A stretch of DNA of 64,000 bases from Ophelia neglecta (Eukaryota): assembly GCA_965285935.1 (NCBI GenBank), contig OZ260661.1:18786001-18850000 (forward strand), read 5' to 3'. The translations under genes were made by a program, and so were the position numbers. This document shows, one piece after another, positions 1-64,000 of this stretch. Numbering within the stretch: the stretch's first letter is position 1; each line of letters starts with the position of its first letter. The notes below the pieces were generated by a model. The model had not been told where the DNA came from, searched no databases, and was given only the letters and a program-made list of their open reading frames with translations.

Positions 1-614
1 CCATCATGTGCCTGTCACTTGTAATAATACAACGTGATCACCGCATGATCAGAAGCACTTAAACTGCTATACAAATATATCCTTTAACTAGATCGATGCA
101 CTCGGGCATTTGAATGTCATATGATGAAGGCAATATGGCTGAGGTTTAGGTCCGAAGTGAACCAATGACTACATAGGCATTGATAACAACAAATATGTAG
201 GTTTAATATTGACATAAGCTGGGCCGACCACCCGGCCAAACTTTTAAGTCAGTTGATCCACTATATAGAGAGTCTGTAGGCTGCCCGAACTGTACACTCA
301 TACTACTGTCACAAGGTGATGGATTGTACCTGAAGTTGCAACTTGGATGTCGAGTGTACGAGAGTAGTACATGGGCCAACTTTGTATTACCATGTTAAAT
401 AATACTAAAAAATATATAGAACGCAAGAAAAGATGCATGTGTCAAACTATTACCGCTCTTGCCGGAGGCACACTGAATAACCATTCATTAATCTAGACCA
501 TACAATATATGAGTGTCAACTGTTTCCTAAAATATCTTAACATTTTTACAAATATTTATACAAAGGTTCGTTTGGTTTGGAGACACGCCCGCTTATTATA
601 AACAAGGGGTCCGT

Positions 615-1290
615 CAGTGACCTGGGAGAGAGTAAGCCAGCCAGTAGCCTTTGGGTCAGTCAGCCATCCAGTCATTGACCATGGACAGAGTAATCCTGTA
701 AGGGACTTGGGAGAGGGTCAGCCAGCCACTAGCCTCGGAGACAGACTGTCATTGGACCTGGAGAGTGACAAGCGTGCAGGGAGAATTCAATGAGTGACCT
801 GGGAGAGGGTCTGCCAGTAACTATCTTTATAGGGGTCAGCTGTCAGTGACCTGGCCTAGCCAGTTAGTGATCTGGTCAGCCAGTCTCTGGCCCGGCGGGT
901 CACTCGCCTAGGAGGGAGTCAACCAGTGAGTGACCCAGGAAAGGGTCAGCCAGTCATTGACTTTGGACCGGGTCAGCAAGTCATAAGCGTGGGGGGGGGG
1001 GATCCGTTTGTCAATGATTTGGGAGAGGGTCAGTCAGTCATTGACCTGGGAGAGAGTATGCTAATCGATAACGTGGGACAACGTCAGCCAGCCCTGGGAC
1101 TTGGGAGAGGGTCTGTAACTCACTAGCCTTTCCAGCCATCCAGTCCGTGACCTGGAAGAGGGTCAGCCAGTCACTAACCTTATATAAGTCAGTCAGTCAG
1201 TCACCTGGGAGAGGGTTCACCTAGTAATTTGCCAGTGAGAGACTCATCAATCCGGTGAACATGGAGAGAGTCAGTCAGTCTTTAGCCCGG
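615..1290 (+). repeat. Degenerate minisatellite, ~27-bp unit (consensus ~GTGACCTGGGAGAGGGTCAGCCAGTCA); resumes at ~2053-2165
   Basis: Recurrent gacctgggagagggtcagccagtca variants at ~617, 703, 793, 929, 1017, 1040, 1147, 1200 and again at 2053-2165. Confidence 0.75.
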
Positions 1291-1824
1291 CAGAGAAAGC
1301 CGAACTTTTTTGACTTACGGGTAAGGCGCTATATTTCCAGCCTTATCTGGTTTGTAGGTCTATACAGGAACAAATAAAAAATCAATTGGTCTTAGTCGAT
1401 TCAGATTTACAGTTATAGATCCGTCTACAAATAGAGATTTTTGACCGACTTTGAAATGTTGTCGCTTTTTTATAATGGCGCATCTGGTCAATAAGCTTTC
1501 TAAACTATGTATGGGACTGCGAGACCGCACACATATAGCGGCGGTTTACATGCATGTGCGAACGGTCGCGCATTCAGCTGTGGCGTTTAGTCCGTACCGG
1601 TGATGTTTGCCATGGCAGACAGCTTTTTAAAGTCTGTGAAAAACTTCTATTTTCATATGGACATAAATCTTGTACGCTGAATCGAATACCACAAAACGAT
1701 TGTGTATTTGTCCACGTTAGCGTAGGCCCACACCATAGCAACGGGAAAATAGAGCATTACCCGTCAGTCTAAAAAGTTCGGCTTTCACCACAGGGAGTAG
1801 ATGGCTCGCTCCATAGCTCTATGG
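1291..1824. mobile_element. Non-autonomous TIR element (MITE-like), left end probably truncated
   Basis: gaaagccgaacttttttgacttacgggtaaggcgctatatttcc (~1295-1338) is an imperfect inverted copy of ggaaaatagagcattacccgtcagtctaaaaagttcggctttc (~1744-1786); no TSD resolved. Confidence 0.6.
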
Positions 1825-4400
1825 TCCCAAGTTAGACATAGTTAACCAAAATGACATTAGAAATTGACCCAGAGCTATGAATCTTAGCTATGCTTAATCG
1901 TTCTTAACTTGCTAATCTTTCTGAAAGCATGTTTGTTATTACACCTAAATCTAACCATTTCGGTCTTAAAATCAATCATAGTTAATTGCTAATAGGCTTA
2001 TTCAATCTGTAAACTTCAGACAGCTTCCAGGAACCGCGCCCTGGAATTTTTGGTCAGCCAGCCATTCGCCTGGGAGAGTCAGCCAATCACAAGCCTGATA
2101 GGTCCTGTCAGTGGCTTTGAAAAGGGTCACCCAGTCTTGAAAAGAGTCAGCCAGTCAGTGACCCGGAGGTTGATCCAATAACCTACACTGGGAGCACTGT
2201 AGCAACTAACTAGGTGAAATTTCAATCTCCTAAAAGGGGATAACTGTAATCAAATACATAGTGGTACCTGTAAAAAACTTAACTGGTACCACCTTAGCCA
2301 CCCCATGAGCATTTACATAGTGCAGAGTTGCTCAACAGTATAATTTTTTAATAAGTGGGCATTTGAAAAGTCCTGTACACACCAAGTAATATTCATTCAT
2401 TACATGCGCAATGTTTACAAAACACTCTTGCTATAAAGTGACTGAGAGTTGCTTGTCAGTACAACTATTGTTATTTAAATAGTGGGCAAAACTATTGTCC
2501 TGTACGTATCCAGTTATATACAATCCTTACAAAACACTCATATTCATATCAATGTGAATCTAACAGGCTTAGAAAGTAAGTGAAACTTACCAGATCTTTA
2601 ATGTTTTATCCTGGTAATGGCGAACAAAAACTTCTAAAAAGAGAGTTCAACCTAGAGAATATTATATCAGTGTACAACTGCTACAGGTGCACGTCTAGCA
2701 GGGAATGACTTAACCTGTCATGTTGAACGTATTAATTACCGGTTAAAGTTTGACTATGCTAGTTGATTATACATTCCCAGGATTCAATCGTCATTTGAAG
2801 TGTCAACATGACCCAGATTTCACTATGTGTGTATTGGCTCCGGGGTTTAATGATTTAGTTCAATTGAAAAAATATATATGTCTACAAATTTATAATTTTA
2901 AGAAATCGTCCACTTTTAAAGTAAAAAAGGCACATTCGACATTCATTTTCCATATTAAACAATTATATTTTCAGTTGTATGTTTTCAAAAAGCCTTTTTA
3001 ATGATTTAACCACAGTAATCGTAGGTCTTAATGATTACTAAGTAGCACGGTCTATGAAAACTTAATGAAATACAATAAGGCAACTGCTAAATAAGACTTC
3101 ACACAGGCATAACGAGGTGGATCTCCATTTATCTACTGCATTTTACCACGTCTGTTTACCCCAGTTTAGGGAATGCAATACCCTTTGGTACAATACATGT
3201 GATATGTCTATTATTTTAAATCTTCTTATTGACAAATTAATAGCTAGTTGAGTATATTTCATGTATGCTATTTACTAGTAATAAAACCCACCTTGATATA
3301 ATTTGAGGGAGAAATGACTGCAAGCCGAATCATGCTTTTATGAGATTTTTCCACTTTCCTGATTTCAAAGAATATTTGTATGCTATGGTCTCAACATTGT
3401 TTGAGTTTTCAACATTGAAACAATGTCATTATTACTTTATTGGCGATTATTTCAATTCGGAAAATTCTCAAAACTTTTCTCGGAACAAATATTTAATTTT
3501 TTTTTTTGAAAAAGATTGAATGCCATATTTGACCAGTAAACATCAGACCGACATTGAGCAAAATATAATTAATTATATACATAATAGACCTATGGACGTT
3601 AATACAGCAGCACAGTTTTAAGCGGGTCCCGCAGGCTTAAATTAATCATATTAAACCGAGTCAGTTTGTTTAAATGTACCAACTTGCTCCCCACGTAAAA
3701 TGAGCAGAAAGTGATTCTATATTATGTATTGTAGACATTTTTTTTGTTTTTTTAATTTAATTAAATTTAATCATACAGTTGGGAGTTCGGTAATTTTGAT
3801 GCAAGCCTAATGAACTATTAGCACGCTTTACCTATGACAAAAGTAAATGATTGAACATTTTAACTGCAAATCTTTATAAAAGGCTGATCCGATTAGCAAT
3901 AAAATTACGAAATCAACACTAATAATCGTTTTTAAAGTTTTTTATCCTCAAGTCATTGAATGTATAGAGATCTGGTGCAGTGCATGTCAATATGATATGT
4001 TAACTATTATAAAACATGTTAACATTATAAAAATAAGTCTATGGGCATACCACACAGAGAGCGCATCCTTCACCCTATTTCTCAGAATTAAAACACAACC
4101 AATGTCTATCCCACAAAGCTATTATTTGCATGTTTACATTTAATCATGCGTCGGTATTACACCTGTCCCAAGAAATATTCATACTAAAGTCTGCTATTCG
4201 CTCCTACCTAACTAGACAATCCCATAAAAAATGCAACCGAGCAATGCAAACAGCATGGAAGAATTCATATAGCTACAAACTGACCGACCATTATTTACCA
4301 TCATTTACTGGATAGATTAAATGTATAGTGTAGTATGAATATATCCAATCTTAAAACAGCTAATCTCCCATCTTTAAAACCGCATTAACTATTCTAATAG

Positions 4401-6881
4401 TTATGTCCCCCGGAAGGGGGACATTTTATTTTTGTCAAAATTCCCGTGAGGCCTGCGCCGTGCGCCGTGAGCCGTGAGCTGTGAGCCGTGAGCAGTGAGC
4501 CGTGTGCCGTGAGCCGTGATCACAAAACGACGTCAGGGGAATAACTCGAAAAATATTGAAGATATCATCATAACATTTTTTGTGCATCTTCAGGACAACA
4601 TGAAGTTGCTTGGGATTGAAATTCAGCAAAATCTGGGAAACAAGATGGCCGCCATATGCATTTCTATCATATAATTTCAATGTCTCCCCACGGCTGAACG
4701 GTGCAAGCTAGCCACATAGAATGTATCGAACACCTATAGGAAATCATATACAAGGAATCTACTGGTGACATCAAATTTGACCTTGACCTCTTTTTTCAAG
4801 GTCAAATTGCACAAACTTATATTTCAATGGAAAAAGGACGTCCGGGCAATAACTCGAAAAATATTGAAGATATCATCATAACATATTTTGTGCATCTTAA
4901 GGACAACAAGAAGTTGCTTGGGATTGAAATTCAGCAAAATCTGGGAAACAAGATGGCCGCCATATGCATTTCTATCATATAATTTCAATGTCTCCCCACG
5001 GCTGAACGGTGCAAGCTAGCCACATAGAATGTATTGAACACCTATAGGAAATCATATACAAGGAATCTACTGGTGACATCAAATTTGACCTTGACCTCTT
5101 TTTTCAAGGTCAAATTGCAAAAACTTATATTTCAATGGAAAAAGGACGTCCGGGCAATAACTCGAAAAATATTGAAGATATCATCATAACATTTTTTGTG
5201 CATCTTCAGGACAACAAGAAGTTGCTTGGGATTGAAATTCAGCAAAATCTGGGAAACAAGATGGCCGCCATATGCATTTCTATCATATAATTTCAATGTC
5301 TCCCTACGGCTGAACGGTGCAAGCTAGCCACATAGAATGTATTGAACACCTATAGGAAATCATATACAAGGAATCTACTGGTGACATATAATTTGACCTT
5401 GACCTCTTTTTTCAAGGTCAAATTGCAAAAACTTATATTTCAATGGAAAAAGGACGTCCGATCAATAACTCGAAAAATATTGAAGATATCATCATAACAT
5501 TTTTTGTGCATCTTCAGGACAACAAGAAATTGCTTGGGATTGAAATTCAGCAAAATCTGGGAAACAAAATGGCCGCCATATGCATTTCTATCATATAATT
5601 TCAATGTCTCCCTACGGCTGAACGGTGCAAGCTAGCCACATAGAATGTATTGAACACCTATAGGAAATCATATACAAGGAATCTACTGGTGACATCTAAT
5701 TTGACCTTGACCTCTTTTTTCAAGGTCAAATTGCAAAAACTTATATTTCAATGAAAAAAGTACGTCCGATCAATAACTCGAAAAATATTGATGATATCAT
5801 AACATTTTTTGTGCATCTTCAGGACAACAAGAAGTTGCTTGGGATTGAAATTCAGCAAAATCTGGGAAACAAGATGGCCACCCTATGCATTTCTATCATA
5901 TAATTTCAATGTCTCCCCACGGCTGAATGGCTCAAGCTAGCCACATAGAATGTATTGAACACCTATAGGAAATCATATACAAGGAATCTACTGGTGACAT
6001 CTAATTTGACCTTGACCTCTTTTTTCAAGGTCAAATTGCAAAAACTTATATTTCAATGGAAAAAGGACGTCCGATCAATAACTCGAAAACTATTGAAGAT
6101 ATCTTCACAAAATTGGGGACCTTCAGCACCTCAAGAAGTTGGTTGGGATTGAAATTCAGCCAAACCTGATCATCCAGATGGCCGCCAAAGATTCCTGAAA
6201 TTTCCATCATACAAATTCAATGTCTCCGCATGAATGAACGATGGAATATAGCCATATAGAATGTATTGAACTCATATAGGGAATCATATACAAGGAATCT
6301 GAATCATATACAATACGTTTTTTAGTTATCACGAAGCAGCATGTTTAGAACTTCATTCTGAATAAAGAAGAATTTTCCGGGTAAGTTATTTAGGGCCTAA
6401 CTGGTAGCTCCGGCCCAACTATTGCTTGGTGGAACATGAGGCTATGAATGAAGGTTAAACCTGCGGGCCAGCTCATCTTGAACATTCCAAGTGTTCTATC
6501 AAGCTATAGACAGGACAATGTACATGTATCATTAAAATCATTCTGCAACGTTCATATCTACAGAGATGCATGACTTCTCTGATATGTTCTTTCCCCATTT
6601 TATACCAATTACCACATTATATTAGTTTTAAACATATTGAAGTTGGGTAATACGGGTTTCTGATTAGCCTGTATCCATAAGATTGCATGGGTGTGATACT
6701 GATTTCTACCCTCCTGCAGATAGTGTCCATCACTGCACCTGCCTAATATCTATAGTGCATAATGGTTCTGCCATATGAGAATTGCCCTTTTTATACAACC
6801 ATGTTTCACTACACATCCCATTCTTGTGTTGGCTTTCCGGGGGACAAATCACAGGTGGCACCTGTTGAGTTCAGTCTAGTT
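4401..6881 (+). mobile_element. Helentron-associated non-autonomous element (HINE / DINE-1 / Pearl-like)
   Basis: 5' subTIR tgtcccccggaa (4404-4415) followed by its short inverted copy gggggaca; (gccgtga)n microsatellite at ~4445-4519; internal tandem array; 3' subTIR ttccgggggaca (6835-6846), hairpin acaggtggcacctgt (6851-6865) and ctagtt end; T-rich flanks with no TSD. Confidence 0.85.
4531..6310 (+). repeat. Tandem array of ~308-bp units (5 full plus 1 diverged partial) inside the HINE
   Basis: Anchor ataactcgaaaa at 4541, 4849, 5157, 5465, 5773 and 6078 (periods 308, 308, 308, 308, 305); each full unit has the hairpin tttgaccttga...tcaaggtcaaa. Confidence 0.95.
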
Positions 6882-7594
6882 TATATTTGAGTCACTCTGT
6901 ATAATTGAGCAGGTACTTTTTGTTTGTTTTTTTCCCTTTTGCTGTTTTTTTTGTAACCAAATCTCTGTCCATGATTATATTACTATTGTATGTGGAAACG
7001 ACATTAAAATAATGATCAGATCAGTCAATATCCAAATTCACAAATTCAACCGTTGACTACTTTGGTGGTATCAAATATACAAATTAATAAATAATTTGGT
7101 ACAGAACGAGGACTTACCCCAGCTCACCCCCCCCCCCCCCACCCGAGTGTTTGACGTTTATATCGTTGACCCCAGATCAAACTACTCTTTGTCAGCCTGG
7201 ATTGTACTACATGGTATATGTAATGTATGCATGGACCATACCGGGCACACCTTACTTATATCGGTGTATGTACATGCGCGGAGTGTGGATACGCATTTTC
7301 AGTGGCGGCATCTGGGGTACATCACATAATGAGATATGATAGATACAGAAGGTGGAGGGGCAGATTTATCCATTCCTCCTCCACCCAGAGATACCCCCCC
7401 CCCCAACCCTGCCACCATCCTTCGTGCCCAGGGAATATATTTCTACACTTTGGAATTAAAGCTATCCGGGTCAAAGACGGTATCAAAAAGAAACCTGTTG
7501 ATGTATTTCCTATCTACATTATCTGGCTTTCACGTCCCTTCCTATTTATACTAGGAAGGCCCATTTGCTTCCTACAAGCACGTTTTATTCTCAG

Positions 7595-8451
7595 GCAACC
7601 ATTAAATGCCAACATACTAGTTACCCACTCCCTGACCCATCCCACAGCGCCTTCCTCCTTCAAACATCTACAGTTTTAGGTTCGCGACATTTCCCTTGCT
7701 GTGCCCCCCCCCCCCCCCAACACTAACACACATTCATGCACTCCAAGATTTAACAGTCCTTTAATATGAAAATGTCTATGACATCAACCAGCCTCTTCTA
7801 CCCTAACGCAGCCCACAAATTAATTATTTTCTAAAACGTTAAATGTGCCAAAGTTAGGGTCTGATTCTGATCATTTCTTGTCAGGAATATATTCCAATTT
7901 ACAGTACACGTTTATTTGGAGCAGGGCGGAATAATTCCAATTCTACCCCAAAATATATATTTTGTGGCAGAATCTGTAACTCAGTCAATTATATATTTCT
8001 TTAAAGTTTGGCAGAATTTGACAGACATATATTCACTTATTAAAAAATGTTCGCTGTCAACTCCCAAAGTATATTTCTATGGAGTATTTGGCATTTTTGA
8101 CCCTGACTAATGGCCAAAATACCTGACCGGACAAAAAAAACACTGACATTATATTTAAAATCAAGTGTTTGCTTTATAGTTCACAATATTTGCAGAATAT
8201 GCTAGTGCCTGCAACCATTAAATGCCAACATACTAGTTACCCACTCCCTGACCCATCCCACAGCGCCTTCCTCCTAACATCTACAGCCTTCGTTTGAGGT
8301 TCGCGACATTTCCCTTGCTGTGCCCCCCCCCCCCCACACACACACACACACACACACTAACACACATTCACGCACTCAGTTTTAACAGTTCTTTAATATG
8401 AAAATGTCTATGACATCAACCAGCCTCTTCTACCCTAACGCAGCCCACAAA
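7595..8451 (+). repeat. ~225-240-bp direct duplication (7595-7819 / 8211-8451) flanking a ~390-bp fragment of a dispersed repeat also found at ~32422-32768
   Basis: gcaaccattaaatgccaacatactag...cagcccacaaa occurs twice; the intervening ctaaaacgttaaatgtgccaaagttagggtctg...gctagtg matches the 32.4-32.8 kb copy. Confidence 0.85.
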
Positions 8452-10086
8452 CACAACATGGTATCCACATACCACAACTACAGGCTTTAACAGCTTTACC
8501 AGGGGCCCGTTTCATGTACCTCGATTAGCGGGCTAGCACGCTAACTCTCCCGCTAAGCGAGCTCGAGCTCGCTTGCTTAAGCTTTAGCAAGCTAAGTTGT
8601 TATGGAAACCAAGCGAGATGTTAGAACGAGGTTAAAGCTGCTCCTAGCAGATTTACTGGCATGCTAAGCGAGAGAAAAATGGCAGCCCCCGTACCAGTTG
8701 CTGTTAGAGTTCTTCTTCTCCGCAGGATCCTAAGACGGGAGCGTGGGTTTAGGGACCGAAAGGACCCACTTGCTTTGCCTGATGATGTACTGATCGAGCG
8801 GTACCGGTTTTCCAGGGATGGCATTCTTTATTTACACTTTTTGCTGCAGCAGACTCTCAATCACGACACAGAAAGGAGTAAAGCTTTGTCAGCCATTCAA
8901 CAAATTTGCATTGGCCTACGATTTCTCGCCTGTGGTACCTTTCTCTACACCGTTGGTGATGCTGAAAGCCTGTCTAAGGCCACAGTTTGTCGTGCTGTTT
9001 GGAGATTTGTCAATGCTATGAAAGAATACATGCCGGCATTTGTCAGCTTCCCTGGACATGTCCCTCTAGGAGTCATAAAGCAACAGTTTTATGAAGTCGC
9101 AGGTATAAAATCACAATTTTTCTCAATAGCGCCAATGAAAAATAGGCTTAAAATAAATATAATTTATACAATTCCCCAGACAATCAACGTTCAATTGCTC
9201 AACATTATAATTAGTAAACTGTCTGCAATATGTTTCTTAGAAATGACATAGCAATATATTTTTATGAGGGTGGCGGTGGGGTTGGATTTAAATATGAATC
9301 CAGGCTCTGGGTGTCATGCAAGTATGAGCCTAGCAAGCATCAAATTTTTAATTTAGCCTGGATATACTGTTGTCATCAAACCATAAGTGTAAATATAATA
9401 CCAACATGCATACCACAGAGGGAAATTAAGTTAGATCTAAAAAAATTTTAAATGAACATAATGGGTTGTACAAATACGGACTCCCTATCGATGCCTACTA
9501 TGCTTTGGTTGTAGGCTACTATGTATTTCTTTTAACATGGAGCCAAGGCAAAAACATTAATAATGGCAACACTATCTTATATAACGATTAGAATGCCAAA
9601 GAAATTGAAAAGTATTATTCTTCTAGGTAAGAAGCATATATGAGTCTGGGGCTCATATATGCAAGTCTAGTGCCATGTTTATGAAATAAAGTAGAGGATA
9701 GTAAATTGGCCATTGCATGAGATCTATACTCATTTCAAAATTTTATGAAATGTAATTCCTGATGGCCAGCTCTAATGGACAAGGCTGTAGCAACCATCAT
9801 TCCAAGTTGCATAATTTATAGCCACCCAACTCCAATCACTATACAGGGAACAACCTTACAACCCCTGGGGAAATACTTGCCACCTCCCCTGCCCAGAGAT
9901 ATTCACTGACATATTTCAACTAAAACATTCCATTGAAAATGTATTTTCATATAATTACCATTTTTCTATCCCTTAAGGGTTCCCTAATGTGATCGGTGCT
10001 GTAGATTGCACACATGTGCGAATAAAAGCACCTGTTAAGAATGACCCAGTCGTCCTTGAAGTAGATTTTGTCAATAGGAAAGGTTA

Positions 10087-10362
10087 GGGACGGACCATTC
10101 AATATCTGGGGGGGGGGGGGGGGCGACAAATTTAAAAAAAAAAATTGTTTGTTTCTGGTTATGCATAAAAAATTTTTTTTTTTTAAAGTTTGATCAAGGC
10201 TAGGGAAAAAATATTTGACTGAGATTTGTTAGAAAAAAAAATTGTTTGCTTCCCAGATAGGAAAAAATAAATTGTTTGTTTGTCCAAAGCTAGAAAAATT
10301 TTTGTTTCACTAGAAAATATTTTGTCCCCCCCCCCCCCCCCAAATATCTAATGGTGCGTCCC
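10087..10362. mobile_element. Tourist-like (PIF/Harbinger) MITE inserted in transposase exon 2
   Basis: TIRs gggacggaccattcaatatctgggg / ccccaaatatctaatggtgcgtccc; TTA TSD; same family at 37481, 39454, 51679 and 53619. Confidence 0.92.
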
Positions 10363-11730
10363 TTACCATAGTTTGAATGTTCAGGTAAGAAAAGCAGGGT
10401 ATTAGCAGCATGGAATTCCTTATTATTGGCAGATTACATGCTTCGGCTTATTTGCTTGCTCCTTGTAGGAACACCAAGTGGGATTATAAATTTGTACATC
10501 CATATTACTGCACAACAGCAATCGACAAGAGATTTCTGACTCAACAGTTGAAAGTAGACACATAGACACATTATATGTTAAATATATATACTATCTAATT
10601 TTATTTAATATCCATTTGCAACACACATTCTTAGCTTGACGGAAATGTATGACAATTCTAAAGAACTATTTTTGACTGTTTAACATCCCTAAAATTTGTA
10701 TGTGTATCAATTACAGATGGTCTGTGATGCAAATTTACTGATTACCAATGTTGTCGCAAAGTTGCCAGGTGCAACACATGACTCGAGGATATTGAGTGAG
10801 AGTGAAATAGGGGCAGCACTTGAGAGAAGTAAGTGCTAAAAAGTATTAAACTCCTAGTATAAAGTAACAAACAAATAATAGTATGTAATTTAACTAATGA
10901 ATACACATATATAAATGTAGTAAATTTTTCTTTGTAGAAGTCTAAAGTTCATAACCAGTCTGTTGACCTTAATGACCATTCTATGATGAGAACATTTTTC
11001 ACTGAAGCCCCTTCAAGTTTGGTTGGTATTCGATACCTAAGATCCAAGTCAACCTGTATAATCTGACCACCTCCCAAAAGCCTCATTTGGTAAATCGCTA
11101 TGTAGGCCTGCTCCTCAGCAACACTTCAGGGTACTATCAGGACTAGTTGATTTGGTGAATGTTACTCTGGAAGGAAGACAAAAGATTAATTTATAGTTAG
11201 AGAAATAAATCATAGCCATGGGAACTACCCACTTGAGGGCCTACTTCGGATAGTTGATTAAGTGTACCTTTATTTTGAAATGAATTATGAAGTGTTTGTG
11301 GTGAAAATCTCTTTAATAGCACAGACACATGTACCTATAATTATGCAGCCCCCAGAAAGAAGATGCATTAAGTTCAACGAGGTTATTGATAAACAATACA
11401 TAATAAATATTAGAAAAAGCAAAATGGTGCGTAATAGAATTATGAAAAAATCCATGTGAGGCCTGGGAATTAACTAGGCTAAGAAAGAGGTGGTATGGGG
11501 AATGCTATTCACGCTTTCGAAAAAAAAATTCTGTGGGGTGCCTCTGAGCCGAATCCGGTATTGAATTTTGTGAGTGGTGGGGAATAAAAATGTTTTTTGT
11601 GAGGCAGAGATCACATCTATTTGTATTTTATAGCTGGTGTCCCTGCAAAAAAATATCAGGACCACTGGCCCATATACTTTATAATGGAACAGCCTAAATC
11701 AAGGAATTTATTAATATACCTAATTCTTAT

Positions 11731-12193
11731 TGTAACTGCTGAGGTTCAGCAATATTTGTTTTTAGTTACTACTTACCTTATGCTTGGATTGTCTGCCGTC
11801 TGCGGTAGTAGTTTAGTTTCGATAACGATTCTTATGAAATACTCACCGCGTTATTGAAGGATCCCGCTGGGCGGAAGTAGAATTAGTGATGGACATATTT
11901 GTGTTAAGAAGAAAACACAAGTCTTCCTGAAAGTCATGATTTATCAAGAAATTGTTTAACTATTAATGATACAAAGATATGAGTCAGGCACAGAGGTATG
12001 TTGGTCATTGAATTTATATTACTGTAAGGATATGTTTGGTTTATAAAGGTTAATGCTTCGATATTGTAAACACGCTATGTAAACGCGCTATGTATAAGGT
12101 ACTTTTATGTGAACATCTGTACTTAGGGTACGTTGTATTGTTTCAGTTTCACGTCAAAATTACAAAGAATAAAGATAGCTTACCGCAAGCACA
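11731..12193 (+). repeat. 5' LTR
   Basis: tgtaactgctgagg...caagcaca; AATAAA near its 3' end; one visible mismatch to the 3' LTR. Confidence 0.95.
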
Positions 12194-12227
12194 GTGAAAC
12201 TCTACCTTCAACTCATAATCACTGATA

Positions 12228-12893
12228 ATGGCTGAAAAGAAAGATAAAGGAAGCGGACAACTTGCCGGACAAGTGGCTAAAGGCGAAGCTCTTACAAGCC
12301 GGTATGGAAGAGAAATCAGGCCCACTGAAAGGATGGCGACATTTGTGAAGGATCAGCGAGAAAAGGTCTGTCATATATTATATCACAAGTTGAGCCAAAT
12401 GATGGACTACATAACTAAAGAAATCAAGACTGAATGTGCTCCAGATAAAGTCCATGCAATGTATGGTGAGTTCCTGTCTATTTATGAAGAGTGTATCAGA
12501 GCTGATGAACAACAAATGAACTTGATGTCTGTAGAAGATAGAGCCCTGTATGCAAAATTTAATGAAGATAGACAAGGAGAATTCAGGAATTTTAAGTGTT
12601 ACGTAGAACTGTTTCTCACTCGACCCCCTGCTAACACACCCACGGTGGAGCCACAGGACAGTGTATCACAAGTATCACGTAGATCAACATCTTCAAAGAT
12701 GAGCTCTCGTGCCAGCCTCAAATTATTAGAAGAAGAGGAAAAGCAGGCCGTGCTCGCCGCCCGGTCTCTTGCTTTGAAGGCCGAACATGAACTCAATTTA
12801 GAAAAAACAGCTATTGAAAATGAGATGCACAGGACCAGAATAGAGATTGAAAGGAGAGAAAAGGAGTTGAATCTACATGATGGCTATCAGTAA
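12228..12893 (+). CDS. BEL/Pao Gag N-terminal coiled-coil part (out of frame with the downstream polyprotein)
   Basis: 221-aa ORF with the EPQDSVSQV...SSRAS Ser-rich motif and a coiled coil typical of BEL Gag N-termini; overlaps the next ORF by 17 nt. Confidence 0.75.
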   Translation: MAEKKDKGSGQLAGQVAKGEALTSRYGREIRPTERMATFVKDQREKVCHILYHKLSQMMDYITKEIKTECAPDKVHAMYGEFLSIYEECIRADEQQMNLMSVEDRALYAKFNEDRQGEFRNFKCYVELFLTRPPANTPTVEPQDSVSQVSRRSTSSKMSSRASLKLLEEEEKQAVLAARSLALKAEHELNLEKTAIENEMHRTRIEIERREKELNLHDGYQ

Positions 12894-15800
12894 AGCAAGA
12901 AGCAAGATATGGAGAGAATACGAGCCAGGTGAAGGGGGTAGTGAACTTAACAGCAGAACTTATGTTAAATCCTCAGGACTCAAACCTGCTTCTATTATTG
13001 CATCACCAATTGTGCCCCTTGTCCGTCCACCAGTTTTGTGTACATCAACTCCACGGGAGCCCATACACCGAAGTGAACATCGTGATATGGACCCTCTCGT
13101 CAGATTGGCTAACATTCTCACTGCAAAACACAATGACTTACCTAGAATTGAACCTGAGGTATTCACAGGAGTGATATACAAATACCCCCTGTGGATCAAA
13201 TCATTCGAGACATTTATAGAGAACAAAACTGATTCACCTGCAGAACGTCTGTATTTTTTAAGTAAATATACAGGAGGTGAGGCCAAGGATGCAATACTGG
13301 GCTACCTGATATTGAGAACTGAAGATGCCTACACTGAGGCAATAAGAAAATTAGCTGAGCGCTACGGTAACGAGTTTATCATCGCTGACAGCTATAAAAG
13401 GAAAATCCAAGAATGGCCACAAATTAAGCCTAATGATGGGAAGTCCCTACGAAGTTTTGCAGATTTTCTAGAACACTGTAGAACAGCAATGAAAACTACC
13501 TGCCATCTAAGAGTCCTGGATGATGCTGATGAAAATAAAAGAATGCTCAAGAAACTGCCTCGCCCAATTGTTGATCGCTGGACACGAGTGATTGACAAAT
13601 GGCTGCATGCGCGTGAAGATACCTATGATGAGAACAGTAATATACCAATTGCACAGTACCCTCCTTTTGCTGAATTTGTCAAATTTCTTCATAAAGAAGC
13701 GCGCATTGCTTGTGGTCCCATTAACCTGAACAGTGAAGATGAGAAGAAAGAAGACACAAAGAGAGGAAAGCACATTAGACAGGGCAGTGCACGCAGTTTC
13801 GCTTCTGGCTCCGAGCAGGTTAAACAGAATCCTGGTCCAGTGGTAAGCACCCCCACCGTGCATAAACCCCCTGAACTAAGACCATGTGTGGTGTGTAATG
13901 GGCAACACTTTATAGAGTTATGTAAAGAATTTCAAAAAATGAAACTGTCCAAAAGAATGTCTTTTGTGAAGTCACACGGACTCTGTATGGGATGTCTAAA
14001 ACGAGGGCACCGAAGACGGGATTGTAGAAACAAGAAAGAATGTGAAGTATGTAAACGACTGCACCCGACGCTCCTCCATGATTATTCTTTCCAACTAGAA
14101 GAGAAGAGTTCAGACCGACAGAATAAAGTTCCTACTGACAGTACACAAAGTGTAATCCCCAATGCTACCACCCATTGTGTAGAAACCAATAACACCGCTA
14201 ACCTAGAGACAAATTGCTCTCATTCAATGATAGTACCAGTGTTATTGCACCATAAAGACAAACCAGAACACCAGTCATTAGTGTATGCTCTCCTAGACCC
14301 ACAATCAGACTCCTGCTTTATATCAGAAACAATGGCAAGACAGGTCAGAGCTGAAGGAGAACCTACATTGCTGAAACTTATTACTATGATGAGTGAAGGC
14401 ATGATAGACAGTACTGTGATTAATGGTTTGGTCGTCAGGCATTTGAATCAAGCGACAGAGATACATATGCCAAGCACATATTCCAGAGGCAGCATTCCAG
14501 CTGAACGCGGTTTAATCCCCAGACATGAGACTGTGAAACAGTGGCCCCATCTAGAGGCTATTGCTGAGCAACTGCCACCCTACTATGGTGAAGTTGAGGT
14601 GGGACTCCTGATAGGTATGAATTGCCCCAGAGCCATCAAGCCAAGAGAAGTCATACCAGGCGAGGATGAGGAACCATATGCAATGAAGACAGCCCTCGGC
14701 TGGGGAGTTGTGGGTCCAATGAACAAAATAGAAGCTGATGTTAATGTACTTACCTGTAGATATGTTAGCACTGGTGAAATCACAAAGATGTTTGAACTGG
14801 ATTTTAATGAGGTGAAATCAGAAGACAAGATGTCCATCGAAGACCACAGATTCTTAAAGAAAATTGGAGAAGGTATCCACAAAAGAGAAGATGGCCATTT
14901 TGAGACCCCTTTACCTTTGAAGAAAGAAAATATCCAGTTACCAAACAATAAGTCACTTGCTCAGAAACGACTTCATAGACTGAAAGCAAAGTTGACTAAA
15001 GATAACCAGTACCAGGCAGACTATGTGGCATTTATGCAGAATATCATAGATGAGGGTTACGCGGAGAAGGTGCCTGAAGAAGAAATAACTCTGAGCAACG
15101 GCCGGGTGTGGTATATCCCTCATCATGGGATATATCACCCGAAGAAGCCTGGTAAAATCCGAATAGTATTCGATTGCAGTGCCGAGTTTAAAGGACAGTC
15201 ACTAAACACACATCTGTTGCAAGGCCCAGACCTGGTGAATAGCCTGACAGGAGTTCTAATCCGCTTCAGACAAGAGCAAACCGCTTTTGTATGTGATATC
15301 CAAGAGATGTTTCACCAAGTAGGGGTAAACATAGAAGATCGTAATTTCCTACGATTCCTCTGGTGGGAGAAGGGCTGCCTCGACCAAGACCCCAAAGAAT
15401 ACAGAATGAAGGTCCACTTGTTTGGTGCGTCATCATCCCCAAGCTGTGTAAATTTTTCCCTAAAGACAACAGCTGATATGTATGGCGAAGAATTTAGCAA
15501 AGATGTCGCAGACTTTATTAAAAGAGATTTCTATGTGGATGACGGATTGAAATCTGTCAAGACCCCTACAGAAGCCATACAGTTGATAAATGATAGCCGA
15601 CAGCTGTGTGAAAGAGGAGGGTTTAATCTCAATAAATTCACCTCAAATGACAAGAATGTTGTCGATGCTATTCCAGTGTCATGTCGAGCGAAGAATGTCC
15701 AGAACTTTGATTTAAAACATGACAATCTACCGATGGAACGAACATTAGGCATACAATGGTGTGCAGAAACCGACACATTTCAGTTCCATGTTGACCCGAA

Positions 15801-18219
15801 AGCCAAAGCACCAACCCGAAGAGGCTTACTTTCGACCGTGAGTACAGTATTCGACCCCCTCGGATTGATATCGCCTTTTGTGCTTATGGGCAAGAGAATC
15901 CTCCAAAGTCTTTGCAGGGATGGAGCTAAATGGGATGACCCGATTCCTGACAGCACCATGGCAGAATGGGAAAAATGGAAGAGAGAATTACCCCTTCTGT
16001 CCAAACTCAGAATCCCCAGATGTCTCAAGCCAGCAAACTGTGAAGAGGTAAAGGCGGTTGAGCTACACCATTTCAGCGACGCGAGCCTCGACGGCTACGG
16101 ACAGTGCAGTTACCTGCGCCTTGTTGATAGTCATGACAATGTTACCTCATCATTGGTCATGGCAAAATCTCGAGTCACGCCGTCAAAGCCAATCACGATT
16201 GCCAGGCTTGAGCTAGCTGCAGCCGTGGTGTCAGTTAAAGTCAGTAACTTTCTACGCAACGAAATGACTGGTTTCCCTCATCTGATCGAGTATTTTTGGA
16301 CCGACAGCAAGGTCGTCCTAGGATATATTCAAAATGAATCTCGGAGATTCCACAAGTATGTGGCAAATAGGGTTGCTAAGATAAGAGAATATACCACACC
16401 TGACCAGTGGAGGTATATAGAGACTGATAGCAATCCCGCTGATACGGCGTCCAGAGGCATATCAGCTCAGGACCTGATCAACAGCCCCACCTGGTGGCAG
16501 GGGCCTGCATTTCTTTCCTCGACAGTTCCCATGGCAACCGATACTGAGATAGCCAGCCTCACACCTGATGACCCAGAAATTAAGAGAGTATCGGCCCTAG
16601 TTACTCAAGTCAAAACTGAAGGCTACGCAGATCTATTAACAAGACTGACCTACTTCTCCAGTTGGTTTCGAGCAAAGCGAGCAGTTGCCGTATGTCTGCG
16701 GTTTGTGAAGAAAATGACAGACCATACTGCAAAAAAGAACCAAAACAATAACATGGATAGCTATATTGCTGTTAATGTGAGTGAAATGAAGGAAGCTGAG
16801 CATTTCATCATAAAGATGGTACAGAAACATGCATACCCACAAGAGATAAAGACTCTTAAACTCATGAAAATCACGATTGATTTGAAAGACAGACAGGACT
16901 GTAGAAAGCGCAACCAGGCGTTGAAACAGAAGAGCTGTCTGTATAAAATTGACCCATATCTTGATCATGAGGGACTGGTACGTGTGGGAGGCAGAATTAG
17001 TCGATCTGGCCTACCGATCGATGTGATACACCCGGTGATTTTACCACGATATGGACATATTACAGAATTGGTAATCGATCACCATCACATTCGAAGCAGT
17101 CACTCTGGACGAGGGATTACCCTCAATGAAATCAGACAATCTGGCTACTGGATAGTTGCTGGGAGAAGTGCAGTGAGCAGTCACATACAGAAGTGCGTCG
17201 AGTGTAAAAGGCTACGTGGTCAACCTCAAGGACAAAAGATGGCTGATCTTCCGGTGGACAGACTAGAGATGGTTCCACCATTCACGAACAGCGGGGTGGA
17301 CTACTTCGGTCCGTTCCATGTTAAAGAGAGACGCAGCGATCTCAAGAGATGGGGAGTTATGTTTACCTGCCTCTCCTCACGAGCTGTGCACATCGAGACA
17401 GCGAACTCGTTGACGACTGATGCTTTTCTAAATGCATATCGTCGATTTGTGAACCGCAGAGGGCCAGTTAGAGTGCTACGTTGTGACCGCGGGACAAATT
17501 TTATTGGAGGTAAAAGCACCTTAGAAGCAGCTCTAGCTGAAATGAACCCAGATAAAATCAGGCAAGAATTACTAAAAAACGACTGTGATTGGGTGGATTT
17601 CAAAATGAACGTTCCCCATGCAAGCCACATGGGAGGGTCATGGGAGCGGATGATCAGATGTGCTAGGACAGCACTCTCCTCTCTCCTTGAAGCTCACTGG
17701 CAGCAATTAGACGATGAGCTATTACGAACCTTGTTAGTTGAGGTTGAGGGCATTATCAATAGCCGTCCATTGACCTGTGTCGATATGTCCTCACCTGACT
17801 CGAAGGAACCTCTATCGCCAAACCACCTTCTCACAATGAAAACCAAAGCCGTCCTGTCTCTTCCCGGCATCTTCCAGAGGGAAGACCTCTACTGCCGACA
17901 ACGATGGCGTCGCATCCAATACTTGGCTAACCAGTTCTGGTCAAGATGGCGGTCGGAGCTTCTCCCAACGTTACAGGAACGCCGGAAGTGGACTAGACAA
18001 GAAAGAAACTTACAACCGAATGACATTGTCCTCATGATTGATGAGACGGCTGCTCGTTGCGACTGGCCGCTAGCTAGGGTAGTGGAAACCTGTCCTGATG
18101 ATGAGGGCTTAGTTAGAAAAGTTAAAATCTCTGTCGGAAATTCAGAGTACGAGCGCCCCATCCACAAACTTATTCTGTTACTTACCGAGGATTCTGCAAC
18201 ACGTGCTAGTGTGGTTTAA
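12877..18219 (+). CDS. BEL/Pao Gag-Pol polyprotein
   Basis: 1780 aa; CCHC knuckles (CVVCNGQH, CMGCLKRGH, CEVCKRLH), protease YALLDPQS, RT FYVDD, RNase H HHFSDAS, integrase HHCC plus GVDYFGP / CDRGTNF / WERMI. Confidence 0.96.
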   Translation: MMAISKARSKIWREYEPGEGGSELNSRTYVKSSGLKPASIIASPIVPLVRPPVLCTSTPREPIHRSEHRDMDPLVRLANILTAKHNDLPRIEPEVFTGVIYKYPLWIKSFETFIENKTDSPAERLYFLSKYTGGEAKDAILGYLILRTEDAYTEAIRKLAERYGNEFIIADSYKRKIQEWPQIKPNDGKSLRSFADFLEHCRTAMKTTCHLRVLDDADENKRMLKKLPRPIVDRWTRVIDKWLHAREDTYDENSNIPIAQYPPFAEFVKFLHKEARIACGPINLNSEDEKKEDTKRGKHIRQGSARSFASGSEQVKQNPGPVVSTPTVHKPPELRPCVVCNGQHFIELCKEFQKMKLSKRMSFVKSHGLCMGCLKRGHRRRDCRNKKECEVCKRLHPTLLHDYSFQLEEKSSDRQNKVPTDSTQSVIPNATTHCVETNNTANLETNCSHSMIVPVLLHHKDKPEHQSLVYALLDPQSDSCFISETMARQVRAEGEPTLLKLITMMSEGMIDSTVINGLVVRHLNQATEIHMPSTYSRGSIPAERGLIPRHETVKQWPHLEAIAEQLPPYYGEVEVGLLIGMNCPRAIKPREVIPGEDEEPYAMKTALGWGVVGPMNKIEADVNVLTCRYVSTGEITKMFELDFNEVKSEDKMSIEDHRFLKKIGEGIHKREDGHFETPLPLKKENIQLPNNKSLAQKRLHRLKAKLTKDNQYQADYVAFMQNIIDEGYAEKVPEEEITLSNGRVWYIPHHGIYHPKKPGKIRIVFDCSAEFKGQSLNTHLLQGPDLVNSLTGVLIRFRQEQTAFVCDIQEMFHQVGVNIEDRNFLRFLWWEKGCLDQDPKEYRMKVHLFGASSSPSCVNFSLKTTADMYGEEFSKDVADFIKRDFYVDDGLKSVKTPTEAIQLINDSRQLCERGGFNLNKFTSNDKNVVDAIPVSCRAKNVQNFDLKHDNLPMERTLGIQWCAETDTFQFHVDPKAKAPTRRGLLSTVSTVFDPLGLISPFVLMGKRILQSLCRDGAKWDDPIPDSTMAEWEKWKRELPLLSKLRIPRCLKPANCEEVKAVELHHFSDASLDGYGQCSYLRLVDSHDNVTSSLVMAKSRVTPSKPITIARLELAAAVVSVKVSNFLRNEMTGFPHLIEYFWTDSKVVLGYIQNESRRFHKYVANRVAKIREYTTPDQWRYIETDSNPADTASRGISAQDLINSPTWWQGPAFLSSTVPMATDTEIASLTPDDPEIKRVSALVTQVKTEGYADLLTRLTYFSSWFRAKRAVAVCLRFVKKMTDHTAKKNQNNNMDSYIAVNVSEMKEAEHFIIKMVQKHAYPQEIKTLKLMKITIDLKDRQDCRKRNQALKQKSCLYKIDPYLDHEGLVRVGGRISRSGLPIDVIHPVILPRYGHITELVIDHHHIRSSHSGRGITLNEIRQSGYWIVAGRSAVSSHIQKCVECKRLRGQPQGQKMADLPVDRLEMVPPFTNSGVDYFGPFHVKERRSDLKRWGVMFTCLSSRAVHIETANSLTTDAFLNAYRRFVNRRGPVRVLRCDRGTNFIGGKSTLEAALAEMNPDKIRQELLKNDCDWVDFKMNVPHASHMGGSWERMIRCARTALSSLLEAHWQQLDDELLRTLLVEVEGIINSRPLTCVDMSSPDSKEPLSPNHLLTMKTKAVLSLPGIFQREDLYCRQRWRRIQYLANQFWSRWRSELLPTLQERRKWTRQERNLQPNDIVLMIDETAARCDWPLARVVETCPDDEGLVRKVKISVGNSEYERPIHKLILLLTEDSATRASVV

Positions 18220-18334
18220 ATATATTCTACGTTGCAACGTTAAAGTTCGTATCGATCTTATGTATGAATGGCGTACATACTTGTGTAGTAACTATACAGG
18301 AGATATAAACTTGTGTTTCAAATTTAGGGATGAC

Positions 18335-18797
18335 TGTAACTGCTGAGGTTCAGCAATATTTGTTTTTAGTTACTACTTACCTTACGCTTGGATTGTCTGC
18401 CGTCTGCGGTAGTAGTTTAGTTTCGATAACGATTCTTATGAAATACTCACCGCGTTATTGAAGGATCCCGCTGGGCGGAAGTAGAATTAGTGATGGACAT
18501 ATTTGTGTTAAGAAGAAAACACAAGTCTTCCTGAAAGTCATGATTTATCAAGAAATTGTTTAACTATTAATGATACAAAGATATGAGTCAGGCACAGAGG
18601 TATGTTGGTCATTGAATTTATATTACTGTAAGGATATGTTTGGTTTATAAAGGTTAATGCTTCGATATTGTAAACACGCTATGTAAACGCGCTATGTATA
18701 AGGTACTTTTATGTGAACATCTGTACTTAGGGTACGTTGTATTGTTTCAGTTTCACGTCAAAATTACAAAGAATAAAGATAGCTTACCGCAAGCACA
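18335..18797 (+). repeat. 3' LTR
   Basis: Direct repeat of 11731-12193, followed by TSD cttat. Confidence 0.95.
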
Positions 18798-20101
18798 CTT
18801 ATGTCAAATTTGAAATCACTCCATTCCTCTTTTCTCTTATTCAGGACAATACAATTGTGTCCTGCTAGGGGATAATGGGTACCCATGCCGGACGTACCTG
18901 ATGACTCCCTACCTCAACCCAGATGAAGACAACCAAGTGAGGTTTAATAGCTCACTGTGCAAAACCAGAGCCAGAGTGGAGCAGGTATTTGGGATCCTCA
19001 AAGCCAGATTCCAATGTCTGCAATACCTTAGAGTGAATCCTAACAGGGCCTGTAGCATCATCATTTCATGTGTGGTGCTCCATAATATTGCACGAATTAG
19101 GAAGGAGAAAGATCCTACTGTGCTGGAACATGATGATGGTGACAACTTTAACCAGATAAATTTACAGGGTACTGGAAATGCACTGGCTGATGGAAGGCGC
19201 CAAAGGCAAAGCATTAAACAGAATTATTTTGGCAACTAAAATCTTATTTCAGACATCTCATGCTTGATTCCAACATGATCAAAAATTCCATATTATTTCA
19301 GATGTACTCATAGCTATGTCAAGTGGTGCACACACTGATTTCAACTGATTTTTCTCATTAATTTTAGGAATGTGACATACCCTCTCTTGTTTGAGGCAAA
19401 TTTACTTGTGATTTGGCTACAGCTAAATGTATATGCCATTTAGATTTGTAGAACTATCAAACCGAAGAGCTTCGATTAAAGAAGGTACCGATAGCCCCCC
19501 TGCCTGGCAGTTGGCTCCAAAAGGTATAGATATAGTCAGATTAGGGTTGGTAGGCTACAGTGTTAGTGTGTTGGGCCTTGGCAGGAAACAGTGACAGGTA
19601 CAATGTACTTCTGTGAGGCTACTACATTGTATATAAGGAGGGCACTGGGGAAACTGCCCCTGTTGATTCAACAGAATAATAGTATAAATTAACTTTATAG
19701 GAAATAAATATTTCCGTTATGAGTGAGGTGAACAGCCAATTGCACCCCACAGTCATCACTTTAAAAATGACACTTAACATCTAATGATTGCACATGGACA
19801 CATTTTAGGGACACTTTAGTGGAAAATTTATCCGATATGAAGTGTTTTCAATATACATGTACTAGGGTGCCTCTTCATTTACCAATCTAGGATAATTTTC
19901 TTAAATCATGTCCCATTATATCATTATTATTCATTATTATATTATGCATTGACATCTCCTTTCATGTAAATGCTAGGGGTATAATATAATTAGTGACAAT
20001 CGCAATGTGTATATTGTCAGGTGTTTGTCTGTGCCTTATGTCCAACAGTGGGATTATAAATTTGTACATGCATATAGTATCTATCAATAATTATAAAAAT
20101 G

Positions 20102-23100
20102 TCAGGTAAACAGTGTTCTGATGTTACCTTCGCCTATTTGATTCTGTAGCTTCTTTATTTCCAACTCTGTTTTCTTCTTTTTTAGGACAAGATAATCATA
20201 GTACAGGTTATTAATGTCTTGCTGTGCGACATTTGTTCGTTTCTGGAAAATTATGATGAGATATTATACATGTGTATTCACATTGAGAGCATCTATTTGA
20301 AACAAAGTTTCTTTAAGCATTTTGCATCTCATTTTAAAATTGTACAGAACTTAACTTTAACATGTCATTTTCAAACTGTTGAGCTTGTCAGATGATGGAC
20401 TTAGGAACTATTTTTGCAAAATGTTTCATAATCTGCAGAGCAGATTCAGTGTCTCACAAATTCAAGCATACATTGCACATTAAGTACAACAGTAAAGAAA
20501 TACATTTAGTAAAAAAAAAATACATGTATATATATAGATAAAGATATATGCATCACCATATAGTGTACTACTCTTGTTACACGTTCATTAGTCAACAACC
20601 ATGTTTGCTTTGTCATTTTATAATACAGGTATGTGAAATATTACATTTTGCACTAAATGGCTTGCAGATTAACACAGGCCATAAAATTGTTGTATTTTAA
20701 AGTAATAGTCATGAAATGCTGCCAATGAATTATTGAGCTTCAATACTGAATGAGATGCTTTTACCCTGTGGATTCAAGTTACAATTGTATCAATTTCATT
20801 TTAATAAACTGTCCAATATCAGCTTACCTGTGATGGTGGAGGCCTTGTCTCACTAGTTGTGTCTGATGGTTGAAAAGGGATTTGATTCCCGCTGGTGGAG
20901 GCAGAAACTTCCAGATTATGTGATTCCTGTATAGATATTAAGTACTAAGTGAATCAAATGCCTGTTTAGGGTGAGTTTATGTTAATCCTTTTTAGGGGGG
21001 CTCTTATAACCAAAGTACCGACAATCACCAGAAACCTATGCACAACTTGTTTGCTATTTGCCTATATTGACTAAAATGTATTCTGGAATTAGCCACCTAT
21101 CAATTAAAGCAATTATACTGAACAGATTAAGAATAATGTGTCAAAGACCAATATTGTAAGCTGGCACAATAAGTCTGGCAGCATAAATCTGGCACCATAA
21201 GTTCTAGGATTTATAGTTGAGTCAAGTGTAGATATATGGGCAGCCTTAAAATGTTTGCTTTCCCAGGTTCCCTAGACTAGCTGTGTGAACAAAAATGACC
21301 TCCTTTTTTTATATTTAGATTTCATCCCCTGTTGTTATGGGAAACAAGAAGCTGGTAAAAAATTGTAAATACTTACTTCATCCCCTTCAGCATCTTGGTC
21401 ATCACCACACAAATCATCTAGAGAAACTGTCAATGGCTGAATTCGATTGTCTGTATTCAGTGAAAGGATACCATTGTCATCAACTGTAAATAATCAAAGA
21501 ACACATAATTATGCATCATACTTTCAAATGGATATCTGTCAATCTAAGGGAATAATATTAACAGACACTTTATATCAGGTAATCATTCCATTCACATGCT
21601 TACATTAAATTGGCTATTATTCTATTATTACATTTTCAAGCAAACTATTGACTAATACCACTAACTAAAAGGTGTTGCGAATAACAAAGTATAGTCACAC
21701 TGTTGCATTAAAATCAGAGTTAAATCAAATATAATTTGCCCCAGAATTAGATAAGGTGCATAAATATATGTGGACATTTTTGGACAATTTCCCTGGCAAG
21801 TGGGATTTGGAATGTGGGAAACCAAAAATATAGCACAGCAGTTAAAAAAGCAATGAGACAAAGAAATTAGCCAACTCAAATAAGCTGAGTAGAAGTTCTG
21901 AAATTTCATGGCATATTATACAGGTACTGAAGCAATAGTTACTTTGGTAGCCAAAAGATCCAAAGCAAATACCAATATGAACGTGACCCTGACTCAGACA
22001 TACATATGTGTACTTATACATAGCTTGCACTTGTACATGTATATTGTATAAATAAATATGTACTAGTAAACTCGGTAAACTTCTATCTACAATATGTGGC
22101 TTATACATCACAAATCAGCAACTTTCAATTTCAGGACATACATTGTACGATCATGTCCATGTATACAACTAATTTGTCCCTATTATTATGGAGGTTATTT
22201 TCCGTCAAAGTGACAACCTGCATATAACATTACTTTTACTATAATATTCCAGATATCACCAGTAATGCAACGTACACACCGATTACTAAATCACCCTGTG
22301 CTGCATGGTTTGTGCTGGTATGACTGTGTGAATCAATCCCTCCGCTTATGCCTTCCATGATTGGGCGTCCTTTGTTCAGACTTAATGCCAGCGATTCAGG
22401 GTCAGATAAGCTTCCTTCAGTAGGCCCCCCACCAGTCTTCTTCATTGAAGACACTTTCTTAGCAGCACTGGTAAGCACATTCCTGTGCTTGTCACGGCAC
22501 TGCTGCCATGTCCTTTTAACATTGCTGTTAGTCTGACTGAAATAAAATGAAGAGTAAATAGCTGTGCAAATGATATTCATAATTTAGTTGCCTAGCGAAG
22601 TATAAAAAACATTACAGTCAGGTCATACAGCCATTGATTATTCTGTTAAATATACACGTGAAATATTTATTTATACAAGAAATATATACTTTATTTAGTG
22701 ACACTGTTCATGGACAGGTAGTCATCATGCCAATATTTTATTCACCCACAATTGAATTATTTGGATATAATGTGCCTGTGCACAACCTCACAAATATGGT
22801 ACAGTCTCCTACCCCCCCCCCCCCCCACACACACACACACACACACTCTGAGTAAGTAATGGCAACCACGACCAACATACATGCACATGTGTGTTATATT
22901 ATTGCATCGGCCTACTATTACGTTTTACTGAGGATAAGTGTGAGGTTTTTTTGTACCCAGACATCATATGAATTAATTCCATGCCCCTTTGAAAACCTGG
23001 CCCGGCCTCGTCCAATTTGTGTACACCTACCATCATAGATAGCCTATCCTATATAAATGCATGTGGAGGCTGCTTGCTCGGGTTGTGCTTTAGCTTTATT

Positions 23101-23438
23101 TAGACATCAGAAAGTGCCAAAGTTTTTACAATTTTCAGACATGCTGTTTATTGAGTTGCATTTGCCTCTCAAAAGTTACAGGCAAAGTAATTGTTTCAGT
23201 ACTTTACAGCTCGCAGGTCTAAGTTCACTTGACAGGTAGTAGCTACTTACGCATTGATCACATTGGCGATGTCCTGCCATGCATTCTGTCTCTTCTTTTT
23301 GGCTGCCACGGTGTTGTTTTTGTTGGTTATTGTCTCTTTTAATCTCTGGTATTCTTCCAGCAAAATCCGCTGCTCATCTTCGGTGAATGGTGGGGATCTC
23401 TTTTTACCTGTATCGTCTTTTTCACCTGGCGCAGCCAT
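20102..23438 (-). CDS. Harbinger Myb/SANT-like (trihelix) DNA-binding protein, 5 exons: 23438-23251, 22536-22295, 21483-21377, 20926-20828, 20242-20102
   Basis: KKRSPPFTEDEQRILLEEY...AWQDIANVINA / KRTWQQCRDKHRN...KKTGGGP; C-terminal coiled coil YLVLKKKKTELEIKKL; junctions are GT-AG and in phase, 777 nt (258 aa). The last exon could instead splice at ~20128. Confidence 0.85.
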
Positions 23439-25070
23439 TGCGATTGAGCAGACGACTGTTTGAGGGGTGAAGGTTGTAGTGAGGACGCATGCGCACATAA
23501 TATTACTCTGGTTCCCCGCTTTCAAACGTTAGTTAGCGTGCTAGGTTAAGCACGCTAACTAAACCCAAGGTTTGGCTTCGTGAAACCGATTTAGCGTGAA
23601 GACATTTAGCACGCTAATTCTAACATGCTAACCAGCCGCTAGCTTGCTAACTTAAATCGACGTACGTGAAACAGGCCCCAGATCTATTATTGTTTTTACT
23701 ATTGCACACACTTACTCCACTTTCACAGGATGAGTGATACGGTATCGCATAGGTGAAATGGTATGGTATAAATTCCCTTGCTGCGTAATCCTGAGTCAAA
23801 TAGATAGTTTCTTAAAACATAGGTTAATTTAAAAATCAATCGCATTGATGTGATGACAGGTGGACAGCAAGTATTATCGCCTATGGATACCTTACCTGGT
23901 ACATCACAAAGCATAGCCTGGAATTGGCGCGAATGCAAAGCGGTGGACATATCGTATCATAACAAAAAAGTGATACTAATAGGAATAACATAAATTGATT
24001 TGCGTAAAGCTTCTTTACTGTCATTCCACAAATGATTAGCGGCCCTTCATATTCATTAGCCCCCTCGGTTTTCCTCAGGCGCCATTTACTATGACGGACT
24101 GCTTACCATTTGAATTGGACCACAAAAATATCGTAAAGACGTGCAAAACCATGTTATTGGTAAATTATGCTAATTTATTAAATTTTGGAACTTTCTAATC
24201 ACAAACATTTTTGGTTTTACATTGGCCCGGTTCATACAATGATTAATGGCCGTCAGCCACCAAGGAGCAGTATTTGAACAGTACACAGCAGGCCCCAGGC
24301 TCAACACCTAACGTCTGATGTTTCAATAATAGACCTTTGAACATCAATACTGTAGTACAGCTTTATGCAGGCCCTGCTGACTAACTTGTTATACTAAACA
24401 CAGGTAGCCTGTTTTTATATACTGACTTTTCGTCTACGTTAAATGGCCACATACTGTTTTATCCAATATGAAGCGTTATTTGCAATTATGACTTTTGGCC
24501 AAAACATTACCAATATAACCCCTCTCTTGGAAGATATAGACGCCCAGGAATAAATAAAATTACAAAACTCAACTAGTATAGTAGACTTGTAGAAGTCATT
24601 AGTAACTCTAAAATGTATTTTTGGGATGGGATTGATGGGATGGGGTAAGAAGAGAGGTAGATGGTAGACTATTAGGTGTTTAGCGGTATGACGTAGGAAC
24701 ACAATGTGTTGTAAACTCCTTCGCAGAAGCCTTTCTATAATGCAGCGTGGGTTCAATTTAAAGTAAGAAGGGCCACCAATTAAGGTCAAATCAAATTGCA
24801 GTAATCATATCGACCTTGGGAATATTGTTTTATATACATATTTAATTGTCTCCAAATACCCTGAGTCTTTGATAGACATAATATGATTACCTGCCCTCAC
24901 TTCCGCTCCCCTTCCCTGCACTCAGCCTCCCCTTCCCTGCTATACGTAATTTCTAAACATGTAAATGAATTGTCAACGCCCGAGTAAAGCATAAACATGT
25001 CTTAACTTAATCAAGCTGTATGTAACCGCATAGCAGTTATATGTATACAATATACATGTAGCTTCAACTG

Positions 25071-28000
25071 TTTTTTTTGTTTTTTTTTTTAAATCAAATT
25101 TTATTTTCCATATATATTTTCATGTTACATCGAATTAATACAAGTTACATCATTTGATCAATACTATAAGTTTCTTTTAAGTAACAATTGCGTACACACT
25201 TCTCGTGTTCATATATTTGTAATAAATTACAAGATTTTCCGTATTTGAATTTTGTCACACAAAGTTTGTCTAATAAAATTAGTAAATTGACATATTTATA
25301 TATTTTGATTGATGGACAGACGTCGCGATTTATACCGAAAATTATTTCTACTACTGATAGTTTTACACGCTTTTCGGCTTTTATCATAATGTCCACTTCT
25401 ACATGTTGCCACAGATTATGTATTGTGTGACATTGAAAAAAGAAATGTTCTACTGAATCCACCTCATTGCAGTATTTACATTTATCATTGTCTTGACTTC
25501 TTAATTTTTTCAGATAAGCTCCTACTGGGTAGATGTTATGTAGTATCTTCCATTGGAGACTAGCAATTTTGGCTTCACTACGTGTACATATATTTGCCAT
25601 TTGAAAGACTTCTTCAGTTGTACAGATATTACCATATCTTTCATATAAATATGTAGAAAATATTATATTTTCATTTCTACGAAGTAATTTCATAATTCCA
25701 GCTTTTAACATTTTCGATGTATATGTTAACAGGGGTGAGCCCCTAAACATAATATCCCGACGTGTTAGCACTCCACTTATTTTATCCATATTTTTAGTAG
25801 ATAATGCATTTCGAACAATATTTAGCTCCCATCCAGTTCTCGCATTGTCCCCCAATATATTGAATATTTTTCATAGTTCAGTACTCCATCAAGCAAGATA
25901 TCTTGGACATACACCAAACCATGTTGCAACCATCTAGGTACAAAGATAGGAGCACCACGATACGTGATGTCCCTATTGTTGAATATAACACTGGTGACTC
26001 TGTCTGTATCCAGAGAATTTATGTCCAGCCAATCAAAAAGTAAATATTTCCAAAATTCCAATTCGAGTTTCGATGTTTCTATTTGCCTAAATCCGTCTGA
26101 TTTAATATTACTATTAAATACATCCATATTTCTCCCATATGATGCATAATAAGTACGGGGAAGGAATTTCCACATTTCATTGCTATCTTTTATTAATTTG
26201 GAGATCCATTTAAATTGGAGTTGTTTCTGCATTATGTGTAAATCAGGCATGCCAAGACCTCCTTGTGGGATTGGCTGAGAAACAAATTCTCGTTTAACAC
26301 GCTCTGTTACCCGATTCATTTCTGGATCTTTATCAGACCACAGAAATTTAAAAAACACCCCATTCAACCTATTTAATACATGTACTGGGTACCTAATACA
26401 TCGAAGAGTGTATGCAAATTGTGACGAAAGAAAATTTTAATTATTACAATTTTACCAAATATTGACAAATATCTTTTGGACCAGGCCCTGATAACATTTT
26501 CACATATTGCAGTAGGACGTTCCCAGTTTTCATCGCAATGACTAGCTGTTTTATTTGAACACACGGTTATTCCCAAAATGATAAGTTTGTTATCAGGGAA
26601 CAATTTCCATTTTAGTTGCTCTACTTGTTTCCTTCGGAATTTACAACATCCAAGCCACATGGCTTCTGTCTTTGACTTATTAAGTTGTAATCCAGATATA
26701 ATATAAAATTTGTGCAGTAGTTGCAAAAAGAGTATTACAGATTCTTCATCATTGAGCAAGCCAGTACTATCATCTGCAACAATTTAATGGGCTTATCACA
26801 GCCCGGTACAAATATACCTGTAATTGAGTTTTCATTATCTAATTTAATTGAAAAGAATTCAAGTGCCAGGATAAACAACATGGGGGATTAGGGGCATCCT
26901 TGTGTTATACCCCGCTCTAGCGGGAAAGTATTTGTAAACCAACCATTATTAACAACTCTAGCTTGTAGAAAGCTGTTCAGTGTCTCCACCCATCTAACAA
27001 ACATAGGGCCAAAGTTAAATTTTTCTAAACAGTCAATCATGTATCTTTTATTTATTGAATCAAATGCTTTTCTAAAATCTATTGCAATTAAGATTCCAGG
27101 CAAATTCTTTTGGTCTAAATATTCTAAGATATCGTCTATCGCCCTAATTACTTCCGCGGAACTTCTTCCCTTGATGAATCCAGTTTGTTTAGAAGAAACC
27201 AGTTTTTTTATAACTTTGGTAAGCCTATTAGCTAGGGCTTTTGCAGCTATTTTATAATCGGTTGTTGATAACGCTATTGGCCTCCAATTGTTTTTCCCGT
27301 GGCAGGTCCTTTCCCTTATGATGAAGGTTAATTATACTAAGCCTCTGCGAGGGGCTTAGAAGACCGATCTTATAACCATTATTTATGGAATTGGTCACTA
27401 TTTGTCCTATTTTTGGCCAAAACATTTGATACCAGGCCGATGTTAATCCATCAATTCCAGGGCTTGAGTCATTTTTCATTTCCTTTAATGCAATAGTACA
27501 ATCAGAGAGGGTTAACAGACCTTCACAAGAATTCCGCTCATCATTAGTAAGCGTGTTAAATTCAATATCTTTTATTAAGTTTTCAAAATCTCTTTTATTG
27601 TAATTATCCTCTCTTTTATATAAATGTTTATAGAATGCCTCAATTTCAACTAGAATTGGATCAGTTCCCCTAATTTCCCCGCTATCTGTATTTAGATGGT
27701 TAATATATTTATTTTTACCCTTAGATTTCTCTAAACCCAGAAAATATTTGGTGTTTTTCTCGCCGTCTGTTACCCATTTGTTTTTTGACCTTAGTTGTGC
27801 CCCCCTTGCCCTTTCAATTTCAAATTATTCAATTTTAAACTTAATATCTCTTAGCCTTGTATTTAATAGATTATCATTAGGGTTATTTACTAATTCTAAG
27901 TTAATTTTTTCTAGTTGTAATTTCAGTATTTTTTCTTCTGATTTCATTTTAGAAGCTCTCTCTTGGCTGTGTTTCATGGTATATTCCCTAACCTTCGTTT

Positions 28001-28866
28001 TAATCGTCTCCAGCTGCATTTCTGGTGGCCAATGTTCATGTGTGTTTAATAATTGCTCAATAAGGTTATTGATTGAATTAACATATTGTATGTCTTTAAG
28101 AAGACTGTTATTAAACTTCAAATAAGATCTGCCCCTGATTTCCTTACTTTCTGAATAGGTTACATATATCCCCCTATGGTAAGGTTGGGGAAATCTATAA
28201 TACTATGGTGTTAATTAACTCCATGGCCAAACCACTGGCAAATATGTAATCTAGTCTCCTAATTATATTATTAGATAGATGTTTCCAGGTAAAGTCTTTC
28301 CTTTCTGGGTGGAATATACTATAAACATCGTGTAGGGTATTTAAAATGCACTTGAAAGCAGAAACCTCATTTGTTGGATGTGGTTTTCCTGCGATAATAT
28401 CGAGACCAGGTTGATTAGTACAATTAAAGTCGCCACCTAATATTAAATAACAGTCTGGGTGGTTATCTTGTATATCCTAAATAATTAAATTTAACCTTCT
28501 AAAGAAAATAATTTTGTCATGTGACTTACATGGAGCATAAATATTAAGGAAAATGTGGCACTTGTTATCATAAGTTGCTCGCACTCCCAAAATTCTACTT
28601 TCATTTATAATTTCATTAATATTGCTACATGATTCAACAAATGTTCGACTTAATAATATCAGTTCACCCTTACTATGTGATGTGCCTGGAGCACAATAAA
28701 TTTGTCCCGCCCACCTAGCTTCCAGAGTCAGAATATCCACTGATCCTAAATGAGTTTCCTGTAGAAGAACAACATCAGTTTTCAGCTGTTTCAATTTGTT
28801 AAACAACACTTGCCTCTTTAGTTTTCTATTCAATCCATTTATGTTAATTTTAACTATTCTTGGCAT
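25071..28866 (-). mobile_element. Degenerate L1/Tx1-type LINE (ORF2 APE endonuclease-RT-zinc finger, many frameshifts)
   Basis: EN motifs ININGLN, LLQETH, NIYAP, GGDFN; RT motifs SPGIDGLT, IDFRKAFDS, GITQGCP, GLQLNKSKTE; GGLGMPD; C-terminal CKYCNEVDSVEHFFFQC; A-rich tail seen as a T run at 25071-25090. The 5' end and ORF1 are not resolved. Confidence 0.9.
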
Positions 28867-31004
28867 ATTGCTATTTTACAGCGATTATCATTTTCCCAGT
28901 TTTTCTTTCTTCTTTTCATTTTCTGGTGGCGTATTTTTTCTTTTTGACGGAAGACCTGTATTTTGGGGTGTAAGATAACCCCTAATACTGTCTCCCTTAG
29001 ATTGACTTCCTTTGCCTACAGCTCCCTTTTGTATAGCAGTCTGCTTTTTACTGTTGGGAGTCAGTTTTTTCCTCTTGTCTTTATTAGGTAATGGGTGACC
29101 ATCAGTGTTTTTACTTGATTTGTTACCCTTGTTGTCTTTGTCAGATGTCGGTTAATAATTTACTCTAAGCATGGCTGTTTACTCCCCGGGTATATATCAA
29201 TGGTTTGCCTTCTGGACAGGTTCATATATACAATGTAATATTTTTTTGAAGGCGTGGAATTTTTTACTTTATTAAGCACCCTACTTATTATGTTCAGCAA
29301 TTGTATGATATTTTCACACGGTTTACCTTTAGGGTTTATACCTGTTTGACTTGACAGAGTTCGTACAATATACGAAGAATATTGATGTGAAGCTAGGATT
29401 TTAGCCATTAAGATAACTAAAAACAAAACAGCAGAACATTTTGGGGTTAATACAAGGTTACGTTTCATTTTTAGCTCAAGCTTCTGCACTGCGAGCCCTC
29501 ATCTTACTTATTGATGTCATTTAACAGCCCATGCGTTGGGCTTAGATTGAGCACAAACAATTAACCAGGAGAAAATTGACCCATTTGGCAGGAATGGGGG
29601 GGGGGGGGATGGCTGGAGCATATCATTGGATTCTTGAATAACCACAAGCTTACAGGTGCATTTTTTAAATATCACTAAGGAATCAAAGGGTTCTCCTGAT
29701 TCACAAGGATTTCCCTAAATTATATGGTATTTAACAGAAATGGTAGGCATCATACCTGAATACCTCCCTATGTGTGATTAAGGAATCTCCAGACTGGTTG
29801 GCTATAGGAATTACATTTATAATATTGATGCAATCAGCAATCATTTGTTTTTCAATAAACGCAGTAGCCCTAAAAATATAACAATAAATAACATCGGCTT
29901 TTATAATGCTGTGGGTGTCATAATAATTTAGATTATTGGTAAAAAAAAATTACAAAGAGCAATAAATATTTGAGAAGATTTTCGTACTTATAAGTAATAA
30001 TGGGAAAATATTAAAAACAATTCAGAAAAGGCAATGCGTTTTTGTTCCATCTTTTGTATTAAACCCTTTTATGAAAAACGAAAATTTACACCGACAGTTA
30101 TATAGAACTATTCTACATCTACTGCTAGTAAGAATTAGCAATTCCAAACATAATATATTTCGAATGTTATTGTTTTAAGCTTGATTAAAACATATTATTA
30201 TTTGTGCGGGCGAGTATTGCCTTTTCTTAATGTAATTATCCTATTTGACTTGGCCATTGACAAGCAGTGTGTATGTACATATATATTTCGGGAGCATTGT
30301 AAGATTGAAATAATTGAGAAGGGTTTTTTCCTTCTATATTTTAAGATGTTTTTTATAGATGGAATAAACTAATATTTCTTAATCTAGGACTTTAAATAAT
30401 TAACTTGGGGCAGTCAGATACTCTTGGGGGTTTGCTCTGCCCGCGCCCTCCACCTTTTCTAACCGCTAGGATAGGAGGGCACAAGGTACAGAAATATGAA
30501 TGACCCCGTCTCTACCCCAAGGGAGGTCACCCTTTAAGATTTATCCACACCTACCCCCCTTTCCCCCACCGAGTAACATATCACATATCTAGCTCACAGA
30601 TACTTGTACCCTCGGGCATAGATTTAGGGAAATATGAGAGTGTTCTTTGTTTTATAGAGCGCCGCCATCTTAAGACTTAAAAACATTGCATTAGTTTTTT
30701 ATATATTCTATAAAAGCACACTATATAGACAAAGTTGGCGACTAACTGACCTTGTCTTTTTCTTTCAACCCCCGACTGTCATTTTTCGAATGGATTGACA
30801 AGATTTTAATTCTGCACAAAAAAGTTGCCTCGTGTGCTGTGTATTTAATATTCATACCTTGCGTTAAGGCAATTATCATCTAAGCAAGGAATTGTCGCTA
30901 CCACATCTATCAAATGCAATTGTTGGTATACCTTATCAACTTCCCGGATAATGACCTTGCCCAATCCGCATTGCTCCTATTTACTTAGTTCACTTAATAG
31001 TGAC

Positions 31005-31104
31005 NNNNNNNNNNNNNNNNNNNNNNNNNNNNNNNNNNNNNNNNNNNNNNNNNNNNNNNNNNNNNNNNNNNNNNNNNNNNNNNNNNNNNNNNNNNNNNNN
31101 NNNN
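31005..31104. other. Assembly gap (100 N)
   Basis: Run of n. Confidence 0.99.
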
Positions 31105-31656
31105 TAGATTTTGACTTGCCCCAGGATACTGAGATACAGGGATTCGCCGGGCACCAGCCACTAAAAACATACAGGTTGCAAGATCTAGACAAGTGTTGGT
31201 CCAAAGTAAACCTTTGTTCTGCGTCAATAGCCCAAATTCTCAGGTTTAAACAATAATTCCTCAAGTTATATGTTGAACCCGGGTTGTGCTAGTGATGTCT
31301 TGTCAGCTGATAAGGAGCCTGAAATAATTCAGCTATCTCTATATCATGATACTAAGGACATTATTATCTTTTAAACTTAGTGCCTTTAGGGTACATGAAT
31401 TGTCAGAGTATGAATGGCAAATATTTACCCAAATGAACTTGCCGACCCTAACTACATAATGACAAAATTATCACATATACAACAAACATTCGAAACCAAA
31501 GCGACTAAAATATTAAAGCATAAGCATTATAATTCAAAAGGGATTACTCAAGGTCTATTACATAAGATTTATTATATTATGAGATAAGCTTTATAAAGGG
31601 CGAAATGAACATTGCAGGATACCACTCTATAAGAAGAAACAAACCTAGACAAATAA

Positions 31657-31900
31657 GGCATACTGGAAAAGCTGATACGAAATACCAGATACGAGACGCA
31701 GATACGAGATGCGAGGTGTTTAAAACGTAGCCATATGGACTAGGTAAGGGTCAGGGTGAAGGGTTAAGTAAGGAATGATTTAGTTAGGTTGCTAGCTTAA
31801 CCCTACCCCTAACCCCGTCATAACCCAACACTATCTTATTTTTTCGTATCTGTGTATCTCGTATTTCCTTCGTATTTCGTATCAGGTTTTCCAGTATGCC
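31657..31900. mobile_element. MITE with 9-bp TSD (Mutator/MULE-like)
   Basis: TIR ggcatactggaaaagctgatacgaaatac... / ...gtatttcgtatcaggttttccagtatgcc; TSD GACAAATAA at 31648-31656 and 31901-31909. Confidence 0.88.
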
Positions 31901-31914
31901 GACAAATAAGGATA

Positions 31915-32260
31915 AATTGTAGAAAAAAAAGAATTCGCAGCATTAAAAATAGTCCTTACATTTCACTCAACTTGCCTATATTCAAACGACTGAATCTTCT
32001 TAAATTAGAGGATATCTATAAACTCAATTTACAGCATGTATCAGGAATTCATACTTATGATACTAGAAATAAATATTACCAAAGTGTAGTTAAAAACGAA
32101 ATTCGAGTATTTCTATTTTAAATGAAGCACCAGATCACATTAAGAATAAGGTGCATACATATAGCTTGCATGGATTTGCAAATCATATAAAGCATTTCTT
32201 AATAAATTGCTATTCTGTCGATTGTTATGTAGCAAACTGATATGTTTGTCAAAGATGTAA
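31915..32260 (+). pseudogene. 3'-end remnant of a CR1/L2-group (Crack/Daphne-like) LINE ORF2
   Basis: Translates to KKRIRSIKNSPY...PIFKRLNLLKLEDIYKL...HTYDTRN and KVHTYSLHGFANHIKHFLINCYS..C..N*YVC, resembling L2/CR1-group C-termini. Confidence 0.65.
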
Positions 32261-35200
32261 CCTACAGAATACGCTACGGGCGCATGGTGTTAATAAATAA
32301 AGTCCTGAATTAACCTGGTCCCTTTCTGTCTACGTTTGGTCTAACAAGATTAAAATCAGCCCCTAGAGCCAAATTCATTCGTAGATGAATAAAACGGCTC
32401 TTAGAGGAACACTAATTCTTGCCTAAAACGTTTAATGTGCCAAAGTTAGGGTCTGATTCTGATCCTTTCCTGTCAAGAATATATTTCAATTTACAGTACA
32501 CAAAATATATATTTTGTGGCAGAATCTGTAACTCATTCAATTATATTTTTCTTTGAATGTTGGCAGAATTCGACAGACATATATTCGCTTATTAGAAAAT
32601 GTTCGCTGCAACTCCCAAAGTTCACTTCTTTGGAGTATTTGGCACTTGTGACTCTGACTAATGGCCAAAATACCTGACCGGACAAAAAAAAAAACATTGA
32701 CATGATATTTAAAATCAAGTGTTTGCTTTATACTTCACAATATTTGCAGAATGTGCTAGTGTTTGCAATATCATACCTCACAAATATCTGGGTATTTCTG
32801 CAAATAGAAAGTTTCGCTAAAATCTACATAGTCTGTGGAAATCTACAAGCCAGGATTTGCTGATAATAAATAGTTTTTCGCAAATTATACCGAATGCAAT
32901 TCCTTTCCACCAAAAGCCGTAAATAAAATTTAGAAATTTCGTCCATATATGTTATATTTTAAAAAGGGAGGGATTAATGTTATTCCTGTCGTTTTCGGGT
33001 GGATTGGGGGATGTAATTATTGACGAGACCCCCCCCCCCCCCCCCAACCGCTCCCCTCTGGATTGTAAAGAAAGGATACTGCCTGAGGCGTTATTAAACT
33101 AGTGTGTACTTTAAACTTATATGGGATGCAGTAAGGAGACGGAGGTGGGAATAAAGGTGGGCCTACACTTGGTGATGATTGTTGCTGAATTTACAGATCC
33201 CAGACACGTTTCTGGTTCTCCTTGACCAATTACATAATGCCTGTGACAAGTACAGTTTTTCCGCAAGACTTGTCCTACAGTTGGTAACAGGAATATTGGC
33301 TTAAATAAAATGATGATGGTGCCATAAGCAGAGAGGTGTATACAAACTACAAATGATTTTCCCAATTCTTACTCCTGTATATTTCTAGGTAGCGTCTATC
33401 GGGTGTATATATCAGGAGATTCCGAAATACAGCACTTTTCTATTAATGGATGGGTTTATCAAAATACGAAACGCTAAACAGCAAATAACATCAAAACATA
33501 CTAACACAATACCAACAACCCAAATCTACAATATTTACAAGATGATCTTAAAACTAGCGTAGCACGTCTGATTTATAAGGAAAAGCGGATAATCTCACCT
33601 AAATATATTACATATGACATGTAGACAAATGAAAAAAATAAAAGTTACTAAGTGGGTAATCAACACATGTACGTTTTCGCCGAGCCCAGTGGGTGCACAA
33701 AACTGAAAGAATTCTGGACAGCATTGTTACTACAGGAATATAATTCGGATTGCTATTAATATATTATTCTTAAACCATATATTAGTTTTTGACACTAAAG
33801 GCAATGCACTTCGGGTTCATTGGAATATGTTATTAAGGTCAAGTCATGATATCACAAGCCATTATACAGGTACAATAAGCTCGACTACCCTCAATATAAT
33901 ATAATGTCAGTTATTGCTCTGGCTGGCAATCCACGCCCCAATGGCTGTGCCCAGGAATAGACCCCTAAATGGATTGATGAAATACGATTAGTGAAATCAT
34001 GTAAAGTGGAACCTGTGAAGTAAGACCACCCAAGGGACAAGGAAATACTGGTCTGATCATGGAGGTGGTATGTTTTACAGGTTATTACATATTGTAAAGG
34101 AAACATCTTTCTCTTTATAATAATGGTCTGAACTTACATGTGGCCTGAATATAAAGGTGTCCTTTAACCAGGTTCTATTGTATATGCATCTCACGTAAAC
34201 CCGATAACATATATTCTACTTAAAATCACATTATTCCTGTAACAGACAGACCATTTGTTTACATGAGGGTACTAAATATGTCGTTATTTTACTTGAGTAG
34301 ACGCTTTTACAACTAATACGTGAATATCCAAATAGCCCAGGTGTTGTTGTACCTGCTTTATGACCCATCAATTCAATACAAGAATACATAATTCAGAGAC
34401 ATGTATTTATCGATATGCAAACTAGTTCACTGGGTTTAAGGACATGTGGCCCTCCAAGTGCATCCCACGACAAATCATGAGGACAAATGTTTGCTGTTTA
34501 CTCTATTTTAACTCTGCCATGCCTAATATCATTCGAAAGATCATTTCCACAGATATTTGTAATAATGTCTTGTAACCAATAAGACAGAATTAGTAAGCAG
34601 ACAATATTTACTTTCCATTTTACCATCACCTTAAAATGATCAGACTTCATCACATCAAACGAAACGACAATGTTTTAAGAATTCAGGTAGTAAGAACCTG
34701 TATTCCGTGCATGGCCCATTCACACACACATGGCATATAGTACAATCCAGGCTGGCATGTTAAATAGTCAGTGTGTTAACATCTCGAACAAAACCGATCT
34801 TCGCCAATTGCTGAGTTCAGTTTATATCGTACATTATATAATACCAAAAAGTATCAAGATAACTTACGCGGTTGTACTTTGATGCCTGTGATGGCTAATT
34901 TGGCCTGCTTAATTAGCTCTAGCAGGTATCCCTCTCCATGTTAATGTGGTTTATTTAATTGGCAATGCTTCGCATAAAAAATGTTGATGTAGACACCTAG
35001 ATGCATTGTATTATGAGCATTAGACTATATACATTTTCATTTAGCATGACATAGTCATAGCTATGGGTCCACCTCTGATGCATATTGGATGGCTATGTAT
35101 AACTTGGGACAACAGTCTCTACCTATCTTAAATATGACACTAGAAAGGTACCTAGAGCTACGAATATTGGCCAGTTTTCATTTACCCTGATCACAAGTCT

Positions 35201-37480
35201 GTAAGTTGCGTGTGTTCTTAACCAGCGAACCATTTTCTGATGGCGTATAACATACTATCTGGCACACAATAGTATAAAAAGGTAAGCTGATTTTACTTTT
35301 TTTAATGCGTGATTATTATCTAGTGCACACTTTACGGGCAGACTACTCAGTTATACAATTTCCCGTAAATATGATTACACAGGCATCATTTTAAAATGGC
35401 TGTATGATAAATTATTATACTGCATGATGAGAAGGTTCACACGTAAAAAGATCTACAAAAGTAAGCATCCCATCAACAGATGATGCTTTCACTTTGTCAT
35501 ATTCTGAAGTCTCAATCAATTTCCAGGATTCATATACAAATTTGTACTTCAGAACTGTCTTTGTTATGTGAAAGAATACATCCTATCCTAAAATCATCCT
35601 AGTAAGCAGAAAGTAGGCATGCCATCAACAGATGATGCAACAACTATAATATTACTTAATGAACATGAACTTAATAACAGTAAAATGAATCTCAATTATT
35701 GTAATATATAATTTGGCTATGAACTGACATAAAATTAGACTTTTATGAACCTGATGTATCTTTGCAAATTTGACTCTGAGATATAAAATTGTCTAACACA
35801 CATAGACTAGTATCTTATTCATCTAATATAACGAGACATGAAAAGACAAGAAAATATCAAACTAACTCATAGCAATTCACATGAATCATGAATCATATGC
35901 ACAGTTTTCGGCATCCACTCTTAAGACTTATAGTTTATCGGAAGATGCCAAAATAATATGATAACCTATACTCTGAACAAATCTAGCAATAGACCCATTT
36001 AAATATTGCAAAATGTGAAAACTTGTAATTTAGAACTAACTGGAAGCTCAAATATTGCAAATCAAAATGATGCAACTAGCATCAAATTTGTCCATATACA
36101 ATACAAACAACATTTGGAGGCAAATATTTTATTCAGCTATACTTTTAAAATTACGCCAAGTGCCAGTCGAGCACAAAATAGTCTTATCTGAACATGACAA
36201 ACTGAAATCTTGTAAGTTGAATACAAAATAAACTTTCTTTTAAAGACGACCAAAATTTTAAACACTTAAAAAATTATTACTAGCCATTAAGTTAACATAT
36301 CATTTTAACAGGACATTTAGATAATATAGAAAAACAACTTCACGGAATACTTTTCTTTGCTAGTTCTAAAATAAGTGGAGGGATTTCACCGTCACCACTC
36401 CAACCTTTGACTTGTGCTAATATGTTTGGTATCTTGTCAAAGTAGTCCAAATCGTTTTTTCAGAATCTTCTTTTTCTATCCATATAACTTCTATTGTTTC
36501 GATATATTTTGGTACATGCGTAACTCTGGCTAAAAAGTTTGTTGATGTTCCCAGTACCTTACTTTTACATGGTCCAATCACAACTATGTCTCCGACACTA
36601 ATTAAAGCAGGGTACTTTTTAACCGGGCTGAAAATTTAAATGAAAACACCTGTAAAGAAAATTTACTTTTAAATGCTGAGTACAATATAGTTAAATAATG
36701 GAGAAATCTCCACTGTCTAGTGTATAAACATATCTAACAAAGAAATAATGACAAATATATCTGCATATATTTACTAGCCATTATTTCGAGATATTGTTAA
36801 TTTTAACAGCACGTGTTGCACCAACACAATTACCGAAATCTGAAGCACAAGCAAACAACATTTTTAGTAATTATTTTCTGAAGAAAAATGACAAGTTTGA
36901 TTATCATACATGATCCAATGTGGGGTAAAATTATTTATTACAGATACTTACTATTTTTCATCATCTTCATCATAATCAGCTAACTGCTTTTTCTTAGCCC
37001 TGGCCTTAGCCCTAGGCTTGGTAGCCTTGGGCTTACTAGTAGCTGTGGATTCAACAGGCTTCTCTGCCAAATCTTTTTCCGACGTCTTCATTTGAGCGAT
37101 AGTCCTGTACAAGACTTCCCTCGTTTTTCTATGTTCTCCTAGTTCCTGCTGAAGTAAACAAAGAAAGGTTTTTGTGATAAAAACCTGATGTCAACAACGT
37201 CCTTATTATTCTTTTTTTAAAACTAATATGAACCATTACTTACGTCTCGTTTCTCCTAGATGCTTTTAAATTCTTCATCTTTTTTTTCAGTCCACGTTTC
37301 ATTTCCTCCAAGATTTCCTTATGCTTCATTTCCTCCAAGGCTTTCTGATGTTTCATTTCCTCCAAGGTTTTCTGAGAGAGAGCAGCTTCCTGTCAACAAC
37401 AGCTTACATATAACGGCCAAAGAAATTGATTCCACAGGCATCATTTTAACTCTACAATTTGTTTCATTATCGTCTTATTA

Positions 37481-37818
37481 GGGACGGACCATTCAATATC
37501 TGGGGGGGGGGGGGGCGACAAATTTAAAAAAAAAATTGTTTGTTTCTGGTTATGCATAAAAAAAATTGTTTGTTTCTGACTCTGGAAAAATTAAATTGTT
37601 TAGTCTGATATTTTCTTTAAAATTTTTTTTTTTTTTTAAAGTTTGATCAAGGCTAGGGAAAAAATATTTGACAGAGATTTGTTAGAAAAAAAAATTGTTT
37701 GCTTCCCAGATAGGAAAAAATAAATTGTTTGTTTGTCCAAAGCTAGAAATTTTTTTGTTTCACTAGAAAATATTTTGTCCCCCCCCCCCCCCCCCCCAAA
37801 TATCTTATGGTGCGTCCC
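37481..37818. mobile_element. Tourist-like MITE (intronic)
   Basis: gggacggaccatt...atggtgcgtccc with TTA TSD. Confidence 0.92.
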
Positions 37819-39453
37819 TTATGTTAAAAGCGTAACAAAACAAATTATATAACAGAATATGTAAAGGGTGTTTAGGTCCCGAGTTGTTACAAGTGAAAGA
37901 AATACAAGTATTCCTCATTCAGGTAGTTTTTCATTGGCTATTCCAAGCATTTGGTTTAATATTACAGTACACAGTCAAAGTCAGCTAATTTTGAGATACA
38001 TTATGATTAATGTGATCACTTTGATTTCGAAACTTACTAAACATTGCACCAATGTACTTAAAATATGGTCCTTACTTGCTGATCACGCTTGCCAGGCTTG
38101 TTGCCAAGGTTGTGACGTTCAATCCGCTGTTCTATCCACTCCGGTTCATTTTCTGGAGGGTAATCTGAAGTGTTAGTGCCCTTCCTCTTTCGCTTATTAC
38201 TATGTTTTGTACTATCACTGGCCACATTACTGGCACAAGAGTTAGCTTCATCATCCTGAAGGACTTGGTGTATCTGCTGCTAAGACACAAAAATCAAAGA
38301 ACACGTTAAATATAAAGATGTAATCAAAAGAAAACAAATGATGCCACTGTCATCAAATTTTTTCAATTATAATCATCATGTTTAGGTTTAAATGTCTCAA
38401 ATCTTTGGCAAACAAACGTGTCACTTGCTAAACTGTGGCAAACGGCTCAGTTTATATCAGTTGCCTTCTAAATTAATTAACGCATACCTCAAAACTGTTA
38501 GATATACCAAAGCATGTAACTATCATGATATGATCGAATAAAAGATACCTTTAGGTTACTCTTGTCTCCTGTTTTTATGAATTGATCAAGCTGTCTTTGG
38601 AACTGGGCTGAATTGTCACGTATAGTTGTCCTTAAGTCCCGGAATGAGGAAGCAGTTACTTTGTTAGCTGCCAAGTATGGCTCAATGGCAGCAAAATTCT
38701 CCTCACTGAAACGGGCCAATAGCATATGATTCTGGAGACGTTGAGTTTCATATCGCTTCTTTCCCTGAAGTTCCTTCTTTTCCTTTGGAGTAATTGTCTG
38801 CATTTTCTTCTTTTTAATATCACTGTCTGCCCCCTGTGGAAAAAGTACACATTTACAGTCAGTTAAATCTAACAAATTAATATAAAGTTTAAAGAAGCGC
38901 TGGGGTGGGCATACAACTGTTTTGGTTTCAGATGACCATGCTACATGCATTGATTCCAAATTGGAACATTAAAAAATGTTTCAAAATAATAATACCAGTA
39001 AATTTGATATTAATAGCATCTGCAAATTGCAAAAGTAATCAAAACATAAAATTATGCAATAATATATTCATTATTTAAGCTATTTTCATAAAAGTTCCTT
39101 TTGCGGTTGCTATGTATAAAAAATGTACATACTGCCACATTTAAGGTCCGGTAGATGATCTTGTTGTATTCAGTCATGCTGGTTGATTCAGACTTTGGAT
39201 AATTTTTCATAATTCGCCGAATGACTTTTATAATTTCCAGGTCAGTCATAGCTTTATGGACCTCATCTTTCAGGTTCTCTCGCATTGAGAGTGTTTATGC
39301 CTCTATAAGGCTGAGTCCTTCATACACATTGGCAGGTATTGTGGGGTATCTGTTTGAACCATATATTTGTCCCTGATTTTGCTGATGGCTGCAACTCTGT
39401 GGTTTCGTCAACCACTACGTTTATATGCCGCTTTATGCTGTCTTCTACCTTTA

Positions 39454-39582
39454 GGGACGGACCATTCAATATCTGGGGGGGGGGCGACAAATTTTTTTAA
39501 AAAAATTGTTTGTTTCTGGTTATGCATAAAAAAAATTGTTTGTTCCTGACTCTGGAAAAAATAAATTGTTTGTCTGATATTT
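39454..39582. mobile_element. Truncated Tourist-like MITE in the ParB-like exon
   Basis: Left TIR only; the right part and ~55 bp of exon are deleted relative to copy 2 (53619-54016). Confidence 0.88.
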
Positions 39583-40243
39583 CCTCTGCAAATGCCCAGG
39601 GTCCAGGCATCTCAACCCATACAGGCCCCAGTGTACTCCCGAGAACGAGGGAAGACGTCTCAATCTTTGGCTTGGCCTCGACCAGCCCCTTTTCTTTCCT
39701 GACAACAACCTGAACAAGCAAACAGTGCAATTCAATTGGTAAAATCCACATAGAATACAAACTTGGACACAATGATTTCTTCTCATCGGTTTGTTCCATG
39801 AATTTGGTAAGTTCCATATTGACTCGAAAACGTGAGACGTATTCATAGCCTAAATCGGTTGTTCTAGATACAAAATACCTTATTAATAAATTTGATAATT
39901 AAATCAAAATTAGTATACATTAATGGTTCACGTGTCATGGTATGCAGAATATATATTGATTTGCTGATTGATATACATGTTTATATAAAATGGAAGGTTT
40001 AATGTATCTTTCATTATTTAAAAACAATGAAATTACTCACGTCTTTGTCATCATTATCTTCTGAAAAATCATAGATGCCCAATATTTCACCAGAGGTTCC
40101 TGCAACCATACAATCATTTTGCAAAAAAAGTTGGGCCAGTTAGAAAAGAGGATTATTTCTAGCACAGCAACCGTTTGATATCGTATTAAATTATGTAGTG
40201 AAGCGGAAAATGGTAGCAAAGAGAATTTAATAAGCAAATTACT

Positions 40244-42310
40244 AGTATTCGTAAAATGATGCTACTGAAATCATTATTCAACCAGCCCTAAAAGGTATCA
40301 TTCAACTCACATTAGTCACAGCCAGTTGTCCCTTGCCTGATTCTCCTATGCGTGAAGACATAGTGCTGCTAGTGCTCTCTTCATCACTGCGCTCTTCCAT
40401 CTTGACTCCTCTGTCTGCACTCGTCTGAAAGTAGCAATCGTCTCATTGGTAATCATTATGCCATTTCCAGATGTAGCTCATTTACAAACACTAGTTGGGG
40501 GTTGATACTTTTCCGCTGTTATCCGCCATTAAACTTTAGCTGAATATTGAATGTTTCTATTGAATCGATTTAAACAAGATTTTTTCTCCTTCAATAACAA
40601 TGGCCGGTATAGATCTACACCACAAGTCTTGGTTAATTTGCTGTATTGTCATTATTGAGCCTTCAGAATCCAAATATATTACATATAATTGCAGGCCTAG
40701 ACATTTGTGCCAAATTGTACATATAAATAAGGGAATGCAGGTCGATATTACAGACACTAGTGCAAATTTATAAAACCACCCCCCACCCCCACCCCCTGCC
40801 ACGAATCGGCTTTCTGGTCTGACCGAACAGATGCACCAAGTGGTACCCCGGGACACCCTTATTTGTGGGGTATGCCGTGTTTGCAGTGTTTCATCATTTC
40901 AATGCATCAAATCCCGTTGTTTAATTAAATGCACTTACTAATCATTTGTTGTCCTGGCCCCCCACACCCGGGACTTACTATATGGGGGATTTACTGTTTT
41001 GGCTGGGGTAATTTGAGGGAGTTCCCTTCACCTTGGAGGAATGTCTACATTATAAATTGGTGCATGTAGCTTCACAGCATGCAGCCTGGTTTGTGCACTG
41101 GCTACGCCTCAGCGTAGGCATTACTTGCCGGTACTGCTGTTCTTTGAGGATATATATATATACATATATACGATAATATAGTCTCCTGGGTGGGTAGGTG
41201 GGGACAACAAATGAATAGTTAGTGTATTAACTGATTAACGAGTGTTGAATTTCACTTTAAAATACCCAAAACAGGTTTTATTTTGGCCAATAGTGGCTAA
41301 TATTTGGCATTCTATAGAGAAAAATCTTATTTGAAAAAGTTTTGCAGCTTTACGAAACAATATTATAGTAAATTATCTGATTCTAAATAATAAACGTTTC
41401 ATCATTTATCGGCTACACTATAGGCTACGGATTTTGCAGCAATTTTTTTTATAAATTATCAGATTATTGTATAGACCCATAGAATCTAAGTGTAAAATGT
41501 AATGCACAAAATTGACCAATTCACGATCAATACCTGCCTATACAGTATATATACTGCCTAGTTTTATCACGTAGGGTCGCATATGATTTCTTTCAGGCCT
41601 TAGCAAATTAATTGATCAATAGTATTCGTAAAATGATGCTACTGAAATCATTTTTCAACCAGCCTTAAAAGGTATCATTCAACTCACATAAGTCACAGCC
41701 AGTTGTCCCTTGCCTGATTCACCTATGCATGAAGACATAGTGCTGCTAGTGCTCTCCTCATCACTGCGCTCTTCCATCTTGACTCCTCTGTCTGCACTCG
41801 TCTGAAAGTAGCAATCGTCTCATTGGTAATCATTATTCCATTTCCAGATGTAGCTAATTTACAAACACTAGTTGGGGGTTGATACTTTTCCGCTGTTATC
41901 CGCTATTAAACTTTAGCTGATTATTGAATGTTTCTATTGAATCGATTTAAGCAAGATTTTTTCTCTTTCAATAAAAATGGCCGGTATAGATCTACACCAC
42001 AAGTCTTGGTTAATTTGCTGTATTGTCATTATTGAGCCTTCAGAATCCAAATATATTACATATAATTGCAGGCCTAGACATTTGTGCCAAATTTTACATA
42101 TAAGTAAGGGAATGCAGGACGAAACAATATTATAGTGAATTATCTGATTCTAAATAATAAACGTTTCATCATTTATCGGCTACACTATAGGCTACGGATT
42201 TTGCACCACATTTTTTATAATTTATCAGATTATTGAATAGACCCATAGAATCTAAGTGTAAAATGTGATGCACAAAATTGACCAATTCACGATCAATACC
42301 TGCCTATACA
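40244..42310. repeat. Internal direct duplication including the putative first coding exon of the ParB-like gene (40244-~41540 vs 41621-42310)
   Basis: agtattcgtaaaatgatgctactg...gggaatgcagg and gaaacaatattatag...cctgcctataca both repeated; the second copy lacks ~0.6 kb from the middle. Confidence 0.9.
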
Positions 42311-44531
42311 TGGTAGTCACGCCCCTGAGGCCCCCTTGGCACAAGTATTAAAACATGGTTCTATTGTATTCCACTGCTTTACGGTTACGCTATCAGGCCA
42401 TGGACTGTCAAATAAAGCACGTCTGTCACGGTGGTCGCACACACAGAAAGATCACAACAAGCTGACAAACGGGCCCCTTGACATTTTCATGCGCGCCCAC
42501 CAGATCAAGAAAGTAGGCCTACGCCTATTCTTGTATTCTTTTTATCATAACCTGATAACTGGCCGAGTGCCTTGGCACCGCATATTTTACACACTACTGA
42601 ACTGCCTTCTTCGTGGTCACAGGGTTGCCAAGTTCGCGGGAAACTTTGCAGGCTTTTGGTCATTAGCAGGCATGCCAATTTGGCACAAGTTTTAATATGC
42701 CTGACCCTTGCTAAAACCTACCTGTCAGTTCATATCACTCGATTCTTTCCTACGGTTTATGGTTTTATCAGTGATTATTCTACAAACATATAAAGAATTA
42801 AAGAAAAAAATTAAAGCCTACCTTGATTGAACACTAGGAACTGAACAGCTGAAACACGTCCTGAGCTGCTGAGATGCGGACACATACGGTAGGTTATAAA
42901 TACGCCTACTCAGCTGATACTACGGCATGTGGCAGTGTGTACCAAGTCACCAGGTCACACGGAAGTTCCAAATATGTGGACGAGTTCAACTCCTTTCCTG
43001 GTAAATTTGGTCGCTGACCACATTGTCGAACGGCTCTTGACTCGTGCCACCAGAAAAGGTACCTTAAGGGTCCAGACATGGAAAATGAGATTTTGTCAGA
43101 AATGAAATCTCCAGGTTTCACTGATTTCAAATATATATAGTTTATGGGGTCTATTTAAATTTTCAGATGTAGAATTTGGATGATTTTTGAATGATGTTTG
43201 ATCTCAATGATTGATTATTTCACTGCTTTGATTAATTTGGACCCCTGTACCCCTCTAGTACTGAATTTTGTGGCGGAATTTTCAATGAATATGAACATGT
43301 TTAATCAATTTGATATATCTTTGGCAATATTTGATCAAGACTTCTATTATTTTCCATGGGGACATCTAACACAGTAAGGATGTGAACAGTGACATCACAG
43401 AGGCCAACCTGCCTGGTTGCCATGGTAACCAAGGCCCAGAATACTTAAAAGTCACATATTTTATTGTTTTAAGCTGATTTTTATTGTTTTATGTATTATT
43501 ATTTATAAATATTTTACAGCAAATTTCAGAAATGTGTTTTTGGCAACAGTTAGGGTAGGAAAACACCTAGATGGGCACTAGAGGGTCTATACCATGAGGG
43601 CTGAAAGTAGAATGAGAAAGGAATTCTGCAAAGTGCCAGGAAAAGTCTGCAGTAATTCAAGAAATTTGCAATGAATATGCATATTCGTATAGTATACTGT
43701 ATGTTCCTCCTGGTGTGGCAAATTAACATACTTTTACAGAACATGCACCATTAGATGGGGCTTGAATACAGTGACATCACACAAGGCAACCCGCATGGTT
43801 GCCATGGCAACCAGGATCCAAATCCATAAAAATCACTAGTTTTGCAACAATTTTGCACAGAAAGCAATGTTATCTTAGTTCAGATGGCATTAAAAATGAA
43901 AACAATCACAAAATAAGTAGGAAAACATGCCTTATTGTTAAATTTAATATGAGAAGTGGCAGTGGGGGCAGAGGCCAGAACTAGACTGCTCAGCCCTGAA
44001 AGTGGCTGGAATTTCTTTCAGGTTGTCATGGAGTATAATTAGAATACCTATTGTGAATTTGTATATATATTTTTCTGCTGCTATGTTTCTGCTGGATGTA
44101 TTTTACTGCAGGCTTGCCTAAAATGAGGTAGGCTATTGGAATTGAGAATAATGATATTGTCTACAATGAATTGTGTGGTTGTCATGGTAACCATGGCCAT
44201 GCATCCCCGAAAATATATATCAGTTCCCTCTTTTTGGACCTAACAGTTCTGTTTTCACAAGATTTAGCAAATCAGAAGGAGATATTGCCAAACAATATAT
44301 ACATTGTATTGGTTTATTTGACTGTGACCTAAGGCCTTGTGCCCGGATACATACATAAATACATTTAGTAAATGATGGTTACCACTTACATAGGGCTTGA
44401 GGTTTATAAATATCTGTAGTTACATGTATATAGCCTCTGACAGGTTTCACAAAATACATCTAGAGTCTATTCACCATTTTTTGAGAGAGTAAAAACTTTC
44501 ACACATTTAATACAATGTCCACAAATGTAGT

Positions 44532-47500
44532 TTAAGGGGCTGGGCACATAACATCTTTGTTTGCTGATGCAAAGAATGGTCTCAGCTTGTGAAATCTGTA
44601 TTCCTTCCTGTCTTGTGACAGGCCTCCTGGGTGAACAGTGGCTGGCTTGTCCTGAAGTAGGCGTTCAATTCTGGCATTCCTCTTCAGAAGGCGCCTAGTT
44701 ACCGGTTCTGAATCCGGGCCTTGGCTACACAGAACAAAACCAGGTTCGATGTCAGGCCCGAAGGAAAAATGGTGATACGCTGTGATCCCTGAGAAAGACC
44801 ATTAACAAGGGTTTAGAGAGAATCATTATGTCTCAAAAACGAAAGTTTTGAGACATACTGTTTTTGTCATTATTATTTTTTTTTATTTTTTTTTTTATTT
44901 TTTTTTTCTTCGGTGTTTTTTCGTAACAGTTTTCGGGGTGAAGACATGGTCCGGGGGCCCTGAAATTTTAGCGGTCCTCATGTCTTGGAAGACGTGAGCG
45001 AATCTCCCTCTGGCAAAAATTGGCGCCTAGCCAAAACGAAATGGCGGCCACTTTGTCGTTTTTTATACTTTTGCTGTCTTGACAAAACCGCTCAACGAAT
45101 TTCCGCGAAACTCGCGTGAGACAAGCATATAGTTTGCCCGACCTCAGCCCTGAAAAAAAATGGCCGACGAAATTTAACCTTTGGAAATTAATTAAGATTT
45201 CATAATTCAAAGTTCAAACTGCATTAAGTAAACTAAGCAAAGAAATGAATACATAAGCATGGATATAATGTATGCAAATCCTACTATATACAAATGTATT
45301 TATTCAAAAAGAAATTTCAATAATGAAAGGAATAAACAAACACACTTTTCTGGATAATGCTTTAAATAAATATACACCTTTTAGAGGCAAAAAATACTTC
45401 TCCAGGAATGGCTTCCACAACTTCCAAGGGAAATCTCTCAAGATGACTGCGCTGTTCCCCTTGTCACCATGAGCAGTGAAGCAGCTTTTTAGATCTTCCA
45501 CCGTTTCAATATCATTGCTGCAAATCATTAAACATGTGATTTAGTGTGGACTAAACCTTCCGAATATATTTACTTTTTAATAATGATTATACTATTTAAT
45601 GATTATACAGAGGGTTTCTTGTCAAACTGATGTTTAAAAGCTTTAAGGAAATACAGTGCTGTTTGTAATAATCATACTTTCTATACTTCCGTTTTCCCTG
45701 TCCAAAGCCTGCATCTACCAAACACCTAGTGTGCCCTGCAACCTGGAAATGCATGGACATCTTTCTATTCCTCCTCTGTAAATTTTTCATACACAAATAT
45801 GCCAGTGTGTATCTGTTCTTGTTTTGTCCTATAGAAATAGAGGGATAAAAACCAATTACTCCCTTAGAAAGTGGCTGCATCCAGTACATGTATTCATACA
45901 AGTGAACATTGGTTAAGTGAGCATTTTCATATGCCTAACCACATCCATCAAACTCAGAATTGAATGATTATATTTCTAACCTGTACAATTATCTGCATGA
46001 AGTGACAGCTCCTTATTATCGTCATCATACATGCTGAGATGGTGGTCAAGAATGCTCAATATAGTGTCTGGGCCGTGGGTTCCCCCTCCATCAGGCTGTA
46101 GTGACTCACTCTCTTCTATGAGGTAATTCATCTGTTTGTAGCATCCCTCAGATGCCACACCAAATACCTATGTTGAAGTGGAATATTCAATATTCACAAC
46201 TTAATGGTTAATCAATACAAATGCTGAAATATTCCTGATAAATTCATAATAATGTATTTTTTATACTATTTGAGAAATAACATTCTTATATAGTCATGAT
46301 AGAAATGGAAACAAACCTGCACTTTTATTGGATTTTCAAAATAAAGAGCACCTCGCTGACGGACATGTTGTGGGAGGGTACAAGGTTGTGCATAGTCAAA
46401 TGTCAGATGGTTTGAAGCACCATCCCTAGCTCTGTTCACCTGTGAAATTGAGAGATTGCTGCTGTCATTATGAACCATTACTTCATAAAAATGATTTTAA
46501 TTTCAAATCAAAAACAAAGCATGTGATGGAAGTTATATAGATTAAGCAGTACATGGCAGGCCATTTTTTTTACTTTATCAATGCAACCTTGGAATACATG
46601 CCTCATCATTATAGAAAATCCTTTCTGTTGATGCATCCTGCATATGTTTGTACAGGTTGTCTGCCAGAGATTTTTTCCTCATCTGTTTCTGCTTCCTGAA
46701 AATGTAATTATGTTCTCACACCTTGATATATTTTAATATCATTAAATGTATATTAATCATAAATTGTATCCTTCCTATACAGTTATATCACTGCCATCCA
46801 AGCCTGAATGCACAAGTTGTAAATTGGCACCTAATAATTAATTGCGAATGATGTGTGGGGAGAGTAGGATTGGAAGTTTTTAATTTTTTTAAACCCGCAA
46901 CTTGCAAGGCTTTGCAAAGGTATAAAATGCAGGAACTGGGGAAGCTTATATATGGGTTGGAGGGGGACAAAAACCAGTTCCCCCACCCCCAATCACCCTT
47001 TCAAATGGAATATGCCTTAATGTAAAATTAATAACTCATATTAACAGCTGTCCTTAGCGTCTCGCATTTGGTACAACAATCCATCCTTTGGGGGGAGATC
47101 TGTATATGTGGACAAACAGACTGCCATACATTCTGAAAGGCTGTGCGCTCAAACTTTTTTCTCTGTGCATCTATGCAGGCCTACAAAAAGTGTACACAGT
47201 GAATCGTTAAATTATGACTCATCTTCTGCTGGAAAGGAAACTTGTCTTTAAGGATAATCTATTAAAGTATATTAATCTTCACCTCTTTGTATTTTTGGTG
47301 GACTCTCAATTTGTCATAACCAGTTGGGAGGTGAACTTTGGCTAGCTCAGAGGTGTGGCCTGTAGTTGGCTGCTGCAGTCCCTTCGTTTTTGCAAAATTC
47401 TTCAGGAATTCAACAATAAATGTACAGTCTTCAAATGTCATGGTATGCCAAGGTCTTCTATTTTTGTTCCCATGAGTTCTGGGAATGCAACCTGAAAAAA

Positions 47501-49556
47501 ACACTTAAATGGTGTAACATCATTCAACAACATGATAATTTGTTTAACATAGCCTATGGCTCTAGTATAGTTTTACTCCCCATATTTTTGACATAAATAA
47601 TCCAATATATGCATTTACTGAACCTATTTAGGCTAGCCGGTTCCGGAAATCAAAAAGTACTTCATTCAGTACACCTTTACTGTCAGGATAAAAACATCAT
47701 TTTTATGTTTTATAAATGTAAACCAATTTATATTATATAATATTAAATATTAATTTATTAAGACAAAAAAGTATCACTGTACCATTTTCATTCATGTGTG
47801 ACCTTATATTTCGCAACTTCCTCTCTTTAATGTCATATGTTAGACAAAAAAAAGACTTGCAAATATCATCACCCTGAAAACTATAGCAATATCTGCTCCT
47901 TTTCTTTCCATTTGTTTTCTTCAAGGAGCTAGAAGTTAAAATGGAAAAGATGTTATTGCTATGTACTTATCGCTACAAATTAATACTACATTTCATGCCT
48001 CTTAATTTAACTACCGGGTATGTATGGTAACTGTTAACTGTTGAGACCTGCCATATGCCATATGCCATGGAACTTACCCACCTTAAAGAAATGTGATGTT
48101 AAAATACAATTCCTTCGTCTGTTTTATAAACTTGACGATTGTACTATTTATTTTTGGCTCAGTTGGTAACCTTAACTGTCAGTAGGCCATGCTAGCTTGG
48201 GACTGCATGTATTCCAATAAACTGAACATTTAAAACATACCTTCGAGCCAGAAGAACACCCATGATTAAGGACTCCCTGTGTGATGCTGGTGCAGCCCGA
48301 AGATCCTCAACATGGTTAATAATAACTGACAGATCAGTCTTGTCAACGCATCTTCAATTTAAGAACATTGTCAAGGCTTTGATAATAAAAGGGTAATAAA
48401 AAATAATTATTAATTTGTAGTCTGCAATATTTCCTAGTAGGAAGTAGTGAAATGTGCAATGCAATCATGTCTACAGGTTAGACAGTTATATGTAGGGACA
48501 TGGGTTGGCCCAAAAAAATTAAAATTGACTATTAAAAGATGAACACTACACGTAAACTATATTGAATGAGATTACCATTTACAAAGTCATGCTCTTAAAT
48601 CCTTGTTTTTTATAAACATAAAATAACAAATCAATCTAAATTACAGCTGATAACCTCACTACGGTAGTATGCCTTTACCTTTCTCTTTTAGCTTATTGTA
48701 CACAGCCTGCAACTCATCCCTGAGAAGATTCCCTTGGCTGCTTTGTGGTGGCTGGTCAAAAGTGACAGAATCTGCATCATGAGGCACTTCATCGTCATTT
48801 GCTTCTTCTTCAACCTCCTCGTCACTGTCCCATATATCAGTATCAGCATTCTCAGGAGAAAAAACCTATTTGAAAATTAAATTTTCAAAATATTGCTTTA
48901 AAATGCCTATGGATTAAACAGAAAAAAATATTCTAGGGCAGTTTCCATGCTGAGAACAATTTAAAGTACATCTGCTGCGCCTGTATTATGAAGTTCTTCC
49001 CCTACGCCATTAACTTAGTACTGTACTCCAAAAGATTCCACACATAATTTGATAGCAATTAAGCTATTTCAACAGTGATATGTCCATAAACAGATAAATT
49101 AGATAGGAATTTTCCTAAAATGGAGTGTAGATTGTCTTATTTCATCTGGAATGGCTTGGGAACCTATGGATGATTGGGAACTCTGACTCATTTCGGACAC
49201 ATAGGTTATAGTTCTTTGCTCCAGGACTTCGTCTTCACTGGGGGTCTGTTCTTGTTCCCATGAGTAATCGTCATCTTGTAAATTACCTGATAATTTAAAG
49301 TAGAAAACATCATGCTGGACATTTACCTACCTGTGGCTGCTGATTGTCAGCAGAGGGACCTGCTTGCATTAATTGCTAGGTCCTATAGATATTATGAACA
49401 CAAGGGAAAGATTTGTACTTAATTTGTGAAGAAATGAATCTGTTGTACTCACTGTCTTCAAGGTCTGTGATCTTCTGCAGAGCTGCCAACACTGCTCCTC
49501 TCTGTCTTGGCCTTACAAAGGTGGCCAAGTATTCGTCCAGGTCTGCATATTGTTCC
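44532..49556 (-). pseudogene. Multi-exon Sola-like transposase (about 13 exons; start exon unresolved)
   Basis: YSFQGDDICKSFF...ENG/CIPRTHGN; FQNVWQSVCPHIQI..DCCTKC; LTFDYAQ...LYFENP; NYLIEE; LHADNCTG/QNKN; FQVAGHTRCLVDAGFG; WKPFLEKYF; YHHFSF; GLSQDRKEY...KDVMCPAP*. Confidence 0.82.
44826..45230 (+). mobile_element. Probable 5' fragment of a second HINE-like element in the last transposase intron (also at ~59283-59690)
   Basis: tatgtctcaaaa-acgaaag-ttttgagacata palindrome followed by a T-rich microsatellite; no 3' end found. Confidence 0.5.
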
Positions 49557-51678
49557 TGGAATTACAGCATACAATTTGTTATCATATGGAATAATTCCAG
49601 ATAGCATGGCAAGCTAGCTGGTTTAGGCAATTTTTGCTGCTTTTGATTAATTTACCAAAATTTTATATATCTTGTGGGAACCGAGTTAAAAACTACTTAA
49701 CAAAAGTATAGGCCTATAGTGGACACATACTTTGTCATACCGATCACGGCCTTCCTGCAGGGTTAGCCTGGACATCATTGAAAAACTGGGAAACTGGAAA
49801 ATAGTTGAAAATATGCATTATACATTTTTTTTATCTTAAATAGGAGGCTCTTCAAAAGAAGAAGGCACAAGAAAAAGAACACCCCCTCCCCCTCGACCAC
49901 ATGCTGCAATAAAAACTGCATGATCATTGTGGCCTTACATAGATCTATGTTTTGGCATGCTGCATGTATCCCTGCCATAAGCTCATCATAAGCCTGACTT
50001 TAGACATTTTATCCATGGCAATGGTGATTTTGATACGACATAGCCCAAGTGACAGAAAAAGATTCACCAAATCAGACTGATGGTTCCAAAACATGAGAAC
50101 CGTCAACGTCTGTCCGTCACTGGCCTAATATATTTGATAATCCTGATAAACTGATAAAACGAGCCCCCCCCCCCCTCCCCCCTCGGGGCCGGGAAGGTGC
50201 CATCGGCCCATTGCTGCATGAGCGATAATCAGATAGATATCTGTTTGGATTTTTCGCTTAATGAAGCAAATTCCATTTAATAACTAGGATCACGGCCACA
50301 TCACATCATGTTTATCAAGTAAATTTCAACTAAACCACGCAAGTACACGCTATAAACTGATAAACTTCATGAATACGTATAACAGTATAGATCTAAGGTC
50401 CTAGATCCCGGGTTACCGGTACCTAGCATGCTAGTGCATATTGGCCTACCAGGTTGCCGTATGTCCCAAGATGCATGAAATTGAAGTCAAAAGCGAAGAA
50501 AACCATTTCAAAAATTATTTATTTATAGGCCTATGTATCTCCCCTTCACTAAATTCGGGTAGCAAACAAAATCACGGCCGAGGACCCCGCCGCCGCAAGG
50601 CCGCCCCAAGCGCCTGAGCACATGCATGTACGACATGAACAAAATGTAGGTCACAGAAGCACCTGCATCAAAACCTGCTGCGCGGGCTTACTCTGCCGGA
50701 ATTAGACATGAATTTATAATAAATATATGATACCACTTACCTTTAACAGCTGTATAATCTATAAACCTGCTCCTATTCTATTAAATCTGAGAATAAACAC
50801 CGAAATTCTGCATAACACGCACTCGCAAACAACGACTTGCAAGTTTTGCCGCCACGAATTTCACTGCGTAGACAAAATGACGTCATACCGCAAAATGAGG
50901 TCACAGAGCTTAAGGTACCTTTTCTGGCGACACGACAAAGAAATAATGACAAATATATCTGCATATATTTACTAGCCATTATTTCGAGATATTGTTAATT
51001 TTAACAGCACGTGTTGCACCAACACAATTACCGAAATCTGAAGCACAAGCAAACAACATTTTTAGTAATTATTTTCTGAAGAAAAATGACAAGTTTGATT
51101 ATCATACATGATCCAATGTGGGGTAAAATTATTTATTACAGATACTTACTATTTTTCATCATCTTCATCATAATCAGCTAAATGCTTTTTCTTAGCCCTG
51201 GCCTTAGCCCTAGGCTTGGCAGCCTTGGGCTTACTAGTAGCTGTGGATTCAACAGGCTTCTCTGCCAAATCTTTTTCCGACGTCTTCATTTGAGCGATAG
51301 TCCTGTACAAGACTTCCCTCGTTTTTCTATGTTCTCCTAGTTCCTGCTGAAGTAAACAAAGAAAGGTTTTTGTGATAAAAACCTGATGTCAACAACGTCC
51401 TTATTATTCTTTTTTTAAAACTAATATGAACCATTACTTACGTCTCGTTTCTCCTAGATGCTTTTAAATTCTTCATCTTTTTTTTCAGTCCACGTTTCAT
51501 TTCCTCCAAGATTTCCTTATGCTTCATTTCCTCCAAGGCTTTCTGATGTTTCATTTCCTCCAAGGTTTTCTGAGAGAGAGCAGCTTCCTGTCAACAACAG
51601 CTTACATATAACGGCCAAAGAAATTGATTCCACAGGCATCATTTTAACTCTACAATTTGTTTCATTATCGTCTTATTA

Positions 51679-52007
51679 GGGACGGACCATTCAATATCTG
51701 GGGGGGGGGGGGCGACAAATTTAAAAAAAAAATTGTTTGTTTCTGGTTATGCATAAAAAAAATTGTTTGTTTCTGACTCTGGAAAAATTAAATTGTTTGT
51801 CTGATATTTTCTTTAAAATTTTTTTTTTTTTTTAAAGTTTGATCAAGGCTAGGGAAAATATATTTGACAGAGATTTGTTAGAAAAAAAAATTGTTTGCTT
51901 CCCAGATAGGAAAAAATAAATTGTTTGTTTGTCCAAAGCTAGAAATTTTTTTGTTTCACTAGAAAATATTTTGTCCCCCCCCCCCCAAATATCTAATGGT
52001 GCGTCCC
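51679..52007. mobile_element. Tourist-like MITE (duplicate of 37481-37818)
   Basis: TIRs and TTA TSD. Confidence 0.92.
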
Positions 52008-53618
52008 TTATGTTAAAAGCGTAACAAAACAAATTATATAACAGAATATGTAAAGGGTGTTTAGGTCCCGAGTTGTTACAAGTGAAAGAAATACAAGTAT
52101 TCCTCATTCAGGTAGTTTTTCATTGGCTATTCCAAGCATTTGGTTTAATATTACAGTACACAGTCAAAGTCAGCTAATTTTGAGATACATTATGATTAAT
52201 GTGATCACTTTGATTTCGAAACTTACTAAACATTGCACCAATGTACTTAAAATATGGTCCTTACTTGCTGATCACGCTTGCCAGGCTTGTTGCCAAGGTT
52301 GTGACGTTCAATCCGCTGTTCTATCCACTCCGGTTCATTTTCTGGAGGGTAATCTGAAGTGTTAGTGCCCTTCCTCTTTCGCTTATTACTATGTTTTGTA
52401 CTATCACTGGCCACATTACTGGCACAAGAGTTAGCTTCATCATCCTGAAGGACTTGGTGTATCTGCTGCTAAGACACAAAAATCAAAGAACACGTTAAAT
52501 ATAAAGATGTAATCAAAAGAAAACAAATGATGCCACTGTCATCAAATTTTTTCAATTATAATCATCATGTTTAGGTTTAAATGTCTCAAATCTTTGGCAA
52601 ACAAACGTGTCACTTGCTAAACTGTGGCAAACGGCTCAGTTTATATCAGTTGCCTTCTAAATTAATTAACGCATACCTCAAAACTGTTAGATATACCAAA
52701 GCATGTAACTATCATGATATGATCGAATAAAAGATACCTTTAGGTTACTCTTGTCTCCTGTTTTTATGAATTGATCAAGCTGTCTTTGGAATTGGGCTGA
52801 ATTGTCACGTATAGTTGTCCTTAAGTCCCGGAATGAGGAAGCAGTTACTTGGTTAGCTGCCAAGTATGGCTCAATGGCAGCAAAATTCTCCTCACTGAAA
52901 CGGGCCAATAGCATAAGATTCTGGAGACGTTGAGTTTCATATCGCTTCTTTCCCTGAAGTTCCTTCTTTTCCTTTGGAGTAATTGTCTGCATTTTCTTCT
53001 TTTTAATATCACTGTCTGCCCCCTGTGGAAAAAGTACACATTTACAGTCAGTTAAATCTAACAAATTAATATAAAGTTTAAAGAAGCGCTGGGGTGGGCA
53101 TACAACTGTTTTGGTTTCAGATGACCATGCTACATGCATTGATTCCAAATTGGAACATTAAAAAATGTTTCAAAATAATAATACCAGTAAATTTGATATT
53201 AATAGCATCTGCAAATTGCAAAAGTAATCAAAACATAAAATTATGCAATAATATATTCATTATTTAAGCTATTTTCATAAAAGTTCCTTTTGCGGTTGCT
53301 ATGTATAAAAAATGTACATACTGCCACATTTAAGGTCCGGTAGATGATCTTGTTGTATTCAGTCATGCTGGTTGATTCAGACTTTGGATAATTTTTCATA
53401 ATTCGCCGAATGACTTTTATAATTTCCAGGTCAGTCATAGCTTTATGGACCTCATCTTTCAGGTTCTCTCGCATTGAGAGTCCTTCATACACATTGGCAG
53501 GTATTGTGGGGTATCTGTTTGAACCATATATTTGTCCCTGATTTTGTTGATGGCTGCAACTCTGTGGTTTCGTCAACCACTACGTTTATATGCCGCTTTA
53601 TGCTGTCTTCTACCTTTA

Positions 53619-53960
53619 GGGACGGACCATTCAATATCTGGGGGGGGGGGGGGGCGACAAATTTTTTTAAAAAAATTGTTTGTTTCTGGTTATGCATAAA
53701 AAAAATTGTTTGTTCCTGACTCTGGAAAAAAATAAATTGTTTGTCTGATATTTTCTTTAAAATTTTTTTTTTGTTTTTAAAGTTTGATCAAGGCTAGGGA
53801 AAAAATATTTGACAGAGATTTGTTAGAAAAAAAAATTGTTTGCTTCCCAGATAGGAAAAAATAAATTGTTTGTTTGTCCAAAGCTAGAAAATTTTTTGTT
53901 TCGCGAGAAAATATTTTGTCGCCCCCCCCCCCCCCCCCCAAATATCTAATGGTGCGTCCC
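53619..53960. mobile_element. Tourist-like MITE, complete, in the ParB-like exon
   Basis: TIRs and TTA TSD at 53616-53618 and 53961-53963. Confidence 0.92.
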
Positions 53961-56900
53961 TTAGTATTGTTATTGGCCGCATCAAAATGGGTTGTGATTT
54001 TAACTCCTTGTAAACCCTCTGCAAATGCCCAGGGTCCAGGCATCTCAACCCATACAGGCCCCAGTGTACTCCCGAGAACGAGGGAAGACGTCTCAATCTT
54101 TGGCTTGGCCTCGACCAGCCCCTTTTCTTTCCTGACAACAACCTGAACAAGCAAACAGTGCAATTCAATTGGTAAAATCCACATAGAATACAAACTTGGA
54201 CACAATGATTTCTTCTCATCGGTTTGTTCCATGAATTTGGTAAGTTCCATATTGACTCGAAAACGTGAGACGTATTCATAGCCTAAATCGGTTGTTCTAG
54301 ATACAAAATACCTTATTAATAAATTTGATAATTAAATCAAAATTAGTATACATTAATGGTTCACGTGTCATGGTATGCAGAATATATATTGATTGGCTGA
54401 TTGATATACATGTTTATATAACTTGGAAGGTTTAATGTATCTTTCATTATTTAAAAACAATGAAATTACTCACGTCTTTGTCATCATTATCTTCTGAAAA
54501 ATCATAGATGCCCAATATTTCACCAGAGGTTCCTGCAACCATACAATCATTTTGCAAAAAAAGTTGGGCCAGTTAGAAAAGAGGATTATTTCTAGCACAG
54601 CAACCGTTTGATATCGTATTAAATTATGTAGTGAAGCGGAAAATGGTAGCAAAGAGAATTTAATAAGCAAATTACTAGTATTCGTAAAATGATGCTACTG
54701 AAATCATTATTCAACCAGCCCTAAAAGGTATCATTCAACTCACATAAGTCACAGCCAGTTGTCCCTTGCCTGATTCTCCTATGCGTGAAGACATAGTGCT
54801 GCTAGTGCTCTCTTCATCACTGCGCTCTTCCATCTTGACTCCTCTGTCTGCACTCGTCTGAAAGTAGCAATCGTCTCATTGGTAATCATTATGCCATTTC
54901 CAGATGTAGCTAATTTACAAACACTAGTTGGGGGTTGATACTTTTCCGCTGTTATCCGCCATTAAACTTTAGCTGAATATTGAATGTTTCTATTGAATCG
55001 ATTTAAACAAGATTTTTTCTCCTTCAATAACAATGGCCGGTATAGATCTACACCACAAGTCTTGGTTAATTTGCTGTATTGTCATTATTGAGCCTTCAGA
55101 ATCCAAATATATTACATATAATTGCAGGCCTAGACATTTGTGCCAAATTGTACATATAAATAAGGGAATGCAGGTCGATATTACAGACACTAGTGCAAAT
55201 TTATAAAACCACCCCCCACCCCCACCCCCTGCCACGAATCGGCTTTCTGGTCTGACCGAACAGATGCACCAAGTGGTACCCCGGGACACCCTTATTTGTG
55301 GGGTATGCCGTGTTTGCAGTGTTTCATCATTTCAATGCATCAAATCCCGTTGTTTAATTAAATGCACTTACTAATCATTTGTTGTCCTGGCCCCCCACAC
55401 CCGGGACTTACTATATGGGGGATTTACTGTTTTGGCTGGGGTAATTTGAGGGAGTTCCCTTCACCTTGGAGGAATGTCTACATTTTAAATTGGTGCATGT
55501 AGCTTCACAGCATGCAGCCTGGTTTGTGCACTGGCTACGCCTCAGCGTAGGCATTACTTGCCGGTACTGCTGTTCTTTGAGGATATATATATATACATAT
55601 ATACGATAATATAGTCTCCTGGGTGGGTAGGTGGGGACAACAAATGAATAGTTAGTGTATTAACTGATTAACGAGTGTTGAATTTCACTTTAAAATACCC
55701 AAAACAGGTTTTATTTTGGCCAATAGTGGCTAATATTTGGCATTCTATAGAGAAAAATCTTATTTGAAAAAGTTTTGCAGCTTTACGAAACAATATTATA
55801 GTAAATTATCTGATTCTAAATAATAAACGTTTCATCATTTATCGGCTACACTATAGGCTACGGATTTTGCAGCAATTTTTTTTATAAATTATCAGATTAT
55901 TGTATAGACCCATAGAATCTAAGTGTAAAATGTAATGCACAAAATTGACCAATTCACGATCAATACCTGCCTATACAGTATATATACTGCCTAGTTTTAT
56001 CACGTAGGGTCGCATATGATTTCTTTCAGGCCTTAGCAAATTAATTGATCAATAGTATTCGTAAAATGATGCTACTGAAATCATTTTTCAACCAGCCCTA
56101 AAAGGTATCATTCAACTCACATAAGTCACAGCCAGTTGTCCCTTGCCTGATTCACCTATGCATGAAGACATAGTGCTGCTAGTGCTCTCTTCATCACTGC
56201 GCTCTTCCATCTTGACTCCTCTGTCTGCACTCGTCTGAAAGTAGCAATCGTCTCATTGGTAATCATTATTCCATTTCCAGATGTAGCTAATTTACAAACA
56301 CTAGTTGGGGGTTGATACTTTTCCGCTGTTATCCGCTATTAAACTTTAGCTGATTATTGAATGTTTCTATTGAATCGATTTAAGCAAGATTTTTTCTCTT
56401 TCAATAAAAATGGCCGGTATAGATCTACACCACAAGTCTTGGTTAATTTGCTGTATTGTCATTATTGAGCCTTCAGAATCCAAATATATTACATATAATT
56501 GCAGGCCTAGACATTTGTGCCAAATTTTACATATAAGTAAGGGAATGCAGGTCGATATTACAGCTTTGCAGCTTTACGAAACAATATTATAGTGAATTAT
56601 CTGATTCTAAATAATAAACGTTTCATCATTTATCGGCTACACTATAGGCTACGGATTTTGCACCACATTTTTTATAATTTATCAGATTATTGAATAGACC
56701 CATAGAATCTAAGTGTAAAATGTGATGCACAAAATTGACCAATTCACGATCAATACCTGCCTATACATGGTAGTCACGCCCCTGAGGCCCCCTTGGCACA
56801 AGTATTAAAACATGGTTCTATTGTATTCCACTGCTTTACGGTTACGCTATCAGGCCATGGACTGTCAAATAAAGCACGTCTGTCACGGTGGTCGCACACA

Positions 56901-57498
56901 CAGAAAGATCACAACAAGCTGACAAACGGGCCCCTTGACATTTTCATGCGCGCCCACCAGATCAAGAAAGTAGGCCTACGCCTATTCTTGTATTCTTTTT
57001 ATCATAACCTGATAACTGGCCGAGTGCCTTGGCACCGCATATTTTACACACTACTGAACTGCCTTCTTCGTGGTCACAGGGTTGCCAAGTTCGCGGGAAA
57101 CTTTGCAGGCTTTTGGTCATTAGCAGGCATGCCAATTTGGCACAAGTTTTAATATGCCTGACCCTTGCTAAAACCTACCTGTCAGTTCATATCACTCGAT
57201 TCTTTCCTACGGTTTATGGTTTTATCAGTGATTATTCTACAAACATATAAAGAATTAAAGAAAAAAATTAAAGCCTACCTTAATTGAACACTAGGAACTG
57301 AACAGCTGAAACACGTCCTGAGCTGCTGAGATGCGGACACATACGGTAGGTTATAAATACGCCTACTCAGCTGATACTACGGCATGTGGCAGTGTGTACC
57401 AAGTCACCAGGTCACACGGAAGTTCCAAATATGTGGACGAGTTCAACTCCTTTCCTGGTAAATTTGGTCGCTGACCACATTGTCGAACGGCTCTTGAC

Positions 57499-59330
57499 TC
57501 GTGCCACCAGAAAAGGTACCTTAAGGGTCCAGACATGGAAAATGAGATTTTGTCAGAAATGAAATCTCCAGGTTTCACTGATTTCAAATATATATAGTTT
57601 ATGGGGTCTATTTAAATTTTCAGATGTAGAATTTGGATGATTTTTGAATGATGTTTGATCTCAATGATTGATTATTTCACTGCTTTGATTAATTTGGACT
57701 CCTGTACCCCTCTAGTACTGAATTTTGTGGCGGAATTTTCAATGAATATGAACATGTTTAATCAATTTGATATATCTTTGGCAATATTTGATCAAGACTT
57801 CTATTATTTTCCATGGGGACATCTAACACAGTAAGGATGTGAACAGTGACATCACAGAGGCCAACCTGCCTGGTTGCCATGGTAACCAAGGCCCAGAATA
57901 CTTAAAAGTCACATATTTTATTGTTTTAAGCTGATTTTTATTGTTTTATGTATTATTATTTATAAATATTTTACAGCAAATTTCAGAAATGTGTTTTTGG
58001 CAACAGTTAGGGTAGGAAAACACCTAGATGGGCACTAGAGGGTCTATACCATGAGGGCTGAAAGTAGAATGAGAAAGGAATTCTGCAAAGTGCCAGGAAA
58101 AGTCTGCAGTAATTCAAGAAATTTGCAATGAATATGCATATTCGTATAGTATACTGTATGTTCCTCCTGGTGTGGCAAATTAACATACTTTTACAGAACA
58201 TGCACCATTAGATGGGGCTTGAATACAGTGACATCACACAAGGCAACCCGCATGGTTGCCATGGCAACCAGGATCCAAATCCATAAAAATCACTAGTTTT
58301 GCAACAATTTTGCACAGAAAGCAATGTTATCTTAGTTCAGATGGCATTAAAAATGAAAACAATCACAAAATAAGTAGGAAAACATGCCTTATTGTTAAAT
58401 TTAATATGAGAAGTGGCAGTGGGGGCAGAGGCCAGAACTAGACTGCTCAGCCCTGAAAGTGGCTGGAATTTCTTTCAGGTTGTCATGGAGTATAATTAGA
58501 ATACCTATTGTGAATTTGTATATATATTTTTCTGCTGCTATGTTTCTGCTGGATGTATTTTACTGCAGGCTTGCCTAAAATGAGGTAAGCTATTGGAATT
58601 GAGAATAATGATATTGTCTACAATGAATTGTGTGGTTGTCATGGTAACCATGGCCATGCATCCCCGAAAATATATATCAGTTCCCTCTTTTTGGACCTAA
58701 CAGTTCTGTTTTCACAAGATTTAGCAAATCAGAAGGAGATATTGCCAAACAATATATACATTGTATTGGTTTATTTGACTGTGACCTAAGGCCTTGTGCC
58801 CGGATACATACATAAATACATTTAGTAAATGATGGTTACCACTTACATAGGGCTTGAGGTTTATAAATATCTGTAGTTACATGTATATAGCCTCTGACAG
58901 GTTTCACAAAATACATCTAGAGTCTATTCACCATTTTTTGAGAGAGTAAAAACTTTCACACATTTAATACAATGTCCACAAATGTAGTTTAAGGGGCTGG
59001 GCACATAACATCTTTGTTTGCTGATGCAAAGAATGGTCTCAGCTTGTGAAATCTGTATTCCTTCCTGTCTTGTGACAGGCCTCCTGGGTGAACAGTGGCT
59101 GGCTTGTCCTGAAGTAGGCGTTCAATTCTGGCATTCCTCTTCAGAAGGCGCCTAGTTACCGGTTCTGAATCCGGGCCTTGGCTACACAGAACAAAACCAG
59201 GTTCGATGTCAGGCCCGAAGGAAAAATGGTGATACGCTGTGATCCCTGAGAAAGACCATTAACAAGGGTTTAGAGAGAATCATTATGTCTCAAAAACGAA
59301 AGTTTTGAGACATACTGTTTTTGTCATTAT

Positions 59331-59362
<32 letters not shown>

Positions 59363-62300
59363 CTTCGGTGTTTTTTCGTAACAGTTTTCGGGGTGAAGAC
59401 ATGGTCCGGGGGCCCTGAAATTTTAGCGGTCCTCATGTCTTGGAAGACGTGAGCGAATCTCCCTCTGGCAAAAATTGGCGCCTAGCCAAAACGAAATGGC
59501 GGCCACTTTGTCGTTTTTTATACTTTTGCTGTCTTGACAAAACAGCTCAACGAATTTCCGCGAAACTCGCGTGAGACAAGCATATAGTTTGCCCGACCTC
59601 AGCCCTGAAAAAAAATGGCCGACGAAATTTAACCTTTGGAAATTAATTAAGATTTCATAATTCAAAGTTCAAACTGCATTAAGTAAACTAAGCAAAGAAA
59701 TGAATACATAAGCATGGATATAATGTATGCAAATCCTACTATATACAAATGTATTTATTCAAAAAGAAATTTCAATAATGAAAGGAATAAACAAACACAC
59801 TTTTCTGGATAATGCTTTAAATAAATATACACCTTTTAGAGGCAAAAAATACTTCTCCAGGAATGGCTTCCACAACTTCCAAGGGAAATCTCTCAAGATG
59901 ACTGCGCTGTTCCCCTTGTCACCATGAGCAGTGAAGCAGCTTTTTAGATCTTCCACCGTTTCAATATCATTGCTGCAAATCATTAAACATGTGATTTAGT
60001 GTGGACTAAACCTTCCGAATATATTTACTTTTTAATAATGATTATACTATTTAATGATTATACAGAGGGTTTCTTGTCAAACTGATGTTTAAAAGCTTTA
60101 AGGAAATACAGTGCTGTTTGTAATAATCATACTTTCTATACTTCCGTTTTCCCTGTCCAAAGCCTGCATCTACCAAACACCTAGTGTGCCCTGCAACCTG
60201 GAAATGCATGGACATCTTTCTATTCCTCCTCTGTAAATTTTTCATACACAAAAATGCCAGTGTGTATCTGTTCTTGTTTTGTCCTATAGAAATAGAGGGA
60301 TAAAAACCAATTACTCCCTTAGAAAGTGGCTGCATCCAGTACATGTACTGTACATGTACAGTACTGTCAGGATAAAAACATCATTTTTATGTTTTATAAA
60401 TGTAAACCAATTTATATTATATAATATTAAATATTAATTTATTAAGACAAAAAAGTATCACTGTACCATTTTCATTCATGTGTGACCTTATATTTCGCAA
60501 CTTCCTCTCTTTAATGTCATATGTTAGACAAAAAAAAGACTTGCAAATATCATCACCCTGAAAACTATAGCAATATCTGCTCCTTTTCTTTCCATTTGTT
60601 TTCTTCAAGGAGCTAGAAGTTAAAATGGAAAAGATGTTATTGCTATGTACTTATCGCTACAAATTAATACTACATTTCATGCCTCTTACTTTAACTACCG
60701 GGTATGTATGGTAACTGTTAACTGTTGAGACCTGCCATATGCCATATGCCATGGAACTTACCCACCTTAAAGAAATGTGATGTTAAAATACAATTCCTTC
60801 GTCTGTTTTATAAAATTGACGATTGTACTATTTATTTTTGGCTCAGTTGGTAACCTTAACTGTCAGTAGGCCATGCTAGCTTGGGACTGCATGTATTCCA
60901 ATAAACTGAACATTTAAAACATACCTTCGAGCCAGAAGAACACCCATGATTAAGGACTCCCTGTGTGATGCTGGTGCAGCCCGAAGATCCTCAACATGGT
61001 TAATAATAACTGACAGATCAGTCTTGTCAACGCATCTTTGTTTGCAACAGCCTTCAATTAAGAACATTGTCAAGGCTTTGTTAATAAAAGGGTAATAAAA
61101 AATAATTATTAATTTGTAGTCTGCAATATTTCCTAGTAGGAAGTAGTGAAATGTGCAATGCAATCATGTCTACAGGTTAGACAGTTATATGTAGGGACAT
61201 GGGTTGGCCCAAAAAAATTAAAATTGACTATTAAAAGATGAACACTACACGTAAACTATATTGAATGAGATTACCATTTACAAAGTCATGCTCTTAAATC
61301 CTTGTTTTTATAAACATAAAATAACAAATCAATCTAAATTACAGCTGATAACCTCACTACGGTAGTATGCCTTTACCTTTCTCTTTTAGCTTATTGTACA
61401 CAGCCTGCAACTCATCCCTGAGAAGATTCCCTTGGCTGCTTTGTGGTGGCTGGTCAAAAGTGACAGAATCTGCATCATGAGGCACTTCATCGTCATTTGC
61501 TTCTTCTTCAACCTCCTCGTCACTGTCCCATATATCAGTATCAGCATTCTCAGGAGAAAAAACCTATTTGAAAATTAAATTTTCAAAATATTGCTTTAAA
61601 ATGCCTATGGATTAAACAGAAAAAAATATTCTAGGGCAGTTTCCATGCTGAGAACAATTTAAAGTACATCTGCTGCGCCTGTATTATGAAGTTCTTCCCC
61701 TACGCCATTAACTTAGTACTGTACTCCAAAAGATTCCACACATAATTTGATAGCAATTAAGCTATTTCAACAGTGATATGTCCATAAACAGATAAATTAG
61801 ATAGGAATTTTCCTAAAATGGAGTGTAGATTGTCTTACTTCATCTGGAATGGCTTGGGAACCTATGGATGATTGGGAACTCTGACTCATTTCGGACACAT
61901 AGGTTATAGTTCTTTGCTCCAGGACTTCGTCTTCACTGGGGGTCTGTTCTTGTTCCCATGAGTAATCGTCATCTTGTAAATTACCTGATAATTTAAAGTA
62001 GAAAACATCATGCTGGACATTTACCTACCTGTGGCTGCTGATTGTCAGCAGAGGGACCTGCTTGCATTAATGGCTAGGTCCTATAGATATTATGAACACA
62101 AGGGAAAGATTTGTACTTAATTTGTGAAGAAATGAATCTGTTGTACTCACTGTCTTCAAGGTCTGTGATCTTCTGCAGAGCTGCCAACACTGCTCCTCTC
62201 TGTCTTGGCCTTACAAAGGTGGCCAAGTATTCGTCCAGGTCTGCATATTGTTCCTGGAATTACAGCATACAATTTGTTATCATATGGAATAATTCCAGAT

Positions 62301-63631
62301 AGCATGGCAAGCTAGCTGGTTTAGGCAATTTTTGCTGCTTTTGATTAATTTACCAAAATTTTATATATCTTGTGGGAACCGAGTTAAAAACTACTTAACA
62401 AAAGTATAGGCCTATAGTGGACACATACTTTGTCATACCGATCACGGCCTTCCTGCAGGGTTAGCCTGGACATCATTGAAAAACTGGGAAACTGGAAAAT
62501 AGTTGAAAATATGCATTATACATTTTTTTTATCTTAAATAGGAGGCTCTTCAAAAGAAGAAGGCACAAGAAAAAGAACACCCCCTCCCCCTCGACCACAT
62601 GCTGCAATAAAAACTGCATGATCATTGTGGCCTTACATAGATCTATGTTTTGGCATGCTGCATGTATCCCTGCCATAAGCTCATCATAAGCCTGACTTTA
62701 GACATTTTATCCATGGCAATGGTGATTTTGATACGACATAGCCCAAGTGACAGAAAAAGATTCACCAAATCAGACTGATGGTTCCAAAACATGAGAACCG
62801 TCAACGTCTGTCCGTCACTGGCCTAATATATTTGATAATCCTGATAAACTGATAAAACGAGCCCCCCCCCCTCCCCCCTCGGGGCCGGGAAGGTGCCATC
62901 GGCCCATTGCTGCATGAGCGATAATCAGATAGATATCTGTTTGGATTTTTCGCTTAATGAAGCAAATTCCATTTAATAACTAGGATCACGGCCACATCAC
63001 ATCATGTTTATCAAGTAAATTTCAACTAAACCACGCAAGTACACGCTATAAACTGATAAACTTCATGAATACGTATAACAGTATAGATCTAAGGTCCTAG
63101 ATCCCGGGTTACCGGTACCTAGCATGCTAGTGCATATTGGCCTACCAGGTTGCCGTATGTCCCAAGATGCATGAAATTGAAGTCAAAAGCGAAGAAAACC
63201 ATTTCAAAAATTATTTATTTATAGGCCTATGTATCTCCCCTTCACTAAATTCGGGTAGCAAACAAAATCACGGCCGAGGACCCCGCCGCCGCAAGGCCGC
63301 CCCAAGCGCCTGAGCACATGCATGTACGACATGAACAAAATGTAGGTCACAGAAGCACCTGCATCAAGACCTGCTGCGCGGGCTTACTCTGCCGAAATTA
63401 GACATGAATTTATAATAAATATATGATACCACTTACCTTTAACAGCTGTATAATCTATAAACCTGCTCCTATTCTATTAAATCTGAGAATAAACACCGAA
63501 ATTCTGCATAACACGCACTCGCAAACAACGACTTGCAAGTTTTGCCGCCACGAATTTCACTGCGTAGACAAAATGACGTCATACCGCAAAATGAGGTCAC
63601 AGAGCTTAAGGTACCTTTTCTGGCGACACGA
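57499..63631 (-). mobile_element. Sola-like transposon, copy 2, with internal deletion of the central transposase exons
   Basis: Same TIRs; sequence equivalent to 45893-47677 is missing at ~60348. Confidence 0.8.
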
Positions 63632-64000
63632 CAAAGAAATAATGACAAATATATCTGCATATATTTACTAGCCATTATTTCGAGATATTGTTAATTTTAA
63701 CAGCACGTGTTGCACCAACACAATTACCGAAATCTGAAGCACAAGCAAACAACATTTTTAGTAATTATTTTCTGAAGAAAAATGACAAGTTTGATTATCA
63801 TACATGATCCAATGTGGGGTAAAATTATTTATTACAGATACTTACTATTTTTCATCATCTTCATCATAATCAGCTAAATGCTTTTTCTTAGCCCTGGCCT
63901 TAGCCCTAGGCTTGGCAGCCTTGGGCTTACTAGTAGCTGTGGATTCAACAGGCTTCTCTGCCAAATCTTTTTCCGACGTCTTCATTTGAGCGATAGTCCT
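63631..64000. repeat. Start of tandem unit 3 (runs off the window)
   Basis: Same TIR|acaaagaaat junction; shares unit-2 variants (cagctaaatgc, ggcagcc). Confidence 0.95.

What the first reader, a model, noticed from the sequence alone, without database searches (positions are those of the whole stretch)
36737..64000. Head-to-tail amplicon whose junction is a Sola-like transposon end: 6.3 kb of flanking ParB-like gene amplified with the transposon
Seen: at least three units, and both visible junctions read ...cttaaggtaccttttctggcgacacg|acaaagaaataatg, i.e. the right TIR joined directly to position 36737 in the last intron of the ParB-like gene (1-2 nt microhomology). The left TIR sits inside the unit (43042 and 57499) and there is no TSD. 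Known: alternative or one-ended transposition of cut-and-paste elements (Ac/Ds, P) produces tandem duplications with one breakpoint at an element end. Inference: a Sola-like end created the first duplication and unequal exchange expanded it, giving a transposon-plus-cargo macrosatellite. I do not know of this being described for Sola elements.
Basis: partly seen in the sequence, partly recalled or inferred. Interest (0 to 1): 0.8.

Follow-up and report, generated by a model that had tools for sequence, protein, structure and literature searches.

The report
Transposon-bridged tandem duplication, three copies
A 6.3-kb stretch of an animal chromosome is present three times in a row with a young cut-and-paste transposon wedged between the copies, but the joints look like host DNA-repair scars rather than transposase products, and the "ParB-like gene" said to be amplified finds no support.

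Summary
The repeat is real in the assembly. It is not an open-ended array. It reads L | A1 (36737-43041) | TE1 (43042-50937) | A2 | TE2 (57499-63633, with a 1.8-kb internal deletion) | A3 (ends 6.2 kb beyond the window) | unique right flank. That is three 6.3-kb host segments and two transposons, with no transposon at either outer border.

The transposon has 27-nt TIRs and a DUF7869 (Sola-like DDD) transposase. It has only four copies in the 762-Mb genome. The two copies outside the array (C7, C9) are ordinary insertions with AT-rich 4-bp (possibly 5-bp) TSDs. One of them was checked against empty paralogous sites.

- **Left joint:** the terminal 6 nt are missing and 3 other nt (TCG) sit in their place.
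- **Right joint:** it lies 0-1 nt from the terminus and has 3 nt of microhomology (ACA).
- **Elsewhere:** there is no TSD, no footprint at L|A1 or A3|R, and no transposon plus A pairing anywhere else.

Best reading: an excised transposon was joined by host repair into the joint of a tandem duplication, and unequal exchange then added one more unit. Classical alternative transposition is not supported. ParB_N was not detected by any of the searches run. Read evidence comes from one sample, probably the assembly's own. The scan holds one similar, unchecked note elsewhere in this genome (s1-735114).

The parts
31105..36736 (.). L, the unique left flank. It is continuous with A1 as in the C3 paralog.
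   Evidence: colinear with C3 across 36737, without indel or footprint.
36737..43041 (.). A1, first copy of the 6.3-kb host segment (6305 bp). It lacks 262 bp of a MITE-like element that A2 and A3 have.
43042..43044 (+). TCG: 3 nt at the left joint that belong neither to A nor to the canonical element end (GAAACA in the C7 and C9 copies). They are identical to the matching bases of the right TIR.
43045..50937 (-). TE1, the full-length element (about 7.9 kb). The transposase exons lie on the minus strand. 50935-50937 (ACA) is shared with the start of A2.
45599..45934 (-). Transposase exon with the QNKN...GHTR..VD motif; it matches DUF7869.
   Evidence: (E 9.4e-5).
45979..46167 (-). Transposase exon ending in the ADNCTG motif (putative second catalytic D).
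   Evidence: aligned to the SDSCAGQNRN motif of another DUF7869 transposase of this genome.
50935..57498 (.). A2, second copy of the host segment (6564 bp).
57499..63633 (-). TE2, the same element with the same two joints. It lacks the equivalent of 45893-47677, which holds the exons with the first two catalytic residues.
60348..60361 (+). 14-nt palindromic filler, templated from the flank, at the internal deletion of TE2.
63631..64000 (.). Start of A3. A3 runs to C1:18856183, 6,183 bp beyond the window end, and is followed by unique sequence.

Best explanation
A young Sola-like (DUF7869, DDD-type) cut-and-paste transposon was excised by its transposase. It was not integrated normally. Instead its slightly eroded ends were joined by host repair to two positions 6.3 kb apart on sister chromatids: the end of A at 43041 and the start of A at 36737. 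The repair was microhomology-mediated or polymerase-theta-type end joining, or run-off copying of the linear element followed by a template switch. The product was L-A-TE-A-R, a tandem duplication with the transposon as its joint. Soon afterwards, unequal exchange between the two A copies added one more TE+A unit. Later TE2 lost 1.8 kb and A1 lost 262 bp. Shown: the structure, the canonical termini, the non-canonical joints and the lack of footprints. Inferred: the excised intermediate, the repair pathway and the order of events.
For: Structure A-TE-A-TE-A-R with unique flanks. Canonical ends and AWWT TSDs come from C7 and C9, and empty sites at C5 and C1 read ...CTGACATTTGTCT.... Both array joints lie within 6 nt and 0-1 nt of the ends of a 7.9-kb element, which points to a free or cleaved element. 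The left joint has 6 nt lost and 3 nt added. The right joint has 3-nt microhomology, and neither flank is AWWT. L|A1 is colinear with the C3 paralog, and A3|R shows no duplicated bases. The same locus carries a clear templated-filler deletion joint in TE2. Divergence: TE1-TE7 0.47%, A1-A3 0.33%, TE1-TE2 0.29%. A2 resembles A3 in its 5' part and A1 in its last 0.6 kb, and the 262-bp character is shared by A2 and A3. Junction k-mers are present in reads at about half the depth of the 4-copy element body.
Against: The canonical termini rest on only two other copies. With a 5-bp TSD the right joint would be exact, so a transposase-made right joint cannot be excluded. The TCG filler is only 3 nt. 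The chimeric pattern of A2 is weak (Fisher p = 0.06), and one site (37825) conflicts with it. No empty allele and no independent individual were available. The reads come from one sample and only as contigs.
Confidence: 0.5

Rival explanations
1. One reading: transposase-catalysed alternative, one-ended or hybrid-end transposition. The element's right end is inserted into the sister chromatid 6.3 kb upstream, giving a flanking tandem duplication, and unequal exchange follows.
For: The right joint lies 0-1 nt from the terminus and is exact if the TSD is 5 bp. The element family is young and probably active, at 98-99.7% identity. The outcome A-TE-A is the kind produced by Ac/Ds and P alternative transposition (PMC3744419).
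Against: The left joint lacks the terminal 6 nt and has 3 foreign nt. There is no AWWT at either joint. There is no TSD relation between breakpoints. There is no element and no excision footprint at L|A1 or A3|R, whereas the reversed-ends model predicts an element starting each duplicated segment. Only a mixed version remains tenable, with the right end transferred and the left end repaired.
Confidence: 0.2
2. Circular intermediate: a circle made of A plus the element (two end-joined joints) recombined with the chromosomal A, as a monomer twice or as a dimer. This would give A-(TE-A)2 in one or two steps.
For: It predicts exactly the observed structure with intact L|A1 and A3|R. The near star-like divergence of A1, A2 and A3 fits a near-simultaneous origin.
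Against: It needs the same two non-canonical joints plus an extra integration step. No circle-specific evidence exists. The A2 mosaic pattern and the A2+A3 shared character fit unequal exchange at least as well.
Confidence: 0.12
3. Assembly artefact: the true locus has fewer units, for example A-TE-A with two alleles (full and deleted TE) chained by the assembler.
For: A 100-N scaffold gap lies 5.6 kb to the left, at 31005-31104. All read data come from one sample and only as contigs. The depth ratio in run X3 is intermediate.
Against: There is no gap inside the array. Three distinguishable A copies and two distinguishable TE copies exist. In run X1 the depths are junction 12.9, TE body 25.5-28 and A 23.3. 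These fit 2:4:3 better than 1:3:2. Even the reduced form would keep both odd joints.
Confidence: 0.1

Closest known systems
Tandem direct duplications made by Ac/Ds reversed-ends transposition in maize (Zhang, Zuo and Peterson 2013, PMC3744419) and P-element hybrid-element insertion in Drosophila (own knowledge)
   Same: A cut-and-paste element sits at the joint of a tandem duplication of flanking host DNA, and one breakpoint coincides with an element end.
   Different: In those cases the joints are exact, they carry the family's TSD logic, and an element or footprint marks an outer breakpoint. Here the left joint is eroded and filled, there is no TSD, and both outer borders are clean.
Capture of extrachromosomal or filler DNA at double-strand-break repair joints, and polymerase-theta-type end joining with microhomology and templated inserts (own knowledge of the field)
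   Same: 1-3 nt of microhomology, small loss at ends, short inserts identical to nearby sequence, and a 14-nt palindromic templated filler in TE2.
   Different: The captured piece is a whole 7.9-kb transposon, and it bridges a 6.3-kb tandem duplication rather than a simple break.
Sola superfamily, especially Sola2 (4-bp AWWT TSDs; Bao and Jurka 2013, PMC3627910; review PMC10741241)
   Same: TIRs, a size of 2-9 kb, AT-rich 4-bp TSDs (ATTT, AAAT), and a D...D...D layout with an H-[GT]-[KR]...VD..F third motif like that of Sola2_DFa-2.
   Different: No Sola profile could be run. The only family hit is Pfam DUF7869, and a 5-bp TSD is not excluded.
Expansion of tandem duplicates by non-allelic homologous recombination
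   Same: A three-copy array in which the middle copy looks like a mosaic of the outer two.
   Different: Support is weak here (p = 0.06).

Membership tests
Sola superfamily of DNA transposons | Terminal inverted repeats | tested here: met
   27-nt TIRs, 93% complementary. The inner 19-mer occurs exactly 8 times in the genome, which equals 4 elements.
Sola superfamily of DNA transposons | 4-bp target site duplication (AT-rich AWWT in Sola2) | tested here: inconclusive
   C7 is flanked by ATTT and C9 by AAAT, and empty sites confirm a true insertion. A 5-bp reading (CATTT, CAAAT) fits equally well. TIR symmetry favours 4 bp. So do the AT-rich tetramers flanking a second DUF7869 family.
Sola superfamily of DNA transposons | Sola-type DDD transposase | tested here: inconclusive
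   Exons carry FDYAQ, ADNCTG/QNKN and GHTR..VD motifs. Pfam gives only DUF7869. The layout resembles the Sola2_DFa-2 sequence printed.
Alternative transposition products (reversed-ends, sister-chromatid, hybrid-element) | Both rearrangement joints exactly at element termini | tested here: not met
   Left joint: the canonical GAAACA is absent and TCG is present. Right joint: it ends at ...CACGACA, 0 or 1 nt short of the terminus.
Alternative transposition products (reversed-ends, sister-chromatid, hybrid-element) | TSD signature at breakpoints, and an element or footprint at an outer breakpoint | tested here: not met
   No TSD. L|A1 is colinear with the paralog. A3|R has no duplicated bases and no element.
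ParB/Srx (ParB_N) domain gene | Match to the ParB_N profile or to the DGxHR-type motif | tested here: not met
   PF02195 has no match in the whole genome. 18 ORFs of the segment give no ParB hit. The six-frame motif scan of L and A returned two loose matches, neither in a ParB-like context. The 156-aa ORF has 0 homologs. The C3 paralog has frameshifts and stops in two of five ORFs.
End-joining with microhomology or templated inserts | Short microhomology, small terminal loss, inserts copied from nearby sequence | tested here: met
   ACA overlap at 50935-50937. 6 nt lost and 3 nt gained at 43042-43044. 14-nt palindromic filler at 60348-60361. The pathway itself is not testable with these tools.
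NAHR-expanded tandem array | Middle copy is a chimera of the outer copies | tested here: inconclusive
   12 A1-odd sites lie up to 41757, and 3 A3-odd sites lie from 42429 on. Fisher p = 0.063. One site conflicts.

The most novel reading that the evidence does not exclude
This DUF7869/Sola-like transposase itself can place its two ends at sites kilobases apart on sister chromatids. That would create kilobase-scale 'target duplications' as a regular, if rare, outcome, and would seed gene-sized tandem arrays in this genome. A second, unchecked note of a host-TE-host-TE array elsewhere in the genome (s1-735114) would then be part of a wider pattern of TE-bridged amplification.
Probability: 0.12. 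Interest if true: 0.6.

Novelty: new member of a known kind. Interest (0 to 1): 0.33.

Why it matters
It is a clean natural example of a DNA transposon sitting at the joint of a recent tandem duplication. It comes with enough outside copies and empty sites to read the joints base by base. It shows that a transposon end at a breakpoint does not by itself show transposase-made rearrangement: here the scars point to host repair of an excised element. That bears on how often failed transposition seeds copy-number change. It does not open a new class of mechanism, and the amplified segment carries no demonstrable gene.

Tried and rejected
- **ParB-like gene:** no support from any of these tests.
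  - A search of the genome with Pfam ParB_N found nothing.
  - Pfam scans of 18 ORFs gave no ParB hit.
  - The six-frame motif scan gave no convincing ParB/Srx motif.
  - The ESM Atlas gave no hit, and the exhaustive HMMER search of the 156-aa ORF gave 0 hits.
  - The codon-position test against the C3 paralog was largely neutral. Only one of the five ORFs shows a third-position excess. Two of the five have stops or frameshifts in C3.
- **36737 as the border of an older repeat:** rejected. The C3 paralog runs through it.
- **The element carrying A as cargo:** rejected. The C7 and C9 copies have no A, and the C3 paralog has no element.
- **NAHR between two flanking elements:** rejected. The array begins and ends with A.
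- **Canonical insertion into a pre-existing A-A joint:** rejected. There is no TSD and the ends are eroded.
- **TSD length from a second DUF7869 family:** only right ends were obtained.
- **Sola classification from the literature:** the original description is not held, and no paper mentions DUF7869.
- aligning the window exons to the Sola2 protein printed in a supplement, because that sequence has no reference.
- **Read depth:** only contigs of one sample were available, so copy number is only roughly supported.
Full report
**Observation**

A self-comparison of the window shows head-to-tail repeats with start-to-start spacings of 14,198 and 12,696 bp and 98-99.4% identity. Inverted repeats of 27 nt, 93% complementary, lie at 43042-43068 and 50909-50935.

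The window is C1:18786001-18850000 of a 762-Mb, 223-contig assembly. I extended the sequence to the right. The full structure is:

- L (unique)
- A1, 36737-43041
- TE1, 43042-50937
- A2, 50935-57498
- TE2, 57499-63633
- A3, from 63631 to 6,183 bp past the window end
- R (unique)

After A3 there is no transposon. The match to the A-end/TE-left query stops exactly at the last base of A, and unique sequence follows. So the array is closed, with three A copies and two TE copies.

**The breakpoint at 36737**

A paralog on contig C3 (84-94% identical over its segments, mostly 91-94%; 95% around the breakpoint) runs without interruption or indel through 36737. L-A is therefore the ancestral order. 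36737 is a true rearrangement breakpoint, not the border of another repeat, and no excision footprint is present there.

**The transposon**

The inner TIR 19-mer occurs eight times in the genome, which equals four elements: two in the array, one on C7 and one on C9. They are 97.6-99.7% identical. TE1-TE2 differ by 0.29% and TE1-TE7 by 0.47%, and TE9 is the outgroup.

Minus-strand exons carry a transposase with these features:

- a CxxC stretch
- an FDYAQ motif
- an ADNCTG|QNKN motif split by an intron
- a GHTR..VD motif

One exon matches Pfam DUF7869. The motifs align to an intronless 1064-aa OTU+DUF7869 transposase of another family in this genome. The genome holds at least 34 DUF7869 matches.

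The D...D...D layout and the third motif resemble the Sola2_DFa-2 transposase printed in a supplement of PMC3627910. Sola elements are described as DDD transposons with 4-bp TSDs (PMC10741241), and Sola2 TSDs as AWWT (PMC3627910). I could not run a formal comparison because that sequence has no reference here. 'Sola-like' is therefore plausible but not established.

**True termini**

The C7 and C9 copies are ordinary insertions. Both begin GAAACATGCC and end CACGACAC. C7 is flanked by ATTT on both sides and C9 by AAAT. Two empty paralogous sites (C5 and C1) read ...CTGACATTTGTCT.... This shows that the C7 copy is a real insertion with a duplicated target.

The duplication is 4 bp (AWWT), or 5 bp if the preceding C is counted. 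Two observations favour 4 bp:

- Both ends have 11 nt outside the conserved CCAGAAAAGG core, so a 4-bp TSD keeps the TIRs symmetric.
- The right-end flanks of a second DUF7869 family are ATAT, TAAT, ATTT and ATAT.

**The array joints**

- **Left joint** (identical in both units)...ggctcttgac, then TCG, then TGCCACC.... The canonical first six bases are absent and three other bases stand in their place. Because TE9 and TE7 share GAAACA and TE9 is the outgroup, the array's end is the derived state. Three changes in six bases cannot be ordinary divergence at 0.5%. TCG equals the corresponding bases of the right TIR, which could mean a short templated fill-in. With 3 nt this is only a hint.
- **Right joint:** ...CACGACA followed by AAGAAAT. 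The bases ACA (50935-50937) are shared by the element end and by 36737-36739. The terminal C of the 4-bp model is missing.
- **Targets and footprints:** neither joint lies at an AWWT target and there is no TSD. A3|R (...ctcttaac then gatgg) shows no duplicated bases.
- **TE2 deletion:** the internal deletion of TE2 is sealed by a 14-nt palindromic filler copied from the adjacent bases. This is a typical alternative end-joining scar. TE2 thereby lost the exons with the first two catalytic residues.

**What this excludes**

A canonical insertion at either 43041 or 36737 followed by alternative transposition would leave at least one exact joint with its TSD. It would also leave an element or a footprint at an outer border, as in the maize Ac cases (PMC3744419). 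None of these is seen.

Unequal exchange between two flanking elements is excluded because the array starts and ends with A. Cargo transposition is excluded because A and the element are not paired anywhere else.

**What this suggests**

Both breakpoints lie within 6 nt and 0-1 nt of the ends of a 7.9-kb element. That is very unlikely unless the element's ends were free, meaning the element had been excised or cleaved by transposase.

The simplest account is that host repair joined an excised element to two positions 6.3 kb apart on sister chromatids. Alternatively, the linear element was copied to its end before synthesis switched back by the ACA microhomology. Either way the product was A-TE-A. 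A mixed version, with the right end transferred by transposase and the left end repaired, remains possible if the TSD is 5 bp.

**Second step**

The three A copies differ at 26 sites: 12 A1-odd, 9 A3-odd and 5 A2-odd.

- A2 agrees with A3 through 41757, which includes the 262-bp MITE-like piece that A1 lacks.
- A2 agrees with A1 from 42429 on.

This is the pattern expected if A2 is the crossover product of an unequal exchange between the two original copies. The support is weak (Fisher p = 0.063), and one polarised site conflicts. Divergences place the steps close together: A1-A3 0.33%, TE1-TE2 0.29%.

**Is it an assembly artefact?**

Only three runs hold the junction. All come from one sample, probably the assembly's own, and they are kept as contigs. 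What they show:

- A 116-nt contig (63604-63719) matches across the TE|A joint without any difference. It has only 27-30 letters on the element side, just under the tool's bridging rule.
- The common element contig ends at 63633, exactly where the four copies diverge.
- The L|A path appears as a loose end at 63631.
- The full-length element path appears at the TE2 deletion.

In run X1 the depths are 12.9 for the junction, 25.5-28 for the element body (four copies) and 23.3 for A. These fit 2:4:3 better than 1:3:2. Run X3 is intermediate. A 100-N gap lies 5.6 kb to the left of the array, at 31005-31104, and there is no gap inside it. I rate an artefact at about 10%. Even a reduced A-TE-A locus would keep both joints.

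**The 'ParB-like gene'**

- Pfam ParB_N finds nothing in the genome.
- Eighteen ORFs from the segment give no ParB hit.
- The six-frame scan of L and A for DGxHR-type motifs returned only two loose matches, neither in a ParB-like context.
- The largest ORF (156 aa, 38501-38968, minus strand) has no Atlas neighbour. It also has no hit among 1.84 billion representative proteins.
- In the C3 paralog, two of five ORFs carry frameshifts or stops. Substitutions are not concentrated at third codon positions except in one ORF.

The segment may hold a lineage-specific or decaying gene, but nothing supports a ParB/Srx domain.

**Comparison and novelty**

The outcome resembles transposon-associated tandem duplications known from Ac/Ds and P elements. 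The joints resemble repair-mediated capture of extrachromosomal DNA. The element is a probable Sola relative, for which I found no report of such an event. Overall this is one more instance of known processes, documented at base resolution in one assembly.

The scan holds one unchecked note of a similar host-TE-host array elsewhere in this genome (s1-735114). I did not test it.

The N run was left untouched.

Noticed in passing
window 11731-18797: Apparently intact BEL/Pao LTR retrotransposon. It has 463-bp LTRs that are 99.8% identical (11731-12193 and 18335-18797) and a 1780-aa ORF with Peptidase_A17, RVT_1, Integrase_H2C2 and DUF5641.
   Followed up: partly
window 4524-6300: Tandem repeat with a 308-bp unit, about 5.8 copies, 88-97% identical.
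   Followed up: no
window 31005-31104: A 100-N scaffold gap lies 5.6 kb to the left of the array. It was left untouched.
   Followed up: no
G000:C1:18868964-18869527 (about 12.8 kb right of the array end): A strong DUF7869 match (206 bits) from a different transposon family sits close to the array.
   Followed up: no
L064-L067 (C2:79.49 Mb, C2:91.33 Mb, C12:29.64 Mb, C9:58.52 Mb): A second young DUF7869 family (99.5% identical copies, over 7.3 kb). Its 1064-aa intronless ORF joins an OTU cysteine-protease domain to the transposase. Its right ends are flanked by ATAT, TAAT, ATTT and ATAT.
   Followed up: partly
window 60348-60361: The internal deletion of TE2 is sealed by a 14-nt palindromic filler copied from the adjoining bases, a textbook templated-insertion scar.
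   Followed up: yes
window 10134-10365, 37478-37821, 53616-53963: A MITE-like element with a long poly-G/poly-C run. The copy in A is complete in A2 and A3 and lacks 262 bp in A1.
   Followed up: partly
window 40243-40745 and 41620-42122: A 503-bp direct repeat inside each A copy, 96.8% identical and 1,377 bp apart.
   Followed up: no
L017 2707-2864 (C7:97170706-97170863): The C7 element copy lies next to a 157-bp sequence that occurs in dense clusters on C2, C5, C7, C8, C9 and C12 at 96-99% identity. This is probably a satellite or a clustered repeat.
   Followed up: no
G000:C3:299216-310577: An 84-94% identical paralog (mostly 91-94%) of window 34952-40340. It carries a 5.7-kb insertion at the equivalent of 38943, and frameshifts or stops in two of the five ORFs compared.
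   Followed up: partly

Follow-up and report, generated by a model that had tools for sequence, protein, structure and literature searches.

A probable pseudogenised exon of an unnamed animal gene family with a ParB/sulfiredoxin-fold domain in Ophelia neglecta

In the window, the 64,000-nucleotide stretch of Ophelia neglecta DNA analysed here, positions 53322-54142 of the minus strand very probably represent a pseudogenised exon of a multi-exon gene that belongs to an unnamed animal family with a ParB/sulfiredoxin (Srx)-fold N-terminal domain, and that was inactivated and then amplified. The exon, the element inserted in it and the equivalent exon of a neighbouring copy are as follows:

53322..54142, minus strand: ParB/Srx-fold exon, amplicon copy 2 (from three-frame translation, nucleotide alignment, profile matches and a paralogous exon)
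53619..53960, no strand: MITE, 342 bp, with terminal inverted repeats (from the TAA duplication, empty site and unitig depth)
39133..39709, minus strand: ParB-fold exon, amplicon copy 1

The exon of copy 2, read from 54142 to 53322, is bordered by an AG acceptor (54144-54143) and a GTATGT donor (53321), and three-frame translation of the minus strand recovered all of the peptide pieces of the original prediction in the order given there. The lesions of this copy were placed by nucleotide alignment with an intact paralogous exon (L005:1237-1665). They comprise an additional nucleotide near 54073, a 345-nt insert made up of the 342-bp MITE and one TAA target-site copy, the loss near 53571 of one nucleotide, a G belonging to the Gly codon of DGNHR, two additional nucleotides (AT) at 53530-53531, and a 24-nt in-frame deletion near 53481. 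The alignment to an intact exon thus bears out both the three small frameshifts that had been proposed and the G of GNHR that had been restored by assuming a 1-nt deletion. A search of the genome for paralogues found copies with an uninterrupted ParB-exon frame that reads DGNHR. Two fragments of the window match the family profile, 53579-53244 with an E-value of 9.9e-15 and 54282-53887 with one of 6.7e-5, and by these sequence comparisons the likeness of the exon to the family is not due to chance. The family profile contains a near-identical paralogue, and the independent tests of the fold described below are therefore the paralogue's own results.

On either side of the MITE stands a TAA, the target-site duplication (53616-53618 and 53961-53963), and its empty site is seen both in paralogues and in a unitig that joins 53615 to 53961. 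Further copies lie in the window at 10084-10373, 37478-37821 and 51676-52010, and its summed unitig depth is ~1000 times that of the flanks. Terminal inverted repeats, a 3-bp TWA duplication, the lack of coding capacity and the high copy number are all as in PIF/Harbinger-type (Tourist-like) elements; we take the element at 53619-53960 to be of the PIF/Harbinger type, a class assigned from the target-site duplication alone.

The exon of copy 1 has three frameshifts identical to those of copy 2. It retains the 24-nt segment, with an in-frame TAA that corresponds to the 'LIEA*TLS' of the original prediction, and a 260-bp deletion has taken half of the MITE together with 55 bp of the exon; copy 3 shares with copy 1 this TAA at least. 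Disabling lesions are present in all six close copies, and pN/pS is ~1 within copy groups. The window copies are pseudogenes, and the hidden gene of the original prediction is not supported as a live one. That the locus is nevertheless a working gene, its frameshifts being errors of assembly or sequencing, is highly improbable: only one of the three frameshifts involves more than a single base and the polishing quality of this long contig assembly is uncertain, but copies 1 and 2 agree in all three (+1, -1 and +2), and the locus further bears the MITE in the coding sequence, the TAA or 24-nt deletion, the 260-bp deletion of copy 1 and the frameshifted last exon. Read-level unitigs from three read sets also match the window exactly over 54018-54155, including the +1 nucleotide, although their independence is limited because reads and assembly come from the same sample.

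The copies are part of an array in which a piece of the gene alternates with a transposon:

36737..43037, no strand: amplicon copy 1, gene segment, 6.3 kb
43038..50934, no strand: DNA transposon, 7.9 kb, with ~28-bp terminal inverted repeats

The 6.3-kb segment is repeated at 50935-57495, and a third copy runs from 63631 to ~6.2 kb past the end of the window. The transposon carries decayed DUF7869-like ORFs on the minus strand, and a second copy with an internal deletion occupies 57496-63630. Copies on two other contigs (C9 and C7) are 99% identical, end exactly at the inverted repeats and contain no ParB-like gene; the 6.3 kb of gene was therefore amplified alongside the transposon and not as its cargo, and at the sequence level the 7.9-kb element is not part of the ParB-like gene. 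This weighs against the proposal that the gene travels with a large mobile element as its cargo or accessory gene, which we now regard as very unlikely. A DUF7869-like transposon with terminal inverted repeats does lie directly upstream in each amplicon unit, fragments of family genes are scattered over several contigs, and LTR retroelements adjoin family members in contigs of other species. Against it, DUF7869 homology is lacking at the C12 loci (a second paralogue cluster, described below) and in the contigs of other species, the C3 copies share only 1.6 kb of gene DNA and no termini, and the family's clusters expand locally, through segmental duplications in tandem and inverted orientation. 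Since the lesions are common to the copies, inactivation preceded amplification. The local gene would first have gained its frameshifts and the MITE, after which the 6.3-kb gene piece and the neighbouring 7.9-kb transposon would have been amplified head-to-tail, three times. The window locus is also of note as a case in which part of a gene was multiplied together with a transposon.

Beyond the ParB-fold exon, further exons and coding remnants of the local gene can be proposed:

54474..54532, minus strand: putative mini-exon, 59 nt, acidic (...DFSEDNDDKD), from sequence
52738..53022, minus strand: exon 2, in which a Lys-rich stretch precedes a conserved helical segment (L..ArF...., ..SsF..LR)
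52250..52468, minus strand: basic KRKRK stretch in an open frame, putative further coding remnant
51152..51590, minus strand: two open frames, putative coiled-coil and Lys-rich exons of copy 2
36340..36627, minus strand: last exon, beta-rich, possibly Tudor- or chromo-barrel-like, from homology to the C12 last exon

The putative mini-exon has an AG acceptor and a GTGAGT donor, is in phase with the ParB exon and lies inside the 1.6 kb that the local gene shares with the C3 copies. The junction of exon 2 with the ParB exon is phase 0. The two frames in 51152..51590, one with a heptad-like EEMKH repeat and the other with a Lys/Ala/Pro-rich acidic tail, are out of phase with each other as read. 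The last exon is present in a single copy outside the amplicon; it is frameshifted relative to the C12 last exon and has a premature TAG at 36419-36417. No 5' exons of the local gene were found beyond amplicon copy 3, a region that holds an unrelated transposase-like ORF. A Pfam search with raw window fragments gave nothing useful, and a tblastn comparison of all open frames of the window with the C12 and other-species loci returned MITE matches only.

That the family is a genuine one with introns is indicated by the C12 paralogue cluster, which is 31% identical to the window gene, has GT-AG introns at the same positions and in the same phase, including the phase-0 intron after the ParB exon, and shows the same exon order. 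Conservation of exon 2 extends to other species' contigs. Together, the common intron positions and the retention of exon 2 across species show, on sequence grounds, an intron-containing animal gene family, as first proposed. The possibility that copy L038 (C12:74.4 Mb) is a processed retrocopy was rejected: it still contains intron sequence and was copied at the DNA level, with an internal deletion. The 20 kb upstream of the C-terminal exon's copy on C8 yielded no ParB exon, and a search for proteins homologous to the 252-aa C12 ORF gave no matches. Among 1.84 billion representatives there was no named protein of the family, only unnamed single-exon ORFs taken from raw assemblies. The long proteins P0003-P0006 and similar ones were discarded as false positives in which leucine-rich repeats match 'TIPANVYEGLS', as was P0027, a CarboxypepD_reg repeat protein. 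A literature search found no description of an animal ParB-like family. The family is unnamed and appears to be centred on molluscs, the taxon being taken from one automatic ESM Atlas label.

The predicted structure agrees with the fold originally proposed. The AlphaFold2 (AF2) model (pLDDT 88, pTM 0.82) gave 29 Foldseek matches in the PDB at E<=1e-3, and the top matches listed are all Noc, ParB, KorB, PadC, Srx or SbnI, with E-values down to 5e-5 and a probability of 1.0. In a shape search of the ESM Atlas, an unnamed eukaryotic (Mollusca) cluster came first with a TM-score of 0.80, and ParB families came next (TM 0.65-0.74). These results concur with those of hhalign and PHROG described below, and at the level of predicted models they confirm the domain as a member of the ParB/Srx-fold superfamily (ParB_N-like, 'ParB-CTPase').

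In profile searches, 16 of 17 family members matched phrog_1033 ('ParB-like partition protein'), with a best E-value of 3.6e-12, and the paralogous exon matched it with one of 1.6e-5. Alignment by hhalign to prokaryotic DGNHR-HTH-N6/N4 methyltransferase proteins gave a Prob of 98.8% and an E-value of 1e-16. Against the PDB, the family profile matched SbnI (7.5e-4) and plant Srx (0.014), and a phmmer search with the paralogous exon gave only matches with E>0.1. D75, G76, H78, R79 and N119 are invariant in the 17 members and R33 is conserved in >=90% of them; in the hhalign comparison the Arg, DGNHR and Asn coincide with those of the prokaryotic DGNHR proteins, and we infer that the conserved Arg and Asn are the counterparts of ParB boxes I and III. 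All Pfam and NCBIfam matches stay under the curated cut-offs, the strongest being ddrB-ParB (3.7e-4), DUF6551 (2.4e-4), DGQHR (3e-5) and SbnI (2.6e-5). No member is listed for PF02195 (ParB_N) at E<=1, TIGR00180 is not listed at E<=0.1, and one member matches Noc (TIGR04285) with E 0.0043; with the PF02195 and TIGR00180 cut-offs not reached, the family is not filed as canonical ParB. Nor is it assigned to DndB/DGQHR: its motif is DGNHR, and the cut-offs of both TIGR03187 (best match 3e-5; 17 bits for the first member, where the cut-off is 58.85) and PF14072 are missed, the best DndB match having an E-value of 4.2e-4.

Srx structures are among the Foldseek matches (E 9e-5 to 4e-4) and plant Srx was matched by profile, but we give hardly any weight to the alternative that the domain arose by duplication and divergence of the sulfiredoxin gene of the animal itself. 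The position of the Srx catalytic Cys is occupied by Asn in 15 of the 17 members and by Ala or Ser in the other two, and never by Cys, in keeping with the GNHR rather than Srx GCHR motif read in the original prediction. The alignment with Srx covers 94-96 columns compared with 130-136 for ParB, Noc and KorB, and the phage ParB-like profiles and the DGNHR-HTH-methyltransferase proteins score far better. By profile comparison, the family stands closest in sequence to ParB-like proteins of phages and bacteria and not to the sulfiredoxin of eukaryotes.

The domain tests of the remaining exons were less clear-cut. The hhalign alignment of the ParB domain continues as far as the beginning of the HTH in P0041, a DGNHR-HTH-methyltransferase fusion, and exon 2, aligned as the second half of a ParB HTH, is collinear with it but has a Prob of 0.14%; this candidate assignment has no statistical support, and searches of exon 2 against the PDB and Pfam gave no matches. 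For the C-terminal exon, the AF2 model contains four strands and two helices, the top Foldseek matches are an N-terminal fragment of Tip60, SGF29 and the Tudor domains of PHF1/PHF19, and a Pfam search gave no match. Of the fused parts that had been proposed, the Lys-rich part and the beta-rich C-terminal exon are upheld by the C12 exon order, while an SH3/Tudor identity, with a pLDDT of 59 and weak matches at E 0.4-1.6, stays tentative.

The ancestral local gene would have run, 5' to 3' on the minus strand, from upstream exons through the ParB-fold exon and the Lys-rich/helical exon 2 to basic and coiled-coil parts and then a small beta-rich C-terminal exon (36627-36340). In intact members, such as those of the C12 cluster, the likely mechanism involves an NTP-binding pocket resembling that of ParB boxes I-III, which would be made up of the conserved Arg, D-G-N-H-R and the invariant Asn; this pocket would power a nucleotide-dependent switch that acts on nuclear DNA or chromatin. 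The helical segment may supply the rest of an HTH, the coiled coil may dimerise, and the C-terminal barrel possibly reads chromatin. Nucleotide binding, DNA binding and a nuclear location are suggested for the intact members by conserved positions and composition. As a speculative proposal, to which we attach modest odds, a nuclear ParB-CTPase-fold family of molluscs, and perhaps of other invertebrates, may have arisen from ParB-like genes of a phage or plasmid independently of sulfiredoxin and gained introns, a basic/coiled-coil region and a barrel like that of chromatin readers; its intact members would act as nucleotide-gated clamps on DNA or chromatin, and the rapid local amplification and decay of the C1, C3 and C12 clusters would reflect a part played in genome conflict, for instance against transposons. 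We consider it fairly unlikely that the intact members are enzymes, either SerK/SbnI-like kinases of small molecules or proteins or ParB-type nucleases, and not DNA-bound switches. The best PDB sequence matches are indeed to SbnI, by way of the DG-x-HR motif, there are weak NCBIfam matches to SerK and DGQHR, and one member matches a PHROG 'nuclease' family, but all of these fall below curated cut-offs, the family is without the SbnI/SerK C-terminal domain, and the basic, coiled-coil and barrel-like tail better suits a chromatin protein.

If intact members do bind nucleotide and DNA, they would constitute a rare ParB-type switch in animal nuclei, and a probable case of gene transfer from a prokaryote or phage to an animal followed by domain accretion; the value of the dead window copy would lie mainly in pointing to the family. 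A survey of the ParB-CTPase fold from 2025 used PF02195, at the gathering cut-off, to search eukaryotic proteomes and concluded that sulfiredoxin is the common eukaryotic representative of this fold (PMC12704722). As the family lies below every curated Pfam and NCBIfam cut-off, that survey would have missed it.

Among known systems, phage and plasmid ParB-like proteins (phrog_1033, phrog_4715) and the DGNHR-HTH-methyltransferase fusions (P0040, P0041) have the same N-terminal fold and an identical D-G-N-H-R, and the profile positions of the conserved Arg before it and the conserved Asn after it correspond as well. In contrast to these prokaryotic relatives, the animal family has introns and no methyltransferase, and carries Lys-rich, coiled-coil and beta-rich C-terminal parts instead. 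Canonical ParB/Spo0J, Noc and KorB are CTP-dependent DNA clamps; they are the best structural matches (130-136 aligned columns, query-normalised TM 0.52-0.61), although the sequence identity is 13-20% and box II reads GNHR in the animal family and GERR in canonical ParB. To our knowledge, a ParA-binding motif, parS and an operon context are not to be expected in a eukaryotic genome. SbnI/SerK and DndB/DGQHR have DG-x-HR on the same strand-helix element and give weak profile matches, but their partner domains are absent from the animal family, its scores are below curated cut-offs and its motif is DGNHR rather than DGQHR. Sulfiredoxin shares the core fold and the placement of G-x-H-R, whereas the animal family lacks the catalytic Cys, has a longer domain (~135 aligned residues compared with ~95), is made up of several domains and occurs in several copies, and by its scores stands nearer to phage ParB than to Srx.

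The ParB-like exon of the window (G000:C1:18786001-18850000; the genome assembly, G000, has 762 Mb in 223 contigs, designated C1, C3 and so on) lies on the minus strand at 54142..53322, between an AG acceptor at 54144-54143 and a GTATGT donor that starts at 53321. Its lesions were mapped by nucleotide alignment with the best-preserved paralogous exon of the same genome, L005:1237-1665 on contig C3. The window exon at 54142..53322 belongs to the second of three amplicon copies, and the changes in it, and in copy 1, are as follows.

~54073, minus strand, copy 2: 1 nt gained
53619-53960, copy 2: 342-bp MITE, making with one TAA target-site copy an insert of 345 nt
~53571, minus strand, copy 2: 1 nt lost, the G of the Gly codon in D-G-N-H-R
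53530-53531, minus strand, copy 2: 2 nt (AT) gained
~53481, minus strand, copy 2: 24 nt deleted in frame
39133-39709, exon of copy 1: the same +1, -1 and +2 changes as copy 2

Because the alignment places every lesion, the original prediction proves correct on the three small frameshifts, on the coordinates given for the MITE and on restoring the G of GNHR, and its peptide pieces are all recovered by three-frame translation of the minus strand of 53300-54300. It had also taken this to be a live gene, which it is not: the window copies are pseudogenes and have no activity at the protein level. Copy 1 contains an in-frame TAA inside the 24-nt segment, and a 260-bp deletion has removed half of its MITE together with 55 bp of exon. 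The three C3 copies, which share just 1.6 kb with the window (53142-54709), are broken as well, L004 by an in-frame stop and L005 and L006 each by a 1-nt deletion after ...RRIMKN. The last exon of the local gene, single and outside the amplicon (36627-36340, minus strand), is frameshifted relative to its homologue on contig C12 and has a premature TAG at 36419-36417. From small counts, pN/pS comes to ~1 when copies of one group are compared and to 0.4-0.7 when window copies are set against those of C3. Three read sets from a single sample yielded DNA unitigs, some of which match the window exactly across the +1 site, and also unitig joints that skip the MITE exactly, consistent with the MITE-free C3 copies. 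Adjoining the C3 gene fragment, at L005 1894-2325 (minus strand; G000:C3 near 584 kb), is a 143-aa ORF that may resemble the N-terminal part of a THAP9 or Harbinger-type transposase.

Raw window fragments gave no match to Pfam, and the intact paralogous exon alone gave weak matches to DndB and ddrB-ParB, with Srx at E 1.6. Exhaustive phmmer searching of 1.84 billion representatives recovered ~17 true relatives (25-39% identity), all of them unnamed ORFs, short and of a single exon, in Logan, ENA or NCBI assemblies; long phmmer matches were rejected as leucine-rich-repeat or CarboxypepD_reg false positives. In the 17-sequence family alignment, every member has D75, G76, H78, R79 and N119, and at least 90% keep R33. 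The AlphaFold2 model is confident (pLDDT 88.2, pTM 0.82), and Foldseek returns 29 PDB matches at E<=1e-3, the best among the matches listed all being Noc, ParB, KorB, PadC, sulfiredoxin or SbnI. In the ESM Atlas, the shape search ranks first an unnamed, wholly eukaryotic cluster (119 members, TM 0.80, Mollusca the commonest phylum) with ParB-annotated clusters next, and the feature-based search likewise reaches clusters of ParB_N and DUF6551. The PHROG phage protein family phrog_1033, "ParB-like partition protein", is matched by 16 of the 17 members (best E 3.6e-12) and by the paralogous exon (1.6e-5). The family profile finds SbnI (7.5e-4) and plant Srx (0.014) in the PDB and, in 5.8 billion proteins, reaches prokaryotic proteins that combine an identical D-G-N-H-R with an HTH and an N6/N4 DNA methyltransferase; hhalign of the two alignments gives a probability of 98.8% (E 1e-16). 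The PF02195 label on one such protein, P0041, is a precomputed annotation, and our own scan of it at E<=0.01 yields methyltransferase and HTH families only.

The structural model with its Foldseek matches, the Atlas, phrog_1033 and hhalign thus bear out the predicted ParB/Srx fold for this domain, and the GNHR motif is upheld by the C12 paralogues, which carry D-G-N-H-R. Since none of the Pfam and NCBIfam models attains its curated cut-off against the family, we assign the domain to the ParB/Srx-fold superfamily rather than to PF02195, canonical ParB, Srx or DndB. The ParB box I-III positions would be taken, in intact members, by the conserved Arg, by the G-N-H-R loop and by the invariant Asn, which would form a pocket that may bind a nucleoside triphosphate, with the basic region and coiled coil perhaps serving nuclear localisation and dimerisation. 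We hold with moderate confidence that intact members most likely act in the manner of ParB, Noc or KorB, as nucleotide-gated switches that bind DNA or chromatin. The main alternative, which we consider unlikely, is that they are enzymes, either SerK/SbnI-like kinases or ParB-type nucleases.

Searches made exon by exon also show a genuine split gene whose architecture is conserved, as had been predicted from the window. Paralogues in the C12 cluster (67.55-67.81 Mb) are 31% identical, and one of them, L018, has an open ParB exon of 252 aa. The ParB exon ends in ...HIAV before GTAGGT on C12 and in ...LNVA before GTATGT in the window, the next exons beginning KDSRTRR and GADSDIKKKK. The two junctions share phase 0 and coincide in the alignment. 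Exon 2 consists of a basic stretch followed by L..A+[FWL].... and ..S.F..LR. Its window and C12 versions are homologous (E 4e-5 to 9e-5), and contigs of other species (L031, L057 and L058) have exon 2 again just after the ParB exon. In appearance it resembles the latter half of a ParB-type HTH; with hhalign it is placed collinearly right after the N-domain match, at a score of nil. The cluster (G000:C12:67754000-67793999; loci L056, L027, L029 and L055) is pieced together from tandem and inverted segmental duplications that are 98-99.6% identical; the ParB exon looks intact in the copy L018/L027 and is truncated or broken in L017, so that at least one C12 copy is damaged.

The C12 last exon matches 36656-36426 of the window (E 2.9e-4) and has more copies on C3, C8, C36 and C143. 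Its poor model (pLDDT 59) finds by Foldseek a Tip60 N-terminal fragment, SGF29 and the PHF1/PHF19 Tudor at just E 0.4-1.6, a hint of Tudor/SH3 rather than a result. Near-identical copies of a 46%-identical version of this beta-rich exon, each an open 97-aa frame, lie at G000:C8:12556968-12557219, C36:60279-60530 and C143:13851-14102. As the 20 kb upstream of the C8 copy contain no ParB-fold exon, the C-terminal domain may be present in genes of other kinds too. At 51152-51590, the coiled-coil frame and the Lys-rich frame are out of phase with each other as read, and no 5' exons of the local gene were found in a search extending past amplicon copy 3.

Self-comparison of the window shows that 36737-51304 recurs at 50935-64000 (98-99% identity); a third copy starts at 63631 and continues ~6.2 kb beyond the window end. 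The amplicon unit and an assembly feature are as follows.

36737-43037, 50935-57495 and 63631-...: 6.3-kb gene segment
43038-50934, and 57496-63630 with an internal deletion: 7.9-kb element
31005-31104: 100 consecutive N (a gap in the assembly, or masking)

Terminal inverted repeats of ~28 bp (core ...CCAGAAAAGGTACCTTAAG) bound the 7.9-kb element, whose minus-strand ORFs are decayed and show a weak DUF7869 match. Two more copies, 99% identical (G000:C9:66089473-66096474 and C7:97171004-97178806), stop at the same termini without the gene segment, so the ParB-like gene is co-amplified flanking DNA and not the cargo of this transposon, contrary to the original suggestion of a mobile-element cargo or accessory gene. 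The array, 36737-64000 plus the ~6.2 kb beyond, runs head to tail as segment-TE-segment-TE-segment, with no further element after the third segment in the sequence past the window end, and the transposon right end is joined to a site that lies 6.3 kb downstream from the left insertion site; it looks like a duplication by aberrant (alternative) transposition.

The ~340-bp MITE has four window copies (10084-10373, 37478-37821, 51676-52010 and 53619-53960), with inverted repeats that adjoin poly-G/poly-C and a TAA target duplication observed at the last copy only. Its summed unitig depth exceeds that of the flanks ~1000-fold, or by some three orders of magnitude, and the MITE family is therefore very abundant in this genome. 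Each amplicon gene segment also contains a ~510-bp repeat twice (54671-55186 and 56048-56563; 40243-40753 and 41620-42122; 97-98% identity), in the putative intron upstream of a predicted mini-exon. Elsewhere in the window are a tandem array at 4524-6300 (period ~308 bp, units 88-94% identical) and a 463-bp direct repeat at 11731-12193 and 18335-18797 (99.8% identity, 6.6 kb apart).

We found no description of any animal ParB-like family in the literature. A survey of the ParB-CTPase fold, from 2025, applied PF02195 at its gathering cut-off to EukProt and named sulfiredoxin as the most common eukaryotic representative (PMC12704722), and an earlier study mentions ParB-type HTH fusions in chlorophytes and chytrids only (PMC4738411). 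By Foldseek, hhalign and PHROG, the family is nearer to the ParB-like proteins of phages and prokaryotes than to Srx, which suggests that it may have been acquired independently of Srx.
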